In this document: piece by piece, positions 1 through 64,000 of the stretch | Layout of the letters: each line of letters opens with the position of its first letter | Numbering within the stretch: position 1 is the stretch's first letter | From: Candidatus Omnitrophota bacterium | GTDB taxonomy: Bacteria > Omnitrophota > Gorgyraeia > JAGLLT01 | Reading direction: 5' to 3' | DNA length: 64,000 nucleotides | NCBI GenBank assembly: GCA_030632085.1 | Contig: DAOVJY010000002.1 | Location: 77,325-141,324, forward strand | Notes under the pieces: generated by a model | Databases searched by the model: none | The model's input: only the letters and a program-made list of their open reading frames with translations | Told to the model about the DNA's origin: nothing | Made by a program: the position numbers and the translations under genes

Positions 1-1
1 C

Positions 2-958
2 ATGGAGATGCCAGCCTTAACGACAGAAGATATTGAGCAAATCAGTAATCAAATTACCGATGATGATAAACGCGGAAAGATTCGCGAGGTTGGCGGCTGC
101 GATTTTGGTTTTAGTTTTGGTAAGAATCGTTTTAGAGCGTCAATTTTTAGAGAAAAGGGCGCGCTGGGAATTTCCTTGCGTCTTATTCCATCAAAACTTT
201 TTTCTTTGGAAGAGTTGGGTTTATTGGGGAAAATTAAAGAACTTTTACATAGTGAAAGAGGCTTAATTTTGGTTACCGGCCCCACGGGTTCGGGCAAGAG
301 TACTACTTTGGCAACGATGGTTGATTATATAAATGAAAATATGCAAAAGCATGTAATTACTATTGAAGATCCAATTGAGTATTATCACTCCCATAAAAAG
401 AGTATTATTACTCAGCGGGAGGTCGGGGTTGATGTGCCTTCATTTTCTGAAGCGATTGTAAGAGGCTTGAGAAGCGACCCCGATGTTATTTTAGTTGGTG
501 AAATGCGAGACTTAGCAACTATCCAGGCGGCACTTTTAGCGGCCGAAACCGGACATTTAGTGCTCGCGACTTTACATACTATAAACGCGCCTCAGACAGT
601 AGACAGGGTTATCAACTCATTCGCGGTTCATCAGCAGGAACAGGTTAGGACACAGCTTTCAGCGACAATTTTAGCGGTTTTATCACAAAAACTTATTGTT
701 AAAAAATCGGGCCGGGGACGGGTGGCTTGTTTTGAAATTATGGTTAGTACTTCCTCAATTCAGAGCCTGATAAGAGAAAGGAAAACTTTCAGAATTTCTT
801 CCGAGCTTCAGACCGGATCTAAATACGGCATGAAACCTTTTGATTCCTCGCTTATAGAACTATGTGAGCGGGGCATTATTTCAAAGGAAGCGGCGTTGGT
901 AAACGCGTTTGATAGGGAGCAGTTTGAGTCAATGTATCGTGAAAGGATAGGTAAATAA
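2..958 (+). CDS. pilT: Type IV pilus retraction ATPase PilT (5' end outside window)
   Basis: Walker A GPTGSGKSTT, Asp box DPIEY, Walker B ILVGEMRD and His box ETGHLV; the C-terminal region is PilT-like. The ORF is open at the window start. Confidence 0.85.
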   Translation: MEMPALTTEDIEQISNQITDDDKRGKIREVGGCDFGFSFGKNRFRASIFREKGALGISLRLIPSKLFSLEELGLLGKIKELLHSERGLILVTGPTGSGKSTTLATMVDYINENMQKHVITIEDPIEYYHSHKKSIITQREVGVDVPSFSEAIVRGLRSDPDVILVGEMRDLATIQAALLAAETGHLVLATLHTINAPQTVDRVINSFAVHQQEQVRTQLSATILAVLSQKLIVKKSGRGRVACFEIMVSTSSIQSLIRERKTFRISSELQTGSKYGMKPFDSSLIELCERGIISKEAALVNAFDREQFESMYRERIGK

Positions 959-960
959 TT

Positions 961-2688
961 ATGACCGATGATTTTCTGAGAAGAAAACCATTAGGTGAAA
1001 TTCTTTTTGATCAGGGTATAATCAGCCAGGAGCAATTAGATGAAGCGCTTGAAGACCAGAAAAAAAGCGGCCGGTTATTAGGTAGAATCCTGGTTGAATT
1101 TGGCTTTGTAAAAGAGGAAAGAATTCTGGAAGCTCTCGGTATTCAGATTGGTATGAAGGTTACTAATCTGGCCGACATGAATATACCCGAAGAAGTCATT
1201 AAGCAAGTGCCTTCTTCATTAGCTCAGGTTTATAATGTAGTTCCCGTTAAAATTGAAAATAATATTATTACCGTAGCCCTATCAGACCCGCTTAATATAA
1301 ACGTTTTGGATGATTTAAGATTTGTTTTGAATTGTGAAGTTCAGGGAGCAATTGCCATGGAGGAAGATATTAACGAGGCTATAGAAAAATATTACGGGGT
1401 TACTACTCAGGAAGATTCCCTCAATGCTCTGGTTCAGGAAATAGAAAAAAGTACTCCCACGGTTTTATCGGCTGAAATTCAAGAGATGCAGGATATTACC
1501 AGTTTAAAAGAGCTCGCCTCCCAGGCTCCGGTTGTAAAGCTGGTTAACCTGGTTCTTTTGCAGGCCGTAAAAGATACGGCCAGTGATATTCATTTCGAAC
1601 CTTTTGAAGATGAATTTAAAGTCCGTTATCGTGTTGACGGTGTTTTATATGAAATAACCCGTCCTCCTAAGAATCTTAGTTTGGCCATAACTTCCAGAAT
1701 AAAAGTTATGGCCGGCCTGGATGTAGCTGAAAGCCGAATTCCTCAGGATGGTAGGATTATGATGCGTGTAGCCGGTAGAGGTATTGACCTGCGCGTTTCT
1801 ACTTTACCGACCGTTTTTGGAGAAAGTGTGGTTATGCGTGTTTTAGATAGAAGCGTAATCAGTTTAGATTTGGATCAAGTCGGCCTGACAACCGAGCAGC
1901 AGGACATCGTTAAGAAACTTATCAGTAAACCTAACGGTATTATTCTTGCAACCGGCCCCACCGGCTGCGGCAAAACAACTACGCTTTATTCCTGCTTAAG
2001 GGAAGTTAATAAAATTGAATATAAGATTATTACAACTGAAGATCCGGTTGAATATGATATTTCCGGGATTATCCAGGTTAGTATTAAGCCTAAAATTAAC
2101 CTGACTTTTGCCGCGTGCTTAAGGCATATATTAAGACAGGACCCGGATATTATAATGGTTGGTGAAATTCGCGATAAAGAAACGGCCCAAATAAGTATAC
2201 AAGCCTCATTGACCGGCCACCTGGTATTTTCTACTTTACACACTAATGATGCTCCGGGAGCGGTTACCCGATTAATTGACATGGGCATTGAGCCTTTCTT
2301 AATATCTTCAACCCTTGAGTCGGTTGTCGCTCAGAGGTTGATACGTGTTCTATGCCCTAAGTGTAAAGAGGCCTATGTGCCGGATGAATATGAACTATCC
2401 CAGATTAATCTTTCTCAGGATAAGGCCGCGGATAAGACATTTTATCGGGCCAAAGGCTGCCATGAATGTAATGATATTGGTTATAGAGGCAGAACCGGAA
2501 TATTTGAAATACTGATAATGACTGATAAAATCAGAACTCTTATTATGGATAAATCCCATACGGCTCTTTTAAGAAAAGCGGCCATTGAAGGCGGTATGCG
2601 TACTTTAAGAGATGATGGCCTACTTAGAGTATATGACGGTTTAACTACTATAGAAGAAGTTATCAGGGAAACTCAAGGGTATTCTTAA
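961..2688 (+). CDS. pilB: Type IV pilus assembly ATPase PilB/GspE
   Basis: 575 aa with a GSPII_E N-terminal domain, Walker A GPTGCGKTTT and a C-terminal tetracysteine motif CPKC...CHEC. It follows pilT directly. Confidence 0.9.
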   Translation: MTDDFLRRKPLGEILFDQGIISQEQLDEALEDQKKSGRLLGRILVEFGFVKEERILEALGIQIGMKVTNLADMNIPEEVIKQVPSSLAQVYNVVPVKIENNIITVALSDPLNINVLDDLRFVLNCEVQGAIAMEEDINEAIEKYYGVTTQEDSLNALVQEIEKSTPTVLSAEIQEMQDITSLKELASQAPVVKLVNLVLLQAVKDTASDIHFEPFEDEFKVRYRVDGVLYEITRPPKNLSLAITSRIKVMAGLDVAESRIPQDGRIMMRVAGRGIDLRVSTLPTVFGESVVMRVLDRSVISLDLDQVGLTTEQQDIVKKLISKPNGIILATGPTGCGKTTTLYSCLREVNKIEYKIITTEDPVEYDISGIIQVSIKPKINLTFAACLRHILRQDPDIIMVGEIRDKETAQISIQASLTGHLVFSTLHTNDAPGAVTRLIDMGIEPFLISSTLESVVAQRLIRVLCPKCKEAYVPDEYELSQINLSQDKAADKTFYRAKGCHECNDIGYRGRTGIFEILIMTDKIRTLIMDKSHTALLRKAAIEGGMRTLRDDGLLRVYDGLTTIEEVIRETQGYS

Positions 2689-2840
2689 ATGAATAAGATA
2701 GTTAAGGCTGGTAGCTTGTATTTGATAATTGTTGTGCTTAAACTAAAACATCCCGCATACTGCGGGATTTAATTCTGGCAAATTACTTACATTCGCTTAC
2801 GCTCTGTAAGTAATGCCCTCATTAAAGGAGGTAACCGAAA

Positions 2841-4127
2841 TTGCCTAAATTTGAATATAAAGCTATAGATCCTAACGGTAGAGAAATTTCAGGTGTTGTT
2901 GATGTCGGAACTACGCAAGAAGCTGTTTCTAAAATAAAAAATAAAGGGTTTTATCCGACACAGATAAACGAAGTAAAAAAAGAACAAGCTCAGAAATCTC
3001 CCGGAGCGGCTGCTGCTGCCGCGCCTGCCGCGCAAAAAAAAAGCGGACTTAATGCTGAATTATGTATTCCTTTTCTGGGCATAGGTACTGTTAAAAATGT
3101 TGATGCCGCGATTTTCACCAGGCAGTTGGCCACGTTAATTGAAGCCGGCCTTCCTTTGGTAAGAAGTTTAAATGTTTTGTATGATCAGCTAAAATCCGGG
3201 CCCTTAAAAAGTATTATATCTAATCTTTCAAAAGACGTTTCCTCCGGAGGTACTTTAAGTGAATCTCTGGCCAAGTACCCTAGGGTTTTTAACCATCTTT
3301 ATGTCAATATGATCAAGGCCGGTGAGGCCGGCGGCATACTTGAACTTGTTTTAGAAAGATTAGCTGAGTTTCAGGAAAAAAACATGGCCTTGACTCAAAA
3401 GGTAAAATCAGCCCTTACTTATCCGGCTTTGGTTGTTGTTTTCTCAGCCGGCGTTCTTTTGTTTTTAACCACCTATATTATTCCCAAATTTATGGGTATT
3501 TTTGAGAATATGGATGTTGGTGAAATGCCGGGCATTACTAAATTTGTTATGATTATGAGTTCGCTTATAAGGGATAAATGGTATATCGGTGTCGGCCTTA
3601 TGGTTTTGGCTATTGTCGCTCTTAAAGTACTAAATAGCTTTAAGAATAGTAAATTTTTCATAGATAAGTTTAAACTGCGTATTCCCGTAGCGGGAGACTT
3701 AACTAAAAAAATAGAAGTATCCAGATTTTCCAGAACTCTGGGTACTCTTATTTCCAGCGGTGTTCCTATCTTGCAGGCTTTACGAATCACACGGGGAATA
3801 ATGAGTAACGAAGTCATGCGCAGGGCTCTCAAGCGTGTTCATGATAGTATCCGCGAAGGTGAATCTATAGCCGGCCCCTTAAAAGCCAGCGGAGCTTTTC
3901 CGCCCATGGTTGTGAATATGATAGATGTTGGTGAAGAAACCGGTTCTTTGGATACCATGCTCAATAAAGTCGCTGATATTTATGATACTGATGTTGATGC
4001 CACGGTAGACGCCTTGACTTCAATCATTGAACCATTTTTGATTGTCAGTATGGGTGTTATTGTAGGTTTCCTGGTAATTTCTATGTTCCTGCCGCTCTTT
4101 AAACTTATGGCTTCATTATCCGCTTAA
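2841..4127 (+). CDS. pilC: Type IV pilus inner-membrane platform protein PilC/GspF
   Basis: 428 aa with two GspF-type repeats and three TM segments. TTG start follows the SD AAAGGAGG. Confidence 0.85.
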   Translation: MPKFEYKAIDPNGREISGVVDVGTTQEAVSKIKNKGFYPTQINEVKKEQAQKSPGAAAAAAPAAQKKSGLNAELCIPFLGIGTVKNVDAAIFTRQLATLIEAGLPLVRSLNVLYDQLKSGPLKSIISNLSKDVSSGGTLSESLAKYPRVFNHLYVNMIKAGEAGGILELVLERLAEFQEKNMALTQKVKSALTYPALVVVFSAGVLLFLTTYIIPKFMGIFENMDVGEMPGITKFVMIMSSLIRDKWYIGVGLMVLAIVALKVLNSFKNSKFFIDKFKLRIPVAGDLTKKIEVSRFSRTLGTLISSGVPILQALRITRGIMSNEVMRRALKRVHDSIREGESIAGPLKASGAFPPMVVNMIDVGEETGSLDTMLNKVADIYDTDVDATVDALTSIIEPFLIVSMGVIVGFLVISMFLPLFKLMASLSA

Positions 4128-4144
4128 AGAGCCGGTTGTTGGTT

Positions 4145-4173
4145 TTGGACATAGTTTAAGAATGTGGTATAAT
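4145..4173 (+). promoter_or_regulatory. Sigma-70-type promoter TTGGAC-N17-TATAAT upstream of the pilin gene array
   Basis: -35 TTGGAC at 4145-4150, a 17-nt spacer and -10 TATAAT at 4168-4173, about 20 nt upstream of the first pilin ATG. Confidence 0.55.
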
Positions 4174-4192
4174 ACGTTATAGAGGTATATGT

Positions 4193-4618
4193 ATGAAAAA
4201 CAACGCTTTTACTATAGTTGAATTAATGATTGTACTCATTATTATGGGTATTCTGATGGGGCTTACCGTAGGAGGAGCTATGAAGATTCTGCAGGAGGCC
4301 AAAAAAGGGCAGGCGGAGGCTGATATAGGTGCTCTTGAATCGGCTGTATCCAGGTATGAAAGGGATATTGGTAGTTATCCCCCTGATTCAGCTAACGGTT
4401 TATGGTATTATCTTGAGGATGATAGATCAGGAGATCCAACCGGTTGGGAAGGCCCTTATATTGATTTTGATGACGGTAGGACTTCAGATAATAATTATGA
4501 AGACCCCTGGGATAATAATTATCAGTATGATTGCACAAGTGTAACTAGGCACAATCTTGACTTTGTAGACATATGGACGACAGTTCCAAGTACAGGGGAT
4601 ACAATAGGCAATTGGTAA
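4193..4618 (+). CDS. GspG-type pseudopilin / major pilin paralog 1
   Basis: Prepilin N-terminus MKNNA|FTIVELMIVLIIMGIL, and GspG hallmarks DIGSYP, WEGPYI and DPWDNNYQY. The C-terminal tail is rich in aromatic and acidic residues. Confidence 0.8.
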   Translation: MKNNAFTIVELMIVLIIMGILMGLTVGGAMKILQEAKKGQAEADIGALESAVSRYERDIGSYPPDSANGLWYYLEDDRSGDPTGWEGPYIDFDDGRTSDNNYEDPWDNNYQYDCTSVTRHNLDFVDIWTTVPSTGDTIGNW

Positions 4619-4632
4619 AGAGGGTGTTTTAA

Positions 4633-5118
4633 ATGATATATAGTAATAAAAAGGCTTTTACATTAGTTGAAATGATAACTGTGATGGTTATTGTCGGTAT
4701 TTTATTAGGGCTTGTGCTAACGGGTTCTTTTAACGCGATTAAGGAAGCTCGAATTGAAAAAGCTAAAGCGGCAATGAAGGCGACTAAGGCGGCGTTAGAG
4801 ATGTTTGAATCGGATATTGGTGATTATCCCGTATATACAAATACATCCGGTAATGGAAATGATTTTAAGTCTTGGTTGATGAATGGGGATCATGCAACCG
4901 GTAATTATGACAACTGGTATGGGCCTTATATGAGTTTTATAGATGCTGAAATTTTAAGTAACACTCATTATTTGGATCCCTGGGGAAACGGTTATAGATA
5001 TTATCATGTAGCGGATACGGATGGCTATAATCTTTGGTCGTCCGGGCCGGATGGAAATAATGACAGCCTTGATGGTGAAAGCGGTATAATCGGAGATGAT
5101 ATAGGTAGTTGGGACTGA
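4633..5118 (+). CDS. GspG-type pseudopilin / major pilin paralog 2
   Basis: KKA|FTLVEMITV N-terminus; motifs DIGDYP, WYGPYM and DPWGNGYRYY; SD AGAGGG. Confidence 0.8.
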   Translation: MIYSNKKAFTLVEMITVMVIVGILLGLVLTGSFNAIKEARIEKAKAAMKATKAALEMFESDIGDYPVYTNTSGNGNDFKSWLMNGDHATGNYDNWYGPYMSFIDAEILSNTHYLDPWGNGYRYYHVADTDGYNLWSSGPDGNNDSLDGESGIIGDDIGSWD

Positions 5119-5123
5119 TAGAT

Positions 5124-5636
5124 ATGAAAAAAATAAAAGCTTTTACATTGATAGAGTTATTAATGGTAATGGTAATTATCGGTATTTTAGCTTCCCTGAT
5201 TACTACCGGGGCTTTTAGGTCTATAAGGGGTGCTCGGGAAAGCAAAGCACAGTCTGATATAGCGGCCCTGGAAACGGCCATTGAGAGATATAAATTAGAT
5301 GTGGGCGTATATCCTCCGGGAGACGGTTCAGGCAACAGCTTTAAGTACTACCTGCAGGATGACAGGAGTGTCGATACAACCGGCTGGAATGGGCCTTACA
5401 TGATTTTTAAAGCTAAGGATTTAAATGTTAACGCTTTTGTTGATCCCTGGGGAAGTGATTATAGATATTATCATGATCAGCTCACCACAGGGAAAGCGTA
5501 TTTGCATACCTACCCGGATACGCATATCACTCAAAATCCAATTGATATATGGTCTATTGGCGAAAACAAAACAGATGATGTAGAAACGACTAATTATATT
5601 AACACAGATGATGATATATACAGCTGGGGGGATTAG
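5124..5636 (+). CDS. GspG-type pseudopilin / major pilin paralog 3
   Basis: MKKIKA|FTLIELLMV N-terminus; motifs DVGVYP, WNGPYM and DPWGSDYRYY. ATG at 5124 is preferred over the ORF-track start at 5109. Confidence 0.8.
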   Translation: MKKIKAFTLIELLMVMVIIGILASLITTGAFRSIRGARESKAQSDIAALETAIERYKLDVGVYPPGDGSGNSFKYYLQDDRSVDTTGWNGPYMIFKAKDLNVNAFVDPWGSDYRYYHDQLTTGKAYLHTYPDTHITQNPIDIWSIGENKTDDVETTNYINTDDDIYSWGD

Positions 5637-5648
5637 TTGGTGATTAAT

Positions 5649-6179
5649 ATGAAAAAGAAATCTTTCACTCTTTTAGAGATGATGGTTGTCTTGGTTATTA
5701 TTTTTATAATAACAGCGATTGCGATGCCTAATTTCTGGGGAGGCTATAAGAGCAAGGAGGTTAAAGGTTCCGCGAGGAGAGTTGCCTCTATTTTAAGTAC
5801 CGCTAAAAGCTATGCCCAAGCTCAAAATACGCAGTATGATGTTGTTTTTTGGTATGGCGATAGTTTTCTTAGTATGGATATTTATAAAGAGTTTGATCCT
5901 TGGACTGAAGCGAGTTGGGATCGTAAAGTTGGAAAATCTGAAAAATTCAATTTTACGAAAGTTGGAATTAGTACTATAATTGATACACCCATTACTACAC
6001 CCATCAGCAATTATGCCTGGATATCATTCTATTCCGATGGGCGCGCTGATGATCATGATGCTAATCTTCCGGAAGATGAAGAGATTGTTTTTACGCTTGA
6101 TGTCGGTGGAACCCCCAAAACCCTTACAATATATATCAATGAAAACACCGGCTGTATAAGAGTTGGTGATTTAGAATAA
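5649..6179 (+). CDS. GspH-like minor pseudopilin
   Basis: MKKKS|FTLLEMMVVLVII prepilin N-terminus; about 175 aa, the size of GspH/FimT. ATG 5649 is preferred over TTG 5637. Confidence 0.65.
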   Translation: MKKKSFTLLEMMVVLVIIFIITAIAMPNFWGGYKSKEVKGSARRVASILSTAKSYAQAQNTQYDVVFWYGDSFLSMDIYKEFDPWTEASWDRKVGKSEKFNFTKVGISTIIDTPITTPISNYAWISFYSDGRADDHDANLPEDEEIVFTLDVGGTPKTLTIYINENTGCIRVGDLE

Positions 6180-6236
6180 TTGATTGCATATTTTCTTGCC
6201 TTTTTTATTTCCTCATGATATAGTTAGCTCCGCGTT

Positions 6237-6713
6237 ATGAGGAATTCAAGTTTAAAATCATCTTTCACTATAATTGAGCTGGTAGTCTGCCTGGTTATTG
6301 TGGGTACTATTTCAGCGGTAACTTTGCCGTATTGTTGGGGCGCTTACAGGTCTGCTGAAGCTAAGACTTCCGCCCGTGTTGTTGCTTCAATATTAAGAAG
6401 CACAAAAGAGAGTGCCCGGGCTCAAGGTAAGAAATATGAGATTATTTTTGCAGCTTGTGATAATAATCTTAATATTGATGTCTATACCAACTTATCAGAA
6501 GTTAATCCTTTGAAAGTAGGTAAGACCGAGAAACTATCCTTAAGCGGTTCATATGAATTTAGAATAACATTTTATAATGATAAAGCCATCTTTACTTCTT
6601 TTGGGACTTCTAACGGAGGGTCTGTTTATATTACTGATACTTCTACAGGCAAAGGTTATAGGATAAGTGTGTTATCAACCTCCGGCAGGGTTAAAGTGCT
6701 GGCTTTTGATTAA
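6237..6713 (+). CDS. GspH-like minor pseudopilin (second copy)
   Basis: SS|FTIIELVVCLVIVG N-terminus. It shares the core ARVVASIL..A with the previous gene, so it is a paralog. Confidence 0.6.
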   Translation: MRNSSLKSSFTIIELVVCLVIVGTISAVTLPYCWGAYRSAEAKTSARVVASILRSTKESARAQGKKYEIIFAACDNNLNIDVYTNLSEVNPLKVGKTEKLSLSGSYEFRITFYNDKAIFTSFGTSNGGSVYITDTSTGKGYRISVLSTSGRVKVLAFD

Positions 6714-6745
6714 TAGCGGTTAGATTTATTTTTCTTTTCTTATCA

Positions 6746-6774
6746 TTGATAAGTTTTGTAACTTGTGGTATTAT
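6746..6774 (+). promoter_or_regulatory. Candidate sigma-70 promoter TTGATA-N17-TATTAT
   Basis: Read directly from the sequence, upstream of the GspI-like gene. Confidence 0.4.
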
Positions 6775-6835
6775 ATACAGTAGAGATAGTATGCATTAAG
6801 TGAATATAATATTTTTTTTAGGAGGTTTATAAAAA

Positions 6836-7198
6836 ATGAGAAAAAAACAAGGGTTCACTCTTTTAGAAATAGTTATTGCTTTGGCTATATTAGCTATCGG
6901 CCTTGTTGGTATTTTAAGCCTTTTTCCGGTAGGTTTTGAGGCCTCAAGAAGGGCCAGTATGCTTACGGAGGCAACTATCCATGCTCAGCAAAAAATGGAA
7001 GAGTTTAAGCGAATCGGCTATGATGGCCTTTTTGATACAAATTACGCGGCATTTTCTGATAATAGTGGTTTGGAATGGAAGGTTACGGTTGTAGAAATAG
7101 ATCCTCTCGGGAATTTAAAAAGCGTAACTCTCGATATTCAATGGCAGGAGAAAGGGGACAATAAGAGTGAGACATTTGTTACTTATATCGCCAAGTAA
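6836..7198 (+). CDS. GspI/PilV-like minor pseudopilin
   Basis: MRKKQG|FTLLEIVIALAIL N-terminus; 120 aa, the size of GspI. Confidence 0.65.
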   Translation: MRKKQGFTLLEIVIALAILAIGLVGILSLFPVGFEASRRASMLTEATIHAQQKMEEFKRIGYDGLFDTNYAAFSDNSGLEWKVTVVEIDPLGNLKSVTLDIQWQEKGDNKSETFVTYIAK

Positions 7199-7817
7199 AA
7201 GAAAGGCTTTTACCCTTATTGAAATACTGGTAGCCAGTGTTATCCTGGTTATTATAGTTGGGTCTATGGCGGTAATTTTTTCGCAGGCTAATCGGTCGTG
7301 GAGTGAAACGGAAGCCAGATTACAGGTTTATCAAAATACCAGGGAAGTTATAAACGCGATCTCCAGAGATATTGCCTGCGCCTATCAAAGCACCAGCACT
7401 GTTGTTAAATTCGATTATGACAACATTGCTACTGATACTCTCTATTTTACCGCGGCGGTTAATACAAATTACGACACAAATGAATATGATTTAAGTATTA
7501 TCGGCTACAAAATAGACACCGCAACCAATACTGTAAAAAAATATAAAGAAGATTATGACGGAACACAAGCTGCCGGCTGGACACCAACTTCCGGCAATTG
7601 GAGCCCTTTGGCTGAGAATATAACCGGTTTGGCTTTTGAGTTTTATGACGCGGATCAGACAGTTCCCGGATGGCTTGTATCAGGTAGTAAATGGAATTCT
7701 AGTGTAGGTGTAAAAGATTATTTACCCCAGGCGGTTAAGATAACAGTTGATGCCGAGGATAAACAAGCTAGATTCAGTAGAACTTTTAATACCACTATCT
7801 ATATTCAGGCATACTAA
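7167..7817 (+). CDS. GspJ/PilW-like minor pseudopilin
   Basis: KRKA|FTLIEILVASVIL N-terminus; 216 aa. It overlaps the previous gene by 32 nt. Confidence 0.6.
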   Translation: MRHLLLISPSKRKAFTLIEILVASVILVIIVGSMAVIFSQANRSWSETEARLQVYQNTREVINAISRDIACAYQSTSTVVKFDYDNIATDTLYFTAAVNTNYDTNEYDLSIIGYKIDTATNTVKKYKEDYDGTQAAGWTPTSGNWSPLAENITGLAFEFYDADQTVPGWLVSGSKWNSSVGVKDYLPQAVKITVDAEDKQARFSRTFNTTIYIQAY

Positions 7818-7914
7818 TTTTGAGAGCATCTATTCAAATAATCAAGAAGTTACGCGGTAAATATGGCATTAACGGCTATGAAGAGAAGTTTCTAAATAAT
7901 CTAAGGTGGTAGAT

Positions 7915-10344
7915 ATGTTAGTAAATTTAAAAAAGAGAAAAGGTATTGCCCTGCCCCTCATCATAGGTATCATTGCTCTTTTGGTTATTATTGTAATGGG
8001 CTTAATAGTTGCTTTGAAGTATGAAACGATAAGCGTCATAGTATCTTCAGATCTACAAAAGGCCGCTTATCTTGCTGATTGCGGAATTAATAAGGCGATC
8101 GCTGGATTAAAAACAAAGGCAGGAAGTGATTTTATCTGGAGTGTAAATGATACAGGTCTAGATGATACTGATTGGTATGACGGATATAGCTGTAGTACCT
8201 TATTAAGTAATCTGGGTTCATATAATGCTAATATTATAGATTGTTCGAATCAGATATATGTTAATGGTGATAATACCGGTGATAGATTAGAAGATATGTT
8301 AAATATCTTAGGCGGAAATATTGGAGGAGGCTGTAGCGGCGATGAAGGAACCAAGATTATTAACAATCGCCCGACAGCCGGCTACGAGACCAAGAAACAG
8401 CTAAGAATTGCCTTAACCGACGGTGAATATAACGCTATTAAAGATTATGTGACAATCTGTAGCTATGTAAATAGTTCGTTTAACCGGGCCCCTATAAATG
8501 TCAATACGGCAAAGCAAGCTGTTTTAGAGACCGTCTTAGAGGGCATATCGGGTATCTCAGATGGGCAAGCAGCTACAGCCGCTAACGCCATTATGAATGG
8601 AAGCGATAAAAGGCCTTTTTCTGATTGGAGCGGTTTTGATACTTGCATAGACGGCACTCTTTTAACTTTAGGCGAGAAACAGTCTATCAAAGATAACTGT
8701 AATCCTAACTCTACCGCCTGGAACAGCACTACTGGAGCATATGAACACACTTCGGATACAACAGAATTCTGTTTTCACGCTGGAGGGTATTTTGAGATAG
8801 AGTCAGAAGGCACCTTTTATCAATCCGCCGCCCAAAGTATTATTCTTGCCCGGAAAAACATTGCTACTATAGTTCATACTCATAGTGTATTTAATAAAAC
8901 TACTAAAGCCGATTTTACCGCGGGGGATACCAATTTTGACGGAACAGAAGATATCGCGGGAGAAGGTGTACCTATCTATGGAAATGTCAACTGGCTTGAT
9001 TCTTGCCCTGTTGATTCGAGTGATGAAACTGGATTGTATTCTGATGAAGCTGCGGGAATATATGATGTAGATGAGACTGATAAATGCAAACCTTTATATG
9101 ATGTTATTCCCGGCTCAATAAAATTAGGTTTTTGGGATAATTGTGATGAGGAGAATGATAATACCGCTCAAACAGGTTGGAGCTGGGAGCACTGGATAGA
9201 TTCTGAAAGCGGCTCTCTTGCAATAGTTGACCGTGATTCAGATGGTGATTATGAATTGAGCTCGACTTCCAGCAACTCAGATTCTCATCTAGATCTTCTT
9301 GGGGTTCAACCCGACCAGTGGAATTGCGGCCAGAAATTCTCAATTAGATTATACGCTCATTTATATGAAGAAAAACCTCACCCATATATAGTTGCGGATA
9401 GTAGGCGATGGGGCGAGATTTATGAAGACGAGCAGCAGATAGAATTTGTCGGGATAGGCGGAACACCTGATATGCATAAGATGTTTGTAAGTCAGTTTAG
9501 ATGTGTATACTGGGGTGGTCCGGTGGATATAAGCGGCGGCGGATTGAACCCACCCGATGATTTTTTAGATACTATGCTTAGAATGATTTGGGATGGCGGC
9601 GGCGGAGAGCACTATGTTTATATGCATGATTTATATAGTTTACCTATTAATAGTGCTACATTACCCGCAGATGGTAATCGTATCCTTCCCTGGAATGTTG
9701 CTATGAGATTAGTTGTTGATGGAAGTGGTGACGGTAATTATACGGCATACCTCGCGGTTGATGACGGAGGCGCTTATCATGAATGGTATGCAGGAGATGG
9801 GGGCGAGTGGATTCCATGGAGCTGGCGGATTCATATGGTGAAGTATGACGCGGATGACCATGACTTCCATATCATGACAGATGTAGGCGATACTGACAGA
9901 TATGATTGTATGAATCATGACCAATCAGTCAATAAGTTTATAAAGACTGATTGGTTTCTACGCTTAAGAAATGATGTCCCAAGTTACAGCCGCTATCCAA
10001 TATGGGATGATGTCCGTATTATTCCTGATGAGGGATATTATCAATCACCTCAGTATAGTCCGACAGGAGGTTCTAATGTTGAATGGGGAGCTATAAACTG
10101 GACACTGACCATGCCAGATTCTGCAAGTTCTTCTTCAGAGACAGCTGAGGTTGAAGTTGATACAGGCAGTGGTTTTAGTCCAGTGAGCCAGAATGGTAGT
10201 ATAAATGCGGCTGCATCGAGTAATATAAAATATAAAGTTACTTTAAAATCAACCGATACAACTCATAAAGAAACACCTGTATTTGAGGATATAACGGTGA
10301 TTTATTTGCCGCAAACGAAAGTATTGTACCGGAGTGGGCAATAA
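7915..10344 (+). CDS. Giant GspK/PilX-like pseudopilin, putative pilus-tip protein
   Basis: Uncleaved hydrophobic N-terminus KGIALPLIIGIIALLVIIVMGLIVAL and a GspK-type HhH-like motif NVNTAKQAVLETVLEGISGIS. It occupies the GspK slot after the I/J-like genes. The central insertion of several hundred residues, rich in Cys, Asp and Gly, is unusual. ATG 7915 with SD AAGGTGG is preferred over GTG 7906. Confidence 0.55.
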   Translation: MLVNLKKRKGIALPLIIGIIALLVIIVMGLIVALKYETISVIVSSDLQKAAYLADCGINKAIAGLKTKAGSDFIWSVNDTGLDDTDWYDGYSCSTLLSNLGSYNANIIDCSNQIYVNGDNTGDRLEDMLNILGGNIGGGCSGDEGTKIINNRPTAGYETKKQLRIALTDGEYNAIKDYVTICSYVNSSFNRAPINVNTAKQAVLETVLEGISGISDGQAATAANAIMNGSDKRPFSDWSGFDTCIDGTLLTLGEKQSIKDNCNPNSTAWNSTTGAYEHTSDTTEFCFHAGGYFEIESEGTFYQSAAQSIILARKNIATIVHTHSVFNKTTKADFTAGDTNFDGTEDIAGEGVPIYGNVNWLDSCPVDSSDETGLYSDEAAGIYDVDETDKCKPLYDVIPGSIKLGFWDNCDEENDNTAQTGWSWEHWIDSESGSLAIVDRDSDGDYELSSTSSNSDSHLDLLGVQPDQWNCGQKFSIRLYAHLYEEKPHPYIVADSRRWGEIYEDEQQIEFVGIGGTPDMHKMFVSQFRCVYWGGPVDISGGGLNPPDDFLDTMLRMIWDGGGGEHYVYMHDLYSLPINSATLPADGNRILPWNVAMRLVVDGSGDGNYTAYLAVDDGGAYHEWYAGDGGEWIPWSWRIHMVKYDADDHDFHIMTDVGDTDRYDCMNHDQSVNKFIKTDWFLRLRNDVPSYSRYPIWDDVRIIPDEGYYQSPQYSPTGGSNVEWGAINWTLTMPDSASSSSETAEVEVDTGSGFSPVSQNGSINAAASSNIKYKVTLKSTDTTHKETPVFEDITVIYLPQTKVLYRSGQ

Positions 10345-10355
10345 AGGAGCAGGAT

Positions 10356-11453
10356 ATGAAATCTACAATTGTTATTCTGATAACGGTTATTTTTTTATTT
10401 ATGATAAGTCCCTGTTTCGCAAGCTTGCCAATAGATGAAGCCGTTGATGAATTTAGTCAAAGGCTGGGTAAGATTACAAGCGATGGTATAGATAAAGATG
10501 ATGCTGAAGATTATTTTGAGTTGGGTAAATTCTGTATAAAAAACGGCTTACTTGAACGCGCTAAGGTTATTTTAGAAAAAGCGGCCGGCCTCGATCCAAA
10601 ATATCAAGATAGAGTAGAACATCTTTTGGCTGATATAAAGGATAAAGAAGAGCGGGGTAAGGATTTAGGATTAATTTATTCTGCATATGATGATTACAAC
10701 TTAGGATATTACGGTGAGGCAAAGATAAAGCTTGAAGAGTTGATAGAGAAATATGAAGAAAGTGAATATGTCAATAAGGCAGAGAATCTTCTTGATGAAA
10801 TGAAAAATAAAACAGAAGATAAGCCCTTTCTTTTAACTCCTGTTACAGATAATCCGATGGAATTTAGAAAGTTTATCACCGATATTATAAAAGAAAAAGC
10901 AAAAGAGCGGAATTGTGATGTGAAAGAAATTGATGTATCAAAGGTAAAAGAGGAATATCTATCAAACCTCATTAAAAAGGCCGAATATTTTATCTCTGAC
11001 ATGACAGCCAAGAGCAACGGAGAAAGCTTAAACCAGGATTACCTTTTTTTTGCAATGAAGTGTACAGAGGTAGTTTTCAAATTGTCAGAAAATGAAAAAT
11101 TAAAAGAGAAAACAAAAGACATTCAAACCGAAGCCGCGAACAAGTTATTTACCGAGTACCCGTTGCCGGCTGATATAAAAAATCTGGATTTATATTATAA
11201 GAGGCTGCAGTTAGTAGATAATAAAGAAATTATTAAGAATATATGCGAGAAATATCTTAAACTTGGCAATGTTTATCTTGAAAGAGCCAATGAATCAGAG
11301 GGCCGGAAAAAGATTGATTATTTGGTCAAAGCTTATGATGTATTTGCGATGGTTAAAGATTACGCGAAATCCGATGAGATTAAGAATAAGGCCTTTAGAA
11401 AAATAAAATTGATTCAAAAAGAGAAGAGGAAAGAAGTAAGAAAATTAAGATAA
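10356..11453 (+). CDS. Secreted helical TPR-like protein, possible PilF-like pilotin
   Basis: Signal peptide MKSTIVILITVIFLFMISPCFA; helical, repeat-like composition. It lies inside the pilus locus. Confidence 0.35.
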   Translation: MKSTIVILITVIFLFMISPCFASLPIDEAVDEFSQRLGKITSDGIDKDDAEDYFELGKFCIKNGLLERAKVILEKAAGLDPKYQDRVEHLLADIKDKEERGKDLGLIYSAYDDYNLGYYGEAKIKLEELIEKYEESEYVNKAENLLDEMKNKTEDKPFLLTPVTDNPMEFRKFITDIIKEKAKERNCDVKEIDVSKVKEEYLSNLIKKAEYFISDMTAKSNGESLNQDYLFFAMKCTEVVFKLSENEKLKEKTKDIQTEAANKLFTEYPLPADIKNLDLYYKRLQLVDNKEIIKNICEKYLKLGNVYLERANESEGRKKIDYLVKAYDVFAMVKDYAKSDEIKNKAFRKIKLIQKEKRKEVRKLR

Positions 11454-11637
11454 ATAAATATAAGTTTAAACATTTTCTATAATAAAAAAAAGTTACCGGA
11501 ATTTTAAAGGGAATCAATTTTCTGTTGCTAAAATATACCCCCGTTTTCGGTGTTCAAAAAGCAGTGAATTTCTTAAGCGCATGCGTGAATGTGAAACGTT
11601 GATGAAATAGCGCCTCCCATCTAATAACCAATTTAAA

Positions 11638-11666
11638 TGTTGATTAACAAAAGAGTTTATTGTATA
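11638..11666 (+). promoter_or_regulatory. Sigma-70-type promoter TTGATT-N17-TATAAT upstream of pilM
   Basis: -35 at 11638-11643, a 17-nt spacer and -10 TATAAT at 11661-11666; pilM starts at 11717. Confidence 0.5.
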
Positions 11667-11716
11667 ATTACATTGATTTGTTTTAGCGATTAACACTTTG
11701 GAGATGATATAAACAA

Positions 11717-13375
11717 ATGGCAATTAAGAATTTAATCGGGCTAGATATAGGCCATAGCGCGGTCAAGTTAATAAAATTTAAGAAAGTCCGCAATAAAATA
11801 CAGCTTGAGAAGGCCCGAGTGGTTGAACTGCAAGATGGTGTTTCCCCTTCAGCGGCAATAGCCGCGCTTTTTAAAAGTGAACGATTAGGCGCTTGCAAAA
11901 TAGCTATATCCGTTTCAGGCCAGTCTGTTTTTACGCGCTATACAAAGCTTCCTAAAATATCCCAGAAAAAGATTGAACAAGTAGTTAAATATGAAGCCCA
12001 GCAGCAGATTCCTTTTCCGATTGATAAGGTTGTTTGGGATTATCAGCTATTTAAAATATCTAAAGGCTCTCAGTTGGAAGTTTTTCTGGCTGCCGTTAAG
12101 AAAGACATTATAGATAATTTATATCGCCAGGTAAACGCGATTAAAGGAGCTGAAGTTGTTTCTGTGCAGCCCGCGCCGGTAGCTCTTTATAATATACTTA
12201 ATTTTAATAAAGAAATAAACGATAAAACGGTTATTTTAGATATTGGAGCTAATGTTACCAGCGCTATCATTGCTAAAGGCAGGCAGTTGTGGATAAGAAG
12301 TATACCTATGGGCGGGGCCGAGTTAACCAGGGTTATAGGTGAAAGCCTGGCTTTAAAACCTCAGGAAGCGGAGATTTTAAAACGTAAAGAAGGTATCGTG
12401 TTGGCGGGTGTTACCGGTGATGAAGACCTGACTCCAAGGTCAGACGCGATTTCAAAGGCTATTAGTCCCGTGTTAAGTGAACTTTTATCGGAAGTTTCAC
12501 GTTCTATTAGTTATTATAAATCTCAATTTGATAAAGAAGCGGTTTTTGAGAAAGTGCTGCTGACAGGCGGCGGTTCTAAGATACGTTATATCGAAAGATT
12601 TTTTGAAGCTAACCTGAAGATAAAGACAGAAAAAGTCAATCTTTTTAAAAATTTAACCACTAATAAATACGTAAAAGCTAACATTGATGACATTGATGAT
12701 CGCTTGGCGGTTGCTATGGGCTTAGCCCTCCCGGGAGTAGAAACGCCGACTATTAATTTAAATTTGATTTCTGATCAACAAAGGAAGCTCAAAGACTTTT
12801 CAAAGAAGAAAGTATATATTACCAGCTCCGCGTTAATTGCTCTCGGTATTTTTGCCATGCTGAGTTTATGCAATGCGCAGGGAGTGAATTCAGCTGCCGG
12901 CAATCTTAAAGCTATATCTCTTGAAATGAATAAATACCGTGATAATCAAGTAACAATAAATGAGTTGCAAAACAGTATCAAGGCTGTAAAACTAAAGTTA
13001 AACTTTTTAGGAGATATTACTAAAGACAGAACAATCTGGCTGAATATATTATCAAGAATAAACGGTTCTTTGCCGGGGGATACTTGGTTAATCAGGTTTA
13101 GCACCGACGCGAATGAACCTAATATTATTATTTTAGAAGGTAAAACAACCGGCCCTTTTGATACAATTAAAAACTTCGGGGAAAAGCTTCTTAGCCTTGG
13201 GTTTTTTTCCGGCGTTGAAACTTTGCGGGCTGACAGGCCGTCGGCTGAAGAAGAAGAGTTAGGCGAGCCGTACAATATAGTGTTTACTTTAAAGTTGATG
13301 TTGAAAAACCCGGCTTCTAATTTTTTCATAAGAAAAGAACCTGTAGCCGCGGAAAACAAAAGAATTAAAAGATGA
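11717..13375 (+). CDS. pilMN: PilM-PilN fusion protein (actin-like ATPase fused to a TM coiled-coil domain)
   Basis: N-terminus LIGLDIGHSAVKLIK is a PilM/FtsA-like fold. An internal TM helix VYITSSALIALGIFAMLSLC at about aa 365 is followed by a PilN-like periplasmic region. Confidence 0.75.
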   Translation: MAIKNLIGLDIGHSAVKLIKFKKVRNKIQLEKARVVELQDGVSPSAAIAALFKSERLGACKIAISVSGQSVFTRYTKLPKISQKKIEQVVKYEAQQQIPFPIDKVVWDYQLFKISKGSQLEVFLAAVKKDIIDNLYRQVNAIKGAEVVSVQPAPVALYNILNFNKEINDKTVILDIGANVTSAIIAKGRQLWIRSIPMGGAELTRVIGESLALKPQEAEILKRKEGIVLAGVTGDEDLTPRSDAISKAISPVLSELLSEVSRSISYYKSQFDKEAVFEKVLLTGGGSKIRYIERFFEANLKIKTEKVNLFKNLTTNKYVKANIDDIDDRLAVAMGLALPGVETPTINLNLISDQQRKLKDFSKKKVYITSSALIALGIFAMLSLCNAQGVNSAAGNLKAISLEMNKYRDNQVTINELQNSIKAVKLKLNFLGDITKDRTIWLNILSRINGSLPGDTWLIRFSTDANEPNIIILEGKTTGPFDTIKNFGEKLLSLGFFSGVETLRADRPSAEEEELGEPYNIVFTLKLMLKNPASNFFIRKEPVAAENKRIKR

Positions 13376-14160
13376 AATTTTTTAAAGAACTGCTTCAGAG
13401 AAATTTAATATTTTTTATTGTAACAGCCTTACTGTTATTAGTGGTTGTTGCCGCCGGGGTTAATTTTGCTTCCGGCCTTGGAAAGAAATATTCCCTGGAC
13501 GGTAAAATCCAAAAAGAAATGCGGCTTTTAGATAATTTCAAAACGATAAAGGACGCGGCTCCAACTTTAAAATGGATAGATTATCTATCTAAAAAAGAAA
13601 AGCTTTTTGGTAAAATATATGTTGATGCCGGCTTACTGTATGATAAGCCGGCGTCTTTTATGCCAAAAGATATTATTGAACCTTTAAAATTCAAGGAAAA
13701 GATTTTTAAAAAGCAGAAGGAGATGCGTAAAAAGGCGTATTCCAGCCAGCTTGAATTAAAAGAAGAGGCTGTATCTTTTGGTTTTAAGGAATATGAAACC
13801 AAGATACCAACTGAAGCCGAAGTTCCAAATTTGACAAAAAAATTGGATATTATTCAAGAAGTAGTAAATCTTATGTGCCTCAGTCATATTGAGACCTTAT
13901 CTTCAGTTGAGTTTCTAACTCATAGAGATGACAAGTTGGAGACTATTCGGGGTAATATCAATTACAGAGTTTTTTCTTTAAGGCTTAGCGCAACCTCATC
14001 CGTGAAAAAATTGGTTGATTTATTATTCAAAATATCAACGTCGGATTATATATTTATAACCGAAGAATTAAATATCGCACAATCGGAAGATTTTAAGGAA
14101 AAAATAAATTCAAGTTTTGTTATTTCGTGCATAGTACTTATGGAGAGCGATGAAAAGTAA
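13372..14160 (+). CDS. PilO-like inner-membrane pilus assembly protein
   Basis: Single N-terminal TM helix LIFFIVTALLLLVVVAAGV followed by a soluble domain. Its position after pilMN and 4-nt overlaps with both neighbours support the call. Confidence 0.45.
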   Translation: MKFFKELLQRNLIFFIVTALLLLVVVAAGVNFASGLGKKYSLDGKIQKEMRLLDNFKTIKDAAPTLKWIDYLSKKEKLFGKIYVDAGLLYDKPASFMPKDIIEPLKFKEKIFKKQKEMRKKAYSSQLELKEEAVSFGFKEYETKIPTEAEVPNLTKKLDIIQEVVNLMCLSHIETLSSVEFLTHRDDKLETIRGNINYRVFSLRLSATSSVKKLVDLLFKISTSDYIFITEELNIAQSEDFKEKINSSFVISCIVLMESDEK

Positions 14161-14836
14161 TCCCTTATTATCCAATATAGAAAAAATAGTTTTCGGACTC
14201 TTGATTCTCATTTCATTAATTGTTATTGTAATCTATCAAGGGCGTATTTATATTAAAGATGAAACTATCAAAAATAAAATAGCCGGAGTTAAATTTAATT
14301 TACCTCCTGAAAAAATTGAAGGCGTTAAAGAATATAATGACTTAATCGCGCGGCTTAAGCGGTTAGATAGTTTTAGTAAATATGAAATCTATCTCGCGAG
14401 AAACGGTTTTCTGAAATATATTAAGCCGGTGCCCGAGATACCTCCATTTGAATTAAAGGCTGTCCGTAAAAAATATCTGGATGTGGAATATAGGGGTTTT
14501 ATAGAGTCTCTTTCGGGTACCGTTGCCCAGTTAAAGGTGAAAAACAGATCTTACTTCGTTAAAGAAGGCGATGAAATTGATGGCTATACAGTTAAAAAAG
14601 TATGTAATGATTATATGCTCATTAAAGATGGGGCCGGCGTTGAATACATATTGCCTTTAGGAGAAAAGATTTTAAGTAATGATTATGAGGCCGCGCTTTA
14701 CGTAAGTAAAACACATAAGACGGTTAAGGTAAAATTGGGTGATATTGTAAATGGCTTCAAAGTACTTGACATTTCACCTGAGAATGTGGTATTATATAAC
14801 CAAACTTATAATAAAAAACTAATTGTAGAGAAGTAA
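14150..14836 (+). CDS. PilP-like pilus assembly protein (putative)
   Basis: N-terminal TM helix IVFGLLILISLIVIVIY and a beta-rich C-terminal region. Its position between pilO and the secretin genes supports the call. Confidence 0.35.
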   Translation: MKSNPLLSNIEKIVFGLLILISLIVIVIYQGRIYIKDETIKNKIAGVKFNLPPEKIEGVKEYNDLIARLKRLDSFSKYEIYLARNGFLKYIKPVPEIPPFELKAVRKKYLDVEYRGFIESLSGTVAQLKVKNRSYFVKEGDEIDGYTVKKVCNDYMLIKDGAGVEYILPLGEKILSNDYEAALYVSKTHKTVKVKLGDIVNGFKVLDISPENVVLYNQTYNKKLIVEK

Positions 14837-14891
14837 CATAAGTGTGGACACAAGATGTTGCGATTAAGCTACTAAAAAAAGGAGAGTCTCA

Positions 14892-16001
14892 ATGTGCAGG
14901 CTTCTTAAAAAATTTACTGTATTAATTTGCTTAACTATAGTAATAGTCTTTGCTCTCAATAATATAGCCTATTCTCGAAGCAAAACAGACGCTGAAGATT
15001 TAGCCAAAAAGCTTGCTGTGCAGAAGAAGCTGGAGCAGGAAGAAAACGAGATATTGATAGATGGCCGTAATCAACGGGGCATTTATTATTTCAACAAAGG
15101 ATATTATAATGAAGCTATTCAGCAGTTTCATTTAGCCCTAGAGCTTGATCCCGGTAGTGCCGTAGCCAATGAATATCTCAATAAGGCATTGGAAAAACTT
15201 AGCAAGTCGGCTAAGAAGCATTATAAAAAGGGTGTGGCTTACTATAATAAGGGAGAAATGCAGAAATGTATTGATGAAATGTCTATGATACCCGTATGTT
15301 CTTCTTATTATCAAAAAGCGCAAGAGTATATTACATATTCTGATGAAGTATTGACCGAAGGTGCCGTTTATGGAATAAATAGCCCTAAAGCCGGAACACA
15401 GCACATTAAAGATCAAATGAGGCAAATGGACTCAGAGAAAGAGTTAGTTATGCTGCGCAAAAAAGCTCACGAGCAGCAACTCATGCTTGAAGTAGATTCA
15501 GCCTATTTACCCCCGGAATCATATGAAGAAGCAGCGGAGGAAGAAGCTATAAGCGCTGAAGAAATAGAAGAGCAGCAAAGAGAAGAAGCTCAGAAAAGAT
15601 TGCGGGCTAAGATGAATGAAAACATTGTTCCCGCTTTAAGTTTAAGTGATGCCGATATCAGAGATGTTATCAGGGAATTAGTTAAATTAACCGGTGTTAA
15701 TATCATTCTTGATGAAGGAGCTCTAAAGAAGGCATTAGAAGCCGGCATTATGACAGTGTCGTTTACTACCGTTACCCCCATGCCGCTTTTAGACTTATTA
15801 GATATTGCTTTAAAAACTTCCGATTTAACTTATAAAATGGAACCTACATATATATGGATCTCAGATAAAGAAACTATATATAAAGAAAACTTAGTCGTTA
15901 GGACTTATAAGCTTAAATATGGAGTAAGAAGCACTAGAAGTGTGCAGCTTACTCAATTTGGTGATGACGTGGATGATGACTTTGGTGATGATGATTTTTA
16001 A
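14892..16001 (+). CDS. Secreted TPR protein carrying a secretin/TonB N0-like (STN) domain with an acidic C-terminal tail
   Basis: Signal peptide and a TPR region (YFNKGYYNEAIQQFHLALELDP). The segment DADIRDVIRELVKLTGVNIILDEG...TVSFTTVTPMPLLDLLDIALKTSDLTYK matches the N0 domain of PilQ/GspD. The protein ends DDVDDDFGDDDF. Confidence 0.6.
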   Translation: MCRLLKKFTVLICLTIVIVFALNNIAYSRSKTDAEDLAKKLAVQKKLEQEENEILIDGRNQRGIYYFNKGYYNEAIQQFHLALELDPGSAVANEYLNKALEKLSKSAKKHYKKGVAYYNKGEMQKCIDEMSMIPVCSSYYQKAQEYITYSDEVLTEGAVYGINSPKAGTQHIKDQMRQMDSEKELVMLRKKAHEQQLMLEVDSAYLPPESYEEAAEEEAISAEEIEEQQREEAQKRLRAKMNENIVPALSLSDADIRDVIRELVKLTGVNIILDEGALKKALEAGIMTVSFTTVTPMPLLDLLDIALKTSDLTYKMEPTYIWISDKETIYKENLVVRTYKLKYGVRSTRSVQLTQFGDDVDDDFGDDDF

Positions 16002-16014
16002 CCTATAAAAGGCT

Positions 16015-17190
16015 ATGATAAGAAGAAAAATATTTATTATTATTCTGTTAGTATTAGTTTCAAGTAATGTTTGCTACGCGCAGGAAGGCATGAGTGTTAA
16101 GGAGTATTTAGAAGAAGCCCTTCCTTCTCAAGCCGGCAGAAAAATAGTTCTTGATAGAACTAGCGGTATTCTAACTGTAACCGATACTCCCTCTAATCAC
16201 AAACTTATCAGGCGTTTGATTGGGGAATTTGATGTTGGCCCGACTCAGGTTATGATTGAGGCTCGTTTTGTTGAGGTAAAAATTAACAATTTAGAAGAGT
16301 TGGGTACAGAGTTTTACTGGTACCAGCAAGGTGACGCTTCGGATGGTAGGATATTTAGAAGCCTTGAGGTGGGAGATGCTCCCGGTTTATATGATAGAGG
16401 CGCGTCGAGTTTCAGTGAGAGTTTAGAGACAACTGCCGACGGTATTCAATGGGGCTCTTACGATTCATCAGGTAATTACGAAGGTTTTCCGGCTGAAGGA
16501 TATGGAGCTGATTTTTTCTTTGGAAAAACCGGGTATGATGGAAATTTCTTAAGAGCTTATATACATGCTTTGGAAGAAAAAGGCAAGGCTAATACTCTTT
16601 CAGCTCCAAAGATTATGACAATGGCGGGCCAAATGGCTACTATGGAAGTTACCAGAACTTTTCCTTACGTAAGCAAGGTTGAACTTGAAAACCAAGGAAC
16701 TGCTGATGACCCGATTTGGAACTTAAAAACAACTATAGAAGAAAAGACTATTGGTATTTCACTGGAAGTTACTCCTCATGTGGCTTCCGGAAGCAAATTT
16801 ATAACTTTAGATTTACATCCTGAAGTTAATGTTTTATTAGATCAAAGGTCGATAAGACCATCTGTTGAAACAACATATTTTGATTTTGAGGATGGCGAGT
16901 ATATTTATTGGTCGAGGACTGTCCCAGGTATTCCAGATTCTGTAGGTTGGCCGACAGTAGATACCAGGTCTACGCAGACAACCGTAGTTACTCAAAGCGG
17001 CAGGACAATAATACTTGGCGGCATGATACGAGAAGAAGAGTCTGTAACGAACAAAAGCATTCCTATATTAGGAAGTATTCCCATATTAGGAAATTTGTTC
17101 AAATATAAACATGTTGAGAAGGAAAAAACAAATTTACTTATTTTTATTACCGCGACATTAATATCACCTGAAGGTGAAGAGATTAAATAA
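16015..17190 (+). CDS. Short secretin (PilQ/GspD family core), paralog 1
   Basis: Signal peptide; N1/KH-like domain (VMIEARFVEV); secretin C-domain motifs LSAPKIMTMAGQMATMEV and IPILGSIPILGNLFKYKHVEKEKTNLLIFITATLI. Only 391 aa, with no N0 domain. Confidence 0.85.
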   Translation: MIRRKIFIIILLVLVSSNVCYAQEGMSVKEYLEEALPSQAGRKIVLDRTSGILTVTDTPSNHKLIRRLIGEFDVGPTQVMIEARFVEVKINNLEELGTEFYWYQQGDASDGRIFRSLEVGDAPGLYDRGASSFSESLETTADGIQWGSYDSSGNYEGFPAEGYGADFFFGKTGYDGNFLRAYIHALEEKGKANTLSAPKIMTMAGQMATMEVTRTFPYVSKVELENQGTADDPIWNLKTTIEEKTIGISLEVTPHVASGSKFITLDLHPEVNVLLDQRSIRPSVETTYFDFEDGEYIYWSRTVPGIPDSVGWPTVDTRSTQTTVVTQSGRTIILGGMIREEESVTNKSIPILGSIPILGNLFKYKHVEKEKTNLLIFITATLISPEGEEIK

Positions 17191-18350
17191 TGAAAAAAAT
17201 AATAGTAATATTTTTTATTTTAAGTTTAATGTTAATTTCAATAAAAGTTGTCTCGGCTCAGGACGCGGATACCATTAAAGATTTTTTAGAACAAGTTTTG
17301 CCTCCGCAGCCGGGCAGAAAGATTGTTTTAAATTCCGCGACAGGGATGTTGACTGTAACAGACACGCCTTCAAATCACAAACTGGTAAGAGAACTCCTTG
17401 GAAAGTGGGATATTGGCCCGAGGCAGATATCAATAGAAGCTAAATTTGTTGAAATTTCTGAAGGTGTTTTAAATGAGTTGGGAATTGAATGGTATGGTAC
17501 CAGAAGCGATACTCAGCATCAGGTTGGTGTTGAAAGGCGAAAAAAGAAGCATAATTTTTATGTAGGCCAAGGACCAACAAGTGGTACAGGTAACGCGCAA
17601 CTAAGACCACCGGTATACGACCAAAGTACATCTGGCGCCTCAGCGGCGACAGATTATAGATATGATTCGTCATGGCCAACACCTCCCTGGAGCGGCACTG
17701 AATGGGGCGCCCCGGCAGATCCCGCGGGTTTGGGATTGTGGGTAGGAAAATCTTACCTTTCAGGTACTGAATTGTACGCGTATTTAAGGGCCCTTGAATC
17801 TGATAATAAAGTAGCTTTATTATCAGCGCCAAGAGTTACCACCTTATCAGGTCAGATGGCTAATATAGAATTAGCAACTACACAGCCATATGCTTCGGAA
17901 GTAAACCTGACAGATACAGGCGCCAGTTCTTTTGGGCATTATCAAACATATGAAATTGAAGAGAAGAAGACGGGTATATTTCTTGAGGTTACTCCCTCTG
18001 TTGCTGAAGGGGGTAATATTGTAACTCTTGATATACATCCGGAAGTTAGTGAAGTTGTCAGAAAAGTACCTTTATCAGATAGTACTCAATTCCCCAGTTA
18101 CTTAGGATGGCCTATTGTTGATATGCGCACAACTCAGACTACGGTTGCCGTAAGAAGCGGCCAAACTATCGTTATTGGCGGCCTTATGCAGGATAGTGAA
18201 GTCATGATAGAGCGTAAGGTACCTATTTTGGGTAGTATTCCAATATTGGGTAACTTATTCAAATATAAGTATGAGGAAAAAGAAAAAACTAACTTAGTAA
18301 TATTTTTAAAAGCGACTATAATTTCCGCCGACGGCAAGGAAGTTAAATAA
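17190..18350 (+). CDS. Short secretin (PilQ/GspD family core), paralog 2
   Basis: Same architecture as paralog 1 (ISIEAKFVEI, LSAPRVTTLSGQMANIEL, VPILGSIPILGNLFKYKYEEKEKTNLVIFLKATII), with a divergent, Gly/Pro/Trp-rich central insertion. Confidence 0.85.
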   Translation: MKKIIVIFFILSLMLISIKVVSAQDADTIKDFLEQVLPPQPGRKIVLNSATGMLTVTDTPSNHKLVRELLGKWDIGPRQISIEAKFVEISEGVLNELGIEWYGTRSDTQHQVGVERRKKKHNFYVGQGPTSGTGNAQLRPPVYDQSTSGASAATDYRYDSSWPTPPWSGTEWGAPADPAGLGLWVGKSYLSGTELYAYLRALESDNKVALLSAPRVTTLSGQMANIELATTQPYASEVNLTDTGASSFGHYQTYEIEEKKTGIFLEVTPSVAEGGNIVTLDIHPEVSEVVRKVPLSDSTQFPSYLGWPIVDMRTTQTTVAVRSGQTIVIGGLMQDSEVMIERKVPILGSIPILGNLFKYKYEEKEKTNLVIFLKATIISADGKEVK

Positions 18351-18661
18351 TGAAAAAAAAGTGCTTGAAGTTTTTAATTTGCTTGTTAATTGTTCATATA
18401 ATTAGCTTTGCGGGAATAGCTGAAAAGGCCGCGGCCGCTGAGGACAACAGCAAAATTAAACTTACAACGTGTGACTTGCATAAGCCTTATATTATTAGAG
18501 GCCTTGTTCATGTAAGAACGGGGCAACCTGACCTTAATAAAATTGATGAAATGTTGATAAAGGAGGCCAAAAAACTTGATGCCGATTGTATTATCGGTGT
18601 CGGTTATATGGAAGCATACGGATATCTTTTTGGTTATGGTACAGCCGTTAAGGTAAAATGA
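18350..18661 (+). CDS. Small secreted protein with a YbjQ/UPF0145-like C-terminal fold
   Basis: Signal peptide MKKKCLKFLICLLIVHIISFAG; C-terminal ADCIIGVGYMEAYGYLFGYGTAVKV resembles the UPF0145 core. Confidence 0.3.
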   Translation: MKKKCLKFLICLLIVHIISFAGIAEKAAAAEDNSKIKLTTCDLHKPYIIRGLVHVRTGQPDLNKIDEMLIKEAKKLDADCIIGVGYMEAYGYLFGYGTAVKVK

Positions 18662-18807
18662 TTCTGCATCGAAATAACTAACCTTTTTAAATCCCAAAAA
18701 ACTTATAAAAGTAGATATTATTTCAACCTCCCTTTTAGATAAATGTTTATATATATTGATGAACCTGAAAGCAACTGGATTAGTTATATAAAGGAGAATT
18801 ATTAATC

Positions 18808-19623
18808 TTGCGGTTTGCTAAAGTAAAGTTAATCATTTTTATTATTTTCCTTTTATTATTTTCAAATTTCAATCTTTGTTATGCTAATGATCATCAAAAA
18901 ATAAGAAAAAATTTACCGCAAGCGCTTCAAAGGATGCACTTTATCATTTATCACAATGACAAGTCTTGCGCTAATAAAGTCAGCTGGAAAGCCGAGTATA
19001 GCTATAAAAGAATAATTAGGCATTTTGGTATAGATGGTTTTCGGCCATGGGAAAAGAAAAATAAGTGCCATATATATTTATTTGAAAACAGGGATGATTA
19101 CATAAGGTTATCGGGAGCTCCTTCGTGGTCAGGTGGTTGCGCGATGGATAATCCTCCGAGATTGTTTATATATAAAGGCGCGCCAAAGCTTATCGAAAAC
19201 ACACTGCCCCATGAAATTACTCATTTGATATTTCATTTATTGATTCCCGGAAAAAGAATACCTTTATGGTTAGATGAAGGCATGGCTCAATATGAAGAGA
19301 AAGACTGGGATACCGGGTATATTAAGGGATATTTAAAAAAACATATTAATGAGGGGATATATATTCACTTTGATGAACTCTTTTCTTTAAAAAATTACCC
19401 AAACGATCAGGAGAAATTAAGTCTTTTTTACGCGGAATCAGCCAGCATTATTGATTACCTCAGGAAGCAGCAAATCGCTTCTTTATATGGAGATTTTATT
19501 TTAAAAATAAGGAACGGAAAAAGTGTCGACCGGGCACTTAAAGAAACATATCACCCAAAGTTTAAAAATGGTATTGTTGATTTAGAAAAATATTGGCTTA
19601 AATATGTCAAAACCAGATACTAA
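18808..19623 (+). CDS. Secreted zinc metallopeptidase, Peptidase_MA-like
   Basis: Signal peptide; HExxH (LPHEITHLIFH) followed by WLDEGMAQYEE, the EGxAxY third-ligand motif. Confidence 0.5.
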   Translation: MRFAKVKLIIFIIFLLLFSNFNLCYANDHQKIRKNLPQALQRMHFIIYHNDKSCANKVSWKAEYSYKRIIRHFGIDGFRPWEKKNKCHIYLFENRDDYIRLSGAPSWSGGCAMDNPPRLFIYKGAPKLIENTLPHEITHLIFHLLIPGKRIPLWLDEGMAQYEEKDWDTGYIKGYLKKHINEGIYIHFDELFSLKNYPNDQEKLSLFYAESASIIDYLRKQQIASLYGDFILKIRNGKSVDRALKETYHPKFKNGIVDLEKYWLKYVKTRY

Positions 19624-22297
19624 AATACATAAGAAAAAAGCTTTTCTAATAGATGGATCATCTTTTTGTTATAGAGCGTATTACGCTATTAAAGCCCTAA
19701 GCAATTCAAGCGGAAGGCCTACTAACGCGATTTATGGTTTTATAATGATGCTTAATAAGATTATCGAAAAGGAGAAGCCTGATTATCTGGCTGTAGCTTT
19801 TGATGTAAAAGCGCCTACCTTCAGACATAAGCAATATGAAGCTTATAAAGCTCATAGGCCTCCAATGCCGGATGAATTAAGTAGTCAGTTGCCGATTATA
19901 AAAGATGTCATGGATGGTTATGGTATACCTATTTATGAATTGGCCGGTTATGAGGGCGAGGATATTATTGCCACAATTACCGAGAAGCTTAAAATGAGTA
20001 ATATAAATGTATTTATTGCCACCGGTGATAAAGACATTATGCAATTAGTTGATGATGAGGTTAAAGTTTATAATACAAATAAAGACGGCCAGATTTTTGA
20101 TATAGCTAAAGTTAAAGAGAGGTTTGGGGTAGAACCAAAAAGAGTAGTTGATATAATGGCGCTTACAGGTGATAAAGTTGATAACGTGCCGGGAGTGCCG
20201 GGGATAGGCCCTAAGACGGCCCTAAATTTAATTAGCAAATATTCATCGGTCGACAATCTTATTAAAAATGCCGATAAGATTAAAAATAAGCGCATCTCAG
20301 AATTAATCATTAAACATAAAGATGATGCTCTATTATCAAGAGAACTAGTTACGATAAACAAAGAAGCTCCACTAAAGATTAAAGTGGAAGATTTAGAAAT
20401 AAAAAAACCGGATTCAAATAAGCTCTTTGAAATATATAAAGAACTGGAGTTCAGAAACCTTTTAAAAATTTTCGCGCCGGAAGTTAAAATTGAGGCCAAG
20501 TATACGATACTTAAAGGACGAAAAGATTTAGAGAAATTAATTATCCAATTAAAGAAACAAAAAATGCTTTCTTTTGATTTTGAAACCAACAGCCCCAATC
20601 CTCATAAGGCGGTGCCTGTGGGAATAGCTTTTAGTTATAAAGAAAATAACGCCTGTTATCTTCCTTTAGTAAGCGGGGATTATATGCCTCAAGGCGGAGT
20701 TAAGATAGAAGATGCCATGAGTTCATTAAAGAATATTTTAGAAGATGAGAGCCTGAAGAAAATTGGGCAGAATATAAAATATGAATATATCATATTAAAA
20801 CGCTATGGTATTAAGCTGGCGGGTATCTATTTTGATACTATGGTAGCTTCGTATGTACTTAACCCCTCCAAGGCTAACCATAATTTAGATGATATCAGCT
20901 TGGAATATCTAGGCCATAAAATGACTTCATATGCTGAATTAGTGAAAAAAGATAAAAAGAAAGAAAACTCCATAACGGAAGTACCTCTTAAGGAGTTGGC
21001 CGACTATGCTTGCGAAGATGCTGATATTACTTATAGGCTTCATAAGGTACTTGAAGATAAACTTAGGAAAATGAGTCTCTGGAAGTTATGCGAAGAAATC
21101 GAGATGCCTCTGATTGAAGTCTTAGCCTCTATGGAAATGAATGGAGTTTCTGTTGATGAGAAGAAGTTGAAAGAGCTTTCAAAAGATATATCCGCGTCAA
21201 TAGTAGAAATTAAAACTAAAATAATTGAGATTGCCGGAATTGAATTCAATTTAAATTCACCCAAACAATTAAGCGAAATCCTTTTTACTAAACTTAAATT
21301 ACCAGTTATCAAAAAGACAAAAACAGGCTCTTCTACAGACGTTGAAGTTTTAAAAAGATTATCAGACGAACATGAATTACCGGGGATGATATTAAAATAC
21401 AGGGAATTAGCTAAAATTAAATCAACATATACCGATGCTTTATGCAACTTGAAAGATCCAAAGACGGGGAAAATACATACTTCTTTTAATCAGACAGTAA
21501 CCCAAACAGGCCGCCTGAGTTCTTCAAGCCCGAATTTACAGAATATTCCGATTAGGAGTGATTTAGGCAAGAGGATAAGAGAAGCGTTTATTCCGTCAGA
21601 AAAAAAATATTTATTTCTTTCAGCTGATTATTCACAAATTGAATTAAGAGTCTTAGCTTATTTATCGCATGATGATGCCCTAAAGAAAGCATTTAAAGAT
21701 AATTTGGATATCCACTCATATACAGCAAGTTTAGTATATGATGTAGATTTAAAGGACGTAACGCCTAAAATGAGAAGCATAGCTAAAACGGTGAATTTTT
21801 CTGTTATATATGGGGTAAGCGCTTTTGGTTTATCAAGGGATTTGCATATTGATATTAAAGAAGCTAAAGAATTTATAGATAATTATTTTAAGAGATATCC
21901 TCAGGTAAAAGTGTATATTGATAAGATGATTGTGGAAGCCGCGGAGAAAGGTTACGTTAAAACACTTTTTGGCAGAAGGCGTTATATTCCTCAGATAAAG
22001 AGTAGTAATATCCAACAGGTAAATTTTGGAAAGAGGATAGCCATCAATATGCCGGTACAGGGAACAGCCAGCGATTTGATAAAGATAGCTATGATTAATA
22101 TTTATCGTAAGCTTATTGATGAAAAGATAAAATCTAAGATGATTTTGCAAATTCATGATGAATTAATTTTTGAAGTATATGACAGCGAGATAGAGAAACT
22201 GAAGAAAATTGTAAAAGACGAAATGGAAAACGTAGTTGAATTAGGTGTTCCAATTCTGGTAGATATAAAAACAGGTAGAAATTGGGCCGAGTGTTAG
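19604..22297 (+). CDS. polA: DNA polymerase I
   Basis: 897 aa with a 5'-3' exonuclease N-domain, a 3'-5' exonuclease domain (FDFETNS) and the polymerase motifs RRRYIP and LQIHDELIFEV. Confidence 0.95.
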   Translation: MSKPDTKIHKKKAFLIDGSSFCYRAYYAIKALSNSSGRPTNAIYGFIMMLNKIIEKEKPDYLAVAFDVKAPTFRHKQYEAYKAHRPPMPDELSSQLPIIKDVMDGYGIPIYELAGYEGEDIIATITEKLKMSNINVFIATGDKDIMQLVDDEVKVYNTNKDGQIFDIAKVKERFGVEPKRVVDIMALTGDKVDNVPGVPGIGPKTALNLISKYSSVDNLIKNADKIKNKRISELIIKHKDDALLSRELVTINKEAPLKIKVEDLEIKKPDSNKLFEIYKELEFRNLLKIFAPEVKIEAKYTILKGRKDLEKLIIQLKKQKMLSFDFETNSPNPHKAVPVGIAFSYKENNACYLPLVSGDYMPQGGVKIEDAMSSLKNILEDESLKKIGQNIKYEYIILKRYGIKLAGIYFDTMVASYVLNPSKANHNLDDISLEYLGHKMTSYAELVKKDKKKENSITEVPLKELADYACEDADITYRLHKVLEDKLRKMSLWKLCEEIEMPLIEVLASMEMNGVSVDEKKLKELSKDISASIVEIKTKIIEIAGIEFNLNSPKQLSEILFTKLKLPVIKKTKTGSSTDVEVLKRLSDEHELPGMILKYRELAKIKSTYTDALCNLKDPKTGKIHTSFNQTVTQTGRLSSSSPNLQNIPIRSDLGKRIREAFIPSEKKYLFLSADYSQIELRVLAYLSHDDALKKAFKDNLDIHSYTASLVYDVDLKDVTPKMRSIAKTVNFSVIYGVSAFGLSRDLHIDIKEAKEFIDNYFKRYPQVKVYIDKMIVEAAEKGYVKTLFGRRRYIPQIKSSNIQQVNFGKRIAINMPVQGTASDLIKIAMINIYRKLIDEKIKSKMILQIHDELIFEVYDSEIEKLKKIVKDEMENVVELGVPILVDIKTGRNWAEC

Positions 22298-22305
22298 AGG
22301 GTGAT

Positions 22306-22899
22306 ATGAAAATTATAGGTATTACGGGTAGTTTTAAAACCGGCAAGACAACGGTTTTGAATATTTTTAAAGATTTAGGTGTTGAGATTATCGACGCTGA
22401 TAAAGTAGCGCATAAACAATTCACCAGCGAAGAAGTTATCGCGGCAATAAGAAATCATTTTCAAGATTCAGCTGAAGTTGTAGAAGGAAATATTATCAAT
22501 AGAAGCAAGTTAGCGCAGATTGTATTTAATAACCAAAGTGAGCTTAAATGGTTAAATAATTTAATTCATCCCTTGGTAGCTAAGGATATTGAAAATTCAT
22601 TGAAAGAAATAAAAAAAAGAAATCCCGAAACTCTGGTGGCAATTGAAATACCGCTTCTTTATGAAGCCGGTATGACATATTTGGTTGATAAAATTGTTGT
22701 TGTTTCGGTTGACCGGCAGACACAGTTGAGAAGAGCTCTGAAAGAGGGGTTTTCCCGTGAAAACGCGCTAAGGAGAATAGAATCTCAATTTGATATCTTA
22801 AAAAAGGAGGAACGCGGAGATTTTGTTATTGATAATAAGAGTAGTTTAGAAAATACCGGAAATCAGGTAGAAAAAATATGGAAAAAAATAAAGGAGTAA
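22306..22899 (+). CDS. coaE: Dephospho-CoA kinase
   Basis: P-loop IGITGSFKTGKTTV with the CoaE fold; start ATG 22306 follows the SD AGAGGG. Confidence 0.85.
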   Translation: MKIIGITGSFKTGKTTVLNIFKDLGVEIIDADKVAHKQFTSEEVIAAIRNHFQDSAEVVEGNIINRSKLAQIVFNNQSELKWLNNLIHPLVAKDIENSLKEIKKRNPETLVAIEIPLLYEAGMTYLVDKIVVVSVDRQTQLRRALKEGFSRENALRRIESQFDILKKEERGDFVIDNKSSLENTGNQVEKIWKKIKE

Positions 22900-22902
22900 A
22901 AC

Positions 22903-24192
22903 ATGGTGACAAAGCAAGTAGGTAATCAAGAACATGAAGTTGATATTGAAAAATTAAAGAAAATGAAGATGACCGAACTAGCTAAATTAGCGCATGAGTT
23001 AAGTATTAACGGGGCTAGCAATCTTAAAAAGCAGGAGTTGATTTATAATGTATTGCGGGCTACCGCCGAAAAAGCGGGTAATATGTTTGGCGAGGGGGTT
23101 TTAGAGGTTCTGCCTGATGGTTTCGGTTTTTTAAGATCACCGAATTATAATTATCTTCCGTGCCCGGATGATATTTATGTTTCACCTTCACAAATAAAGA
23201 AGTTTTCTTTAAAGACCGGTGATGTTGTCAGTGGTCAAATACGTCCGCCAAAAGAAGGAGAAAAGTACTTTGCTCTTTTGAGAGTGGTAGCGGTTGATTT
23301 TGAGGCACCTGAAAAGTCTAAAGATAAAATTCTTTTTGATAATCTTACCCCTCTCTATCCGGAAGAACGCTTTATTTTAGAGACAGGCCCGGAAGAGATA
23401 TCCATGAGGATTATGGATATGCTTACTCCTGTAGGAAAGGGCCAGAGGGGTTTAATTGTAGCTCCTCCTTATAGCGGGAAAACCGTCTTGATGCAGAAAT
23501 TTGCCAATAGTATATCCCAGAATTATCCTGAAGCGGTTATGATAGTGCTGCTAATTGATGAAAGGCCCGAAGAGGTAACTGATATGCAGAGGTCGGTCAA
23601 GGGTGAAGTTATAAGTTCAACCTTTGATGAACCGCCTGCCAGGCATGTACAGGTGGCTGAAATGGTTTTAGAGAAGGCAAAAAGATTAGTTGAAAGAAGA
23701 AAGGATGTTGTGATATTATTAGACAGTGTAACTCGTCTGGCTAGAGCGTATAACTCGGTTGTACCTCACTCGGGAAGGATTCTTTCCGGGGGAGTTGATG
23801 CCGCTTCCATTGAAAAGCCAAAAAGATTTTTTGGGGCAGCCAGGAACATTGAAGAGGGCGGCAGTTTGACTATAATAGCTACAGCTTTAATTGAAACGGG
23901 CTCTCGCATGGATGATGTTATTTTTGAAGAGTTTAAAGGTACGGGTAATATGGAGTTGACTCTGGATAGGAATTTGTTTCAGAGAAGAGTTTATCCGGCA
24001 ATTGACATTAAGCGTTCTAATACAAGAAAAGAAGAGCTGCTTTATGATCCTGAAGAGATTAAGAGAATATGGATTCTGAGAAAAGCCCTTTCGGAGACCA
24101 CCAGCTTGGAAGCAATGGAGCTTCTGATTAAAAAGATACAGAAAACCAAAAGCAACGCGGAATTTTTGTTAACTTTAGATACACTTAACTAA
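22903..24192 (+). CDS. rho: Transcription termination factor Rho
   Basis: N-terminal RNA-binding domain (GFGFLR) and the ATPase domain [15 protein letters not shown]; 429 aa. Confidence 0.95.
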
Positions 24193-24198
24193 AAATAT

Positions 24199-24454
24199 CC
24201 CTTGCTTAAACAAAGGTAAATTCTTTACAACAATTTACCTTTAAGCTTCGGAGTTAATTCGGGCTTATCAGTTATGTTCACACTGCGTGTTCCATAACAG
24301 ATGCCCTTAATAAAAGGAAGTTAATAGACTCCTCGCTTAAACAAAGGTAAATTCTTTACAACAATTTACCTTTAAGCTTCGGAGTTAATTCGGGCTTATC
24401 AGTTATGTTCACACGGTGTGTTCCATAGCAGATGCCCTCATTAAGGAGAATAGA
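24199..24454 (+). repeat. Tandemly duplicated ~125-nt structured leader immediately upstream of rpmE
   Basis: Two copies about 95% identical (24199-24319 and 24330-24452). Each contains a perfect 11-bp hairpin AAAGGTAAATT-N9-AATTTACCTTT. The second copy ends in the rpmE SD. Confidence 0.8.
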
Positions 24455-24658
24455 ATGAAAGATAAACTGCATCCAGGATACAAAGAAACAACGATTACAT
24501 GCGCCTGCGGCAATGTAATGCATACCCGTTCCACTAAAGAAAATATCAGAGTGGAAATTTGCAGTAAGTGCCATCCGTTTTTTACCGGTACGCAAAAGAT
24601 AATTGACTCTGCCGGACGAGTTGAGCGCTTCAATAAAAAATACAACAAGAAAAAGTAA
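24455..24658 (+). CDS. rpmE: 50S ribosomal protein L31, zinc-ribbon (C+) form
   Basis: CACGN...[10 protein letters not shown] motifs; ATG 24455 follows the SD AAGGAG. Confidence 0.9.
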
Positions 24659-24660
24659 TT

Positions 24661-25734
24661 ATGATAAAAAAACTCCAAGAGCTCACCGGCCGCTTTGATG
24701 AGATTGAAAAGCGGATGCTGGACTCCGAGGTTATATCTGATAGCAAAAAGTATCAAGCTTTAGCTAAAGAAAGAGCTAAACTGGAAGCGGTGGTTGCCAG
24801 ATATAAAGAGTTCAAATGTAATGAAAAGGAAATTGATGAATTAAAAAAAATCCTTTCTAATAAAAAGACTGATAAAGATTTTCGTGAGCTTGCCAGGGCT
24901 GAAGTGGATATGCTTCAGAATAAAAACGGCAGCCTTAAAGGCGAGATAGAGAATCTTCTCTTGGAAAAAGAAGAAGGCTTTGATAAGAATATTATTATGG
25001 AAATCAGAGCCGGTACAGGTGGTAATGAGGCCGCCTTATTTGTTTCTGATCTTTTTAAGATGTATGCTAAGTATGCTCAAGCAAAAGATTATAAGGTTGA
25101 AATTATTGATTCTCACCAGACAGCTGAAGGTGGTTTTAAAGAGATAATTTTTTCTATTGAAGGTTCCGGAGCTTATGGAGTTTTTAGGTTTGAAAGCGGT
25201 ACACATCGAGTTCAGAGAGTTCCCGCTACGGAAACTCAGGGAAGAATTCATACTTCCGCGGCTACAGTTGTAGTTTTGTGTGAGGCCAAAGAAGTGGACT
25301 TAAAGATTGACCCTAAGGATTTAAGGATAGAAACCTATCGGTCATCCGGGGCCGGGGGGCAACACGTCAATGTAACCGATTCCGCTGTACGTATTACCCA
25401 TATGCCTAGTAATACTGTGGTAAGTTGCCAGGATGAACGTTCTCAGATAAAAAACCGGGCTAAGGCCATGAAAGTCTTAAGAGCAAAGATACTTGACAAA
25501 TTACAAAAGGACCAGAAGAAAGAAATCTCTCAAAACAGGAAATTACAAGTTGGTACAGGTGACAGGTCGCAAAAAATCAGAACTTATAATTTTCCCGACA
25601 GGCGGGTAACCGATCATAGAATTAATCTTACTTTGCATAAGTTAGAAAGTATACTTTCCGGTGAGTTGGATGAGCTTATTCACGCATTAAACTTAGAGGA
25701 TAGAAAGTTGTCCCTTAAAAATATTTCATCTTAA
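24661..25734 (+). CDS. prfA: Peptide chain release factor 1
   Basis: GGQ motif SGAGGQHVNVTDSAVRITH and the PxT-region fold; 357 aa. Confidence 0.95.
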   Translation: MIKKLQELTGRFDEIEKRMLDSEVISDSKKYQALAKERAKLEAVVARYKEFKCNEKEIDELKKILSNKKTDKDFRELARAEVDMLQNKNGSLKGEIENLLLEKEEGFDKNIIMEIRAGTGGNEAALFVSDLFKMYAKYAQAKDYKVEIIDSHQTAEGGFKEIIFSIEGSGAYGVFRFESGTHRVQRVPATETQGRIHTSAATVVVLCEAKEVDLKIDPKDLRIETYRSSGAGGQHVNVTDSAVRITHMPSNTVVSCQDERSQIKNRAKAMKVLRAKILDKLQKDQKKEISQNRKLQVGTGDRSQKIRTYNFPDRRVTDHRINLTLHKLESILSGELDELIHALNLEDRKLSLKNISS

Positions 25735-25738
25735 AAAA

Positions 25739-26557
25739 ATGAATAGAAAAATTATTATTTTAATTATAGCGGCTTTTATTATAGTCGCTATTACTAACTA
25801 TAAAGTTTTTGCTAATGATGTAATCAGGCAAAATCGTTTGAGCATATTAAATAAGATGAAAAGCACTACGGAAATTGAGCAAGATAGCCGTATTTACAGA
25901 ACACAACATTTTAATGTATTTACAGATGAGAAGAGCATAGAAGCTTATAATATTAACAACACGAAAAAACTTCAAGCGTCTATGTTGCGCATTTGTTATA
26001 TATTGGAAGAGGTTTATGCCGCGTTTGAACTAATGATTGGCGAGGAAACTTATGGGAAATTTGATGTGGCCATTTTGGCACCGGAAATATATATGAAACA
26101 ATACCAAAAATCAGACGCGTATCATATATATTTTACCGGATCAAGAGTTTGGATATGCGTTCCCCATGAAGCAATGACTGACCCCTTGGGGAATTTTAAT
26201 GAAGATATCGGTAGTCTTTATTGGGTTTACATAAATATGTCTTGTTTCGCAAGATGGGGAAGTAATATGACGATGAATGACGTGGATGGATTTAGTAATT
26301 ATTTCAGAGAAGTCGGGCAGAAAACATCCAAATGGTGCAATACTCTTACCGATGAAGAGAGACAACGGATTATTAATGAGATAGATGTAAGTTATACATT
26401 TCTTTTTAAAAGTTACCCCGATATCTTTAAATCTAAAGAAGTAAATAAAGTATATATGCAATGCAGGTGGTGCCATAAAGAAATTGATGTTACCAAAATA
26501 AGAAAAGGCTCCAGGATTAAATGCCCCTATTGCAAAAAGACAATAACGGTTAAATAG
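25739..26557 (+). CDS. Hypothetical membrane-anchored protein with a C-terminal zinc ribbon
   Basis: N-terminal TM helix IIILIIAAFIIVAIT; C-terminal CRWCHKEI...CPYCKKTI. It is inserted between prfA and prmC. Confidence 0.5.
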   Translation: MNRKIIILIIAAFIIVAITNYKVFANDVIRQNRLSILNKMKSTTEIEQDSRIYRTQHFNVFTDEKSIEAYNINNTKKLQASMLRICYILEEVYAAFELMIGEETYGKFDVAILAPEIYMKQYQKSDAYHIYFTGSRVWICVPHEAMTDPLGNFNEDIGSLYWVYINMSCFARWGSNMTMNDVDGFSNYFREVGQKTSKWCNTLTDEERQRIINEIDVSYTFLFKSYPDIFKSKEVNKVYMQCRWCHKEIDVTKIRKGSRIKCPYCKKTITVK

Positions 26558-26559
26558 AA

Positions 26560-27432
26560 ATGTTGAATTTAAAGGTTAATGCTTTAAGAGATATCAAAAA
26601 TGATGTTGTTGAGGTTTTAGAAAAAGCTGAAGTAGAAGGGTGCTTAGAGGAGGCCGAAATACTAATTTGCGAAGCTTTTAATATTAATAGGCTTGAAATA
26701 TATGCAGGAGATTATAAGCCAAGCGCGAATCAGTTAAAGAAGTTATCAGCTTGGTTGCAGAAAAGATGCCAACATATACCATTAGGATATGTTATTAATA
26801 AAGCTTTTTTCTATGGAAATGAATTTTACGTTGATGAGGGTGTTCTTATTCCCAGATGCGAAACGGAAGTGTTAGTGGACTCTGTGCTTAACCTCTTTAA
26901 AGACAAAGGGTTAAGCGAAAAAATGATCGTAGATATAGGTACAGGATGTGGAAATATAGCTATTTCATTGACAAAACACCTAAGTAGTTGTAAAATAATG
27001 GCTACCGATATTTGTCCTAAAGCCATATCTGTCGCAAAGAAAAACGTAAATAAATTCGGTTTAGAGGCAAATATTGCTCTTTTACAAGGTGATTTATTTG
27101 AATCTCTTGAAAATTACAGAGGTAAAATTGATGCTATCGTATCTAACCCGCCATATATAAGTCAGGTTGAGATGGATGTTCTCTCGAAAGATGTAAAACA
27201 TGAGCCGTATATAAGTCTTTATGGCGGTAGAAACGGCCTGGATTTTTATGAAAGATTTTTTCAGGAGGCGGCCGATTATTTAACTGACGATGGCCTTATT
27301 TTTTTTGAAATAGGATGTAAGCAAGGCAATGCCGCGCGCGCTTTATGTGAAGCGTCAAGCAGCTTCAGTTTTTTAAAAATTATAAAAGATTATAGGCAGC
27401 TTGATAGAGTTATTTGTTGTAGAAAGAATTAA
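26560..27432 (+). CDS. prmC: Release factor glutamine N5-methyltransferase
   Basis: The NPPY motif (VSNPPYI) and SAM-binding motif DIGTGCGNIA. Confidence 0.9.
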   Translation: MLNLKVNALRDIKNDVVEVLEKAEVEGCLEEAEILICEAFNINRLEIYAGDYKPSANQLKKLSAWLQKRCQHIPLGYVINKAFFYGNEFYVDEGVLIPRCETEVLVDSVLNLFKDKGLSEKMIVDIGTGCGNIAISLTKHLSSCKIMATDICPKAISVAKKNVNKFGLEANIALLQGDLFESLENYRGKIDAIVSNPPYISQVEMDVLSKDVKHEPYISLYGGRNGLDFYERFFQEAADYLTDDGLIFFEIGCKQGNAARALCEASSSFSFLKIIKDYRQLDRVICCRKN

Positions 27433-27440
27433 AGATATCT

Positions 27441-28703
27441 ATGGATAAAATACTGATTAATGGCGGCAAACCGCTAAAAGGTGAAGTAACTATAAGCGGC
27501 GCTAAGAATGCTGTGCTGCCTATATTGGCGGCAACGTTACTGACTGAAGAGAAGTGTACTATAAACAATGTGCCGCAAGTGGTTGATGTTCGTACTTTGA
27601 TAAAAATACTGAAATCTCTGGGGCTTAAAATTGTAACTGATAAAGATAAAATAGAAATAACTCCGGGTAATTATAATAATTACACCGCTCCATACGAATT
27701 AGTTAGTACTATGCGGGCTTCAATCTGCGTTTTAGGCCCCCTTTTAGCTAAACTTAAAAGAGCTAAAGTTTCCATTCCCGGAGGTTGCGTTATCGGCTTA
27801 AGGCCGATAGACCTCCATCTGAAGGGACTAAAGAGCCTCGGAGCCGATATTGAATTTAAGCATGGTTATATTGACGCTAAAACCAAGAAATTACAAGGAA
27901 ACAATATTTATTTAGGCGGCTCTTTCGGATCAAGCGTATTAGCTACAGCTAATATTATGATGGCAGCTGTTTTGGCCGAGGGGCAAACAGTTATTGAGAA
28001 TGCCGCCTGCGAACCCGAAATTGTAGACCTGGCAAAGTTCTTAATAAAAATGGGAGCTAATATCACGGGCCACAGTTCACCTATGATAGTAATAGAAGGT
28101 GTAAAAAAACTTCACGGGGCGGAACATACGGTAATCGGTGATAGAATTGAAGCCGGGACATATATGATAGCCGCCGCTATGACTAAAGGTGAAGTTATTT
28201 TAAAAAATAGTTGTTTAGCTCATCTCGGTGTAGTTATTGATAAATTAAGAGAAGCCGGGGTAAATGTTGATAAAGCGGATGGTATTATCAAGGTGAGTAG
28301 AAATGCTGAATTAAGGCCTATTGATGTAACCACTTTGCCTTATCCGGGTTTTCCAACCGACTTACAGGCTCAGATGACAGCTTTTTTGTCTATGGCTAAC
28401 GGTATAAGTGTTATAACCGAGAAAATATATCCCAGCCGCTTTATTCATGTAAGTGAATTAAACCGAATGGGAGCTGATATATTTATTGAAGGGCCCAGCG
28501 CTATTATAAGAGGAGTTAAGTCTTTAAGTGGTGCTCCGGTAATGGCATCGGATTTAAGAGCATCCGCCGCATTGATATTAGCTGGATTGGCTGCTGAAGG
28601 TTCTTCGGAAATATCAAGAGTTTACCATCTAGATAGAGGATATGAAAGAATAGAGAAAAAACTCTCAAAACTGGGAGCGGATATAAAAAGAGTTAAAAGT
28701 TAA
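27441..28703 (+). CDS. murA: UDP-N-acetylglucosamine 1-carboxyvinyltransferase
   Basis: 420 aa with the EPSP-synthase-like fold and the catalytic-loop region LRPIDLHLKGL. Confidence 0.9.
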   Translation: MDKILINGGKPLKGEVTISGAKNAVLPILAATLLTEEKCTINNVPQVVDVRTLIKILKSLGLKIVTDKDKIEITPGNYNNYTAPYELVSTMRASICVLGPLLAKLKRAKVSIPGGCVIGLRPIDLHLKGLKSLGADIEFKHGYIDAKTKKLQGNNIYLGGSFGSSVLATANIMMAAVLAEGQTVIENAACEPEIVDLAKFLIKMGANITGHSSPMIVIEGVKKLHGAEHTVIGDRIEAGTYMIAAAMTKGEVILKNSCLAHLGVVIDKLREAGVNVDKADGIIKVSRNAELRPIDVTTLPYPGFPTDLQAQMTAFLSMANGISVITEKIYPSRFIHVSELNRMGADIFIEGPSAIIRGVKSLSGAPVMASDLRASAALILAGLAAEGSSEISRVYHLDRGYERIEKKLSKLGADIKRVKS

Positions 28704-28748
28704 TTCTCCGCCTAAGGCGGATCATTAAAAAAAGGAGTATGATTTAAA

Positions 28749-28991
28749 ATGGCGGTAAAAATAAGATTAAAAAGAATTGGTTCAAAGAAAAGAGCTTTTT
28801 ATCGAGTTGTAGTTACTGATGAAAGAACAACCAGAGACGGTAGGGTTATTGAAGAGTTGGGAAGTTATGATCCAAACCAGACTTCTCAAAAGGTAGCTAT
28901 TAATATAGAAAGAGCTAAGTATTGGGTTGGAAAAGGCGCTGTTGCCACTAAGACTGTAGGTAATATTTTAAAGTCTCAAAACGTTCTTTAA
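28749..28991 (+). CDS. rpsP: 30S ribosomal protein S16
   Basis: MAVKIRLKRIGSKKRAFYRVVV. Confidence 0.95.
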   Translation: MAVKIRLKRIGSKKRAFYRVVVTDERTTRDGRVIEELGSYDPNQTSQKVAINIERAKYWVGKGAVATKTVGNILKSQNVL

Positions 28992-28996
28992 TATAT

Positions 28997-29704
28997 ATGT
29001 TGCAAATTGATGTAGTAACTATTTTCCCGGAAATATTTAAAGCGGTTGTAAGCGAAAGCATAATTAAGCGCGCGCAGGAAAAGAAAAAAGTCGCGATTAA
29101 TATTCATAATTTGAGAGATTACGCGGATAACCGTCATAAAAAAGTGGACGATAGGCCATTTGGAGGCGGCCCCGGGATGGTAATAAGTCCGGTTCCGGTC
29201 TTTAAGGCTGTAAAAAAAATTAAGGGAAGAAGTAAAGCGGCCAAAGTAATACTTTTGACTCCTCAGGGGAAAAAATTAGACCAGAAGAAAGTTCAGTTGT
29301 TATCAATTGAAAAAAGGTTGATTTTTTTATGTCCGCATTATGAGGGTATAGATGAAAGGGTCAGGCAAGAATTGGTTGATGAGGAAATATCTATTGGAGA
29401 TTATATTCTTACCGGCGGAGAGTTACCGGCGCTAGTTATTATAGATTCAGTTGTGCGTTTATTGCCGGGAGTTTTAGGTGATGAGGATTCCATAAAATCG
29501 GAGTCATTTGCAGATAATTTACTTGAATATCCTCATTACACACGTCCGGCAGACTTAAAAGGTATGAATGTACCGGAAGTATTGCTTTGCGGTAATCACA
29601 AGAAGATAGAACAGTGGAGAAGACAGCAATCAATATCCAAAACCAGAAATAAAAGGATGGATTTATACAATAAATATTTAAAAGAAAATAAGAGTAATAA
29701 ATAA
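28997..29704 (+). CDS. trmD: tRNA (guanine37-N1)-methyltransferase
   Basis: SPOUT knot motifs IGDYILTGGELPALVIIDSVVRLLPGV. Confidence 0.9.
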   Translation: MLQIDVVTIFPEIFKAVVSESIIKRAQEKKKVAINIHNLRDYADNRHKKVDDRPFGGGPGMVISPVPVFKAVKKIKGRSKAAKVILLTPQGKKLDQKKVQLLSIEKRLIFLCPHYEGIDERVRQELVDEEISIGDYILTGGELPALVIIDSVVRLLPGVLGDEDSIKSESFADNLLEYPHYTRPADLKGMNVPEVLLCGNHKKIEQWRRQQSISKTRNKRMDLYNKYLKENKSNK

Positions 29705-29723
29705 TTATCAAGGAGGCCAAAAA

Positions 29724-30071
29724 ATGAACAAAGTACAATTAATTGAAAAAAAACAATTAAGAGATGATATGCCCCAATTTAAGGCGGGAGATTCTCTTAA
29801 GGTGCATGTACGAATTAAAGAAGATGAAAAGGAGCGTTTACAGATATTTGAAGGTATTGTTTTGGGAGTGAAAGGTGTCGGTATAAAGAAGACTTTCACT
29901 ATTCGTAAAATTTCTTATGGGGTGGGAGTTGAGAGGACTTTTCCTCTGCATTCACCGAATTTAAAGAAAATTGAACTAATTAAAAAGAGTAAAATGAAAC
30001 GCGCCAAATTCTACTATCTAAGAGATAGGGCGAGTAAGAAATTTAAAGTAGAAGAAGAAAGAAGCCGATAG
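29724..30071 (+). CDS. rplS: 50S ribosomal protein L19
   Basis: FKAGDSLKVHVRIKE...RLQIFEGIV. Confidence 0.95.
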   Translation: MNKVQLIEKKQLRDDMPQFKAGDSLKVHVRIKEDEKERLQIFEGIVLGVKGVGIKKTFTIRKISYGVGVERTFPLHSPNLKKIELIKKSKMKRAKFYYLRDRASKKFKVEEERSR

Positions 30072-30190
30072 GTTTTAATATTTTTTAAATTTTTTGATTA
30101 ATTATTATTACTTTTTTAATGCAACCCGAGTCTTGATTCTAGTTACAGGTCAGTTTTTTAAGATTAGATTTATAACCTTTTAATCAAAAG

Positions 30191-30793
30191 ATGTATATAA
30201 AAAAAGCTGTACAAACATATTTAAATGATCTTTCATCCAAAAAGCCGACTCCGGGCGGAGGCAGCGCGGCCGCGCTTGTGGGAGCAAACGGCGCGGCTTT
30301 AATATTAATGGTAGCTGAATTTTCTCGAAAAAATCAACAAGTCGCGGCCGTCATGAGGGAAGCTAAAAAGATTAAGACAGATTTAGCGGCCTTTGTAGAC
30401 ATAGATGTTAAAGAATATAAAAAAGTCGCTTTAGCGTACAAAAAACCTACCGGAACCGCTGCTCAGATAATATCCAGAAAACGTATTATTTCACAAGCAT
30501 TAATTTCAGCTTTAAAAGTATCTGAAGACATTTGTAATCTTTGCTTTAAGGGGATAAGATTGAGTAAGAGACTTGTGAAAATAGGCAATACAAATTTAAT
30601 AACAGATACCGCTATTAGCGCGTTCTTTTTTGAGGCCGCTTTTAGAAGTTCTTTTTATAACATTAAAATAAACTTAAAATGCTTAAAAGATAAAAGGCTT
30701 GCTCAGGCAAAAATTGCAAAATATAAAAAGCTGGAAAAACAAATAAGAAAATTAAGAGAAGAAACACTAAAAAACGTGGATAAATATCTATGA
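30191..30793 (+). CDS. Cyclodeaminase/cyclohydrolase-family protein (FTCD C-terminal-like; putative methenyl-THF cyclohydrolase)
   Basis: PTPGGGSAAALVGANGAALILMVAEFS is the folate-binding signature of this family. The gene sits immediately upstream of folD. Confidence 0.7.
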   Translation: MYIKKAVQTYLNDLSSKKPTPGGGSAAALVGANGAALILMVAEFSRKNQQVAAVMREAKKIKTDLAAFVDIDVKEYKKVALAYKKPTGTAAQIISRKRIISQALISALKVSEDICNLCFKGIRLSKRLVKIGNTNLITDTAISAFFFEAAFRSSFYNIKINLKCLKDKRLAQAKIAKYKKLEKQIRKLREETLKNVDKYL

Positions 30794-31692
30794 GCGCGAA
30801 AATATTAGATGGCAAAACTATTGCCGCTGAGATAAAAGGTGAATTAAAAAAAGAAGTAGCCGGCCTGAAAGAGGAATTTAACTCTTCAATAAAGCTTGTT
30901 TCTCTACAGGTTGGCAATAATGGCGGCATAGAAAGTTATCTAAAATCGCAAAAGGACTTAGCAGCCGACCTGGGGATTGATTTTGAGGCTATGTCTTTAG
31001 GCGAGGCAACCGATAGCCAAACATTGCTTAAGCATATTAGAGATCTTAATGAGAACAAGAATGTCAACGCTGTAATCTTGCAGAGGCCGTTACCCGATAA
31101 ACTTGATTCTCAGGAGAAGGAAGAGAAATTAGCTTTTGAGCAGCAAATATCAGCGGATAAAGATGCCGAAGGGTTACATTTAAAAAATTTAGGCAGTCTT
31201 TTCTATGAGACAAAATTGAAGCAATGTCTTTGGGGGAAAATTGCTCCATGTACCGCTCAGGCTGTAATGGAGATTATTAGGTCAACCGCACTGGGAGTCC
31301 GCGGTAAAGAAGCGGTTATAATTGGACACAGTAAGATAATTGGAAAACCTTTATCATTAATGCTTCTTAATGATTTTGCGACCACAACCGTGTGTCATAT
31401 TGCCACTAAAGATATTAAAAGCCATGTGGAAAAAGCCGATATTTTAATAAGCGCCGTAGGTAAACCGGGACTTATAAAGGGCGCTTGGGTAAAGGAAAAT
31501 TCTATTGTTATAGATGTGGGAACGGCCAGGGTTGACGGCCGCCTAAAAGGTGATGTAGAATTTGAAGAAGCAAAAGAAAGAGCCGCTTATATTACTCCCG
31601 TTCCCGGAGGAGTTGGCCCCCTAACTACCGCTATGTTAATGAAAAACGTTGTAAGATTGTTTGCAAATAATTATGATAAGAAAAATATCTGA
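30790..31692 (+). CDS. folD: Bifunctional methylene-THF dehydrogenase / methenyl-THF cyclohydrolase
   Basis: The YLKSQKDLAADLGI/ILQRPLP motif and Rossmann motif GHSKIIGKPL; an internal insertion of about 30 aa is present. Confidence 0.85.
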   Translation: MSAKILDGKTIAAEIKGELKKEVAGLKEEFNSSIKLVSLQVGNNGGIESYLKSQKDLAADLGIDFEAMSLGEATDSQTLLKHIRDLNENKNVNAVILQRPLPDKLDSQEKEEKLAFEQQISADKDAEGLHLKNLGSLFYETKLKQCLWGKIAPCTAQAVMEIIRSTALGVRGKEAVIIGHSKIIGKPLSLMLLNDFATTTVCHIATKDIKSHVEKADILISAVGKPGLIKGAWVKENSIVIDVGTARVDGRLKGDVEFEEAKERAAYITPVPGGVGPLTTAMLMKNVVRLFANNYDKKNI

Positions 31693-32554
31693 TATATTCA
31701 AAGAAAAAGAAAAAACTCTTGGGTTTGAATTTTTTCCTCCCAAGACTCCTAAGGGCTTGTTGAAGCTTTATGAAACCGCGCATTTATTAAAGGATTTACA
31801 ACCTGATTATTGTTCGGTTACATATGGAGCGGGGGGTAACACAAAAGATAAAACTATGGAAGTTGTAGATGAACTGCAAAAGCGTTTTGGTTTGCCGGTG
31901 ATGCATCACTTAACTTGCAATCGTCATAGCATATCTGAAATTAAACAAATATTAAACCGTATGCAGGAAAGAAACATCCGCAATGTTTTAGCTTTATATG
32001 GAGATTTACCGCAAGATGAAAGCATTTGTCTCGAAGATAAGAAAGAGATAAAATATTGTTATGAGTTGTGTAAAATTTTAAAATCACGCGGTGATTATTT
32101 TTGTGTCGCTGTTGCCGGCTTTCCTTATGGACATATAAATTCCCCCGATAGGGATACTGATATTGAATATCTTAAAATAAAACTTGAATCCGGAGGGGAT
32201 TTTGTTATTACTCAGTTGTTTTTTGATAACGCGGTATATTTTGAGTATATTGAAAAATTAAGAAGAGCTAAGATACAAACCAGGGTTATCCCCGGCATTT
32301 TGCCCATAGTAAATTATGAAAAAATGCTTAAATTCTGCGCTGATTGCGAAGTAGTTGTTCCTAAAGAAGTGCATGAAATATTTAAGCCTATCACTCAAGA
32401 TGAAGAAGCTACTCGAAAAGCCGGTGTGGACTTTGCTGTTAAGCAATGCAGGGAGTTGCTTAATAAGGGAGCTCCCGGATTACATTTCTTTACTCTTAAT
32501 AAGGCGGATCCTGTCAGAGAAATTATAATACAGTTAAGAGAGGATAAATCATAA
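31673..32554 (+). CDS. metF: 5,10-methylenetetrahydrofolate reductase
   Basis: GFEFFPPKT and SVTYGAGGNT motifs. ATG 31673 is preferred over TTG 31661; the gene overlaps the folD 3' end. Confidence 0.85.
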   Translation: MIRKISDIFKEKEKTLGFEFFPPKTPKGLLKLYETAHLLKDLQPDYCSVTYGAGGNTKDKTMEVVDELQKRFGLPVMHHLTCNRHSISEIKQILNRMQERNIRNVLALYGDLPQDESICLEDKKEIKYCYELCKILKSRGDYFCVAVAGFPYGHINSPDRDTDIEYLKIKLESGGDFVITQLFFDNAVYFEYIEKLRRAKIQTRVIPGILPIVNYEKMLKFCADCEVVVPKEVHEIFKPITQDEEATRKAGVDFAVKQCRELLNKGAPGLHFFTLNKADPVREIIIQLREDKS

Positions 32555-32563
32555 TATTTTCTT

Positions 32564-33400
32564 ATGCAAAATAGTAAAATTACATTATCAACCTTAAGGC
32601 AAGCAAAAGAAAGCAAGCGAAAAATAACTATGCTTACCGCTTATAACTATCCGCAAGGCCTTTTAGTGGATGGGGTGGGTATAGATATAATTTTAGTTGG
32701 AGATTCTTTGGGCAATACAGTTTTGGGTTATGAGTCAACAGTCGCGGTTACTATGGATGAAATGCTTCATCATTCGAAAGCTGTAAGGAGAGCTGTCAAA
32801 AATTCCTTTTTGATTGGTGATATGCCTTTCATGTCTTATAATAATACTCGCAAAGAAGCCATAAAGAATGCCGGTAGGTTTCTTAAGGAAGCCGGTTGCG
32901 ATGCTGTAAAGCTTGAGGGCGGAACAGAAGTGGTAAACGCGGTAAAATACATTGTTAAGGCGGGCATTCCCGTGTTGGGGCACTTAGGATTAACTCCTCA
33001 GACAGTATCTATGTTGGGAGGCTATAAAGTTCAAGGTAAAAAAGCTAAAAAGGCCCGTGAAATAATAGAAGCGGCCTTTGCTTTGCAGGAAGCCGGTTGT
33101 TTTGGGTTGGTTTTAGAATGTGTACCCTGGCAGTTAGCAAAAAAAATAACTCAAGAATTAAAAATATTTACGATTGGTATAGGGGCGGGTTCGAATTGCG
33201 ACGGCCAGGTATTAGTGCTCTATGATTTGTTAGGGGTTTCTCTTGGTCACAAACCTTCTTTTGTTAAGCGGTATGCTGACGTTACCTCAGTGGTCACCAA
33301 GGCCATAAATAATTATAAAAAAGATGTTACCTCGGGTAAGTTTCCTTCCAAGAAGCAATCTTTTTCCATGAAGAAAGATGAATGGGAGAAAATATCGTGA
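32564..33400 (+). CDS. panB: 3-methyl-2-oxobutanoate hydroxymethyltransferase
   Basis: MLTAYNYP, VGDSLGNTVLGYEST and KLEGG motifs. Confidence 0.9.
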   Translation: MQNSKITLSTLRQAKESKRKITMLTAYNYPQGLLVDGVGIDIILVGDSLGNTVLGYESTVAVTMDEMLHHSKAVRRAVKNSFLIGDMPFMSYNNTRKEAIKNAGRFLKEAGCDAVKLEGGTEVVNAVKYIVKAGIPVLGHLGLTPQTVSMLGGYKVQGKKAKKAREIIEAAFALQEAGCFGLVLECVPWQLAKKITQELKIFTIGIGAGSNCDGQVLVLYDLLGVSLGHKPSFVKRYADVTSVVTKAINNYKKDVTSGKFPSKKQSFSMKKDEWEKIS

Positions 33401-34494
33401 AAGTTAAAAGAGTTTTTGTCGCGGCTACGAAGCAGAATGACGGTAAAACCGCTATAAGTTTAGGGTTAATTTGCGCTTTCGCGCGGGAAAATATCAATGT
33501 AGGGTTTATTAAACCCGTAGGCCAGAGATATTTAATAGAAGATGGCCAGAAGATAGATGAAGACACTCTTTTAATAAGAAATGTTTGCGATTTGCGCGGC
33601 AACTTAAAAGATATGTCCCCGGTTGCAATTGAAAGAGGTTTTACAAAAAAATACATATTGAGTAGTAAAAAAAATAATTTGGAACAATGTGTTAAAAAAG
33701 CCTTTAATAACGTGTCACGAAAAAAAGATTTAGTAGTTATTGAAGGAACGGGGCATGCCGGAGTAGGAAGTATCTTTGATTTATCTAATGCTAAAGTCGC
33801 AAAAGCGTTAAAAAGCAAGGTTGTTCTTGTGGCCGGTGGAGGGGTGGGTAGGCCGGTTGATGAAATAATGTTAAACAAGGCTCTTTTTGATAAACAAAAA
33901 GTAAAAATTGCCGGGGTTATTATTAATAAAGTCTTACCTGAAAAGTATAAAAAGATTAATAAGTTAATTAGAATAGCTTTAAAGAAAAAAGGGCTTAATG
34001 TTCTGGGAGTTATACCATACTATAAGACATTATCTAAACCCACCGTTCAACAGATATTAGATGAAGAGAAGGGCATTAATCTTTTATGCGGCAGGAAGGC
34101 GCTTGAGAATTCGGTTGATAAGATAATTGTTGGCGCGATGGAACCCCATGAAGCTTTAAATTATATAACCGGTAATAGTCTGGTTATAACCCCCGGAGAT
34201 AGAGAAGATATTATTTTAACATGCATAAGCACTCATCTGGCATCTTCAGAGCAAAGTAAGAGTATTTCAGGTATTGTTTTAACCGGCGGCATTAGGCCGC
34301 ATAGGAGTATTATGAATTTAATAAAGAAATCCGGCATACCGGTTTTGCAGGCTAAAGAAGATACGTATACGATAACCTCCAAAATTCATGATTTGATAAT
34401 TAAGGTTAAACCCTGTGATACGGAAAAAATAGAACTTATAAAAAAAATGGTCAAGAATTACGTAGATTTAAAAGCATTATACGCGGCTATGTAG
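33397..34494 (+). CDS. BioD-like P-loop + DRTGG domain protein (phosphotransacetylase N-terminal-like)
   Basis: N-terminal P-loop ATKQNDGKTAISLG and a C-terminal DRTGG-type region VLTGGIRP. GTG 33397 with SD GGGAGA is preferred over ATG 33382. Confidence 0.55.
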   Translation: MKVKRVFVAATKQNDGKTAISLGLICAFARENINVGFIKPVGQRYLIEDGQKIDEDTLLIRNVCDLRGNLKDMSPVAIERGFTKKYILSSKKNNLEQCVKKAFNNVSRKKDLVVIEGTGHAGVGSIFDLSNAKVAKALKSKVVLVAGGGVGRPVDEIMLNKALFDKQKVKIAGVIINKVLPEKYKKINKLIRIALKKKGLNVLGVIPYYKTLSKPTVQQILDEEKGINLLCGRKALENSVDKIIVGAMEPHEALNYITGNSLVITPGDREDIILTCISTHLASSEQSKSISGIVLTGGIRPHRSIMNLIKKSGIPVLQAKEDTYTITSKIHDLIIKVKPCDTEKIELIKKMVKNYVDLKALYAAM

Positions 34495-34657
34495 TGAATG
34501 ATTATTAGCGTTTAGCCATAAAAGTCATACCCTGGTGGGCACAGGCAAGTTATAAGTCAAAAGTCATAAGACACAAGTAAAAAACAAAAAATAAAAGGCT
34601 GAGAGTTGCCCGCTAAAAAATAGGATTGAACCTTAGGTGTAAAGTTAGGGATTAAAT

Positions 34658-34693
34658 GAAAAAAACCCGCTAAATATTTAGCGGGTTTTTTTT
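34658..34693. terminator. Bidirectional Rho-independent terminator
   Basis: A7-CCCGCTAAATATTTAGCGGG-T8: a perfect 10-bp palindromic stem flanked by an A-tract and a T-tract. It serves the + strand DRTGG gene and the minus-strand K-rich gene. Confidence 0.85.
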
Positions 34694-34717
34694 GATTAAT
34701 ATCTATAGAAAGTATTT

Positions 34718-34912
34718 TTACTTCTTTTTCTTCGCTGTTTTTTTCTTTACAACTTTCTTTTTTGCAACCTTTTTCTTTACTACTTTTTTCTTAGCTACCT
34801 TTTTCTTTACAACCTTTTTCTTAGCTACCTTTTTCTTTACAACCTTTTTCTTAGCTACTTTTTTTGCCACTTTCTTCACCTCCCTTTTTTTAACTATCCT
34901 TATTGAATTCAA
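34718..34912 (-). CDS. Lysine-rich histone H1-like/basic repeat protein
   Basis: Only minus-strand gene; composed of 30-nt tandem repeats encoding (KKKVAKKKVV)n. The likely start is GTG near 34870 preceded by SD GGGAGG, rather than the TTG at 34912. It ends at the bidirectional terminator. Confidence 0.55.
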   Translation of the reverse strand: MNSIRIVKKREVKKVAKKVAKKKVVKKKVAKKKVVKKKVAKKKVVKKKVAKKKVVKKKTAKKKK

Positions 34913-34962
34913 AATAAGTATACACTAAAAAATTATGAAAAACAAGACGACGAGATATTTTT

Positions 34963-34991
34963 TTTGACAATGATTTTTAGATGTCGTATAA
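34963..34991 (+). promoter_or_regulatory. Consensus sigma-70 promoter TTGACA-N17-TATAAT upstream of the rnf operon
   Basis: -35 at 34963-34968, a 17-nt spacer and -10 at 34986-34991; rnfC starts at 35046. Confidence 0.6.
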
Positions 34992-35045
34992 TAAGTACGA
35001 TTAATAGAAAAAATAAAATAATAGTTAATACAAAGGCGTATTATA

Positions 35046-36380
35046 TTGTCAAAGACATTTAAAGGTGGTATTTTCCTTCCGGAAAATAAGCATTTATCAG
35101 AAACCCTGCCAATAGAAATTATTTCTTTACCGAATAGAGTAATCATTCCTCTTGCATTTTATGGCGGTAAGAAATGTGAACCAAATATAAAAGAGGGTGA
35201 TCGGGTAAGCACCGGCCAGGTGCTTTGCGAACCGCAAGAGCATATATCTACTTTTATCCATTCGAGCATTTCAGGTGTTGTAAGTAAAATTGGAGAATTT
35301 CCTCATCCCGTTCTTAAGAAAAGCTATGGAGTGCTTATTGAGTCTGATGGAAAAGATTTAAAGGGATTTGAGGAGGGTGAAAGAAACTGGCAGAGTTTAT
35401 CAGGTGAAGAAATTATTAAAATTATAAAAGAGGCGGGTGTTGTTGGCTTAGGTGGTGCCGGTTTTCCAACGCACGCGAAATTACGTATTCAGGATAAAAA
35501 ACAAGTTGACGCATTTTTAATTAACTTAATTGAGTGTGAACCATATTTAACGGTTGATTATCGTTTAGCTTTAGAGAGATTTGATGAAATACTATCCGGT
35601 ATTAATATTCTGCTTAAGGTTTTAAGAGCTGAGAAAGCCTATCTGGCGGTTGCTGCCGATAAAAAAGAACTAATAGAGCATTTAAGCGTTAAAACGCGCG
35701 AAAGCAAAAATGTTGAAATAATTACTTTAAAGCATAAGTACCCGCAAGGAGAAGAAAGCCAGTTGATTAAAGCGGCCCTGGGAAGAATTATCCCTAAGGG
35801 CAAATTACCTTGTGATGTAGGAGTTGTGGTTGATAATGTGCAAACTGTTTATGCTGTTTTTGAGGCTGTCTGCCGCAAAAAACCTTTTTATGAAAGAGTT
35901 ATTACCGTTACCGGCCGGGGCATTAAAGAACCCAAGAATTTATTGGTTCGTATTGGCACCAGATTGCAGGACATTATTAATTATTGCGGCGGGTTTCAAG
36001 CTGATAAATTAAGAATAATTTATGGAGGCCCTATGATGGGTGTAGCTCAGGATAATTTAGATATGCCTATTACTAAGGAGACATCCGGTATTATATGCCT
36101 GCCTTTTAATAAAAAAGAAGAAATAAAAGAATCAGCTTGTCTTAGGTGTGGTAGATGTGTTGATGTTTGTCCCAGAAATTTATTACCCCTTGAAATGAAT
36201 AGGCTCATAAAAAATAAAAAATGGGATGAGCTGGAAGCGTATAATATTTCCGAGTGTATGCTTTGCGGTGCTTGTAACTATATTTGTCCGGCTAACATAC
36301 CCTTAGCCGCTAGAATGGCTTTAGGCAAAAGAGCATTAACCAGCATTAAGAAGGTAAGGTCAAGAAAAAATGGCAGCTGA
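35046..36380 (+). CDS. rnfC: Rnf electron-transport complex subunit C
   Basis: GLGGAGFPTHAKL motif and two 4Fe-4S motifs CLRCGRCVDVCP and CMLCGACNYICP. Confidence 0.9.
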   Translation: MSKTFKGGIFLPENKHLSETLPIEIISLPNRVIIPLAFYGGKKCEPNIKEGDRVSTGQVLCEPQEHISTFIHSSISGVVSKIGEFPHPVLKKSYGVLIESDGKDLKGFEEGERNWQSLSGEEIIKIIKEAGVVGLGGAGFPTHAKLRIQDKKQVDAFLINLIECEPYLTVDYRLALERFDEILSGINILLKVLRAEKAYLAVAADKKELIEHLSVKTRESKNVEIITLKHKYPQGEESQLIKAALGRIIPKGKLPCDVGVVVDNVQTVYAVFEAVCRKKPFYERVITVTGRGIKEPKNLLVRIGTRLQDIINYCGGFQADKLRIIYGGPMMGVAQDNLDMPITKETSGIICLPFNKKEEIKESACLRCGRCVDVCPRNLLPLEMNRLIKNKKWDELEAYNISECMLCGACNYICPANIPLAARMALGKRALTSIKKVRSRKNGS

Positions 36381-37305
36381 TTTTATTATATCAGATTCAC
36401 CATATATTCATTCAGGCAAGTCAACTAAAAAAATAATGTTTTTAGTTATGCTTGCTTTACTGCCGGCAATATTTGCCTCTGTATATTACTTTCGCGCGGG
36501 TGCTATATACTTAATTTCCACTTGTGTTATTAGCTGTGTCGTTTTTGAATACCTTATTCGGAAAATACGGCATAAAGAAACAACAATTTATGATTTAAGC
36601 GCGGTTGTGACCGGTATATTAATGGCTTTAATTTTACCTCCTAATTTTCCTTTGGGGGCGGCGGTTGTTGGTTGTTTGGCGGCCGTTTTTTTAGGCAAAG
36701 AGGTTTTTGGCGGCTTAGGCTCAAATATCTTTAATCCGGCATTAGTCGGCAGAGCTTTTTTGATGGCTACATTTCCCGTTTTAACTACTACCTGGTGTGA
36801 ACCATTTAGCCTGCAGGCGGTGACTACAGCTACACCTTTAGGGCTTATGAAATTTCAAAATGTAACAACCGATTTACAATCTTTGTTTTGGGGTAACGTT
36901 TCAGGTTCTCTGGGTGAGACGTCAGCCATCGCTTTACTTTTAGGTGGCATAATTCTCTTGCTATACAGAGTTATCGATTGGAGGATACCTTTTGGTTATA
37001 TAGTTACGGTAGCACTTATTTCCTTGGGCTTTCATTCAGCTAATCCCGCGAGTTACGCGGGCCCTCTTTTTGAAATATTAGCCGGTGGTTTAATTATTGG
37101 AGCTTTTTTTATGGCGTCTGATCCGGTAACTTCTCCTGTAACAAAAAAAGGCAGGTTAATTTTTGGCGCGGGTTGCGGTTTATTAACTATGATTATTAGG
37201 TATTGGGGTGGTTTGCCCGAAGGTGTTATGTATTCAATACTTTTCATGAATGCTCTTAGGCCGCTAATTGATAAGTTTACCCGGCCGATTTGTTTTGGAG
37301 GTTGA
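36370..37305 (+). CDS. rnfD: Rnf complex subunit D
   Basis: Polytopic membrane protein; FMASDPVTSP is the FMN-attachment region of RnfD/NqrB. Confidence 0.9.
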   Translation: MAADFIISDSPYIHSGKSTKKIMFLVMLALLPAIFASVYYFRAGAIYLISTCVISCVVFEYLIRKIRHKETTIYDLSAVVTGILMALILPPNFPLGAAVVGCLAAVFLGKEVFGGLGSNIFNPALVGRAFLMATFPVLTTTWCEPFSLQAVTTATPLGLMKFQNVTTDLQSLFWGNVSGSLGETSAIALLLGGIILLLYRVIDWRIPFGYIVTVALISLGFHSANPASYAGPLFEILAGGLIIGAFFMASDPVTSPVTKKGRLIFGAGCGLLTMIIRYWGGLPEGVMYSILFMNALRPLIDKFTRPICFGG

Positions 37306-37309
37306 TCAT

Positions 37310-37855
37310 ATGAAGCAGAGTTTTAAAATGATATTTTCTCTTTGTTTGATAGCTGTTGTCTCAGCGGTTGTTTTAGCTAAGGTTTACCAGATTACGCAGC
37401 CGGCGATTACAGCTAATGAGAAGAAGGCTACCGAGGTTGCCGTATATAAAGTTGTGAGCGCGGCCAACAGCTACAAAGAAGCTAAAATTGGTGAAATCGA
37501 TATCTTTAAATGTTATGATGAAAATAACAAACTCTGTGGGTTTGCTTTTACCGTTGAGGGAGTAGGTTATCAGGATTTAATTAAAGTTATGGTTGGAGTC
37601 AGTGCTGATTTTAATAAAATATTAGCAATTGAGGTTTTAGAGAATAGTGAAACACCGGGCTTGGGCAATAAGATAGAAACTCCCTGGTTTGAAAATCAAT
37701 TTCAGAATTTAGATCTTCAAAATAAAATAACTGTAGTAAAAGGAGTTCCTCAAAAAAATTCAGAGATACAAGCAATAACGGGGGCAACTATTTCTTCAGA
37801 GGCGGTAGTTGATATTGTTAATAATAAGATTGAAGAACTAAAAAAGTCTAAGTGA
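37310..37855 (+). CDS. rnfG: Rnf complex subunit G
   Basis: N-terminal TM helix; FMN-binding motif ITGATISS. ATG 37310 follows the SD GGAGG. Confidence 0.85.
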   Translation: MKQSFKMIFSLCLIAVVSAVVLAKVYQITQPAITANEKKATEVAVYKVVSAANSYKEAKIGEIDIFKCYDENNKLCGFAFTVEGVGYQDLIKVMVGVSADFNKILAIEVLENSETPGLGNKIETPWFENQFQNLDLQNKITVVKGVPQKNSEIQAITGATISSEAVVDIVNNKIEELKKSK

Positions 37856-37858
37856 TAA

Positions 37859-38485
37859 ATGCGAAAGATTAATGTATTATTTAGTGATTTTATAAAAGGG
37901 CTCTGGCAGGAGAACCCGATATTCCGCCTGCTTATTGGTATGTGTCCTACCTTGGCGGTTACAAGTCAGGTGAAAAATGGTTTAGCTATGGGTTTAGCTA
38001 CCACTTTTACTTTGCTTGCTTCAAGTACAATAATTTCTATATTTAGAAATTTTATTCCAAAAGAAGTTAGAATTCCTTCATATATAGTAATAATTGCTAC
38101 TTTTGTTACTATCGTTTCGCTTTTTTTAAAAGCAAACTTCCCGGAAATAAGTAAAGAATTGGGGCCTTATGTGCCGCTCATTATTGTAAACTGCCTCATC
38201 TTAGGCAGGCAGGAAGCTTTTGCTTCAAAAAATCCTACACATCGGGCTATAGCAGATGCTTTGGGCATGGGAATAGGTTTTACTCTTTCGCTGATAGCCT
38301 TGTCGTCGGTAAGAGAAGTTTTGGGCATGGGGACTCTATTGGGGCATCAGGTAATTTTTGGTAATTTTAGGCCCTGGATTATAATGTTAACTCCACCGGG
38401 AGCTTTTTTAACCTTAGGGTTACTTTTAGGTTTGGTAAATATAATTAATAAGGCCGTTAAAAACAGGAAAAAGAAGAAACAATAA
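37859..38485 (+). CDS. rnfE: Rnf complex subunit E
   Basis: RnfA/E family membrane protein, 208 aa, in the operon order C-D-G-E-A-B. Confidence 0.85.
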   Translation: MRKINVLFSDFIKGLWQENPIFRLLIGMCPTLAVTSQVKNGLAMGLATTFTLLASSTIISIFRNFIPKEVRIPSYIVIIATFVTIVSLFLKANFPEISKELGPYVPLIIVNCLILGRQEAFASKNPTHRAIADALGMGIGFTLSLIALSSVREVLGMGTLLGHQVIFGNFRPWIIMLTPPGAFLTLGLLLGLVNIINKAVKNRKKKKQ

Positions 38486-39073
38486 ATGGTAAAAGAATTA
38501 ATTTTAGTTTTTATCGCCACAGTATTAATAAATAATTTTGTCCTGAAATATTTTTTAGGTATTTGTCCCTTTTTGGGTGTATCTGATAAACTTTCTTCAG
38601 CGATTAGCATGGGGTTCGCGACCACTTTTGTAATGACCATTACCGCTCCGGTCGCCTGGCTGATAAATAATTATATTTTAATTAAATTCGACCTCCCTTT
38701 TTTGCAGTATGTCTGTTTTATTATAGTTATTGCTTCATTGGTTCAATTTGTTGAAATGGTGATAAAAAAGTTTTTTCCTTTACTGCATCAATCAATGGGA
38801 ATTTATTTACCTTTAATAACAACTAATTGCGCGATTCTTTTCATGACATTGCAGTTGGTTTTAAGAGAGTATTCTTTAATTAAAAGTATGGTCTTTGGAT
38901 TTGGTTCCGGAATAGGTTTTACTCTGGCTATAGCTATTATGGCTTCCATTAGAGAAGAACTGGAATTTCGGGATGTACCTGAATCCTTAAAAGGCCCGGG
39001 CATTACTTTAATAATCGCCGGCATTTTAGCTCTTATCTTTGTGGGCTTGGCCGGCTTGATACAGGTTAGATAA
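38486..39073 (+). CDS. rnfA: Rnf complex subunit A
   Basis: RnfA/E family paralog, 195 aa. Confidence 0.85.
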   Translation: MVKELILVFIATVLINNFVLKYFLGICPFLGVSDKLSSAISMGFATTFVMTITAPVAWLINNYILIKFDLPFLQYVCFIIVIASLVQFVEMVIKKFFPLLHQSMGIYLPLITTNCAILFMTLQLVLREYSLIKSMVFGFGSGIGFTLAIAIMASIREELEFRDVPESLKGPGITLIIAGILALIFVGLAGLIQVR

Positions 39074-39076
39074 AAA

Positions 39077-39355
39077 ATGAATATAGTCTTATTGTCAGCG
39101 ATTGTAATGGCTGTGCTGGCTGGAATCCTGGGAGCTATATTAAGTTTCGCGTATAGCAAGCTTAAAGTAGAAGAGGATCCCCGCAGGGAACAGTTGATGG
39201 ACCTTTTGCCGGGAGCTAACTGCGGCGCTTGCGGTGCCGCGAGTTGTGCCGACTTTGCCGATAAATTAATAAAAGGTGAAGCTGATATTTCTAAATGCCG
39301 AATTAGCCTACGTGATGAAGACAATCTGCTCAAGATTAAAGAATTGCTTAAGTGA
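39077..39355 (+). CDS. rnfB: Truncated RnfB-like subunit (TM anchor + N-terminal Fe-S domain only)
   Basis: TM helix and GANCGACGAASCADFADKLIKGEADISKC, the RnfB N-terminal 4Fe-4S domain. The usual tandem ferredoxin domains are absent; the gene ends at the A/C-rich spacer. Confidence 0.7.
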   Translation: MNIVLLSAIVMAVLAGILGAILSFAYSKLKVEEDPRREQLMDLLPGANCGACGAASCADFADKLIKGEADISKCRISLRDEDNLLKIKELLK

Positions 39356-39545
39356 TAATTAGTATTGTAAGTCACAAGACATAAGAAATAAAAAGTTACA
39401 AGACACAAGTCACAAGAGACAAGCAATAGCAAAGAGACAAAAAGCGAAGAGCAAAAAAACAAGAAATAAGAAACAAGTATAAAGTCACAAGTCACATGAC
39501 ACAAGTAAGAAACAAAAAAATAAAAACAAAAGAACATATCTGAAA
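39356..39545 (+). repeat. A/C-rich T-depleted modular intergenic spacer (CACAAG / GTCACAAG / GCGAAGAGC words)
   Basis: About 190 nt, roughly 55% A, with recurring words GTCACAAG (x4), ACAAG (many) and AAGCGAAGAGCAAAAAAACAAG. It shares its vocabulary with the spacers at 34.5, 50.1, 52.7 and 55.8-56.8 kb. Confidence 0.7.
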
Positions 39546-39593
39546 CGCCGCGTATATTATAATTCGGATGTGTCCCTAATTTTAAAAAAGGCT

Positions 39594-39622
39594 TGACAAC
39601 CATTTTGAACAATGGTAAAATA
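39594..39622 (+). promoter_or_regulatory. Sigma-70 promoter TTGACA-N17-TAAAAT upstream of the pyr operon
   Basis: -35 at 39594-39599 and -10 at 39617-39622. It is followed by a ~150-nt leader containing CCAGGAAAGGC, which resembles a PyrR binding loop, and a T-run. Confidence 0.5.
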
Positions 39623-39773
39623 ACTCAAATAATTAAAACCTTTTAACTTGGCACTGTGAGGCCAGGAAAGGCAAAAGATGGAAAAACCATATATACAAAA
39701 TCATAAACCTACTCAGGCAACTGGGTTGGTTATTTTTTTGTCTATTTTTGGCGGTAAAAAAAGGACATAATTT

Positions 39774-40325
39774 ATGAGTAACGATAAGATTAAAATAATT
39801 ATGGATGAAGAGCAGATTAAAAGAGCTCTTATAAGAATCAGCCATGAAATTCTAGAAAAAAACAAAGGTACAAAAGATTTGGCTATTATAGGCATTAGGA
39901 ATCGGGGAGCTTTTTTGGCTGAAAGAATAGCGGCTTTGATTAAAGAGATAGATTCAAAAGAAGTACCCATTGGTATTCTGGATATAACTCTATATCGTGA
40001 CGATTTAACAACCATTGCCTGGCAGCCCGTAGTCCATAAAACCGAGATAGATTTTGACATCGGTGAAAAGAATATTATTTTGGTTGATGATGTGCTTTTT
40101 ACGGGAAGGACCATTAGGTCGGCTCTTGATGCCCTGATTGATTTTGGCAGGCCGGCTAATATTCAGTTAGCTATTTTAGTTGATAGAGGGCATAGAGAGC
40201 TACCCATTAGGGCTGATTATGTAGGTAAGAATGTACCGACTTCGTTGGGTGAGGCGGTTGATGTCCGTTTAGATGAAGTAGATAAAAAAGAAGAAGTGTG
40301 TGTAAGAAAGGTTGATGAGAAATGA
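39774..40325 (+). CDS. pyrR: Pyrimidine operon regulator / uracil phosphoribosyltransferase PyrR
   Basis: PRTase motif [20 protein letters not shown]; 183 aa; first gene of the pyr operon. Confidence 0.9.
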
Positions 40326-41263
40326 AATGGCGGCGAAGAAATTTATTAAGCCTGGAAGATCTTGATAAAGAAGAAATTATCCATATTTTGAACACAACCA
40401 CTTCTTTTAAAGAGATATCTAAAAGGCCCATTAAAAAAGTTCCGGCCTTGAGAGGCAAAACAATAGCAACTTTATTCTTAGAGCCCTCAACCAGGACCAG
40501 AGCATCTTTTGAATTGGCGGCTAAGCGTCTTTCGGCTGATGTGGTCAGCATTTATTCTTCAAGCAGCTCAATCTTAAAAGGAGAAACTCTAAGAGATACC
40601 GCCCGCAATATTGAAGCTATGAATATAGATGCCATAATCATAAGGCATTCCTCGAGCGGTTCTCCGCTTGTATTATCAAGATATGTTAAAGTACCTGTGA
40701 TTAATGCCGGCGACGGGTCTCATGAGCACCCAACACAGGCTCTACTTGATATTTACACAATTAGAGAAAAGAAGAAAAACCTTAAAGGCTTAAAGGTGAG
40801 TATTATCGGAGATATACTGCATTCAAGAGTAGCCAGAAGTAATATCTGGGGTTTGAGTAAGCTTGGGGCTAAAGTCTGCGTTTGCGGCCCGGCTACTTTA
40901 CTACCGTCTGAGATTGAAAAATTGCCTACAAAAGTAACTTATAAAATAGATGAAGCTTTAAAAGACGCTGATGTTGTAATTACTCTGAGAATCCAGCTTG
41001 AGAGGCAAAAAGATAAGTTCTTTCCTTCCTTACGAGAGTATGCCAGAGAGTATGGCCTCAACAGTCAAAATATAAAGCTAGCTAAAAAGGATGTTCTTGT
41101 AATGCATCCGGGGCCCATTAATCGCGGCATTGAGTTATCACAGGAGGTTGCCGACGGCCCCCATTCGGTAATACTGGAGCAGGTAACTAACGGCGTGGCT
41201 GTGCGCATGGCCGTTTTATACCTTCTTTTGCAAAAGGAGGGAAAAAATGAATCTGCTAATTAA
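40322..41263 (+). CDS. pyrB: Aspartate carbamoyltransferase catalytic subunit
   Basis: [13 protein letters not shown] and HPGP motifs. Confidence 0.9.
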
Positions 41264-42530
41264 AGGAGCCAGACTTATAAGCCCGGTCGACAACCTGGAT
41301 AAAGAGCAGGATGTCCTTATTGAAAAAGGGTTAATAAAAAAGATAGCCAAAGGCATAAAAGATCCTAAAGCGAAAGTTATTGAAGCCAAAGGAAAAATTG
41401 TATCTCCGGGATTAATTGATATGCACACTCACCTAAGAGAGCCCGGCAGGGAAGATAAAGAAACTCTTTATACCGGCGCCAGGGCAGCCGTAAGAGGAGG
41501 TTTTACTTCTATAGCGTGCATGGCTAATACCGATCCTCCTCTGGATAGTGAGCAGGATATGGAGTTTGTATTGAGCGAAGCTAAAAAGATTAGCCTGATT
41601 GATATACTGCCCATAGGAGCCGTAACGCTTAAGATGGAACAAAAGCAGTTAACTGAAATTGCCAAACTCAAAAAAGCCGGAGCGGTCGCTCTTTCTGAAG
41701 ATGGGCATACTATTTTGGATAGTAATTTTTTCAGGCGAGCCTTGGAATACGCGAACATGTATGACTTGATTGTAATTTGTCATTGTGAGGATAGTTATCT
41801 TGCCAATGGCGGACAGATAAATGAAGGGTATATGAGTACGCTTTTAGGCCTAAAAGGAATTCCGAATGAAGCTGAGAGTATTATTGTCTCCAGAGATATA
41901 AGCTTAGCTCGCGTTGCCAATGCCCGGATTCATATAGCTCATGCCAGCACTAAAGAATCAATTGATTTAATAAGGCAGGCTAAGAAAGAAAAAATAAAAA
42001 TAACAGCTGAAACCTGCCCGCATTATTTCTTGCTATCGGATGAAGATTTAAAAAATTACAACACTAATTTAAAAGTCAACCCGCCGCTTAGGGCTAAAAA
42101 AGATATAGAAGCCGTAAAAGAAGCTTTAGCTGACGGCACTATTGATATAATTAGTTCCGATCACGCTCCTCATTTAGAGAGCGAAAAAGATTTGGAGTTT
42201 AATAAAGCTCCCTTTGGAATGATTGGCCTGGAAACCAGCCTGGCGGCTTCATTTAAGTTGGTGGAAGATAAGACGCTGAAAATAGAAGAATTGATAATTA
42301 AGATGGCCTCAAAGGCAGCTGAGATATTCAATTTAAAGGCCGGAACAATTAAAGAGGGAGCCTTTGCTGATTTAACTATCATTAATCCCGCGAGCCCCTG
42401 GCGGGTAAAGAGAGAGGAGTTTGAGTCAAAGAGCTCTAACTCTCCTTTTATAGGTAATGAATTTAACGCCAGAGTAGAGGCGGTTGTTTCTAAGGGTAGA
42501 GTTGTGATGGAGAATTTCAAAATTGTTTAA
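41247..42530 (+). CDS. pyrC: Dihydroorotase
   Basis: [10 protein letters not shown] metal-binding motif and amidohydrolase fold; 427 aa. Confidence 0.85.
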
Positions 42531-42551
42531 CTTTTTACAAGGAGGCGCGTT

Positions 42552-42842
42552 GTGATGAAAAAGTTTTTTTATGTTTTGCTTGTTTTAATATGTATTAGTT
42601 TTATATTAACGGTTCAGGGATGTAATTTTTCCAAAAATTCCACCGGTAATAGGCAGTTAGCCGGTAAGCAAAAAGTTCAGGCTGAAGATTGGCTGCACAG
42701 TGCTGACCTTCTGTATAATGTAAAAGATTATAGCTTCGCGCTTGAATATTATAAGAAGGTTGTAAAATATTATCCGGGAACCAAGTACGCGTCTGAAGCC
42801 CAAAAGAAAATGGATGAAATTCAGAGCACAAAGATCAATTAG
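42552..42842 (+). CDS. Small secreted/lipoprotein with a single TPR-like unit
   Basis: Signal peptide with Cys at position 24; YNVKDYSFALEYYKKVVKYYPGTKYASEAQ; inserted within the pyr operon. Confidence 0.4.
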   Translation: MMKKFFYVLLVLICISFILTVQGCNFSKNSTGNRQLAGKQKVQAEDWLHSADLLYNVKDYSFALEYYKKVVKYYPGTKYASEAQKKMDEIQSTKIN

Positions 42843-42848
42843 CCAAAA

Positions 42849-44081
42849 ATGGAAGTAGTTGTTGATTTTCACATACATTCTAAGTATTCCAGAGCTACAA
42901 GCAAAAATATGGATGTTGAGCATTTGAGTTCGGCCGCGAAGATTAAAGGTATTGATTTAATTGGAACAGGTGATTTTACTCATCCTCAATGGCTCCTTGA
43001 ATTAAAAAGTGGTTTATCTGAAGCCGCGCCCGGTATATACGAAGGCAACGGAACACATTTTGTTCTATCCGCGGAAGTAAACAACATTTATACTAAAACG
43101 CAAAAGTCACGCCGCGTCCATAATCTCCTCATAGCTCCAAATTTTAAAGTGGTTGAAGAGATAAATAAAGCCTTAAGTGAATACGGAGACCTTTTTGCCG
43201 ATGGCAGGCCGATACTTAAACTCGATGCCAAGAAAATGCTTATAATTTTGAGGTCAATAAGCCATGATATATATGTGATTCCGGCTCATTTATGGACACC
43301 CTGGTTCGGGCTTCTGGGTTCGGTAACCGGTTTTAATTCCGTAGAAGAGTGTTTTGAAGAGGAAACAGATAACATTTACGCCGTAGAAACCGGACTAAGC
43401 AGCGACCCGGCTATGAATTGGAGATTAAGTAAATTGGATAAGTTTTGTTTAATATCAAATTCCGACGCCCATTCTCCAAAGAATTTAGGCCGCGAAGTGA
43501 ATATATTTGATTGTGAAATTGATTATTACAAAATAATGGATATTATAAAAAAACGAAACAATAATAAATTTCTTTATACGGTTGAATTTTTCCCTCAAGA
43601 GGGTAAATATCATTATGATGGACACAGGGCTTGTAATCAATGCCTTAGCCCAAAAGAGACTATAAAAAATAATTATAAATGCCCCGTTTGTAAAAAAAAA
43701 GTAACTGTAGGCGTGATGCACAGGGTTGAGGAACTGTCTGATAGGGAGGAAGGTTTTAAAGATAAAAAGTTTATACCTTTTAAGAATATAATCCCTCTGC
43801 GTGAGATTATATCAGAAGCCAAGCAAGTGGGTGTAGACACAAAGGCGGTTCAAACTGAATATAATTATATAATTTCAAGGGCGGGTACGGAATTTGAAGC
43901 TTTACTTAAAAAGTCTAAGGAAGAATTAAAAACTTTTTGCAGCCCTAAAGTAGCAAAAGGGATTATAAGAGTTAGAAACGCCCAGGTGGATATTCATCCC
44001 GGCTATGATGGTGAGTATGGTAAAATAAATATCTTCAACGACGAGGATTCAAATAAAGATAAGCAGCTTACTTTGTTTTAA
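42849..44081 (+). CDS. PHP-domain nuclease with C-terminal zinc ribbon, Endonuclease Q-like
   Basis: N-terminal PHP signature VVDFHIHSKYSRATS...GIDLIGTGDFTHPQW; C-terminal CNQC...CPVCKKK. Size and architecture match EndoQ (TIGR00375-like). Confidence 0.6.
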   Translation: MEVVVDFHIHSKYSRATSKNMDVEHLSSAAKIKGIDLIGTGDFTHPQWLLELKSGLSEAAPGIYEGNGTHFVLSAEVNNIYTKTQKSRRVHNLLIAPNFKVVEEINKALSEYGDLFADGRPILKLDAKKMLIILRSISHDIYVIPAHLWTPWFGLLGSVTGFNSVEECFEEETDNIYAVETGLSSDPAMNWRLSKLDKFCLISNSDAHSPKNLGREVNIFDCEIDYYKIMDIIKKRNNNKFLYTVEFFPQEGKYHYDGHRACNQCLSPKETIKNNYKCPVCKKKVTVGVMHRVEELSDREEGFKDKKFIPFKNIIPLREIISEAKQVGVDTKAVQTEYNYIISRAGTEFEALLKKSKEELKTFCSPKVAKGIIRVRNAQVDIHPGYDGEYGKINIFNDEDSNKDKQLTLF

Positions 44082-44106
44082 AGGGATTAAATTACAAGGA
44101 GAAACA

Positions 44107-45126
44107 ATGAAGAAAGCGTACTTGGTTTTAGAAAACGGCGAGGTTCTGGAAGGTAATTCCTTTGGGGCAAAAAAAGAGGTTGTCGGACACGTGGTTTTTA
44201 ATACGAATATGATGGGTTACCAGGAAGTTATAACCGATCCCGCTTATGCTGACTGCCTGGTAGTTATTACATACCCGCTTATCGGGGCTTGCGGAGTAAA
44301 TGAGAATGATCATAACTCTCATATCGGCGCGGCGAGAGGATTAATTATAAAAGAATATTCGCGAACAGTTTCAAACTGGCAGGCGAGTATGAGCTTGGAA
44401 GATTTCATGAAGAAAAAAGGTATTGTCGGAATTGAGGGAGTTGACACAAGATATTTGACAAGACACGTTGTAAATAGCGGTATTCAAAAAGGGATGATAA
44501 CTAACACAAAAAACAATATTAAATCTCTTTTAAAAAAAATGCGGCAACATAAAGAAGACAGGCTCTATAAAAAAGTTAGCTGTAAGAAAGCTTATAATTG
44601 GGCCGCGAATAAAAAAGCAAAAAAAACCGCCGTAGTTCTTGATTATGGAGTTACTTTCAACCTTTTAAACTGGCTTTCAGAGCAAGATTTTAAGGTGAAG
44701 GTACTGCCGGCAGATACAATTTCTGATAAAATATTAAAGGAAAAAGCGGACTTAATTGTTCTATCAAACGGGCCCGGCAGTCCGCTTGAAGCTAAAAAAG
44801 AAGTTGATAATATCAGTAAACTGCTAGGTGAAAAACCTATTATTGCTTTCGGTTTAGGCAGCTGCTTTCTTGCTATTGCCTTGGGAGCTAAAGTAGAGGC
44901 ATTAAAGTCAGGCCATTACGGTTTCAATAAGGCGATTAAAGATTTAAGGGCCAATAAAGTTTATATAACGCAGCAAGATCACCGTTTTGCCGTTAATAAA
45001 GATTCTTTACCAAAAGAAACCGAATTAATAAGTATTAATTTACACGATGATACACTTGAGGCTTATTCAAATAAGAAGTTTAAGGCGGCGGGTTATTGTT
45101 ATTTACCAACTACAATAAATATTTAA
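44107..45126 (+). CDS. carA: Carbamoyl-phosphate synthase small subunit, with a divergent glutaminase active site
   Basis: The CPSase small-chain N-domain (VVFNTNMMGYQEVITDPAYADCLVVITYPLIG) and a GATase-like C-domain (IVLSNGPGSP). The catalytic motifs GxCLGHQ and HPE are replaced by GLGSCFLA and a C-terminus lacking HPE. Confidence 0.8.
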   Translation: MKKAYLVLENGEVLEGNSFGAKKEVVGHVVFNTNMMGYQEVITDPAYADCLVVITYPLIGACGVNENDHNSHIGAARGLIIKEYSRTVSNWQASMSLEDFMKKKGIVGIEGVDTRYLTRHVVNSGIQKGMITNTKNNIKSLLKKMRQHKEDRLYKKVSCKKAYNWAANKKAKKTAVVLDYGVTFNLLNWLSEQDFKVKVLPADTISDKILKEKADLIVLSNGPGSPLEAKKEVDNISKLLGEKPIIAFGLGSCFLAIALGAKVEALKSGHYGFNKAIKDLRANKVYITQQDHRFAVNKDSLPKETELISINLHDDTLEAYSNKKFKAAGYCYLPTTINI

Positions 45127-45146
45127 ATTAAAGGAGACATACTTTT

Positions 45147-48100
45147 ATGCCAAGAAGAGACGACCTTAAAAAAATATTGATTATCGGTTCCGGCCCTATT
45201 GTAATCGGGCAGGCATGCGAATTTGATTATTCAGGATCTCAGGCCTGCAAAGTTTTAAAAGAGGAAGGATATAAAATAATTTTAATTAACTCAAATCCGG
45301 CTACTATTATGACCGATCCGCAGATGGCTGATAAAACTTATATTGAACCCATTACTCCCGAAGTTATAACTGAAATTATTAAAAAAGAAAGGCCCGACGC
45401 CTTACTTCCTACGCTAGGAGGGCAAACAGGGCTTAATATGGCCTATTTTTTAGATAAGATGGGGGTTTTGAAAAAATATTCAGTAGAAGTCCTCGGCGCT
45501 AATATTGACGCTATCGCCAAGGCGGAGGATAGGGATATTTTTAAAAAGACTATGAAGTCCATAGGTGTTAAAGTTCCCAAAAGCGGTATTGCCCGCTCAA
45601 TTGAGGAAGGTTTTAAGCTGGCTAAAAAAATCGGATTTCCTTTATTATTGAGGCCGGCTTTTTGTTTAGGCGGAGCCGGGGCCGCGTGTGTTTATAACTC
45701 CGAAGAGTTGGAAGCGGCTTTGCAGCTTGCAATTGATACTTCTCCCATAAAAGAGGTTTTAGTGGAAGAGTCTGTGTTAGGGTGGAAAGAAATAGAATTT
45801 GAAGCTATGAGAGACTGTGAAGATAATATTGTTATTGTTTGCTCAATGGAAAATATTGACCCCATGGGGGTGCACACCGGAGATAGCATGGTTGTAGCTC
45901 CGGCTCAAACTATAACAGCTAAAGAATGTGCCAAGTTAGTTGAAGATTCAAAAAAAGTAATTAGAGCTGTTAATATTACCGGAGGAGGTATGAATTTACA
46001 GTACGGTGTAAATCCGGATAATGGAAAGTCGGTAATTATTGAAATAAATCCGAGGGTTTCGCGTTCATCCGCCCTGGCTTCAAAGGCCACAGGCTTTCCT
46101 ATAGCCAGAGTAGCCACAAAATTAGCTGTGGGTTATACCCTGGATGAAGTTGTAAATGATGTTACGGGCAATACTACAGCTTTCTTTGAGCCCTCAATTG
46201 ATTATTGTGTTTTTAAAATGCCCCGTTTTACTTTTGAAAAATTTCAGAAGGCGGACTGGTCGCTAGGTATATCCATGAAAGCTGTGGGTGAATCTATGTC
46301 CATCGGCAGAAACTTTAAAGAAGCTCTTCAAAAGGGTTTAAGGTCATTAGAAACCGGCCGTTACGGCTTGGGAGCTGACGGTAAAGATGTTTTGGATAAA
46401 AACTTATCAAAGAAAGAAAAAATAGAAGAAATAAAAGAAAAACTTAAAATAGCTAACGCGGATAGAATTTTCTACGTAAAAGAAGCCTTTAATCATGGTT
46501 TGGATATTGACGCGATATATGAACTATCTAAAATAACTAAATGGTTTCTAAGTAATATTAAAGAATTAGTTGATTTAGAGAAGAAAATAAAATCCGGTAA
46601 ATGCTCTAAAGAGGTTTTAATAAAAACTAAAGAATTCGGTTATAGCGATGTTCAGTTAGCTCACATGTTAAAAAAGAGCCTAAAGCAAGTCAGATTCTTG
46701 AGGAAAAAGTTGATAAAACCTGTTTATAAACTGGTTGATACCTGCGCGGGTGAATTTAATTCATCCAGGCCTTATTTTTATTCATCTTATGGAGAAAAAG
46801 ATGAAAGTAGAGCCACTAAAGCTAAAAAAGTTATTATTTTAGGCGGTGGGCCAAATAGGATAGGGCAAGGTATTGAATTTGATTACTGTTGTTGTCACGC
46901 GGCCTATGCTTTAAAAGAAATTGGCTATGAGTCGGTAATCATTAATTCAAATCCGGAAACCGTATCAACCGATTATGATACTTCAGATAGGCTTTACTTT
47001 GAACCTCTTACGCTGGAGGATGTTCTTAATGTTATCGATAAAGAGAAGCCTTATGGAGTTATAGTTCAATTAGGAGGGCAGACGCCTCTAAATATTTCTA
47101 AAGAACTGGAAGCGGCGGGCGTAAAAATATTGGGTACATCTGCCGATAAGATTGATATCGCCGAAGATAGAGATCGTTTCAAAAAATTACTTCATAAGTT
47201 AAAATTAAAGCAACCCAATAACGCGACCGCGACAAATTTAAGAGAAGCCCAGAAAATAGCATCAAAAATTGGATATCCGGTAGTCGTTAGGCCTTCATAT
47301 GTTTTAGGCGGCAGGGCGATGGAAATTGTCTATGATGAGGCATCATTAGAACGCTATATGAGAGAGGCGGTAATAGCTTCAAGTGAACATCCGATATTAA
47401 TAGATAAGTTTTTGGAAGATGCTATTGAGGTTGATGTTGATATGATTTCAGACGGTAAGACGCAGGTTGTTGGCGGTATTATGGAACATATAGAAGAGGC
47501 CGGTGTCCATTCGGGAGATAGCGCGATGGTTTTACCGCCATTCAGCCTTAAGAAAGAGTTAGTGGACAAAATAAAAGATTACTCTCATAAACTAGCCAAG
47601 GAACTTAAGGTTATAGGACTTATGAATGTGCAGTATGCCATAAAGAATGATGAGATATATATTCTGGAGGTTAATCCCAGGGCATCCAGAACAATACCCT
47701 TTATATCTAAGTCTATAGGTATACCATTAGCTAAACTGGCCACTAAGGTTATGGTTGGGATGAGTTTAAAGGAGTTAGGTTTTACTAAGGATATAACCCC
47801 CAAACACATAAGCGTAAAAGAGTCTGTTTTTCCTTTTATGAGATTTCCGGGGGTAGACATTATTCTTGGGCCGGAAATGAAGTCTACCGGTGAAGTTATG
47901 GGTATTGATTATGATTTCGGCAAAGCATTTATAAAGTCTCAGATAGCAGCCGGTCAAATCCTGCCTAAAAAAGGTAGAGTCTTTATAAGCGTGAAAGATA
48001 AAGATAAAAATAAAATTATTGACGCCGCAAAAAAACTTCAGAAGCTGGGCTTTAAGCTTATAGCTACGAAAGGAACTGCTGTGAGCCTTAAAGAAGCCGG

Positions 48101-48371
48101 GGTAAAAGTAAAAAAGGTTTATAAACTTCATGAAGGCAGGCCCCATATAGTCGATTTAATTAAAAGCGATGAAATAAATTTAGTAATTAATACTCCTAGC
48201 GGCAAAGGGCCCAAAGAAGATGAGATAAAAATCAGGACTAGCGCTTTGTTGCATAAAATTCCCGTGATTACAACTGTACCGGGAGCAATAGCGTCAGTCA
48301 GCGGTATTGAGGCGCTAAAAAAAGGTAAGTTAAAAATAAAAGCACTACAAGATTATAATAAAGAGATATAA
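45147..48371 (+). CDS. carB: Carbamoyl-phosphate synthase large subunit
   Basis: 1074 aa with duplicated ATP-grasp halves, an oligomerisation domain and a C-terminal MGS-like domain. Confidence 0.95.
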   Translation: MPRRDDLKKILIIGSGPIVIGQACEFDYSGSQACKVLKEEGYKIILINSNPATIMTDPQMADKTYIEPITPEVITEIIKKERPDALLPTLGGQTGLNMAYFLDKMGVLKKYSVEVLGANIDAIAKAEDRDIFKKTMKSIGVKVPKSGIARSIEEGFKLAKKIGFPLLLRPAFCLGGAGAACVYNSEELEAALQLAIDTSPIKEVLVEESVLGWKEIEFEAMRDCEDNIVIVCSMENIDPMGVHTGDSMVVAPAQTITAKECAKLVEDSKKVIRAVNITGGGMNLQYGVNPDNGKSVIIEINPRVSRSSALASKATGFPIARVATKLAVGYTLDEVVNDVTGNTTAFFEPSIDYCVFKMPRFTFEKFQKADWSLGISMKAVGESMSIGRNFKEALQKGLRSLETGRYGLGADGKDVLDKNLSKKEKIEEIKEKLKIANADRIFYVKEAFNHGLDIDAIYELSKITKWFLSNIKELVDLEKKIKSGKCSKEVLIKTKEFGYSDVQLAHMLKKSLKQVRFLRKKLIKPVYKLVDTCAGEFNSSRPYFYSSYGEKDESRATKAKKVIILGGGPNRIGQGIEFDYCCCHAAYALKEIGYESVIINSNPETVSTDYDTSDRLYFEPLTLEDVLNVIDKEKPYGVIVQLGGQTPLNISKELEAAGVKILGTSADKIDIAEDRDRFKKLLHKLKLKQPNNATATNLREAQKIASKIGYPVVVRPSYVLGGRAMEIVYDEASLERYMREAVIASSEHPILIDKFLEDAIEVDVDMISDGKTQVVGGIMEHIEEAGVHSGDSAMVLPPFSLKKELVDKIKDYSHKLAKELKVIGLMNVQYAIKNDEIYILEVNPRASRTIPFISKSIGIPLAKLATKVMVGMSLKELGFTKDITPKHISVKESVFPFMRFPGVDIILGPEMKSTGEVMGIDYDFGKAFIKSQIAAGQILPKKGRVFISVKDKDKNKIIDAAKKLQKLGFKLIATKGTAVSLKEAGVKVKKVYKLHEGRPHIVDLIKSDEINLVINTPSGKGPKEDEIKIRTSALLHKIPVITTVPGAIASVSGIEALKKGKLKIKALQDYNKEI

Positions 48372-48372
48372 T

Positions 48373-49152
48373 ATGTATCAAGAAAAAGCCACGGTTTTAG
48401 AAAATAAAAAAATAACTTCTCAGTGCTACATGTTACAGCTTCGCGCGAAGAATATTGCCAGAGAGGCTCAGCCGGGGCAGTTTCTTCATATTAGAATTTC
48501 TAATAAGAACCAAAAACCTTTTCTAAGAAGGCCTTTCGCGGTACATAACACGGAAAATAAAAATGAATTCAGTCTTCTTTATAAGATGCGGGGAGAGACG
48601 ACTAAATTGATGCGCGAACTTAAAAAAGGTGATAAAATTGATGTTATCGGCCCCTTGGGTTCCGGTTTTAATCCTTCTCATGAGGCACAAAAATATGTTT
48701 TAGTTGCCGGAGGCATTGGTTTGGCACCTTTATTTTTTCTGGCGAAAAAACTTGCAGATGATAAAAAAGAAGTTATCTTTGTCTGTGGAGCCGGAACAAA
48801 AAATGAATTGCTTTGCGCAAAAGAACTATCACAAATAAAAATAAAACCTGTCTTGGCAACCGATGACGGTTCGCGAGGAATAAAAGGGAGTGTTAACGAT
48901 TTGTTAAATAATTATTTGACTAAAAACAGAAAAGATAAAATTGAGGTGTTTGCCGCGGGCCCCGGAATGATGCTAAAGGAAGCGGCTCGAATTTGTAAAA
49001 AAGCCGGAGTGCGCCTGGAAGTCAGTATGGATGAGATTATGGCTTGCGGCGTGGGAGTTTGTTTGGGTTGCGCGGTAAAAACTAAAAACGGTTATAAGCT
49101 GGCCTGTAAAGATGGGCCTGTCTTTAAAGCAGAGGATATCGTATGGGCGTAG
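48373..49152 (+). CDS. pyrK: Dihydroorotate dehydrogenase electron-transfer subunit
   Basis: FAD/NAD-binding fold and C-terminal 2Fe-2S motif CGVGVCLGCAV. Confidence 0.85.
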   Translation: MYQEKATVLENKKITSQCYMLQLRAKNIAREAQPGQFLHIRISNKNQKPFLRRPFAVHNTENKNEFSLLYKMRGETTKLMRELKKGDKIDVIGPLGSGFNPSHEAQKYVLVAGGIGLAPLFFLAKKLADDKKEVIFVCGAGTKNELLCAKELSQIKIKPVLATDDGSRGIKGSVNDLLNNYLTKNRKDKIEVFAAGPGMMLKEAARICKKAGVRLEVSMDEIMACGVGVCLGCAVKTKNGYKLACKDGPVFKAEDIVWA

Positions 49153-50057
49153 ACTTAGCGGTAAAAATCGGTAAATTAACACTTAAAAATCCGGTAATGG
49201 TTTCCTCGGGGACATTTGGTTGCGGTGAGCAATACGAGGAGTTGGTTGACTTAAAAGAACTGGGAGCTATCACAACCAAGACAATTACTTTACGAGAAAG
49301 AGAAGGTAATAAGCCTCCGAGGATAGCTGAGACTTATGCCGGCATGTTAAATGCTATTGGATTGGAGAATAAAGGTTTGAATTATTTCTGTGATACTACC
49401 CTTAAATATTTGAATTCTATTAAGACACCGTACATTGTTAGTGTTGCCGGAGAAGAAGAAAAGGATTACAGTAAATTGATAAAAGCGCTTGATAAGTTAA
49501 ATATTGAAGCTATAGAGCTTAATATATCCTGTCCGAATGTCAAATCAAAGAAAAAACGCATGTTTTCTCAGGATGCTCAAGATACATTTAAACTGGTTTC
49601 CAAGGTAAGAAAATTAACCAAGGCGACATTAATCGTTAAACTTTCACCTAATGTAACCGATATTAAAGAAATAGCTTTAGCTGCCCAGGACGCGGGAGCC
49701 GAAGCGGTTTCTTTAGTTAATACTTTTTTAGGAATGGCCATTGATGTTCATAGCAGAAAACCTAAATTAGGTAATATTACCGGCGGACTAAGCGGCCCGG
49801 CCATAAAACCTCTCGCGCTGCGAATGGTTTATGAAGCGGCAAATTGTTTGAAGATTCCGGTTATTGGCCAGGGTGGTATAATGTCACCTGAAGACGGTTT
49901 AGAATTTATTTTAGCAGGTGCCACGGCAATATCAATTGGTACGGCAAATTTTATTGAGCCGCAAAGCGCTATCTTAATTAAAAAAGGTATTGAAAAATAT
50001 TTAATAAAGAATAAAATAAAAAGTATAAAACAATTACGTGGCACCATTATCAGCTAA
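49143..50057 (+). CDS. pyrD: Dihydroorotate dehydrogenase catalytic subunit (class 1B)
   Basis: NPVMVSSGTFG, ITTKTIT and NISCPN motifs. Confidence 0.9.
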   Translation: MGVDLAVKIGKLTLKNPVMVSSGTFGCGEQYEELVDLKELGAITTKTITLREREGNKPPRIAETYAGMLNAIGLENKGLNYFCDTTLKYLNSIKTPYIVSVAGEEEKDYSKLIKALDKLNIEAIELNISCPNVKSKKKRMFSQDAQDTFKLVSKVRKLTKATLIVKLSPNVTDIKEIALAAQDAGAEAVSLVNTFLGMAIDVHSRKPKLGNITGGLSGPAIKPLALRMVYEAANCLKIPVIGQGGIMSPEDGLEFILAGATAISIGTANFIEPQSAILIKKGIEKYLIKNKIKSIKQLRGTIIS

Positions 50058-50263
50058 CAGCAAAGAGATAAGGGCTAATAGCTGATGGCTGATGGCTGAT
50101 GGCAAAGAGCAAAAAAACAAAACAAAAGAGCAAAAAAACAAACAAGAAACAAAACACAAGTACAAAGTCACAAGTTATACCCTTGCAGGGCACAGGCAAG
50201 ACACAAGCAAAAAACAAAAAAAACAAGATACAAGTACAAAGACATAAGTTGGAAGAGGGAGAA
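50058..50263 (+). repeat. A/C-rich T-depleted modular intergenic spacer
   Basis: TCAGCTAACAG, (GCTGATG)x3, AAAGAGCAAAAAAACAAA x2, CAAGTACAAAG x2 and the motif TTATACCCTTGCAGGGCACAGGCAAG. It lies between pyrD and pyrF. Confidence 0.7.
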
Positions 50264-50989
50264 ATGAAAGAAAAATCAAAAATAATATTGGCTTTAGATG
50301 TAGATACCTTAAAAGAAGCGCAAAGCATTATTAAGGATACAAAAAAGTATATAGATATATACAAGGTCGGCCCGCACTTATTTACGAAATACGGCCCTCA
50401 GATTATTAAACTTATTCGTAAAAGTAAAAAAGAAGTTTTTTTAGATTTAAAGCTGCATGACATTCCCAATACGGTTGCGAGTTCCGTGAAGCAGATAACC
50501 CGTTTAAAGGTTTACATGCTTACTTTGCATACTTCAGGCGGCCTTAAGATGCTTCGTGAAGCTAAAAAGGCGGCCGTAAGTGAAGCAAAGAAATTAAAAT
50601 TAAGAACTCCCATACTTTTAGGAGTAACCGTTTTATCCAGTTTCCAAAAGAAAGATTTAAAACAAATAAATATAAATTTAACAATTAAGGAGCAGGTTTT
50701 ATCGTTATTTAATTTGGCCCAGCGGGCTAATCTCGGTGGAGTTGTTTTATCCGCCAAAGAATTAAGTTATATTAATAAAATTAAAAAAAAGAAGTTGCTC
50801 AGAGTTGTTCCGGGTATCAGGCCAAGAGGGTGCAAAAAAGATGACCAGAAACGTACAATGGCTCCCAATGAAGCAGTCCGACAGGGTGCTGACTTTTTGG
50901 TTATAGGCCGGCCGATAATAAAGGCGCCTTCGGTAAAAAAAGCGGCTATGGCTATTTCGAAGGAGATTAACGGGGATTATGACAAATAA
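50264..50989 (+). CDS. pyrF: Orotidine 5'-phosphate decarboxylase
   Basis: KIILALDV and DLKLHDIPNTV motifs. ATG 50264 with SD GGAAGAGGGAG is preferred; the upstream K/Q-rich extension in the ORF track is a translation of the spacer. Confidence 0.85.
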   Translation: MKEKSKIILALDVDTLKEAQSIIKDTKKYIDIYKVGPHLFTKYGPQIIKLIRKSKKEVFLDLKLHDIPNTVASSVKQITRLKVYMLTLHTSGGLKMLREAKKAAVSEAKKLKLRTPILLGVTVLSSFQKKDLKQININLTIKEQVLSLFNLAQRANLGGVVLSAKELSYINKIKKKKLLRVVPGIRPRGCKKDDQKRTMAPNEAVRQGADFLVIGRPIIKAPSVKKAAMAISKEINGDYDK

Positions 50990-51557
50990 AGAGATTTTAA
51001 ATATATTTAAAAGATGTAATGCTTTAAAAGAAGGCCATTTTTTATTAACTTCGGGTTTACATTCCGGCGTTTACTTTCAAAAAAACCTTGTACTTCAGTA
51101 TCCTGATATAACAAAAAAACTTGCCAAAGAGCTGGCTGTAAAAGTTAAGAAGCGCGAGATAGATGTTGTTTTGTCACCGGCGGTGGGAGCTATAGTTCTG
51201 GGATATCAAGTAGCTTCTATTTTAAAATGTAAATTTTTATTTGCCGAAAGGCAAAAGAATAAGCTTTGCTTAAGAAGAGGTTTTACTTTACCTCAAAAAA
51301 GCAGGGTACTTATTGTTGAAGATATTATTACTACCGGAGGCTCAGTCCGGGAATTGGTCAAGTTGGTTAGTAAAGCCAAGGCCAAGCTTATAGGTGTCGC
51401 TTGTTTAGTGGATAGAAGCCGGGATAAGGCCAGATTCAATAAAATGAAACCCAAGAGCTTGCTTAAGATGAACGTAAAAAATTACCAGCCTTCAAAATGC
51501 CCCTTCTGTAAAAAAGGCCTTGAGCTTTCTAAACCGGGCAGCAGGAATTTTAAATAA
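50979..51557 (+). CDS. pyrE: Orotate phosphoribosyltransferase
   Basis: PRPP-binding motif VLIVEDIITTGGS. Confidence 0.85.
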   Translation: MTNKEILNIFKRCNALKEGHFLLTSGLHSGVYFQKNLVLQYPDITKKLAKELAVKVKKREIDVVLSPAVGAIVLGYQVASILKCKFLFAERQKNKLCLRRGFTLPQKSRVLIVEDIITTGGSVRELVKLVSKAKAKLIGVACLVDRSRDKARFNKMKPKSLLKMNVKNYQPSKCPFCKKGLELSKPGSRNFK

Positions 51558-51593
51558 ATAAACTACCCGATTATTCATAAATCTAATCACTTG

Positions 51594-51621
51594 ACAGACT
51601 TATCTTACCTTGTATAATGAA
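51594..51621 (+). promoter_or_regulatory. Sigma-70 promoter TTGACA-N16-TATAAT upstream of the yicC leader
   Basis: -35 at 51594-51599 and -10 at 51616-51621; it predicts a ~175-nt 5' leader. Confidence 0.55.
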
Positions 51622-51625
51622 ACCA

Positions 51626-51800
51626 AGACAAGAACAGGATTAAGGATTAAGGATTAAGTTAGAAGCAGGATTTGGACACAGAATTAAGTAAAAGCAACTT
51701 AATTCTTAAAGCGAATAAAATGAGCGTCTTAATTCTTAGAGTGAGCGAACGCGAACGTCTTGATATATAAGAAGTATAATACAAGAATAAAGGAAATATA
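51626..51800 (+). repeat. GGA-repeat / inverted-repeat structured leader (modular spacer family)
   Basis: CAGGATTAAGGATTAAGGATTAAG...AGCAGGATTTGGACACAG gives five GGA motifs in about 45 nt. A perfect 10-bp hairpin AGAATTAAGT-N7-ACTTAATTCT follows. Downstream are two inverted partial copies, CTTAATTCTTA(A/G)AG, and a ~40-nt module shared with the thrS leader. Confidence 0.7.
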
Positions 51801-52676
51801 ATGTTAAAAAGTATGACCGGATACGGATTAGGCAAAAGTTCTTTCGCTTTCGGTTTAATGACCATAGAGGCCAAATCTTTAAATTATCGTTATCTTGAAG
51901 TCATTGTCCGCTTACCCGAAGAGATCAGCCACTTTGAAAAAAAGATTAAGGAACTCGTCAAGCAGAAAATAAATAGAGGCAGGGTGAGCATTGTAGTTAA
52001 TATTGAAAATAAGGATGAGTCTAATTATAAGCTTAAAATAAACAAAAAACTCATTAAGTCATATTATAACACGCTAAAAGACATAAAAAGAGAATTTAAA
52101 CTCAAGGATAATCTCACCCTCGCTGAAATATTAAAATGCCCCGACATTATTACTATTGAAAAGAAGAGCCATCCGGATTTTAAAAAATGGAATAAGGCCA
52201 AAAGGGCTTTTGATGAATGTACTAAAGATTTGCTTAAAAGTCGAAAAACTGAGGGCAAATTTATTTTTAAAGATCTCAATACACGCGCTAAGAATATCGC
52301 GAATCTTCTTATAAAGATTAAAAAACGCCTACCTCTGGTTATAAAGGATCAGCGCGACCGTTATCTGAAGAAAGTTGCGGCTGCCGGAACAACAGGCACA
52401 AAGGCAAAGAACAATAATAGTGAATTTTACGCGTTAGCTCAGAGTTATGATATTAGCGAGGAGATTACTCGAATTAACGCGCATGTTAAAACTTTAAAAA
52501 AGTCAATGACCGAGGATAGTGAGGTGGGAAAGAAATTAGACTTCATTGCCCAGGAATTAGTCAGAGAGGCTAATACAGTCGCGGCTAAGACGCAGGATTA
52601 TTGTATTTCAAGCAGTGTTATTGAAATTAAAGCTGAAATTGAAAAGATTAGAGAACAAGTTCAGAATGTAGAATGA
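51801..52676 (+). CDS. yicC: YicC-family protein (stress-induced, RNase-like; YicC_N + DUF1732)
   Basis: N-terminus MLKSMTGYGLGKSS; 291 aa; conserved position upstream of gmk-rpoZ. Confidence 0.8.
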   Translation: MLKSMTGYGLGKSSFAFGLMTIEAKSLNYRYLEVIVRLPEEISHFEKKIKELVKQKINRGRVSIVVNIENKDESNYKLKINKKLIKSYYNTLKDIKREFKLKDNLTLAEILKCPDIITIEKKSHPDFKKWNKAKRAFDECTKDLLKSRKTEGKFIFKDLNTRAKNIANLLIKIKKRLPLVIKDQRDRYLKKVAAAGTTGTKAKNNNSEFYALAQSYDISEEITRINAHVKTLKKSMTEDSEVGKKLDFIAQELVREANTVAAKTQDYCISSSVIEIKAEIEKIREQVQNVE

Positions 52677-52793
52677 GCAAAAAGGATTAAGAATTAAGGA
52701 TTAAGGATTAAGTTAAAAGCAGGAAACAAGAGCTAAGAGCAAAAAAACAAAAACAAAAAGCGAAGAGCTGAGAAATAATGACCAAATATATCT
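52677..52793 (+). repeat. A/C-rich modular spacer with GGA repeats
   Basis: AAAAAGGATTAAGAATTAAGGATTAAGGATTAAG...AGAGCTAAGAGCAAAAAAACAAAAACAAAAAGCGAAGAGC. Confidence 0.7.
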
Positions 52794-53363
52794 ATGATGA
52801 GAGACGGTAAACTTTTTATTATATCGGCTCCTTCGGGAGCGGGTAAGACAACTCTTGAGAAGATGCTTTTGAGTTCCGAGTTAGGCCTGATTAAGTCGGT
52901 TTCGACTACGACACGCGCGCCAAGAGCGGCGGAAGAAAATCATAAAGATTATATTTTTCTTACCAAGGATGAATTTGTAAAGCAAAGAGACGAGGGTAAA
53001 TTTCTTGAATGGGCTGAAGTTTTTGGTAATTTTTACGGGACACCAAAGTCCAAAGTTATCAATGCCATAAAAAAAGGCAAAAATGTAGTTTTAAGTATTG
53101 ATGTGCGGGGGGCCGAGCAGGTAAAAAAGATATTTCCGGAGGCTATTTTAATTTTTATCAACACCTCCAGCCTCAATATTTTAAAAGGGCGGCTTAAGAG
53201 AAGGTTAACGGACTCTGATGAAGAGATTAATAAAAGATTAGAAGTAGCTAATAATGAAATTGCAAAATTAGGTATGTATGATTATACAATTATAAATGAT
53301 GATTTAGCTACCGCGTTTGGTGAACTAAAAAATGTAATTAAAAAACGTTTAGAGAAGGAGTAA
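52794..53363 (+). CDS. gmk: Guanylate kinase
   Basis: P-loop ISAPSGAGKTTL. Confidence 0.9.
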   Translation: MMRDGKLFIISAPSGAGKTTLEKMLLSSELGLIKSVSTTTRAPRAAEENHKDYIFLTKDEFVKQRDEGKFLEWAEVFGNFYGTPKSKVINAIKKGKNVVLSIDVRGAEQVKKIFPEAILIFINTSSLNILKGRLKRRLTDSDEEINKRLEVANNEIAKLGMYDYTIINDDLATAFGELKNVIKKRLEKE

Positions 53364-53365
53364 AG

Positions 53366-53560
53366 ATGGTAGATGTTCCGGTTGAAGAGCTCATAAAAAA
53401 AACCAACAGCCTTTTTAAATTAGTTAATCTTGCCTCGAGGAGAGCCTTGCAGTTAAATGAAGGAGCTCCGCCTTTAATTGAGGATGATAATCATCAGGCA
53501 AAGTACGCTACTATTGCCTTAGAAGAAATTTTAGCCGGTAAAATAATTTATAAGAAATAG
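53366..53560 (+). CDS. rpoZ: RNA polymerase omega subunit
   Basis: LVNLASRRALQLNEGAPP. Confidence 0.85.
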   Translation: MVDVPVEELIKKTNSLFKLVNLASRRALQLNEGAPPLIEDDNHQAKYATIALEEILAGKIIYKK

Positions 53561-53582
53561 TTTTTCCAGAGGTATATTTATT

Positions 53583-54119
53583 GTGAATAAGAAAAATAAT
53601 ATAATTGTCGGTATTTGCGGCGGTATAGCTATTTACAAAACATGTGAATTAGTCCGCCTTTTAAAGAAAAATAATTTTAATGTAATTTGCCTGATGACCC
53701 GGGAAGCAACCATGCTTATTCAGCCGGAGTTATTTAGTTTCCTTTCTCAAAACAGGGTTTACACGGATATTTTTTCAGCTAACGATAATTATGATCCTAA
53801 TCATATCAAATTAGCTAATTGGGCCGATAAAATGGTTATAGTTCCGGCAACGGCTCATATGATAGCTAAATTGCGAGCGGGTTTGTGTGATGATATTGTT
53901 TCCCTAAGCGTTTTATCAACTAAGGCAAAAGTGTTTATTTGTCCCGCTATGCATGAAGATATGTACAAAAAGAAGATTGTCTCTGAAAATATAACCGCGC
54001 TCAAAAAAAGAGGTTATAAATTTTCAGGCCCCATAAGAGGCAAACTTCTGAATCAAAAATTAGCCATGGGGCATCTGCAGGAAGTTAACCAAATTTTTAA
54101 AAGTCTTAAGCAGCTTTAA
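53583..54119 (+). CDS. coaC: Phosphopantothenoylcysteine decarboxylase (stand-alone flavoprotein)
   Basis: IIVGICGGIAIYKTCELVRLL; 178 aa with GTG start. Confidence 0.85.
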   Translation: MNKKNNIIVGICGGIAIYKTCELVRLLKKNNFNVICLMTREATMLIQPELFSFLSQNRVYTDIFSANDNYDPNHIKLANWADKMVIVPATAHMIAKLRAGLCDDIVSLSVLSTKAKVFICPAMHEDMYKKKIVSENITALKKRGYKFSGPIRGKLLNQKLAMGHLQEVNQIFKSLKQL

Positions 54120-54120
54120 T

Positions 54121-54783
54121 ATGACAGCTAAAAAAAGCCTTAAATTTTTGATTTCCGCTGGGCCTACCAGAGAACCTATAGATCCTATAAGGTATATTTC
54201 CAACTATTCTACCGGTTATTTGGGTTATGAAATGGTTCTGGCGGCAAAAAAGAGGGGGCACAGGGTTGTTTTGGTGAGCGGCCCGACAGCCTTTAAGAAA
54301 CCCGCGGGTATTAAGAGTATTGATGTAATTACCGCCAAAGATATGCTCAAGGCTTTAAAAGATAATATAAAATGGGCTGATTGTCTTATAATGACCGCGG
54401 CTGTTTCTGATTTTCGTCCAAAAAAAGCTCAACTAAAGAAAATTAAGAAAGATACTCAAAAAACAACCCTTCAGCTTGTAAAAAATCCGGATATATTAAA
54501 AAGTCTTAAACCATATAAAAAAGGTAAAATTTTCATCGGCTTTGCTTTGGAAACCCATAATCTGTATGAAAATGCCAAAAAGAAACTCAAAAGCAAGGGG
54601 TTGGATATAATAGTAGCTAATAAGAAAGGGAGTAAATCAGCTTGCTTCGGTGAAACAGATAATACATACTATATTATAGATAACTCTTTTAATAGCAACA
54701 TCTTAAAAGATAAATCAAAAAGTTATTTATCACAGTACTTAATTGACAAATCCTTTAAGGTATGGTATAATTTGTACAAGTGA
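54121..54783 (+). CDS. coaB: Phosphopantothenate-cysteine ligase (stand-alone)
   Basis: LISAGPTREPIDPIRYISNYSTG. It is separated from coaC by a TAA stop plus 1 nt. Confidence 0.85.
   Translation: MTAKKSLKFLISAGPTREPIDPIRYISNYSTGYLGYEMVLAAKKRGHRVVLVSGPTAFKKPAGIKSIDVITAKDMLKALKDNIKWADCLIMTAAVSDFRPKKAQLKKIKKDTQKTTLQLVKNPDILKSLKPYKKGKIFIGFALETHNLYENAKKKLKSKGLDIIVANKKGSKSACFGETDNTYYIIDNSFNSNILKDKSKSYLSQYLIDKSFKVWYNLYK
54743..54771 (+). promoter_or_regulatory. Perfect consensus sigma-70 promoter TTGACA-N17-TATAAT inside the coaB 3' end
   Basis: -35 TTGACA at 54743-54748, an exact 17-nt spacer and -10 TATAAT at 54766-54771. It drives the DUF1559 pilin pair. Confidence 0.6.
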
Positions 54784-54820
54784 GAAAAGGCTGATAAAAT
54801 TGGATAAAAGAAGGGTGTTG

Positions 54821-55234
54821 TTGGAGCGCCCGATAGATAAAAGTTATACTTTAGTTGAACTACTAATGTCGCTCTCTGTTATATTTATTCTTTTGGGGCT
54901 TATGTTACCCGGTGTTTTCGGGATTAATAAGCAAGCGATAAAAACGCGATGCGCTAATAATCTCAGGCAAATTTCACAGGTTTTAAATGCCTGGGCGGTG
55001 AGCCATGAATATTTTCCCGAAGATTTTAGGGAGTTGGTTGAAAAGGGGTATATAAGCGATTTAGACGCTTTTAAATGCCCATATAGAGGCTCTATTGATG
55101 ATTATGAGTTTCTAATTAAGGGCAAAAAGGTTAGTAATGTTGGTGCAGGTGCAGCTATAGTTTACTGCCGTCATTGTAATATGTTGGTTTTTATGGATAC
55201 TCACGTTGAAGAACATAAATGGAAAATTCCGTAA
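54821..55234 (+). CDS. DUF1559-type prepilin-like protein (planctomycete-type H-X9-DG pseudopilin domain)
   Basis: KS|YTLVELLMSLSVIFILLG followed by LMLPGVFGINKQAIKTRCANNLRQISQVLNAW. TTG 54821 with SD AGAAGG is preferred, because the ORF-track start at 54743 is the -35 box. Confidence 0.6.
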   Translation: MERPIDKSYTLVELLMSLSVIFILLGLMLPGVFGINKQAIKTRCANNLRQISQVLNAWAVSHEYFPEDFRELVEKGYISDLDAFKCPYRGSIDDYEFLIKGKKVSNVGAGAAIVYCRHCNMLVFMDTHVEEHKWKIP

Positions 55235-55253
55235 AAGGAAGGAGGTGGAGAAG

Positions 55254-55664
55254 ATGAAAAACAAAAAAGGTTTTACACTCGTAGAATTAATGATAGTTAT
55301 GGTTATTATAGGTATCTTGTTAAGCCTGTTACTTCCGGGTGTGTTTACCGCTCGTCAGGAAGCCTTGAAGACTCAAGTGGCCAGTAACCTGCGTCAGGTA
55401 GGCATTGCTTTATATGCCCATGCTAAGAATAGCAATGGGGCTTTACCTGCTAACTTAGCTGCTCTAGATCCTACTTATATTGAGGGTATAGCAGACATTA
55501 ACAAAAATATTGATGGTGACCCTTTCACTTTCAATGAAGCAACCAGTAATCTCTATAGCTTAAGTGCAAGCACTGTATTAGTTACTGATGATAGCATTAT
55601 TAGTGGTACTAATGCAACCGGTTATACACTTAGAGCGGATGGTTCTGTTAATACAAGTATTTAA
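55254..55664 (+). CDS. DUF1559-type prepilin-like protein, second copy
   Basis: MKNKKG|FTLVELMIVMVIIGILLSLLLPGVFTARQEALKTQVASNLRQVGIALYAH; C-terminal RADGSV (a DG motif). ATG 55254 follows the SD AAGGAGGTGGAG. Confidence 0.7.
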   Translation: MKNKKGFTLVELMIVMVIIGILLSLLLPGVFTARQEALKTQVASNLRQVGIALYAHAKNSNGALPANLAALDPTYIEGIADINKNIDGDPFTFNEATSNLYSLSASTVLVTDDSIISGTNATGYTLRADGSVNTSI

Positions 55665-55711
55665 TGTGAATGTAAGTTTTTATAGGCATTAACATTAAAT
55701 AGTTAATTGAA

Positions 55712-55748
55712 AGAGCGCTTAAAGAGTATTTTTAAGTGCTCTTTTCTT
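55712..55748 (+). terminator. Rho-independent terminator after the DUF1559 pair
   Basis: 12-bp stem AGAGCGCTTAAA / TTTAAGTGCTCT with one mismatch, loop GAGTATT, followed by TTTCTT. Confidence 0.6.
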
Positions 55749-55750
55749 GA

Positions 55751-55860
55751 TATCAGCACACAAGACATAAGTCATACCCTTGCAGGGCACAGGCAAGTCA
55801 CAAGAAACAAGTCATAAGGCACAAGCAAAAAAACAAGATGCAAACAATTACCAATGGCCA
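55751..55860 (+). repeat. A/C-rich modular spacer
   Basis: CACAAGACATAAGTCATACCCTTGCAGGGCACAGGCAAGTCACAAGAAACAAGTCATAAGGCACAAGCAAAAAAACAAG. Confidence 0.7.
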
Positions 55861-55993
55861 AATTCAATTCCGCTTCGCCCGCATCAGCCTTTGACGGGCT
55901 TAATCCTGTTTTTTGGCCCTTTTTCACTTGACTTTTGGCTTGTAAGTGATAAATTGATATCAAGTTTATATTTAAAGTCTATATAGTCATGCT

Positions 55994-56070
55994 GGCGGCA
56001 TACCCAAGTGGTTTAAGGGGACGGTCTGCAAAATCGTTATTCATCGGTTCGAATCCGATTGCCGCCTCCA
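55994..56070 (+). tRNA. tRNA-Cys(GCA)
   Basis: Acceptor GGCGGCA/TGCCGCC; anticodon arm ACGGT-CTGCAAA-ATCGT; T-arm ATCGG-TTCGAAT-CCGAT; CCA is encoded. Confidence 0.8.
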
Positions 56071-56235
56071 GTAAAAGCATAGAGCAAATAGCTAAGAGCA
56101 GATAGAAAAGCAAGACACAAGAAATAAGTCACAAGTAAAAGCAAAAGCAAAAGAACAAAAAAATAAAAGCAAAAAGAATTTTACTATACGATAACCAAAA
56201 AGGCGGGTTTATCCGCCATAGCTGGAAGCGAAGGC
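56071..56235 (+). repeat. A/C-rich modular spacer between tRNA-Cys and tRNA-Leu
   Basis: CATAGAGCAAATAGCTAAGAGC...CAAGACACAAGAAATAAGTCACAAGTAAAAGCAAAAGCAAAAG. It ends in the hairpin GGCGGGTTTATCCGCC, which reads as a terminator on the minus strand. Confidence 0.65.
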
Positions 56236-56322
56236 GGGCGAGTGGTGGAATGGCAGACACGTGGGACTTAAAATCCCATGGATGAATAATCCGTGTGGGT
56301 TCGACTCCCACCTCGCCCACCA
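56236..56322 (+). tRNA. tRNA-Leu(TAA)
   Basis: Acceptor GGGCGAG/CTCGCCC; anticodon loop CTTAAAA; long variable arm; T-arm GTGGG-TTCGACT-CCCAC; CCA is encoded. Confidence 0.8.
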
Positions 56323-56587
56323 GATTGGCAAATGGCATAGGGCGAATAGCTAAGAGCTTAGGGCAAAAAACAAATAAGAAACAAGATACAAGTAAGAATT
56401 TAGGGCGTAGAGCTAAAACGCAGGATTAAGGATTAAGACGCTCAATATTGACAAGTTGTTAGTGAGCTCTAAGGATTAAGTTTGGAACAAGAAACGAAAA
56501 GCAAAGCATAGAGCAAAAAATATAGAGCTATCAGCTAACAGATGGCATTGACTATTTGCAATTTGCTATAAGTTATTTGCTAATAAT
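56323..56587 (+). repeat. A/C-rich modular spacer with GGA-repeat module between tRNA-Leu and tRNA-Val
   Basis: It opens with the conserved tRNA trailer GATTGGCAAATGGCA, followed by ATAGCTAAGAGC, GCAGGATTAAGGATTAAG, CTCTAAGGATTAAG, CATAGAGCAAAAAA and TATCAGCTAACAG. Confidence 0.65.
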
Positions 56588-56664
56588 GGGCGGTTAGCTC
56601 AGTTGGTTAGAGTGCCACGTTGACATCGTGGAAGTCACTGGTTCAAGTCCAGTACCGCCCACCA
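56588..56664 (+). tRNA. tRNA-Val(GAC)
   Basis: GGGCGGTTAGCTCAGTTGGTTAGAGT D-arm; anticodon arm GCCAC-GTTGACAT-CGTGG; T-arm ACTGG-TTCAAGT-CCAGT; CCA is encoded. Confidence 0.85.
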
Positions 56665-56858
56665 GATTGGCAAATGGCAAAAAATAAGTCACAAGTAAAA
56701 AGTCACAAGTCACAAGCGAAGAGCTAAGAGCAAAAACAACAGACTATAGATTGAAAACAAAAGAACAAAAAAATAAGAGCGAAAAGAGAGAATAACTTAA
56801 TTCTTAGAGTGAATGAAATGAACGTCTTAATTCTTAATCCTTATCGAGGAAACAGGCC
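56665..56858 (+). repeat. Modular spacer / thrS leader with an inverted GGA-complement module
   Basis: GATTGGCAAATGGCA trailer, then GTCACAAG x2, GCGAAGAGCTAAGAGC and a ~40-nt module ACTTAATTCTTAGAGTGAATGAAATGAACGTCTTAATTCTTAATCCTTA that is shared with the yicC leader. Confidence 0.65.
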
Positions 56859-58565
56859 ATGAACTTAGATACACTTAGGCATAGTGCTTCACATGTTATG
56901 GCTCAGGCTGTAAAAAGTATTTTTAAAAATGCTAAGCTGGGAATTGGCCCATCTATCGAGAATGGTTTTTATTATGATTTTGACCTTGATCAGCCTATAA
57001 AAGAAGACGATTTGCCTCGCATTGAAAAGAAAATGCGGGAGATAGTAAAGCGGAATTATAAGTTTGAAAAAGAGGCAATTTCTAAGGATGAAGCAAAAAA
57101 ACTTTTTAAAGAGCTGAAAGAGCCTTATAAATTAGAGCTAATTGATGAGCTTGAAGACAATAGTATCTCAATATATAAAGATGGTGATTTTATTGATCTT
57201 TGTAAGGGGCCTCATCTTAGTTCTACCGGTGAAATAAAGCATTTTAAACTTTTGAATGTGGCCGGGGCTTATTGGAGAGGCAGTGAAAAGAATCCGCAGC
57301 TCACCAGGGTATACGGCACAGCTTTTGAGACTAAAAAAGATTTAGATGATTATTTACAGAGGCTTGAAGAAGCAAAAAAGAGAGACCATAGAAAGGGATT
57401 TTCTTTAGGTTATTTTAGTATGCACCAGGAAGTTGGCCCGGGTTTAGTGGTTTATCATCCTAAGGGAGCTTTGTTAAGAAGCCTGATTGTAGATTATTTA
57501 AAGAATGAACATCTCAAGCGAGGCTATCAGATGGTTTTGGGGCCTCATATAATGAAGTCGGATATTTGGAAAACTTCCGGGCATGCTGATTTTTATAGAG
57601 AAAATATGTATTTCTTTGATGTGGAAGGGCAAGAGTATGTGGTTAAGCCTATGAATTGTCCGGCGCATATTTTAGTTTACGCGTCAAAAATAAGAAGTTA
57701 TAATGATTTACCTATTAGATTTTTTGAACTGGGAACTGTCTATAGGCATGAGAAGTCAGGGGTTTTACACGGACTACTTAGATTGAGAGGTTTTACGCAG
57801 GATGACGCGCATATATTCTGCACGCGAAGCCAGCTTCAGGAAGAGATAGTGGGGGTAATTAAATTTGTTAAAGTCGTTATGGCTAATTTTGGGTTTACTG
57901 ATTATGAGTATGAGGTTAGTACCCGGCCTGAAAAGTATATCGGTTCAGAAAAAGATTGGGATAGTGCTGAAAAAATATTAATTCAATCTTTAGAGGCCGA
58001 GGGCGAAAAATTTGAGATTAACGAAAAAGACGGGGCTTTTTACGGGCCTAAGATAGATATAAAAATTAAAGACGCCCTGGGGAGGCCCTGGCAGTGCGCG
58101 ACTATTCAATGTGATTTTGCTCTGCCCGAACGGTTTGACTTATCATACATTGATAATCAAGGCAAGAAGCGGCGCCCTGTTATGCTGCATAGAGTAATCT
58201 TAGGCAGCATTGAGCGCTTTATAGGTGTATTGTTGGAGCATTATGATTTTGCCATGCCCTTATGGTTGGCGCCGGTGCAAGTGAAGATACTTCCGGTTAC
58301 CTCAAGATCTCATGAATTTGCTTTAGAAGTTAGTGATAAATTAGTTACCGGTTATAGAGTTGAAGTTGACTTAAATAATGTGACTTTAGGTAATAAAATA
58401 AGAAAAGCCCAACAGGAGAAGATTCCCTATATGGTAATTTTGGGTGATCGCGAAATGCAGAACAACACCCTTTCAGTCAGATCGCTGAAAAAAGGTGATT
58501 TAGGTAACATTGATTTAGTTGAATTTGTAAAAGTATTGACCGAGGATTTACTGAACAGGAGGTGA
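56859..58565 (+). CDS. thrS: Threonine-tRNA ligase lacking the N-terminal TGS domain
   Basis: Editing-domain Zn motifs HSASH and CKGPH, class II catalytic core and anticodon-binding domain. 568 aa, so the ~70-aa TGS domain is absent. Confidence 0.9.
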   Translation: MNLDTLRHSASHVMAQAVKSIFKNAKLGIGPSIENGFYYDFDLDQPIKEDDLPRIEKKMREIVKRNYKFEKEAISKDEAKKLFKELKEPYKLELIDELEDNSISIYKDGDFIDLCKGPHLSSTGEIKHFKLLNVAGAYWRGSEKNPQLTRVYGTAFETKKDLDDYLQRLEEAKKRDHRKGFSLGYFSMHQEVGPGLVVYHPKGALLRSLIVDYLKNEHLKRGYQMVLGPHIMKSDIWKTSGHADFYRENMYFFDVEGQEYVVKPMNCPAHILVYASKIRSYNDLPIRFFELGTVYRHEKSGVLHGLLRLRGFTQDDAHIFCTRSQLQEEIVGVIKFVKVVMANFGFTDYEYEVSTRPEKYIGSEKDWDSAEKILIQSLEAEGEKFEINEKDGAFYGPKIDIKIKDALGRPWQCATIQCDFALPERFDLSYIDNQGKKRRPVMLHRVILGSIERFIGVLLEHYDFAMPLWLAPVQVKILPVTSRSHEFALEVSDKLVTGYRVEVDLNNVTLGNKIRKAQQEKIPYMVILGDREMQNNTLSVRSLKKGDLGNIDLVEFVKVLTEDLLNRR

Positions 58566-58572
58566 GAGGTCT

Positions 58573-59094
58573 ATTTCTAGTGATGCAAGAATAAATCAGT
58601 TCATAAGAGCTAAAAAAGTAAGAGTTGTGGGTAAAGAGGCGGAGCAGATTGGTATCCTTTCTATTGAAGACGCTCTTAAAAAGGCGGAGGATGTAGAACT
58701 TGATTTAGTTGAGGTTGCTCCTTCGGCCGACCCGCCGGTGTGCCGAATAATGGATTATTCTAAGTATAAATATGAACAGTCCAAAAGGGCAAAAGAAGCA
58801 AAGAAAAAACAAAAAATCATTGAAGTAAAAGAAATTAAGTTCAAGCCGAAAATTGAAGAACATGATTATCAAGTTAAACTGGCCAAAGCGATTAATTTTT
58901 TAGAAAAGGACGAAAGAGTCAAAGTAAGTTTACGTTATCGCGGCAGAGAAGTGACTCATCCTGAAATTGGCAAGCAACTTTTAGATAGATTTATTAGTGA
59001 TACCAGTCAATATGGAGAATTGGCTAAAGAACCCAAGCAGATGGGTAAGACTATTATAATGTTTATTGACCCGAAAACAAAGCAGTCTATTTAG
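58573..59094 (+). CDS. infC: Translation initiation factor IF-3, probable AUU start
   Basis: The conserved N-terminus ARINQFIRAKKVRVVG lies upstream of the GTG at 58627. The in-frame ATT at 58573 follows SD AGGTGAGAGG, as in the autoregulated E. coli infC start. Confidence 0.8.
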   Translation: MSSDARINQFIRAKKVRVVGKEAEQIGILSIEDALKKAEDVELDLVEVAPSADPPVCRIMDYSKYKYEQSKRAKEAKKKQKIIEVKEIKFKPKIEEHDYQVKLAKAINFLEKDERVKVSLRYRGREVTHPEIGKQLLDRFISDTSQYGELAKEPKQMGKTIIMFIDPKTKQSI

Positions 59095-59112
59095 TAAAGG
59101 AAGGATAACTAA

Positions 59113-59310
59113 ATGCCAAAACTTAAAACAAATAAAGGGACGGCTAAGCGTTTCAAAGTAACCAAAAGCGGTAAGATTAAACGTAATAAAGCCGGCAGCA
59201 GCCACATATTAAGTAAAAAGACAAGAAAAAGAAAAAGAAGTCTGAGGCAGTCCGGAATGGTCGACAAGGTTGACGAAAAAAGATTAAAGCAATTATTGCC
59301 CTATAGTTAA
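59113..59310 (+). CDS. rpmI: 50S ribosomal protein L35
   Basis: [24 protein letters not shown]. Confidence 0.9.
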
Positions 59311-59337
59311 TAAAAATTCTTAAGGAGGAATTATATT

Positions 59338-59694
59338 ATGCCAAAAGTTAAACACGCGCCCGCGTCAAAGAAAAGAAAAAAGAGGGTGCTTAAAGCGGTA
59401 AAAGGTGCTCGAGGCGGACGTAGCAAACTTATTGCCACCGCTAAAGAAACGCTCAATAGGGCTCTTGCCTACGCCTATCGGGATCGCAAGGTGAAGAAAA
59501 GAGAGTACAGAGCTCTCTGGATAACCAGAATTACGGCAGCATGCAAACTGCATTCCATAGGGTACTCAAAATTTATTAACGGGCTAACTAAAACTAAAAT
59601 TGTCCTAAATAGGAAAATGTTGGCGGAAGTTGCCGCGACTGATGATTATGCTTTTTCAAAACTGGTAAAACTGGTTAAAGAATCAGTTAAATAA
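59338..59694 (+). CDS. rplT: 50S ribosomal protein L20
   Basis: MPKVKHAPASKKRKKRVLK...RALWITRI. Confidence 0.95.
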   Translation: MPKVKHAPASKKRKKRVLKAVKGARGGRSKLIATAKETLNRALAYAYRDRKVKKREYRALWITRITAACKLHSIGYSKFINGLTKTKIVLNRKMLAEVAATDDYAFSKLVKLVKESVK

Positions 59695-59726
59695 AGATAG
59701 TTTTGTTTTTTTAAGGAGGTAAAGTT

Positions 59727-60035
59727 ATGAATAAAGCCATTATAATGGCAAAGATTAAGAGGCAGCAGGCGGAGTTAGGTGAAATCATCGCTGAAATTAG
59801 CAAAGATAGAAGGTTAAATAATATCTTAAGGATATTAAGGGTGAGATATAGAGAAACAGAGCACCTCTTAGAGGCTATGGGCGATAAAAGCTATATTCCT
59901 AAAGGTATTGAGGATTTGGATGCCCTTGATGAGATTGTAAAGACAGAAAAGAAAATCGGTAAGATCAAAACCGGCATCAAGAAAATGAAGCAACTGGATA
60001 AAGAAAAGAAAAAAATAGAAAAGAAACTAAGATAA
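59727..60035 (+). CDS. Hypothetical K/E-rich coiled-coil protein
   Basis: 102 aa, with SD GGAGG; inserted between rplT and pheS. Confidence 0.4.
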   Translation: MNKAIIMAKIKRQQAELGEIIAEISKDRRLNNILRILRVRYRETEHLLEAMGDKSYIPKGIEDLDALDEIVKTEKKIGKIKTGIKKMKQLDKEKKKIEKKLR

Positions 60036-60039
60036 TTTT

Positions 60040-61044
60040 ATGCTTAAAGAGATAAAAGAATTACAGAAAACGGCTTTTTCCGAGCTTAATAAGGCTCAAC
60101 TTCTCGAGGATATAGAAAAAGTTAGGATAAAATATCTGGGTAGAAAAAGTAAACTCAGTCAAATTTTAAAAGGCCTCAAAGATTTAACGGTAGAACAAAA
60201 AGCCGAAGTTGGTAAAGTAGCTAATATTTTTAAGCGGAAGATTAGTCAAGAGATTGAAGTTAAGATAACCGCGCTTAATGAAGCTAATTTATGGCCAAAA
60301 ATTGACATCACGATTCCGGGGATTAAAAATGCACGCGGCCATATACACCCGATTACGAAGACGATTTATGAAATATGTGACATTTTTACTTCTTTGGGTT
60401 TTAATGTGGTTGAAGGGCCCGAAGCGGAAAAAGAGCGTTATAATTTTGAAGCCTTGAATATTCCCCTTGATCATCCGGCAAGAGACGCTTTTGATACATT
60501 TTACCTAAAAGATGATCTTCTTTTACGTTCACATACTTCTCCGGTTCAAGTAAGAGTGATGGAAAAGGAAAAACCTCCTATCGCGATTATTGTGCCCGGA
60601 AAAGTATACAGGCCCGATGCCGTAGATGCCACCCATTCGTTCATGTTTCATCAGGTGGAAGGTTTATTGGTCGATAAGAATATAACTTTTTCTGATTTAA
60701 AAGGCACTCTTTCCGTTTTTCTCAGAAAGATGTTTGGTAAGGAAGTTAAGGTAAGGTTTCGGCCTCATTTCTTTCCTTTTACGGAGCCTAGCGCCGATTT
60801 AGACGTTTCTTGTTTTGTGTGCAATCAGAAAGGTTGCCGTGTTTGTTCTGATACCGGATGGCTTGAAGTAGGCGGTGCCGGCATGGTTGATCCCGAGGTT
60901 TTTAAAGCGGTAAATTATGACTATGATGAATTTAGCGGTTTTGCTTTTGGTGTGGGCGTAGAGAGAATAGCTATGTTGAAGTACGGCATAAATGATATTA
61001 GATTATTTTTTGAAAATGACTATAGATTTTTAAAACAATTTTAA
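60040..61044 (+). CDS. pheS: Phenylalanine-tRNA ligase alpha subunit
   Basis: Class II motifs FRPHFFPFTEPS and GAGMVDPEV. Confidence 0.95.
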   Translation: MLKEIKELQKTAFSELNKAQLLEDIEKVRIKYLGRKSKLSQILKGLKDLTVEQKAEVGKVANIFKRKISQEIEVKITALNEANLWPKIDITIPGIKNARGHIHPITKTIYEICDIFTSLGFNVVEGPEAEKERYNFEALNIPLDHPARDAFDTFYLKDDLLLRSHTSPVQVRVMEKEKPPIAIIVPGKVYRPDAVDATHSFMFHQVEGLLVDKNITFSDLKGTLSVFLRKMFGKEVKVRFRPHFFPFTEPSADLDVSCFVCNQKGCRVCSDTGWLEVGGAGMVDPEVFKAVNYDYDEFSGFAFGVGVERIAMLKYGINDIRLFFENDYRFLKQF

Positions 61045-61135
61045 ATGAAGACGCAATTTATGGAATGTAATAAACGTAAATTGCTTGTCTGAATTTATCC
61101 CGAAGCTTCGGGATGGTTTCATTAAGGAATTCATT

Positions 61136-63205
61136 ATGTTAATAAGTTATAATTGGTTAAAAGATTTTACTAATCTTAAGGATAGCCCCCAGCGGCTGGC
61201 CGAAAAGCTTACTATGGCCGGTATAGAGGTGAGCTCTCTTGAAAAAAGAAAAGACGATTTCATTTATAACGCGGAAATTACGCCTAACAGGCCGGATTTA
61301 TTATGCGCTAAAGGAATTGCCAGGGAAGCGGCTTGTTTAACGCGGAGTAAATTTTATGATCCTTTAAGTTCGACCGTCGATACCCAATCTATCGGTGGTA
61401 ATATTGATATTGAGGTAAAGCAGAAAAAAGCCTGCCCCAGATATAACGCGACTCTTATTAAAAATATTCAGGTCAAGGTGTCCGATGAAAAAATTACCAG
61501 ACGCCTATCGGCTTTAGGTTTAAGGCCGGTTAACAGTGTAGTTGATATAACCAATTACTTTCTTTTAGGGTGGGGACAGCCTATGCATGCCTTTGATTAT
61601 GATAAGATTGAAGGCCGTAAAATTATTGTTCGTTATGCCAATAAAGGCGAGAAGCTTCTGGCTTTAGACGGTAAAGAGTATGAGTTGGATGAAACTATAT
61701 TAGTAATTGCTGACGCGAAGAAACCTATCGCGATTGCGGGAGTAATAGGAGGCGTTGGCGCGGAGATTGGCTTAGAAACTAAAAACGTGCTTTTAGAGTG
61801 CGCTGGTTTTGATACCATACTCATAAGAAAAGCAGCGCGTAAATTGGGAATTTCAACCGATTCATCATACAGGTTTGAAAGAGGGGTTCCCGTTACCTCT
61901 GTAGGTGAAATAGCGCTGGCGGCCGCGTCTTTTATTCAAAAAAAAGCGGGTGGTAAAATCATTGATAATTTAGATGTATCTAATCTTCAGGTAAAAAAGG
62001 TTACATGTACCTTAAGGTTTTCAGAGATCAAAAGAATTTTGGGAATTAATATTTCGCAGGATGATGTTAAGAAAATTCTGGTTTCACTTGGCTTTATCAT
62101 TGAAAATGAAGTTCAAGATTCATTAGAGGTTACCACACCTTTTTTTAGGAGAGATGTTAAGCGCGAAATAGATTTAATAGAAGAAATCGCGCGTATATAC
62201 GGTTATGATAAAATGCCTTCAACGATTACTAAGGTTAGCAGCGGGCAAATTGATAATTATAAGTCGCTTTCAGGTGTAGTTGATGAAACAATAAGGTTCG
62301 CGTTTAAGAGAAAAATTCATCAGTCGCTATGTGCTTGCGGTTTAAATGAAATAATTACTTATAGCATGATTAGCGATAAGGAGTCAGCGGTTTTTGGTTT
62401 TAAATCTGATGAAGTTGTTAAGCTCCAGAAAGCTTTAAGTAGTCAGCAAGAGATAATGAGGCCGACATTATTAAGCGGTTTAATGCAAGCGCTGAGTTGG
62501 AACATTAATAGGCAAATTGATGATATTGGAGTTTTTGAATTAGGCGATATTTTCATAAATCAAAATCATAAATTTACCGAAAAGTTAAATGTAGCCTTTG
62601 GCCTTTGCGGTAGAAAATATATTAATGACTGGAAACATAAGCCTAAAGAGGTTGATTTTTATGATTTAAAAGGTATTCTTGAAGATTTCCTCGATCATTT
62701 AGGCATCAAGGATGTTCAATTTTTAGAATGCGAAGAGCCATATTTTTCTAAGGGAGCTGGGGCTAAGGTTAATTATAAAAATAAAACTATTGCCAGATTT
62801 GGAAAGCTTGCCGCGGAAGTTATCTCTGTCTATGATGTTGATAAAGATATTTACGCGGCTGAAGTATACATAGAGGATATATTAGGCGATATGTGTTTGA
62901 AGAAGAAATTCAAACCCATCGCAAAGTTTCCAGCTGTGACTAGAGATTTAGCTATTATTGTTAAAAGCGATTTATCGACAAGAGAAATTATCGATAAAAT
63001 TAGGGTGACCGGTAAGCATCTCATAAAAGAGGTTACCTTGTTTGATGTTTATGAAGGCAAGCAGATTCCTCCCGGTTATTTGAGTTTAGCTTTTTCTATT
63101 AAGTATCAAGCGGATGATAGAACTCTAATTGATGAGGAAGTTGACGAAATTCAAACCCGGATTCAGAAAGTTTTAGTTGAAAATCTTAAGGCTCAAATTA
63201 GATAG
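61136..63205 (+). CDS. pheT: Phenylalanine-tRNA ligase beta subunit (short form)
   Basis: N-terminus MLISYNWLKDF with B3/4 and B5 domains. ATG 61136 with SD AAGGAAT is preferred over the ORF-track start at 61085. Confidence 0.9.
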   Translation: MLISYNWLKDFTNLKDSPQRLAEKLTMAGIEVSSLEKRKDDFIYNAEITPNRPDLLCAKGIAREAACLTRSKFYDPLSSTVDTQSIGGNIDIEVKQKKACPRYNATLIKNIQVKVSDEKITRRLSALGLRPVNSVVDITNYFLLGWGQPMHAFDYDKIEGRKIIVRYANKGEKLLALDGKEYELDETILVIADAKKPIAIAGVIGGVGAEIGLETKNVLLECAGFDTILIRKAARKLGISTDSSYRFERGVPVTSVGEIALAAASFIQKKAGGKIIDNLDVSNLQVKKVTCTLRFSEIKRILGINISQDDVKKILVSLGFIIENEVQDSLEVTTPFFRRDVKREIDLIEEIARIYGYDKMPSTITKVSSGQIDNYKSLSGVVDETIRFAFKRKIHQSLCACGLNEIITYSMISDKESAVFGFKSDEVVKLQKALSSQQEIMRPTLLSGLMQALSWNINRQIDDIGVFELGDIFINQNHKFTEKLNVAFGLCGRKYINDWKHKPKEVDFYDLKGILEDFLDHLGIKDVQFLECEEPYFSKGAGAKVNYKNKTIARFGKLAAEVISVYDVDKDIYAAEVYIEDILGDMCLKKKFKPIAKFPAVTRDLAIIVKSDLSTREIIDKIRVTGKHLIKEVTLFDVYEGKQIPPGYLSLAFSIKYQADDRTLIDEEVDEIQTRIQKVLVENLKAQIR

Positions 63206-63214
63206 GGGCGCCTG

Positions 63215-63243
63215 TCTTGATTTTGGACAGTCGATGTGATATT
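63215..63243 (+). promoter_or_regulatory. Candidate sigma-70 promoter TTGATT-N17-TATTAT upstream of rarA
   Basis: Read from the sequence; it follows a CTGTC-N9-GACAG hairpin after the pheT stop. Confidence 0.35.
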
Positions 63244-63421
63244 ATTTAAGTAGAGAAAAAAATTCCCTGCTTTGCGCGTGAAGGGCGCATAGGTTTGAGC
63301 TAACACCATTTTAAGGGGAACCTAACTTCATGATGCCTGATGGCAAAATGAGAGGTACCCACTTAGTAGACTGGGTTCAAAACTACCACTCTCACACGGC
63401 TATGGCGGGGAATTTTTATAT

Positions 63422-64000
63422 TATGGACCTTTTTAATCAAAGCACAAAAGATAATAATCAATCCCCCGATGAACACACGCCTCTGGCCAACAGAATGAAG
63501 CCCACCTGTCTGAAAGATTTTGTTAATCAAAAGCATATTTTAGGTGAAGGTAAACCGCTTTTAAGAGCCATAAAGGCGGATAGGCTATCGTCACTTATTT
63601 TTTATGGCCCTCCCGGGGTTGGTAAGACGGCCCTGGCATATATCATTAATTATGAAACCAAAACTCATTTTCACCGTTTAAACGCGGCTATCTCTTCCGT
63701 AAAAGAGTTAAAAGATGTTATTTTGGTTGCCGGAAAAAGGAGGAGACATGATAATCAGCGTACTATTGTATTTATTGATGAAATTCACCGCTTTAATAAA
63801 GCCCAGCAAGATGTTTTATTACCCGATATTGAAGAGGGTAACATAATTCTCATCGGAGCTACTACATATAATCCTTTTTTTAGTATCATACCGGCTGTTT
63901 TATCCAGATCGGAAATATATGAATTAAAACCTTTAGAGGAAAATGATATAGAGTTAATAATAGAAAGAGCCTTAAAAGATAAAGAGAAAGGCCTGGGAAA
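63422..64000 (+). CDS. rarA: Replication-associated recombination protein A (MgsA/RarA AAA+ ATPase), 3' end outside window
   Basis: PLANRMKPTCLKDFVNQKHILGEGKPLLRAI, Walker A GPPGVGKTALA, Walker B IVFIDEIHRFNK. An in-frame upstream ATG at 63329 would add 31 aa. Confidence 0.85.

What the first reader, a model, noticed from the sequence alone, without database searches (positions are those of the whole stretch)
14892..18350. Secretin split into three genes: a TPR + N0-domain protein followed by two tandem short secretin cores
Both secretin paralogs (391 and 386 aa) have only a signal peptide, one N1/KH-like domain and the secretin C-domain. The N0 (STN) domain that normally begins secretins sits instead on the preceding separate protein. 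That protein also has a TPR region and a poly-acidic tail. The two cores differ mainly in a ~70-aa central segment, the predicted gate/cap region. This points to a heteromeric or modular outer-membrane channel. One possibility is N0 supplied in trans. Another is two alternative channels with different gating.
Basis: partly seen in the sequence, partly recalled or inferred. Interest (0 to 1): 0.75.

Follow-up and report, generated by a model that had tools for sequence, protein, structure and literature searches.

The report
Split pilus secretin with two cores
In a large group of Omnitrophota bacteria, the outer-membrane pore of a type IV pilus-like machine, normally one protein, is encoded as three conserved genes (an anchor piece and two pore-forming paralogues), and the break falls inside a small domain that probably has to be rebuilt from two chains.

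Summary
Window 14892-18350 encodes a 369-aa exported TPR + N0 protein, then two short secretins: A (391 aa) and B (386 aa), 43% identical.

This is not an artefact. In all 29 Omnitrophota species loci that extend far enough, plus one more divergent lineage, the order is PilM/N-PilO-PilP-N0 protein-core A-core B-small protein.

Fused single-chain relatives exist with the architecture TPR-N0-N1-secretin (700-820 aa). One Omnitrophota MAG has such a 707-aa secretin at the syntenic locus.

Alignment to the fused forms places the gene boundary inside the N1 domain, in a variable linker between strand beta1 and helix alpha1. Beta1 ("LVVRTYKLKYG") stays on the N0 protein and the alpha-beta-beta-alpha remainder starts each core. 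In an AF2 model of N0 protein joined to core B, the tail strand becomes ordered (pLDDT 44 to 78).

All split cores form one clade apart from the fused forms (100/100 bootstraps). A and B are ancient paralogues kept in fixed order, with 4-nt start/stop overlaps in 21/29 loci.

Best reading: a three-polypeptide secretin, with N0 and beta1 supplied in trans. Whether A and B form one mixed ring or two channels is unresolved.

The roughly 70-90-aa variable segment is the apical (cap) region. It is hypervariable in both paralogues, so it is not an A-versus-B signature.

Verdict: a new variant of a known kind.

The parts
14892..16001 (+). N0 protein (369 aa): signal peptide, TPR block, long helices, N0 domain, N1 strand beta1, acidic tail
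   Evidence: ORF. TPR_2 27 bits. AF2 model. Foldseek N0 hits. 58 stand-alone homologues of 356-389 aa, none fused.
15054..15356 (+). TPR region (residues about 55-155)
   Evidence: pLDDT above 90 and helical repeats. TPR Pfam hits. Weak PilW and PilF 2ho1 similarity.
15627..15884 (+). N0/STN domain (residues 246-331)
   Evidence: beta-alpha-beta-beta-alpha-beta-beta in AF2, pLDDT about 80. Foldseek hits 4ar0, 7pmp, 3ezj, 5ngi. Most conserved block of the family.
15888..15926 (+). Conserved tail strand LVVRTYKLKYG (residues 333-345), inferred to be beta1 of the N1 domain
   Evidence: Invariant Y339, L341, G344 and R349. Disordered in the protein alone; strand E335-340 with pLDDT 78 when core B is present. 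Directly abuts helix alpha1 in the compact fused relatives P0257 and P0213.
15954..15998 (+). Acidic tail (residues 355-369): remnant of the beta1/alpha1 linker in which the gene was split
   Evidence: Aligns to the variable low-complexity linker of the fused forms, e.g. P0264 EFGELDAMDEFGEEDLDFGDE. Not conserved family-wide.
16015..17190 (+). Secretin core A (391 aa): signal peptide, N1 remainder (alpha-beta-beta-alpha), apical variable region, secretin barrel
   Evidence: Pfam Secretin 141.7 bits and Secretin_N 26.7 bits over profile 14-69. Clade A of the tree.
16312..16566 (+). Core A apical (cap-side) hypervariable segment, residues about 100-184
   Evidence: No consensus within clade A. 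22-46% identity to L002 against about 75-90% in flanking blocks. Positional equivalent of the secretin apical region.
17190..18350 (+). Secretin core B (386 aa): same layout as A; its start shares one base with the stop of A
   Evidence: Pfam Secretin 149.0 bits and Secretin_N 32.9 bits. Barrel pLDDT above 90 in the AF2 chimera. Foldseek VcPilQ 6w6m at 1e-18. Junction sequence.
17490..17789 (+). Core B apical hypervariable segment, residues about 101-200
   Evidence: pLDDT below 50 in AF2. Corresponds to E. coli GspD 351-405 and VcPilQ 356-390. Hypervariable.
18350..18661 (+). Conserved exported protein of about 100 aa directly after core B (candidate accessory, function unknown)
   Evidence: Present after core B in all 29 complete loci and in L036. 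Only weak YbjQ/BhsA-like similarity.
14150..14836 (+). PilP / GspC-HR-like protein (228 aa), the expected partner of the N0 domain
   Evidence: Weak GspC_delta (1.3e-4) and PilP (3e-3) hits, below cut-off. Conserved position directly upstream of the N0 protein.
11717..14160 (+). PilM-PilN fusion (552 aa) and Amuc_1100/PilO-like protein (262 aa): inner-membrane alignment complex
   Evidence: PilM_2 131 bits. Amuc_1100 family hit.
2..10344 (+). Rest of the machine: a second T2SSE-family ATPase (PilT-like, cut by the window start), PilB/GspE ATPase, PilC/GspF platform, three GspG-like pilins, minor pilins, 812-aa GspK-like protein
   Evidence: Pfam T2SSE, MshEN, T2SSF, T2SSG, N_methyl, T2SSJ and T2SSK hits. 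The PilT-like label is my reading; no tool separates PilT from other T2SSE members here.

Best explanation
This is the outer-membrane secretin of an Omnitrophota type IVa pilus / T2SS-like machine of the PVC (Akkermansia Amuc_1098-1100) kind. An ancestral single-chain TPR-N0-N1-secretin has been split by gene fission, and the pore-forming half has been duplicated.

Shown:
- The cut lies in a variable low-complexity loop inside the N1 domain, between strand beta1 and helix alpha1.
- The first protein therefore carries TPR + N0 + beta1. Each core begins with the alpha-beta-beta-alpha remainder of N1, followed by the secretin barrel.
- All three proteins have their own signal peptides.
- The layout is fixed across the clade.

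Inferred mechanism:
- After export, the C-terminal beta1 strand of the N0 protein inserts into the incomplete N1 domain of a core (strand complementation in trans).
- This tethers a ring of N0 domains under the channel.
- The N0 ring is the docking site for the PilP-like protein, and so for the PilM/N/O platform.
- It also brings along a pilotin-like TPR module.
- Cores A and B are made in coupled amounts from overlapping genes. They most likely co-assemble into one mixed ring, whose surface-exposed apical loops evolve fast.
For: - Domains.
- Conservation: the seven-gene order is the same in 29/29 species loci that extend downstream and in a more divergent lineage (L036/L037). 58 N0-protein homologues are all stand-alone. 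The top 120 of 770 core homologues are all 339-408 aa.
- Fused counterparts: 10/10 tested proteins of 707-814 aa have TPR + STN + Secretin_N + Secretin. They align collinearly across the junction. P0257 and P0213 have beta1 directly followed by alpha1; the others have a 10-90-aa linker at that spot.
- Synteny: L035 carries one fused 707-aa secretin between the PilM/N and Amuc_1100-like genes and PolA-CoaE-Rho-L31-RF1, the same neighbourhood as the window.
- Strand complementation: the N0 domain is already complete at residue 325. The tail is as conserved as N0 yet disordered in the protein alone (pLDDT 44). With core B it becomes strand E335-340 at pLDDT 78, which together with H375-382, E390-394, E399-404 and H406-419 gives a canonical beta-alpha-beta-beta-alpha. 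A direct in-silico splice extends the Pfam Secretin_N match from profile 14-69 (core A) or 10-69 (core B) to 1-69.
- Paralogues: two clades with mirrored topologies. A+B are monophyletic against the fused forms in 100/100 bootstraps. 4-nt overlap in 21/29 loci and 1 nt in the window. Both keep the GG hinge and the VPxLGxIPxLG motif.
Against: - It was not seen directly.
- The AF2 chimera is covalently linked and used unpaired alignments.
- The splice test gave little score gain (+2.8 bits for A, -0.7 bits for B).
- Pfam Secretin_N matches start at profile position 7-31 even in the fused proteins, so the truncated Pfam match is not itself evidence.
- Nothing tested separates one mixed A/B ring from two homomeric rings.
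- One N0 gene serving two core genes raises an unanswered stoichiometry question.
- There are no expression or protein data.
Confidence: 0.7

Rival explanations
1. Cores A and B form two separate homomeric channels that share the N0 protein and the inner-membrane machine. For example, one could pass the pilus and the other could secrete proteins or take up DNA, or they could be two surface variants of the same channel.
For: - Both cores keep every secretin hallmark and could each form a ring.
- The cluster encodes three GspG-like major pilin paralogues and two T2SSE-family ATPases, so more than one filament or mode is conceivable.
- Core A carries an extra insertion of about 17 aa (residues 285-303) that B lacks.
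- Solved secretin structures are homomeric (PDB hits).
Against: - Strict co-retention, fixed order and start/stop overlap in 21/29 loci point to coupled, roughly equal synthesis, which is typical of subunits of one complex.
- No sampled lineage has lost either copy.
- There is only one N0 protein, one PilP-like protein and one platform.
Confidence: 0.3
2. The N0 protein is a transient assembly factor, not a stable subunit. It would act as a pilotin-like or chaperone-like TPR protein that caps the incomplete N1 domain of the cores by donor-strand complementation during transit, and then leaves.
For: - The TPR module resembles T4P pilotins such as PilF/PilW (weak hits).
- The Akkermansia PilQ N-terminal TPR region was called pilotin-like by its describers (PMC4960237).
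- The tail is disordered on its own.
Against: - In the fused relatives the same TPR-N0 module is covalently part of the secretin, so it is a permanent component there.
- N0 is the canonical docking site for PilP/GspC (established knowledge). A PilP-like gene sits directly upstream.
- There is no lipobox, unlike real pilotins (read from the sequence).
Confidence: 0.15
3. The three ORFs are an artefact: a frameshifted or mis-assembled single secretin, or a decaying pseudogene.
For: Related genomes do carry a single full-length secretin at the same locus (L035).
Against: - The same split is found in about 30 independently assembled species-level genomes.
- Each core has its own start codon and signal peptide.
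- Both halves are under clear constraint down to 30% identity.
- The cores form their own clade.
Confidence: 0.01

Closest known systems
Amuc_1098-type PilQ of Akkermansia / PVC bacteria, and the fused TPR-N0-N1-secretin proteins found here (e.g. P0201 in an Omnitrophota MAG)
   Same: - Same domain order (TPR, N0, one N1-type domain, secretin), collinear residue by residue.
- Same gene neighbourhood, including an Amuc_1100-like gene and PilM/N.
- The NCBIfam Amuc_1098 profile hits the N0 protein at profile positions 216-396 and the cores at the profile's C-terminal end.
   Different: - Here the protein is cut into two chains inside N1, and the pore half is duplicated.
- Scores are far below the family cut-off (33, 118 and 142 bits against 750).
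- Akkermansia PilQ is one 907-residue chain (PMC4960237).
Split secretin of rhizobial-type T3SS (RhcC1/NolW + RhcC2; HrcIIC1 + HrcIIC2 in P. syringae)
   Same: A secretin whose N-terminal periplasmic part and C-terminal pore part are separate genes. It is conserved in a lineage and its functional meaning is unknown (PMC3574062; PMC4500985).
   Different: - That one belongs to a type III system. Its C-part is described as an acquired Tad-like secretin and its N-part as a remnant (PMC4500985), i.e. replacement and not a simple fission.
- Its two genes are not adjacent.
- There is no duplication of the pore half.
- No split inside a domain has been reported.
Secretin plus separate periplasmic partner systems (BfpB-BfpG in T4bP; PilQ-TsaP; GspD-GspC/PilQ-PilP)
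   Same: A separate periplasmic protein forms a ring under or around the secretin and connects it to the rest of the machine (PMC12531336 abstract; PDB 9u5s, 6ve2 and 6hcg among the hits).
   Different: Those partners are distinct proteins that bind a complete secretin. Here the partner is the secretin's own N-terminal module and is proposed to complete a domain.
Donor-strand complementation in chaperone-usher pili (analogy only, from general knowledge)
   Same: An incomplete fold is completed by a beta-strand from another chain.
   Different: It involves an unrelated fold (Ig-like pilins) and an unrelated pathway. There the strand is exchanged during polymerisation.

Membership tests
Secretin superfamily (PF00263) | C-terminal secretin domain above the Pfam cut-off | tested here: met
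   141.7 bits (A) and 149.0 bits (B) against a cut-off of 27.5. Foldseek to PilQ, GspD and InvG at 1e-18 to 1e-13.
Secretin superfamily (PF00263) | Conserved GG hinge and VPxLGxIPxLGxLF amphipathic-lip motif | tested here: met
   Both cores and both clade consensuses keep them. Assigning these motifs to the hinge and the lip rests on general knowledge.
Secretin superfamily (PF00263) | N0 domain at the N-terminus of the same polypeptide | tested here: not met
   The cores start at helix alpha1 of N1, 4-6 residues after the signal peptide. N0 is on the upstream protein.
Secretin superfamily (PF00263) | 12-15-mer ring in the outer membrane | not testable with these tools
   Needs biochemistry, cryo-EM or a multimer prediction.
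N0 / STN domain | beta-alpha-beta-beta-alpha-beta-beta fold resembling secretin N0 and the TonB-dependent-receptor signalling domain | tested here: met
   AF2 residues 246-331. Foldseek 4ar0, 7pmp, 3ezj, 5ngi and 2iah.
N0 / STN domain | Pfam STN or type_II_gspD_N0 above the cut-off | tested here: inconclusive
   16.2 and 17.1 bits against cut-offs of 28.4 and 27. Several family members and fused relatives do reach STN.
Amuc_1098 family type IV pilus outer membrane protein (NF042912) | Whole-protein score of at least 750 bits as one chain of about 800 aa | tested here: not met
   33.1 bits (N0 protein), 118.5 bits (A) and 142.1 bits (B). The pieces map to successive parts of the profile.
T4aP PilQ (TIGR02515) | Score of at least 284 bits; AMIN domains plus N0 plus N1 | tested here: not met
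   142 and 150 bits. No AMIN hit.
T2SS GspD (TIGR02517) | Score of at least 351 bits; N0-N1-N2-N3 plus S domain | tested here: not met
   166 and 178 bits, covering only profile positions about 295-593. There is a single N domain. The cores end right after the last barrel strand.
Rhc-type split T3SS secretin (RhcC1/RhcC2) | Part of a T3SS gene cluster | tested here: not met
   The cluster encodes T2SSE, T2SSF, T2SSG and PilM components. Scores against SctC are lower than against GspD or PilQ.
T4P pilotin (PilF/PilW/Tgl TPR lipoproteins) | Lipobox cysteine plus a TPR fold | tested here: not met
   A TPR is present, but the signal peptides end in A-x-A-like sites with no conserved Cys (alignment). 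PilW scores 17.7 bits against a cut-off of 154.

The most novel reading that the evidence does not exclude
An obligate three-polypeptide, hetero-oligomeric secretin. Cores A and B alternate in one ring of even subunit number. Each subunit's N1 ring-building domain is completed by a donor strand from a separate N0-TPR protein. This would be the first natural mixed-subunit secretin and the first secretin domain assembled from two chains.
Probability: 0.35. Interest if true: 0.8.

Novelty: new variant of a known kind. Interest (0 to 1): 0.62.

Why it matters
Secretins are textbook homo-oligomers of one long chain. How their periplasmic N-domain rings are built, and how they couple to the inner-membrane platform, is still debated.

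A lineage-wide natural experiment offers several things:
- The N0 module is detached, so its contribution can be studied separately from the pore.
- N1 is cut between beta1 and alpha1, which tests whether a ring-building domain can be reconstituted from two chains.
- The pore half is kept as two co-translated paralogues, which raises the possibility of a mixed ring with even symmetry.

It also matters for annotation. In these genomes the short "GspD" genes lack N0, and the N0 carrier is labelled only as a TPR or hypothetical protein. Pilus-system detectors may therefore mis-score the system.

Omnitrophota are ultra-small and probably host-dependent, and type-4a pili are thought to be central to their attachment (PMC10066038). 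The fast-evolving apical loops of both cores fit a surface under selection.

Tried and rejected
Two workaround alignments (A3, A4) were mis-aligned by MAFFT and discarded. A5, with the full N0 protein plus mature core B in row 1, worked.
- The Pfam splice test (tail strand joined to core) extended coverage to profile 1-69, but the score barely changed, so it is inconclusive. The truncated Secretin_N match is not diagnostic, because the fused relatives show it too.
- The first bootstrap tree script timed out. It was redone with a faster distance method.
- I considered that the tandem fused pair in L034 might be the ancestor of A and B. Rejected: neither P0264 nor P0257 groups with A or B.
- I considered that the poly-acidic tail is a functional motif. 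Rejected as a family feature.
- I considered recombination to explain the discordant divergence of the L002 cores. The divergence is concentrated in the apical segment, so fast local evolution is the simpler reading.
- Contexts of two further divergent N0-protein homologues (P0212, P0223) were uninformative, because the contigs end right after the gene.
- Literature searches for split, tandem or heteromeric T4P/T2SS secretins found only the rhizobial T3SS case.
Full report
**1. What is there**

The window comes from an Omnitrophota metagenome scaffold (ENA ERZ23498525 scaffold_7, 286 kb). The closest named relative is Candidatus Kappaea frigidicola, whose N0 protein is 80% identical.

Positions 2-18661 hold one + strand cluster for a type IV pilus / T2SS-like machine. 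It encodes:
- a second T2SSE-family ATPase (PilT-like, cut by the window start) and a PilB/GspE ATPase with an MshEN domain;
- a PilC/GspF platform protein;
- three GspG-like pilins, several minor pilins and an 812-aa GspK-like protein;
- a TPR protein;
- a PilM-PilN fusion, an Amuc_1100/PilO-like protein and a PilP/GspC-HR-like protein;
- then the three genes of the finding, followed by a 103-aa exported protein.

**2. Checking the observation**

ORFs 14892-16001 (369 aa), 16015-17190 (391 aa) and 17190-18350 (386 aa) are as described.

Both short proteins score 142 and 149 bits on Pfam Secretin and carry one Secretin_N domain. They are 43% identical. Each has its own signal peptide.

The N0 gene ends with TAA at 15999-16001. 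Core A starts 13 nt later in another frame. The stop of core A and the start of core B share one base.

The upstream protein gives only sub-threshold N0/STN HMM hits. Two other lines confirm the fold:
- An AF2 model built on 28 homologues shows a confident TPR block (residues about 55-155) and a beta-alpha-beta-beta-alpha-beta-beta domain at 246-331.
- Foldseek's best PDB matches are the N0 domains of PilQ (4ar0), LspD (7pmp), GspD (3ezj) and XcpQ (5ngi).

**3. Not an artefact, and not local**

The N0 protein has 58 homologues down to 30% identity. All are stand-alone proteins of 356-389 aa. Core B has 770 homologues at E <= 1e-10, and the best 120 are all 339-408 aa.

A scan of one genome per species found 32 loci, all Omnitrophota MAGs. 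In every one of the 29 whose contig extends downstream, the order is PilM/N - PilO - PilP - N0 protein - core - core - small protein. A more divergent lineage with a 485-aa N0 protein has the same layout next to PolA-CoaE-Rho (L036/L037).

**4. Where the split is**

An exhaustive HMMER search with only the N0 + tail segment found proteins of 700-820 aa. All ten that I tested have TPR + STN + Secretin_N + Secretin in one chain. Aligned to N0 protein + mature core, they are collinear straight through the gene boundary.

- In two of them (P0257, P0213) the strand "TRTYELPAG" is followed within three residues by the helix "HIVETLEASLP". That is a compact beta-alpha-beta-beta-alpha N1 domain.
- In the other eight a low-complexity linker of 10-90 aa is inserted exactly there. 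In P0264 it is an acidic stretch very like the window's tail.
- The window's gene boundary lies inside that linker.

The N0 domain is already complete at residue 325. The conserved tail strand LVVRTYKLKYG (333-345) is therefore beta1 of N1, and the cores start with the alpha-beta-beta-alpha remainder.

The tail is as conserved as N0 but is disordered when the protein is modelled alone (pLDDT about 44). In an AF2 model of N0 protein joined to mature core B, with unpaired family alignments for each half, residues 335-340 become a strand at pLDDT 78. They sit next to a confident alpha-beta-beta-alpha (H375-382, E390-394, E399-404, H406-419).

I could not read the model coordinates, so the actual pairing is inferred. 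A Pfam splice test was inconclusive.

**5. Evolution**

One Omnitrophota MAG (L035, GCA_043800345.1) has the same neighbourhood: GspE, GspF, pilins, PilM/N and an Amuc_1100-like gene upstream, and PolA, CoaE, Rho, L31 and RF1 downstream. It carries a single fused 707-aa secretin. Another scaffold (L034) has two full-length fused secretins in tandem.

In a distance tree of the pore halves, all split cores form one clade separate from all fused forms in 100/100 bootstraps. Neither L034 copy groups with A or B. Within the split clade, first-position and second-position cores form two groups with mirrored topologies. Support is 75% for clade A. Clade B is unstable (30%), apparently because of one long branch, L018's second core.

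The simplest history is one fission in the N1 linker and one duplication of the pore half, both in the stem of this clade and both kept ever since.

**6. The two cores**

Both keep all the secretin hallmarks. Their genes overlap by 4 nt in 21 of 29 loci, which suggests coupled translation.

It corresponds to E. coli GspD 351-405 and V. cholerae PilQ 356-390. This is the poorly conserved apical region, which forms the optional top/cap gate when it reaches about 80 residues or more (PMC10550240). It is not the central gate.

The segment has no consensus within either clade and is modelled with pLDDT below 50. Between the window and its close relative L002 it is 22-46% identical, while most flanking blocks are about 75-97% and neighbouring genes are 82-89%. 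It is therefore a fast-evolving surface region in both paralogues and not what distinguishes A from B. Core A additionally has an insertion of about 17 aa at residues 285-303.

**7. Mechanism**

Shown: a secretin encoded as an N-terminal TPR-N0-beta1 chain and two alpha-beta-beta-alpha + barrel chains, all exported and all conserved.

Inferred:
- The beta1 tail completes the N1 fold of the cores in trans and so anchors an N0 ring under the channel.
- N0 is the known docking site for the PilP/GspC HR domain (established knowledge), and a PilP-like gene sits directly upstream.
- The TPR module, described as pilotin-like in Akkermansia PilQ (PMC4960237), travels with it. It has no lipobox.

Open: whether A and B form one mixed ring (my preference, from the strict co-retention and the coupled translation) or two homomeric channels.

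**8. Comparison with the known**

- The closest family is the fused Amuc_1098-type PilQ. The pieces here map onto successive parts of that profile but score far below its cut-off.
- The only described split secretin I found is the rhizobial-type T3SS RhcC1/RhcC2 pair, whose function is stated to be unknown (PMC3574062). It is explained as a remnant plus an acquired Tad-like secretin (PMC4500985). That is a different system and a different route.
- The main Omnitrophota genomics paper reports type-4a pili as widespread, but the word "secretin" does not occur in it (PMC10066038).
- My literature searches found no report of a split or tandem-core T4P/T2SS secretin. The library covers open-access papers only.

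**9. Verdict**

This is a real feature, conserved across a lineage. It is a new variant of a known kind (a secretin). It has a specific, testable structural proposal, namely a domain completed by a strand from another chain. It also leaves an open question with real novelty potential: a mixed-subunit ring.

Noticed in passing
window 18350-18661 (+): An exported protein of about 100 aa follows core B directly in every complete locus and in L036. A profile gives only weak similarity to YbjQ-like pentameric proteins (3qkb, 1y2i), BhsA/YdgH-like periplasmic proteins and a selenium-binding protein. It could be a secretin accessory such as a pilotin or a plug.
   Followed up: partly
window 16312-16566 and 17490-17789; L002 7857-10168: The apical segments of both cores are 22-46% identical between the window and L002. 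Most of the rest of the cores is about 75-97% identical, and neighbouring genes are 82-89%. This indicates rapid diversification of the surface-exposed loops in both paralogues together.
   Followed up: partly
L034 2174-6863: Two full-length fused TPR-N0-N1-secretin genes (814 and 739 aa) sit in tandem upstream of CoaE-Rho on an unnamed metagenome scaffold. This is an independent duplication of this secretin type, not the ancestor of cores A and B.
   Followed up: partly
window 14766-14795 (+): The best sigma-70-like match in 11300-19000 (TTGACA, 18 nt, TATTAT, with an upstream TG) lies about 100 nt before the N0 gene, inside the 3' end of the PilP-like gene. It may be an internal promoter for the secretin genes. 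It is a consensus match only.
   Followed up: no
window 4193-5636 and 7906-10344 (+): There are three consecutive GspG-like major pilin paralogues (141, 161 and 175 aa) and an unusually large (812 aa) GspK-like minor pilin with a long Asp/Gly/Ser-rich extension.
   Followed up: no
window 1-64000: Almost every ORF of 220 aa or more is on the + strand, and GC skew is positive across the whole 64 kb. A 6S RNA lies at 63261-63415, and tRNA-Cys, tRNA-Leu and tRNA-Val lie at 55994-56664.
   Followed up: no
window 10356-11453 (+): A second exported protein with weak TPR hits (365 aa, Lys/Glu-rich) sits between the GspK-like gene and pilM/N. Its role is unknown.
   Followed up: no

Follow-up and report, generated by a model that had tools for sequence, protein, structure and literature searches.

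Degenerate seven-base repeat arrays and a palindromic element in intergenic spacers of a Candidatus Omnitrophota genome

In a MAG of Candidatus Omnitrophota, a little-studied phylum, several A-rich non-coding segments share a set of short words. What kind of repeat are they, and do they act on the genes beside them? The window analyzed here is a stretch of 64 kb, and its host lies near 'Ca. Kappaea frigidicola'. An earlier note on the window had listed nine such segments and their shared words; all of them were found at the positions given there.

The words are not random low complexity. AAGWCAYAAGWCAYAAG occurred 4 times, against 0.00 in 100 shuffles, and AGGATTAAGGATTAAG (at most one mismatch) 7 times, against 0.00 in shuffles; TACCCTNNNNGGGCACAGGCAAG had 2 exact copies and a variant shorter by one base at 34530. 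Nor are the words equally common in coding DNA. On the + strand, the 5.8 kb of non-coding DNA held 18 copies of CACAAG and the 58 kb of coding DNA held 5; on the − strand, non-coding DNA had a single copy. GTCACAAG was found 9 times in non-coding and 0 times in coding DNA. Words of 10–16 nt were confined to non-coding DNA. The words were up to ~36-fold denser there than in coding DNA, and they were strand-specific. A single recent duplication was not their source, as the only local duplicate consisted of the 21-nt tails that follow tRNA-Leu and tRNA-Val. The word enrichment and the lag-7 enrichment given below support the earlier view that these repeats form a dispersed system, specific to one strand and limited to non-coding DNA.

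The sharing of words is thus real, but its organizing principle, a seven-base period, had been missed. All nine segments are degenerate heptanucleotide repeat arrays, (AAG-N4)n. Identity at lag 7 was 0.44–0.61 in 8 of the 9 segments, compared with ~0.25–0.43 at other lags, and a sliding scan of the 64 kb found a lag-7 excess of at least 0.22 at these nine places only. AAG recurred at lag 7 in 48 pairs (2.8 in shuffles, 2.9 at other lags). Pairs of AG at lags 7, 14, 21 and 28 numbered 77, 54, 43 and 32, against ~11 in shuffles. TRF reported period-7 or period-14 rows for every segment, with matches of 72–91%.

The core of a unit is A (75%), then A, then G, and four variable bases separate successive cores. 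AAG is kept while unit positions 4–7 agree with their neighbors at 0.34–0.68, compared with 0.34 for random matching. The conserved feature is therefore one AAG per 7 nt and not the ARN triplets proposed earlier. NAG triplets at a fixed short spacing, as in HutP/TRAP-type sites, are present in the arrays. What defines long SSRs, extended runs of units that are the same or nearly so, is absent: identical units were adjacent in only 4 of 74 cases, and the longest perfect runs were 3 units (GGCTGAT ×3, AGGATTA ×3; AAGTCAC reached ×2). The register is interrupted by 25–26-nt words and indels, and the lag signal weakens from 77 pairs to 32 as the distance grows. The composition had been described as A>C>G>>T. 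It is actually A >> G ≥ C ~ T, with G ≥ C in 7 of the 9 segments, and T reaches 23–24% in segments 51626–51800 and 56323–56587 because the palindromic element described below is present there. Predicted RNA folding was weaker than in 93–100% of random windows for 7 of the 8 arrays tested.

The arrays are 80–200 nt long and untranslated. Of the 23 gaps between genes that reach 40 nt or more, 9 contain one, and a further array lies just outside the window. All are on the + strand and their flanking genes are housekeeping genes (pyr, gmk, thrS, tRNAs). Array 1 (34521–34600) lies 26 nt past the stop codon of an AAA_26/DRTGG gene (33382–34494) and is made up of the 23-nt word ATACCCTGGTGGGCACAGGCAAG (34526–34548) and then AAG-N4 units. 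Since an inverted repeat/terminator (34646–34705) lies downstream, the array occupies a 3′ UTR position. Array 2 (39366–39545) has ~25 units (AAGTCAC, AAGACAC, AAGACAT, AAGAAAC, GAGCAAA). It starts 10 nt past the stop codon of an rnfB-like (FeS) gene at 39355 and ends 5′ of the pyrR promoter (39593–39621), 48 nt before its −35 element, so it is located downstream of rnf and not in the pyrR leader. Array 3 (50058–50263) fills the pyrD-pyrF junction with GAGCAAA and ACAAG units, (GGCTGAT)×4.4 at 50073–50103 and the 23-nt word at 50178–50200. Array 4 (52677–52793), in the yicC-gmk junction, consists of (AAGGATT)×4.4 and then GAGCTAA, GAGCAAA and AAAAACA units. Array 5 (55751–55860; 23-nt word at 55775–55797) lies downstream of a pilin-like gene, 68 nt 5′ of the tRNA-Cys promoter (55928–55955). 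The tRNA-Cys/tRNA-Leu spacer holds array 6 (56071–56170; TAGAGCA, TAGCTAA, AAGACAC and AAGTCAC units), the tRNA-Leu/tRNA-Val spacer array 7 (56323–56587; TAGGGCN, AAGAAAC and ATTTGCT units), and the region upstream of thrS array 8 (56665–56800 of segment 56665–56858).

Insertions thus fall in 5′ and 3′ UTRs as well as in junctions between cistrons. The earlier placement in 5′ leaders of operons holds only for the copy at yicC and possibly for that at thrS. Two segments are intercistronic (pyrD-pyrF and yicC-gmk), three are in tRNA spacers, and three (34521, 39356 and 55751) are downstream of a stop codon and upstream of a terminator or the next promoter. Three arrays past a terminal stop codon have no strong intrinsic terminator close by, and no predicted terminator in the window overlapped an array.

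What had been taken for one word family merges two things, the heptad arrays and a separate, structured palindromic element with the word AGGATTAAGG. The element bears the AGGATTA word and is an imperfect palindrome of 80–130 nt, in which a conserved core hairpin stands between forward arms, (AGGATTA)n, and inverted ones, (TAATCCT)n; the arms have from 1 to ~8 heptads among copies. Copy 1 (127 nt, 51636–51762, + strand; model match 51669–51749, E 1e-15) is built of (AGGATTA)×3.3, an apical hairpin with the strands AGAATTAAGT and ACTTAATTCT, the core, which reads CTTAAAGCGAATAAAATGAGCGTCTTAAT, and another unit that resembles the core. The yicC promoter (51591–51618) ends ~18 nt before copy 1, which places this copy in the yicC 5′ UTR. 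An inverted, long-loop copy (56416–56507, − strand; E 6e-6) is inside array 7. The right half of a third copy (56769–56847, + strand; E 6e-13) lies 3′ of array 8 and runs up to the Shine-Dalgarno sequence and start codon of thrS at 56859.

Pairing was 97.6% in the core hairpin, where two pairs were compensatory (AU 32/GC 6; CG 22/UA 16/UG 2), and 76.8% in the apical helix. The element sequences form a few subfamilies, so these compensatory changes represent few independent events. Full copies folded better than shuffles (z −3.2 for copy 1, with an MFE of −31.1 kcal/mol, and z −2.25), while the truncated copy in the thrS leader folded no better (z +0.54). G-U pairs in the arms fit one strand only.

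A model of the element gave 4–5 copies in the related genome L123, compared with 3 in the window, and at least 47 distinct copies were present in metagenome loci. Relative to the local genes, 29 copies were sense and 17 (37%) antisense; sense copies end 12–60 nt 5′ of a start codon. The genes downstream are unrelated: response regulator, DnaJ, AccC (biotin carboxylase), TrpF (PRA isomerase), EF-P, PLP enzyme, ArgG, amidotransferase, DksA, thrS, yicC, pyrF and tRNA. A riboswitch or gene-specific leader would be tied to one functional class, and no such class was found downstream. At the gathering threshold, Rfam 15 matched only 3 tRNAs and 6S RNA in the whole window, with nothing for the arrays or the element; at E ≤ 1 it matched only the tRNAs and one chance match in 49900–57000. 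The element shares several features with REP sequences and MITEs, namely an imperfect palindrome forming a stable hairpin and dispersed intergenic copies in both orientations at non-orthologous sites.

Related genomes showed insertion and turnover. L130 and L123 are equally close relatives of the window (81.1% and 81.4% nucleotide identity). In L130, pyrD and pyrF are 4 nt apart, the yicC leader is ~26 nt, and the yicC stop codon and gmk start codon overlap (ATGA). The pyrD-pyrF junction is 1–4 nt in L125, L127 and L130. No arrays were found in 11 kb of L130 or in 21 kb of L125, and the sites were thus empty in an equally close relative and in more distant ones. In L123, arrays occupy the same three spacers as in the window, but their content is unrelated and cannot be aligned, and their composition is C ~0.18–0.20 against G 0.10. 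This presence with unrelated content in L123 and absence from L130 indicate recent, dispensable insertions. Copy 1 of the element was 93.7% identical to L123 8324–8449, compared with 78–84% for coding DNA, and yet this 127-nt element lies between pyrE and yicC in the window and between pyrD and pyrF in L123. L123 and L124, two independent assemblies of the same species from two samples, were identical over 14.6 kb, whereas between species the arrays were wholly different.

The arrays were called lineage-specific in the earlier note. This agrees with the empty sites in L130 and farther relatives but not with the distribution of the units, as AAGTCAC and AAGACAC, the commonest ones, make arrays in many phyla. 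Of 120 genome loci drawn from many phyla, 63 had AAGWCAC-type arrays of at least 5 consecutive units, the longest run having 30, and AAGACTC was among the units seen. Between neighboring units of these cross-phylum arrays, positions 2–4 (AGW) differ in 5–9% and positions 5–7 in 18–46%. They have no orientation bias (genes 18 ++ vs 17 −−; GC skew 57:50). In this lineage the orientation is strongly biased: all 10 arrays here point the same way, and in element-bearing contigs the split is 29 vs 11. All genes lie on one strand throughout more than 84 kb, which makes the directions of transcription and replication inseparable.

We hold it moderately probable that the spacers contain slippage-grown heptanucleotide repeats together with a REP/MITE-like element, and that they are transcribed passively into A-rich RNA with little structure. 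Heptad arrays would be seeded at gene junctions and would grow by slipped-strand replication in steps of 7 nt (also 14 or 21 nt), and the element would spread between intergenic sites of Omnitrophota genomes. Both may have entered the spacers of the Kappaea-like lineage recently, and both would be dispensable. The arrays would be co-transcribed with the flanking genes, and selection would act mostly as a filter on tolerated insertions. We propose that the A-rich, T-poor strand is the sense strand because its RNA is structure-poor; the T-rich complement after any hairpin would act as a terminator within operons. Among the long SSRs of prokaryotes, heptanucleotide repeats are the most frequent class, and polymerase slippage has been proposed as their cause (Mrazek 2007, as cited in PMC4679880). 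Several observations count against this reading. The arrays, with their degenerate units, are not simple microsatellites, and the orientation bias in this lineage is strong. Conserved positions 2–4 beside variable positions 5–7 are not predicted by uniform mutation and slippage. No transposase gene was found in the 84 kb read, no target-site duplication was obvious by eye between filled sites (window) and empty sites (L130), and no strain-level variation in copy number was found between L123 and L124. The phased AAG core leaves room for a putative binding platform in a 7-nt register.

Such a platform, in the transcript or in single-stranded DNA, would bind an oligomerizing protein with a 7-nt footprint, for example a cold-shock-domain/OB-fold, KH-type or HutP/TRAP-like ring protein, with post-transcriptional control of the flanking cistrons through translation, stability or antitermination. 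One trinucleotide fixed in register while four spacer bases drift, AAGW conservation with variable positions 5–7 in other phyla as well, and the strand-specific, predicted single-stranded arrays in transcribed spacers all point this way, and HutP recognizes NAG triplets with 4-nt spacing. B. subtilis CspB, as cited in PMC4679880, binds heptamer direct repeats with one protein per heptamer. We consider the platform unlikely: a candidate protein was not identified, L130 has the same genes and no arrays, arrays at orthologous sites differ in content, long words and indels interrupt the register, with the decay given above, orientation to genes is random across phyla, and cold-shock proteins favor U/T-rich strands while the transcript here is A-rich. 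For the element, a cis-acting 5′-UTR RNA switch, in which a long hairpin of transcribed heptads would be cleaved by RNase III or would block the RBS and heptad number would tune expression, seems to us about as doubtful. The covarying core hairpin, the strand-limited G-U pairs, the folding of full copies, the distance of sense copies from start codons and the variable arms agree with a switch. So do the AAGGA and UCCUU sequences, which mimic Shine-Dalgarno and anti-Shine-Dalgarno sequences, and the precedent of the hmw1A (ATCTTTC)n 5′ UTR of Haemophilus influenzae (PMC12721329). Covariation in the hairpin is, however, also expected for a mobile element recognized as a DNA hairpin, and the compensatory changes are few independent events. 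The antisense copies, the lack of a function common to the downstream genes and the poor folding of the thrS-leader copy also argue against it.

Two further explanations concern the arrays. Putative Rho-loading (rut-like) sites, terminating read-through past operon ends and imposing polarity between cistrons, would fit RNA among the least structured in the window, the untranslated length of 80–200 nt, the three arrays after terminal stop codons and the C excess in L123. We find this improbable, as G ≥ C in most window segments, AAGACAC units have no YC dinucleotide, and intercistronic copies would lower expression of essential downstream genes. Phase-variable contingency loci, where slippage alters unit number and so switches or tunes a neighboring gene, with neuO (AAGACTC)n and hmw1A as examples, match in unit length and type (AAGACTC is the neuO repeat; PMC13001214) and in the short perfect runs. 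The arrays are nevertheless not perfect tracts at surface or virulence genes: their units are degenerate, as the rarity of identical neighbors and the TRF matches indicate, the neighbors are housekeeping and not surface/contingency genes, and the two L123-species assemblies are identical. Phase variation is therefore very improbable here.

Among known systems, the hmw1A/2A (ATCTTTC)n 5′ UTRs and neuO (AAGACTC)n share the 7-nt unit, and AAGACTC is of the AAG-N4 type. In hmw, the transcribed repeats make up one side of a long hairpin, which RNase III cleaves (PMC12721329); the AGGATTA/TAATCCT element resembles this arrangement. The hmw/neuO tracts are, however, perfect and hypermutable and control surface/virulence genes, whereas the arrays here consist of degenerate units beside genes for core metabolism and translation, and no copy-number polymorphism was seen between L123 and L124. 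HutP and TRAP sites share a conserved NAG triplet, a short variable spacer and single-stranded RNA. HutP sites are UAG-N4, with the same 7-nt period, and TRAP sites are (G/U)AG-N2-3. Here the triplet is AAG instead of UAG, the units number tens instead of 3+3 or 11, and the arrays are not at a terminator/antiterminator.

The element resembles REP/BIME sequences and MITEs in its 80–130-nt imperfect palindrome, its intergenic positions within operons in either orientation, a conservation between species that exceeds that of the genes around it, and its different sites in related genomes. The element has no GTAG-type REP head, its arms are heptad arrays of variable number and not fixed terminal inverted repeats, and neither a RAYT/transposase nor target-site duplications were seen.

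The TAACTGA repeats of marine Beggiatoaceae (MacGregor 2015, PMC4679880) are likewise forward heptamer direct repeats in transcribed housekeeping spacers. They occur sporadically in distant phyla, and S1, Csp and CsrA were proposed as candidate binders (PMC4679880). Their sets have a single exact unit in 2–6 copies directly 5′ of start codons, in place of a Shine-Dalgarno sequence (PMC4679880), while the arrays here have 10–30 varied units, also occupy 3′ UTR and intercistronic sites, and keep a separate Shine-Dalgarno sequence.

Heptanucleotide long SSRs and the cyanobacterial STRRs share with the arrays a 7-nt tandem unit, intergenic positions, many dispersed loci per genome and a patchy phylogeny. 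The STRR units CCCCAGT, TTGGTCA and CAACAGT are missing from the arrays. PMC4679880 assigns these repeats no function and gives polymerase slippage as their proposed origin. The arrays here differ in being highly degenerate, with several unit types spliced per array and only AAG held, and in their Omnitrophota host, uniform sense orientation and location inside operons. Bacterial repeats of this kind are known; the form seen here is new and unusually mosaic.

The nine A-rich spacers between 34521 and 56858 are organised by a 7-nt period, which an earlier note on this DNA had overlooked. It had described the spacers as a family sharing short words, and all nine segments and all the quoted words were found where it had placed them. 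In eight of the nine segments, identity at lag 7 was 0.44-0.61, compared with about 0.25-0.43 at the remaining lags. In a sliding scan of the 64 kb, the lag-7 excess reached 0.22 or more in these nine segments only, and Tandem Repeats Finder reported period-7 or period-14 rows in every one. The window has 23 intergenic gaps of 40 nt or longer; arrays occupied 9 of them, all located at 34.5-57 kb. AG pairs at distances of 7, 14, 21 and 28 nt numbered 77, 54, 43 and 32 (about 11 expected), and AAG pairs at lag 7 numbered 48, whereas shuffles gave 2.8 and other lags 2.9. Adjacent heptads were identical in 4 of 74 cases, and positions 4-7 of neighbouring heptads matched at 0.34-0.68, with 0.34 for random matching. 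Since several units are present, AAG is phased and neighbours are mostly unlike, the arrays are mosaics of the form (AAG-N4)n. Their unit types include AAGTCAC, AAGACAC, AAGACAT, AAGAAAC, AAGGATT, GAGCAAA, GAGCTAA, TGGCTGA, TAGGGCN and others. The arrays are broken up by a 23-nt word, and indels shift the register.

The recurrence of the words beyond chance was confirmed, as the multi-unit patterns were absent from dinucleotide-preserving shuffles. The expectation from these shuffles was 0.00 both for AAGWCAYAAGWCAYAAG (4 occurrences) and for AGGATTAAGGATTAAG with at most one mismatch (7 occurrences). The 23-nt word TACCCTNNNNGGGCACAGGCAAG had two exact copies and a shorter variant at 34530. 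The words are also restricted to non-coding DNA and a single strand: the counts for CACAAG were 18 in spacers (5.8 kb), 5 in genes (58 kb) and 1 in spacers read on the opposite strand, and GTCACAAG occurred 9 times in spacers and never in genes. A single recent duplication as the origin of the segments was ruled out. The composition, described earlier as A>C>G>>T, was measured as A >> G >= C ~ T. As RNA, the arrays are predicted to rank with the most weakly folding parts of the window (7 of 8 tested were weaker than 93-100% of random windows). The 23-nt word, examined as a hairpin (ATACCCTTGCAGGGCACAGGCAAG), folded no better than shuffles (z -0.4 to +0.2), and we therefore treated it as a conserved word and not as a demonstrated structure.

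From 10 kb upstream of the window to 4.5 kb downstream of it, the + strand carries every gene, with one candidate exception, a small lysine-rich ORF on the - strand. This 64-aa ORF (34718-34912; …KKVAKKKVVKKKVAKKK…) is built from 15/30-nt tandem repeats, looks histone-H1-like and had no Pfam match; no other minus-strand gene in >84 kb is plausible. Strong sigma-70-like promoters were predicted at 34964, 39593, 51591, 54743 and 55928. Gene strand and promoter positions together gave the placement of the arrays, all on the + strand. The arrays at 34521 and 39366 come after a stop codon and before a terminator or the next promoter, which is a 3' UTR position. Two more are intercistronic, at 50058 between pyrD and pyrF and at 52677 between yicC and gmk, and the array at 55751 lies between a pilin-like gene and the tRNA-Cys promoter. 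The segment at 51636-51762 starts directly after the yicC promoter, and three arrays fill the tRNA-Cys/Leu/Val/thrS spacers. The assignment of the segments to 5' leaders of operons thus stands for the yicC segment, and possibly for the thrS one, and fails for the two 3' UTR arrays, one of which (39366) had been placed in the pyrR leader, and for the two intercistronic ones; the assignment to spacers between tRNAs was correct.

The arrays interfere with annotation and assembly. An ORF at 50099-50989 runs in frame through the third array into pyrF, and public gene calls use its 296 aa. Coding potential of this array was rejected: PyrF has 236-238 aa in relatives and starts past the array. The overcall, by 55-60 codons, is likely an annotation artefact arising because the array is T-poor and stop-poor. 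The Logan assembly of the window's own sample breaks at 56635 (start of locus L002), about 225 nt upstream of thrS and inside the repeat-rich tRNA/thrS spacer region, an instance of arrays fragmenting short-read assemblies.

Several other features were observed in these spacers and elsewhere. One 21-nt tail (CCACCAGATTGGCAAATGGCA) is shared behind tRNA-Leu and tRNA-Val (56298-56337 and 56640-56679), and the Kappaea-like relative L123 has another shared tail, of about 80 nt, behind the same two tRNAs; in each case a tRNA 3' end has been duplicated locally, along with its spacer. In the tRNA-Cys/tRNA-Leu spacer, 56202-56217 carries, on the - strand only, a GC hairpin followed by a T-run, a terminator-like site opposing the direction of all genes. 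A 6S RNA gene (63261-63415; Rfam RF00013, 68.6 bits) lies immediately 3' of pheT. A 131-nt tandem duplication (24200-24438; 1.8 copies, 96% identical), unrelated to the heptad arrays, lies in the 468-nt spacer preceding the gene at 24661.

The window corresponds to ENA scaffold ZHAN22-2_SAMN18200499 scaffold_7. Its YicC shares 81% identity with the YicC of 'Candidatus Kappaea frigidicola', and the more distant named homologues are Omnitrophota throughout. Among syntenic relatives, L123 (81.4% nucleotide identity in genes) has arrays at all three spacers, with unit content unrelated to that of the window. The equally close L130 (81.1%) is array-free over 11 kb: its pyrD-pyrF gap is 4 nt, its yicC leader is about 26 nt, and its yicC stop and gmk start overlap. 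L125 (YicC 62% identical) has no arrays in 21 kb, and L127 (53%) has a few, different ones, elsewhere. From this comparison of filled and empty spacers we conclude that the arrays are recent insertions or expansions into once-tight junctions. By the same comparison they are dispensable, and their turnover is faster than that of the genes. Such sites offer a natural comparison, in which arrays are seen to have entered tight, translationally coupled junctions of essential operons. Between yicC and gmk, the more distant L125 and L127 have a remA-like gene (10873-11136 in both), which is missing in the window, L123 and L130. In the pheS-pheT spacer of L123 (19919-20160), about 95 nt (ATGAAGACGCAATTTATGGAATGTAATAAACATAAA…) are directly duplicated.

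The segment at 51636-51762 (127 nt) is a copy of a palindromic element. It is 93.7% identical to L123 8324-8449, which lies in a different spacer, while genes are 78-84% identical. It is predicted to fold into a long nested hairpin (-31.1 kcal/mol, z -3.2). Scanning metagenomes with the most conserved 17-mer of the element returned at least 120 loci; about half of the matches listed were due to chance or were CRISPR arrays matched by construction, and at least 47 were true distinct copies. From 5' to 3', the element consists of (AGGATTA)n, an apical hairpin (AAGGATTAAG/CTTAATYCTT), an invariant core (CTTAGAGCGAA-yrAAr-tGAGCGTCTTAATCCTTA) and (TAATCCT)n. The small hairpin formed by the core contains a tandem G-A/A-G interior; its pairing reaches 97.6%, with compensatory changes at two pairs (AU 32/GC 6; CG 22/UA 16/UG 2). 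A covariance model detected copies at 51669-51749 (+, E 1e-15), 56769-56847 (+, E 6e-13) and 56416-56507 (-, E 6e-6) and several in L123, none in L125, L127, L129 or L130. It had no match in 100 loci from other phyla, 712 kb in total. For a copy of another subfamily, the adjoining gene had named close homologues in Omnitrophota only.

About ten of the metagenome matches were CRISPR arrays, and a CRISPR link was rejected. These loci (L136, L155, L161, L165, L201, L221, L222, L248 and L250) have a 37-nt repeat starting with GTCTTAATCCTTATT and matched only because the search pattern required that 13-mer; the 13 nt in common with the element core were thus imposed by the search. No RNA family matched the spacers in Rfam at gathering or permissive thresholds. 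UCCU/AGGA pairing can be drawn by eye in the thrS leader of the window and L123; we do not claim Shine-Dalgarno sequestration, as the window leader folded no better than shuffles (z +0.54).

Heptad arrays occur beyond this lineage. A scan for AAGWCACAAGWCAYAAG over one genome per species (596 Gb) gave at least 120 loci, with several hundred chance matches expected; for both 17-mers, hundreds of chance occurrences are expected in big collections. The loci listed came from Bacteroidota, Acidobacteriota, Omnitrophota, Elusimicrobia, Patescibacteria, Verrucomicrobiota, Planctomycetota, Gammaproteobacteria, Chloroflexota and Cyanobacteria. Among the matches listed, at least 5 consecutive units were present in 63 of 120 and at least 8 in 21 of 120, with a maximum of 30. 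In a scan of viruses, the 58 matches were about the chance expectation, and only 16 had at least 5 units. Among the cross-phylum matches listed, neighbouring units differed at A2, G3 and W4 in 5-9% of cases and at positions 5-7 in 18-46%. Plant-telomere-like heptad arrays (GGTTTAG/GGTTTAA or AGGGTTT) were seen in three bacterial contigs (L111, L147 and L224), adjoining AAGTCAC arrays or the palindromic element.

Orientation among the cross-phylum matches listed was random with regard to the genes on either side (18 to 17, with 18 convergent and 6 divergent) and to GC skew (57 to 50). It was biased in the lineage of the window: here all 10 arrays had the same orientation, and element-bearing contigs, in all of which gene direction and GC skew were concordant, had 29 sense versus 11 antisense arrays. 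All genes called in the window, L129 and L001, about 84 kb in total, share one strand, and the + strand has a strongly positive GC skew (G 0.220, C 0.154). The bias thus cannot be assigned specifically to transcription or to replication.

We somewhat favour an origin of arrays and element at the DNA level, with passive transcription. Heptanucleotides are the preferred unit length and the commonest long SSRs of prokaryotes, according to the summary in PMC4679880. The arrays would enlarge via slipped-strand replication, the element would spread from spacer to spacer, and selection would mostly weed out harmful orientations and contents. Dispersal and turnover, the insertions and their dispensability, and the absence of a functional association were shown here; slippage, mobility and the filter on orientation are inferred. 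Element copies among the matches listed sit between co-directional genes (29 sense, 17 antisense), and the genes downstream are unrelated to one another, for which reason a riboswitch or gene-class leader was rejected. The element behaves like a REP/MITE. A cis-acting RNA role is the alternative for it. By analogy with hmw, where PMC12721329 provides the precedent, its hairpin might be cut by RNase III or occlude the ribosome-binding site and be tuned by heptad number, which is credible, if unlikely. Rho loading is quite improbable, and phase variation very improbable.

The main fact that a DNA-level origin leaves unaccounted for is the phased, conserved AAG(W): AAGW is kept and the remainder is free, a position-specific pattern not expected from simple slippage and mutation. 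This keeps alive the unlikely alternative that the arrays are a binding platform in 7-nt register. HutP sites have a comparable NAG-N4 geometry, and heptamer binding by CspB, as summarised in PMC4679880, is a further precedent; against a platform, orientation is random in other phyla and there is no candidate protein. A more doubtful reading is that the AAG(W) core is a widespread, undescribed recognition code, with (AAG-N4)n read in 7-nt register and the arrays of Omnitrophota, together with their palindromic derivative, as a control layer. The retention of AAG(W) while the rest of the heptad drifts, here and in unrelated phyla, could mark such a code. Its reader could be an oligomerising single-strand nucleic-acid-binding protein of the cold-shock/OB, KH or HutP-like type. 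If so, arrays and derivative would be genome-wide post-transcriptional control on housekeeping operons, not junk.

Of chief interest are the constraint on the AAG phase and the covarying, previously uncatalogued palindromic element spread through Omnitrophota, to our knowledge a phylum without a cultured genetic model. We know of no reason for a repeat length of seven, and of no function of heptanucleotide repeats outside a few phase-variable pathogen genes. A literature search on the exact repeat strings found nothing relevant. The closest known systems are heptanucleotide long SSRs, cyanobacterial STRRs among them, REP/MITE elements, the TAACTGA repeats found in Beggiatoaceae (PMC4679880) and the heptamers of hmw and neuO, which are phase-variable (PMC12721329, PMC13001214). 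The arrays resemble heptanucleotide SSRs in period, location and dispersal but differ from them in lacking near-identical units. The Omnitrophota element, judged on structure and distribution, agrees with REP/MITE elements in both.

Follow-up and report, generated by a model that had tools for sequence, protein, structure and literature searches.

The 410-residue protein encoded between pyrC and carA in a Candidatus Omnitrophota genome is a stand-alone bacterial member of the known endonuclease Q (EndoQ) family, as confirmed by sequence comparison and a predicted structure. The window analysed here is the whole 64,000-nucleotide stretch from this bacterium (GCA_030632085.1, DAOVJY010000002.1:77325-141324), to which all coordinates refer. 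The protein is probably a lesion-specific, putatively clamp-tethered EndoQ that is most likely expressed from a PyrR-controlled pyrimidine (pyr) transcript and whose position was fixed in an Omnitrophota ancestor. The EndoQ family itself is known; what appears to be new is the fixed pyr-operon position in a clade of Omnitrophota, together with a conserved putative clamp-type tail that is replaced by PIP-like tails on two archaeal contigs.

The operon consists of the following elements.

39593..39621, + strand: sigma-70-like promoter of the pyr operon, TTGACA-17-TAAAAT with extended TG, agreeing with 11 of 12 consensus positions.
39635..39739, + strand: predicted PyrR-binding leader/attenuator (RF00515 type), with a terminator-like hairpin at 39711-39726 followed by a T-run.
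39774..40325, + strand: pyrR, bifunctional regulator/uracil phosphoribosyltransferase (NF003549, 249 bits vs cut-off 138).
40322..41263, + strand: pyrB, aspartate carbamoyltransferase (NF002032, 420 bits vs cut-off 263).
41247..42530, + strand: pyrC, dihydroorotase (TIGR00857, 431 bits vs cut-off 279).
42552..42842, + strand: small exported protein, a probable lipoprotein, with a hydrophobic N-terminus, the sequence VQG before a Cys and a TPR-like or BamD/YbgF-like helical hairpin.
42849..44081, + strand: endoQ, endonuclease Q family protein of 410 aa, identified by sequence, profile, homolog and predicted-fold evidence.
44107..45126, + strand: carA (pyrAA), carbamoyl-phosphate synthase small subunit (TIGR01368, 324 bits vs cut-off 307).
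45147..48371, + strand: carB (pyrAB), carbamoyl-phosphate synthase large subunit (NF003671, 1647 bits vs cut-off 599).
48373..49152, + strand: pyrK, dihydroorotate dehydrogenase B electron-transfer subunit (PF10418; NF000798, 206 bits, just under cut-off 219).
49143..50057, + strand: pyrD, dihydroorotate dehydrogenase, 1B type (NF005574, 386 bits vs cut-off 269).
50264..50989, + strand: pyrF, OMP decarboxylase (NF001273, 242 bits vs cut-off 193, for the 241-aa form).
50979..51557, + strand: pyrE, orotate phosphoribosyltransferase, the last gene of the operon (TIGR01367, 193 bits vs cut-off 150).

The initial annotation had described an EndoQ-like gene and a small gene between pyrC and carA in an operon otherwise of the Bacillus type. 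Both points hold, as two plus-strand ORFs fill positions 42552 to 44081 exactly and the order pyrR-B-C-[lipoprotein-endoQ]-carA-carB-pyrK-D-F-E retains all nine biosynthetic and regulatory genes in the sequence found in B. subtilis, pyrR first. The B. subtilis pyr operon carries three attenuators, whereas one was detected in the window, which also lacks pyrP and has the two extra genes after pyrC. The likely start of pyrF is the ATG at 50264; a mechanical ORF beginning at 50099 crosses an A-rich spacer and the relatives have 234–236 aa. A 12 of 12 promoter-like site for the next gene, yicC, lies at 51591-51618, after pyrE.

The recognised control elements of the operon, a promoter-like site and a putative PyrR attenuator, are both located in its 5' leader. 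As a pattern match, the promoter-like site at 39593 is among the two best on the plus strand between 38.9 and 52 kb. A 6-kb scan placed an RF00515-type site exactly between this promoter and pyrR, where the full model (1-115) scored 40.7 bits (E 0.0037), below the gathering threshold of 54. RF00515-type sites also lie directly upstream of pyrR in related locus L030, at 56.5 bits and above gathering, and in the leaders of L013, L006, L003, L015 and L031 at 41.7–51.5 bits. The same scan gave no second RF00515 match, and no strong plus-strand terminator was found between pyrC and carA. Gaps of 21 nt (pyrC to lipoprotein), 6 nt (lipoprotein to endoQ) and 25 nt (endoQ to carA) separate the genes. 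Given this tight spacing and the lack of identifiable transcription signals for endoQ alone, the gene is most likely carried on the PyrR-controlled UMP-synthesis transcript, so that EndoQ levels would track pyrimidine demand and growth. We infer co-transcription, PyrR control and clamp binding from the sequence. Alternatively, endoQ may be served by a promoter within pyrC or the lipoprotein gene, as weak promoter-like matches abound in DNA so rich in AT.

Assignment of the protein to the EndoQ family is based on agreement along its full length. Its domains are arranged as follows.

aa ~1-248, PHP two-metal nuclease domain.
aa ~249-313, Zn-binding domain.
aa ~314-398, C-terminal helical domain, followed by a disordered tail.

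A phmmer comparison with the PDB gives the EndoQ of Pyrococcus furiosus (PfuEndoQ, 5zb8), with an E-value of 3.4e-55 over residues 4-396 vs 4-383 and 33–35% identity in an end-to-end alignment. The AlphaFold model (pLDDT 88.5) retrieves 5zb8 (E 3.6e-37) and 7k30 (E 4.7e-33) with Foldseek and superposes on 5zb8 with TM scores of 0.86/0.88 and an rmsd of 2.6 Å over 398 aligned columns. PHP phosphoesterases unrelated to EndoQ had been named as the alternative; in Foldseek such proteins reach at best a TMq of 0.37 and an E-value of 2e-6, leaving the EndoQ match ahead by ~30 orders of magnitude. The EndoQ architecture first proposed for the protein is borne out by the PHP, Zn-binding and C-terminal helical domains and the full-length match to PfuEndoQ. 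TIGR00375 is spanned over its full model (E 5.6e-60) at 203.7 bits, under its equivalog cut-off of 326.6, and we therefore read the protein as part of a diverged bacterial EndoQ subfamily rather than as a non-member. A Pfam-A scan of the protein returned no family at E ≤0.01. This blank is not evidence of novelty, because precomputed tables give PF27218 for all 120 of the 120 homologs listed, which NCBI names "endonuclease Q family protein".

Residues with a role in PfuEndoQ correspond to the window protein as follows; the roles themselves come from mutagenesis (PMC5961232).

Two-Zn ligands, Pfu to window: H8 to H8, H10 to H10, E76 to E76, H84 to H91, H139 to H147, D193 to D206.
Lesion pocket, Pfu to window: H139 to H147, T142 to T150, E167 to E180, L168 to T181, G169 to G182, L170 to L183, N191 to N204, D193 to D206.
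Wedge residue, Pfu to window: W144 to W152.
43623..43691, + strand: candidate zinc-knuckle ligands H259-x2-C262 ... C278-x2-C281, aligned with PfuEndoQ C249, C252, C268 and C271.

The initial annotation had pointed to the PHP metal-binding residues and the Zn-finger as places to look. All six PHP ligands are present and invariant in alignments A1 and A3, as are R120 and H208, the equivalents of the essential R114 and H195 of PfuEndoQ. Only L168 of the pocket is changed, to Thr, at a position that touches the base via its main chain. K320 and Y377 of the C-terminal domain are kept as K332 and Y390. The candidate finger has a modified form: four potential ligands exist, but a plain C4 arrangement is absent, with the first Cys (C249) represented by the near-invariant His H259. 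H259, C262, C278 and C281 are invariant across 32 bacterial-type homologs while C265 is not conserved, and the predicted zinc site is H-x2-C...C-x2-C rather than a literal C4.

The extreme C-terminus of the protein carries a further short element.

44064..44078, + strand: QLTLF (aa 406-410), putative beta-sliding-clamp-binding motif, by motif resemblance.

The beta-clamp-binding consensus is QL[SD]LF. Alignment A3 shows no variation at Q406 or F410, and 66 of 84 distinct homologs have a Q..LF pattern no more than 2 residues from the C-terminus, compared with 3 of 1061 control ORFs. Residues 399-406, just ahead of the motif, are disordered in the AlphaFold model. Two archaeal contigs with Orc1/Cdc6 neighbours have the PIP-like tails QKSLDEFF and QRGLGEYL in place of Q..LF, and the tail of PfuEndoQ is the PIP box QRTLLQYI (PMC5961232). 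We read QLTLF as a putative beta-clamp-binding peptide that would tether EndoQ to replicating or newly replicated DNA, as the archaeal PIP box does for PCNA. A conserved C-terminal motif of this type in bacterial EndoQ was not found in the searchable literature.

The window protein resembles PfuEndoQ (PDB 5ZB8, 7K30-7K33; archaeal "family 1") in its three-domain architecture (410 vs 424 aa), in its retained metal ligands, R114, H195, W144 wedge and, bar L168, pocket residues, and in a disordered tail that ends in a sliding-clamp-type peptide, putative in the window. It differs in having QLTLF in place of the PIP box QRTLLQYI (PMC5961232), a His as first zinc ligand and a 7-residue insertion after E76. 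The hosts also differ, a hyperthermophile vs a mesophilic-type, low-GC Omnitrophota bacterium, as does the setting of the window gene in a pyr operon predicted to be PyrR-controlled. Shiraishi et al. 2017, cited in PMC5961232 and PMC6202378, place bacterial EndoQs in "families 2 and 3". Like its archaeal counterpart, B. pumilus EndoQ cuts at dU, dI and AP sites, which supports the transfer of function to bacterial homologs; no assayed enzyme from the exact subfamily of the window protein was found. The substrate and cleavage chemistry of the window enzyme are accordingly those expected from its homologs: a rigid pocket would take up the flipped-out lesion, be it a deaminated base (dU, dI) or an AP site, and the two-metal PHP site would nick the strand immediately 5' of the lesion.

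The literature treats EndoQ as an archaeal, mostly thermophile enzyme with homologs in "a limited number of bacteria" (PMC5961232, PMC6202378). In contrast to the rarity described there, the window locus is part of an extensive bacterial radiation, with homologs in 986 clusters at 50% identity (E ≤1e-30) and more than 8000 clusters at 90% identity. Their phyla include Omnitrophota, Patescibacteria, Nitrospirota, Thermodesulfobacteriota and WOR-3, among others. Many of the homologous proteins carry a fused UvrD-type helicase (P0121, P0123, P0141, P0124), in keeping with a DNA-directed role; the window protein is the stand-alone form.

The relatives of the window share the operon position of endoQ. 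In 20 GTDB species representatives endoQ comes immediately after pyrR-pyrB-pyrC, in three further ones pyr genes lie directly downstream of it, and the pyrRBC-endoQ arrangement also occurs on JGI contigs and on nine metagenome contigs reached via pyrC. The pyrC-to-endoQ gap is 8–21 nt in ten loci. When placed on a pyrC tree, the loci linked to EndoQ group into a main clade of 30, adjoined only by the unlinked L105 and L116, and the pyrC-endoQ junction is retained in 33 of 35 clade members, across which EndoQ identity drops to ~50%. Both flanks vary: across linked loci the upstream neighbour of pyrR belongs to 12 homology groups and the gene downstream of endoQ to up to 7 by a crude gene call, the latter being carA, pyrK or tRNA-Arg/SLOG. 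The metagenome sample was anchored on pyrC and carries no taxon labels; its contigs were placed by the pyrC tree and the shared marker genes SLOG, Fpg, PEMT and TauE, and 52 contigs without EndoQ fall outside the clade. In the EndoQ tree the pyr-linked proteins lie in one half, interspersed with WOR-3, Aerophobetes and Micrarchaeota and with deep nodes unresolved. Both are quick NJ trees without support values, the pyrC tree being the cleaner.

Judged from this synteny, pyrC and endoQ were already joined in an ancestor of a large Omnitrophota clade, and the junction was kept while both flanks rearranged repeatedly. To describe EndoQ as "inserted" in the operon, as was done initially, is misleading. 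A recent insertion was rejected on the grounds that its composition is like the flanks, that its synteny is deep, and that its dN/dS of 0.11 equals that of pyrC. Linkage is nonetheless dispensable, since at least L105 and L116, with Omnitrophota-type operons, have no EndoQ at the site and L057 keeps endoQ without upstream pyrRBC. Outside the phylum, pyr genes were found within 10 kb of EndoQ in 0 of 55 loci. No family recurs in more than four of these loci among their 105 immediate neighbours, the commonest being DUF498 (4), HIT (4), UvrD (3), FtsZ (3) and HD (3). In one subclade the pyr genes also enclose fpg/nei, a further gene for the repair of base damage, and unrelated genes occur inside these pyr operons as well, namely those for the lipoprotein, a Mut7-C RNase, PEMT, TauE and a tRNA. 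A literature search found no paper joining Omnitroph* with "endonuclease Q" and nothing relevant for TIGR00375, MJ0043 or PF27218, and an EndoQ position inside a pyr operon was not found in the searchable literature. Gene-level detail of the PyrR regulon was not found in the main text of PMC3766115.

Only the small gene next to endoQ counts as lineage-specific. It encodes 96 aa from a GTG at 42552, or 95 aa from an ATG at 42555, which is the more likely start given its position 7 nt after AGGAGG. A small secreted TPR protein had been proposed; a real 95–96-aa protein with signal peptide and Cys is supported, while the TPR signal is weak, all profile matches being under curated cut-offs (TPR_2, E 6e-4; YfiO/BamD TIGR03302, E 1.7e-7; YbgF TIGR02795). 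A Cys after the hydrophobic segment is common to all three ortholog variants (VQGC, VQGC and GLSC), the lipoboxes being non-canonical. dN/dS values of 0.28 and 0.09 indicate purifying selection. Orthologs occur only in L001-L006 and L009, the relatives whose EndoQ is at least 65% identical. By this distribution the lipoprotein gene is a later, lineage-specific addition restricted to close relatives of the window, with no evident link to EndoQ function. Placement of endoQ would have been fixed in an ancestor of the clade, and the lipoprotein added afterwards.

It may be, with a chance somewhat short of even, that a genuine repair nuclease landed behind pyrC once in an Omnitrophota ancestor and has stayed there without regulatory meaning, since breakpoints in an essential, packed operon are rarely tolerated, with endoQ perhaps driven by a weak internal promoter. 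The trait does map to essentially one clade, possibly as a single event, and EndoQ outside this clade has no preferred neighbours. The loss of EndoQ from the site in L105 and L116, the presence of endoQ without pyrRBC in L057 and the unrelated genes within these operons also fit, as does the frequency of promoter-like matches in AT-rich DNA. However, breakpoints just after endoQ have been tolerated many times, as the change between carA, pyrK and tRNA-Arg/SLOG shows, and so have those upstream of pyrR with its 12 neighbour groups, yet the junction persists in 33 of 35 members. Gaps of 8–21 nt are also too small for an intergenic promoter, and fpg/nei is a second repair gene among the pyr genes of one subclade.

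Adaptive co-expression, in which uracil and deamination repair is matched to de novo pyrimidine flux or to replication rate, is a hypothesis only. The initial annotation had suggested a coupling of uracil burden to pyrimidine supply. This is plausible, with the upstream attenuator, the lack of an internal terminator and the deep conservation in its favour, though a neutral, frozen position fits equally. A stronger form, tentative and rather unlikely, holds that Omnitrophota have slaved uracil and deaminated-base repair to the PyrR sensor, so that production of EndoQ, and in one subclade of Fpg, would keep a fixed ratio to de novo UMP synthesis. A possible reason would be a lack of dUTPase and/or uracil-DNA glycosylase in these small-genome hosts. 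Incorporation of dUMP would then rise with pyrimidine flux, and at the fork uracil would be removed mainly by clamp-tethered EndoQ. We know of no other DNA-repair enzyme under the control of a nucleotide-pool-sensing RNA attenuator. The direction of PyrR control, with more expression when pyrimidines are scarce, fits poorly with "more dUTP, more repair". Conservation of position could also arise from operon inertia without functional coupling.

It is very unlikely that the protein is instead a metabolic PHP phosphoesterase acting on a pyrimidine nucleotide, another small molecule or RNA, such as a nucleotidase or an RNase AM-like enzyme. Such an activity would explain a place among UMP-synthesis genes in a purely metabolic operon context. 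Nucleotidases and RNases are known among PHP-domain proteins, and distant Foldseek matches to RNase AM and TM0559 and the empty result of the Pfam-A copy at E ≤0.01 are in keeping with it. However, the whole EndoQ architecture is kept, including the Zn-binding and C-terminal DNA-binding domains, the wedge Trp and the base pocket. Other PHP enzymes match the PHP core only (TMq ≤0.37), homologs are fused to UvrD helicases and the tail bears a clamp-type motif.

Some phages use dU-containing DNA. An EndoQ-lipoprotein pair that cuts such DNA, looks inserted relative to the Bacillus operon and includes an indeed lineage-specific lipoprotein could be a recent defence or mobile cassette against uracil-containing or base-modified phage DNA, but this is most improbable and is largely refuted by the phylum-wide synteny, the position being conserved over a deep clade with EndoQ identity down to ~50%; neither protein matches PADLOC at E ≤0.01, the GC content of the pair (0.33–0.41) equals that of its surroundings, no repeats, integrase or tRNA boundary are found at the site, dN/dS equals that of pyrC and the putative clamp motif points to the cell's own replicating DNA.

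A putatively clamp-tethered repair nuclease long resident in the pyr operon is the preferred reading, and purifying selection on endoQ (dN/dS 0.11 and 0.06) is comparable to that on pyrC (0.11 and 0.04). As a hypothesis, the position suggests that uracil repair may be connected with the supply of nucleotides. Were the co-expression adaptive, nucleotide-pool sensing would be tied to base-lesion repair. If it is not, the junction still provides a clean synteny marker for Omnitrophota and an example of a repair gene locked for very long in a biosynthetic operon.

An only suggestive parallel is offered by E. coli, where the neighbourhood mutM...dfp-dut-slmA-pyrE-rph-yicC...gmk also holds dUTPase and Fpg/MutM near pyrimidine synthesis. 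It differs in consisting of separate transcription units and in having dUTPase rather than EndoQ as the sanitising enzyme. No dut was found after coaB within the 64-kb window, where the ORFs encode pilins. The window shares pyrE-yicC-gmk-coaC-coaB with this neighbourhood, and genes of pyrimidine synthesis, uracil sanitation and base-damage repair are thus neighbours in both.

Two forward-strand open reading frames (ORFs) occupy positions 42552–44081 of the window, between pyrC and carA of a pyrimidine biosynthesis operon. The genes around the pair were named by NCBIfam equivalog models, with Pfam.

The pyr operon in the window (NCBIfam equivalog names, except pyrK, NCBIfam, and the extra pair)
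39774–40325, +, pyrR
40322–41263, +, pyrB
41247–42530, +, pyrC
42552–42842, +, small protein gene, 96 aa if GTG start
42849–44081, +, endoQ, 410 aa
44107–45126, +, carA
45147–48371, +, carB
48373–49152, +, pyrK
49143–50057, +, pyrD
50264 (likely true start)–50989, +, pyrF
50979–51557, +, pyrE

This order is that of the B. subtilis pyr operon without pyrP, in keeping with the Bacillus-type layout claimed in the initial annotation. The two extra genes are set off by gaps of 21, 6 and 25 nt (pyrC/small gene/endoQ/carA) and match the flanks in GC content. For the small gene, an ATG at 42555, 7 nt past AGGAGG, is a more likely start than the GTG. The mechanically called pyrF ORF (50099–50989, 296 aa) crosses an A-rich spacer, giving a Lys-rich N-terminus, and is probably over-extended. 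A start at ATG 50264 (upstream GGAAGAGGGAG) is favoured because the resulting 241-aa form passes NF001273 and is close to the 234–236 aa of relatives. The pyrD-pyrF gap is just 4 nt in the compared locus L001.

The 410-aa protein belongs to the known endonuclease Q (EndoQ) family. A phmmer search of all PDB sequences aligns it end to end with Pyrococcus furiosus EndoQ (PfuEndoQ; 5zb8, 7k30) at E about 3e-55, upholding the EndoQ architecture first proposed for it. The match to NCBIfam TIGR00375 is full-length (E 5.6e-60) and scores 204 bits against an equivalog cut-off of 327, indicating a diverged subfamily. An AlphaFold2 model using 32 homologs (pLDDT 88.5, pTM 0.88) has the apo and DNA-bound forms of PfuEndoQ as its top PDB matches (E 3.6e-37 and 4.7e-33; TM 0.86/0.88, rmsd 2.6 Å, 398 columns). 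PHP phosphoesterases outside EndoQ (PsfC, TM0559, RNase AM, BAD_1165) trail at E 2e-6 or worse and TMq ≤0.37, so the best structural match is not to one of these. A metabolic PHP enzyme was also rejected, since the protein keeps the complete architecture for DNA binding, has homologs fused to helicases and carries a putative clamp motif. At least 8000 matches were found among 5.8 billion proteins; the best 120 of these share 54–92% identity, all carry PF27218, come from Candidatus Omnitrophota and are already auto-annotated by NCBI as 'endonuclease Q family protein', with older records named 'DNA helicase UvrD'.

Residues important in PfuEndoQ by structure and mutagenesis (PMC5961232) were transferred to the window protein through alignment. 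All six metal ligands are kept (Pfu H8, H10, E76, H84, H139 and D193 to H8, H10, E76, H91, H147 and D206), as are the essential R114 (R120) and H195 (H208), the pocket residues T142 (T150), E167 (E180), G169 (G182), L170 (L183) and N191 (N204), and the wedge W144 (W152). The sole change among the mapped catalytic, pocket and wedge residues is at the main-chain contact L168, which becomes T181. The zinc site has four aligned potential ligands, of which the first is His rather than Cys (C249, C252, C268 and C271 to H259, C262, C278 and C281). As H259 is invariant across 32 bacterial-type homologs and the window's additional C265 is not conserved, the bacterial EndoQ clade probably has a His-Cys3 zinc site.

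The protein terminates in QLTLF, and residues 399–406 are disordered in the model. A Q-x-x-L-F motif lies 0–2 residues from the C-terminus in 66 of 84 distinct homologs in the loci compared, against 3 of 1061 other ORFs there, and follows the pattern Q-[L/M]-[T/S]-L-F. It resembles the bacterial β-clamp-binding pentapeptide, consensus QL[S/D]LF, and is a putative motif of this type. Two bacterial-type homologs, each 52% identical to the window protein and adjoining an Orc1/Cdc6 gene, have PIP-box-like tails instead.

EndoQ homologs on Micrarchaeota-labelled contigs
L048, 6690–7922, tail QRGLGEYL
L060, 2407–3618, tail QKSLDEFF

In PfuEndoQ, a C-terminal PIP motif binds PCNA, stimulating the enzyme (PMC5961232, PMC4858679). 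The EndoQ tail thus seems to follow the clamp type of the host, lending support to a clamp-tethered repair role through predicted clamp binding.

A repair role is also supported by helicase associations. When 1.84 billion cluster representatives were searched exhaustively with HMMER, 986 clusters matched at E≤1e-30 and 2312 at E≤1e-10, and the majority of the best 150 are 1000–1200 aa with EndoQ N-terminal. A UvrD/REP helicase lies C-terminal to EndoQ in all four 50%-identity representatives scanned (P0121, P0123, P0124, P0141), and UvrD adjoins the EndoQ gene in three loci. These associations favour nicking followed by unwinding, and the fusions probably account for the old helicase names of stand-alone homologs. 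This breadth of bacterial EndoQ contrasts with published statements of limited bacterial homologs.

The position of endoQ is shared by relatives. Two JGI contigs with 81% and 65% EndoQ identity have an identical order (rnf-pyrR-B-C-small ORF-endoQ-carA-carB-pyrK-D-F-E-yicC), while a relative at 58% has pyrR-B-C-endoQ-tRNA-SLOG-Fpg-PEMT-pyrK-TauE-pyrD-pyrF. A scan of one genome per GTDB species gave 80 EndoQ loci at 46–92% identity. In 20 of these pyrR-pyrB-pyrC is immediately 5' of endoQ, three begin at endoQ and run on into pyrK or carA, and two are partial (L017, with pyrF-pyrE 9 kb upstream; L057, with carB alone, downstream). The pyr-linked loci carry the label Omnitrophota or, where the assembly is third-party, 'uncultured Planctomycetia' or 'bacterium'. 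The remaining 55 belong to Patescibacteria, Nitrospirota, Thermodesulfobacteriota, WOR-3, Bipolaricaulota, Aerophobetes and other groups; none of them has pyr genes within 10 kb, and their 105 immediate neighbours have no Pfam family common to more than four loci. Among linked loci, the pyrC-endoQ gap is 8–21 nt in ten species, whereas the genes found upstream of pyrR belong to 12 homology groups and endoQ is followed by carA, pyrK or tRNA-Arg(CCG)/SLOG.

A pyrC-anchored sample of 80 metagenome contigs, unbiased as to EndoQ presence, yielded nine further linked loci. A neighbour-joining pyrC tree groups 30 linked loci in a single clade, with L105 and L116 alongside; the linked L035, L036 and L046 branch apart, and 52 other EndoQ-less loci lie elsewhere. 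L105 (SLOG, PEMT, TauE) and L116 (SLOG, Fpg) keep subclade markers with SLOG directly after pyrC, and are apparent losses of endoQ from a conserved site. Together, the scan, the variation among linked loci and the tree identify an ancient, clade-specific position, retained strongly though not absolutely. Hence 'inserted', as the pair was first described, fits the lineage-specific small gene but not endoQ. A defence or mobile cassette was rejected, as PADLOC has no defence-model match for the pair, composition is like the flanks and synteny is deep.

At its N-terminus the small protein, a putative lipoprotein, has a signal-peptide-like segment and then a conserved Cys, in line with the secreted protein first described; its single TPR-like/BamD-YbgF-like hairpin has sub-threshold matches only. 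Orthologs occur in the window's near relatives only (85%, 77% and 38% identity) and evolve under purifying selection. The gene is real, a lineage-specific passenger whose link to EndoQ is not evident. In other Omnitrophota the slot is empty or holds a Mut7-C RNase gene of 151–155 aa.

Mut7-C RNase-domain genes between pyrC and endoQ (PF01927)
L015, 3702–4169, E 4.5e-42
L033, 9065–9523
L046, 9549–10004

One Omnitrophota subclade (L007, L010, L011, L014, L020, L027, L029, L057, L121, L129, L140, L148, L156) carries a SLOG cluster-4 (LOG-like) gene, fpg/nei (formamidopyrimidine-DNA glycosylase) and a PEMT-like methyltransferase between endoQ and pyrK, with a TauE-like gene in some loci. This places a second base-damage repair gene among the pyr genes. 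carB is half-size in some of these loci (about 520–534 aa, CPSase_L D1/D2 + MGS) and full-length in others, and in one subclade fpg lies between half-size carB and pyrK. All nine subclade loci scanned have a same-strand tRNA-Arg(CCG) gene downstream of endoQ, directly after it in most; L057 keeps this tRNA gene though the upstream pyrRBC is lost.

tRNA-Arg(CCG) genes
L007, 9426–9500
L010, 11311–11382
L011, 7255–7326
L014, 11185–11256
L020, 11092–11164
L027, 11715–11786
L029, 6696–6769
L033, 10796–10870
L057, 11754–11827

Upstream of pyrR, the best forward-strand promoter-like site is TTGACA-17-TAAAAT with TG (39593–39621), and a terminator-like hairpin with a T-run (39711–39739) lies immediately ahead of the gene. 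The Rfam PyrR-binding-site model matches 39635–39739 over its full length at 40.7 bits (gathering 54; E 0.0037 in a 6-kb search), with no second match in 39300–45300. Full-length matches also occur upstream of pyrR in L030 (directly upstream, 56.5 bits, above gathering) and in L013, L006, L003, L015 and L031 (41.7–51.5 bits). As no convincing forward-strand terminator was found between pyrC and carA, the most economical reading is that endoQ would be co-transcribed with the pyr genes under PyrR control.

The best-supported mechanism is a predicted one, in which EndoQ made from the PyrR-attenuated pyr transcript and tethered to the clamp would nick the strand 5' of dU, dI or AP sites. Pol I (19604–22297) could finish repair via nick translation. 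Neither a phylum-wide embedding of endoQ in a PyrR-controlled operon, nor the putative β-clamp-type tail with its PIP counterpart in archaeal hosts, nor the breadth of bacterial EndoQ was found in the searchable literature. The locus is a solid, testable lead, with no surprise in kind.

The linkage may persist through selection. The pyrC-endoQ junction endures while both flanks are repeatedly rearranged, and fpg joins the pyr genes in one subclade. However, the trait may stem from a single event, there have been two or more losses of linkage, these operons carry unrelated genes as well, and PyrR raises expression under pyrimidine scarcity, which has no simple fit to dUTP load. A loose parallel in favour comes from E. 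coli K-12 (L089, 3810343–3822051), where mutM-rpmG-rpmB-yicR-dfp(coaBC)-dut-slmA-pyrE-rph-yicC-dinD-yicG-ligB-gmk has the pyrE/yicC/gmk/coaBC neighbourhood in common with the window (pyrE then yicC-gmk-coaC-coaB, 51801–54783, coaBC as two ORFs). The E. coli region includes dUTPase and Fpg, whereas in the window no dut follows coaB and the next ORFs are pilins.

All sizeable genes called in the window (1–64000) are on the forward strand, bar one doubtful 269-aa ORF (38803–39612) overlapping rnf genes and an A-rich spacer. folD and metF are also encoded.

Other features of the window
about 1–19 kb, +, type IV pilus/T2SS cluster
19604–22297, +, polA (Pol I)
35046–39355, +, rnf operon
55994–56661, three tRNAs
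63261–63415, 6S RNA

A-rich, low-complexity intergenic spacers at 39360–39530, 50058–50263, 56125–56136 and 56685–56710 have the word AAAGTCACAAGT in common. It has five forward-strand matches at ≤1 mismatch (0.3 expected), one ahead of the pyr promoter, one in the pyrD-pyrF gap and three flanking tRNA genes, and seems to be a dispersed intergenic repeat. At 50076–50100 there is also a short tandem repeat of GCTGATG.
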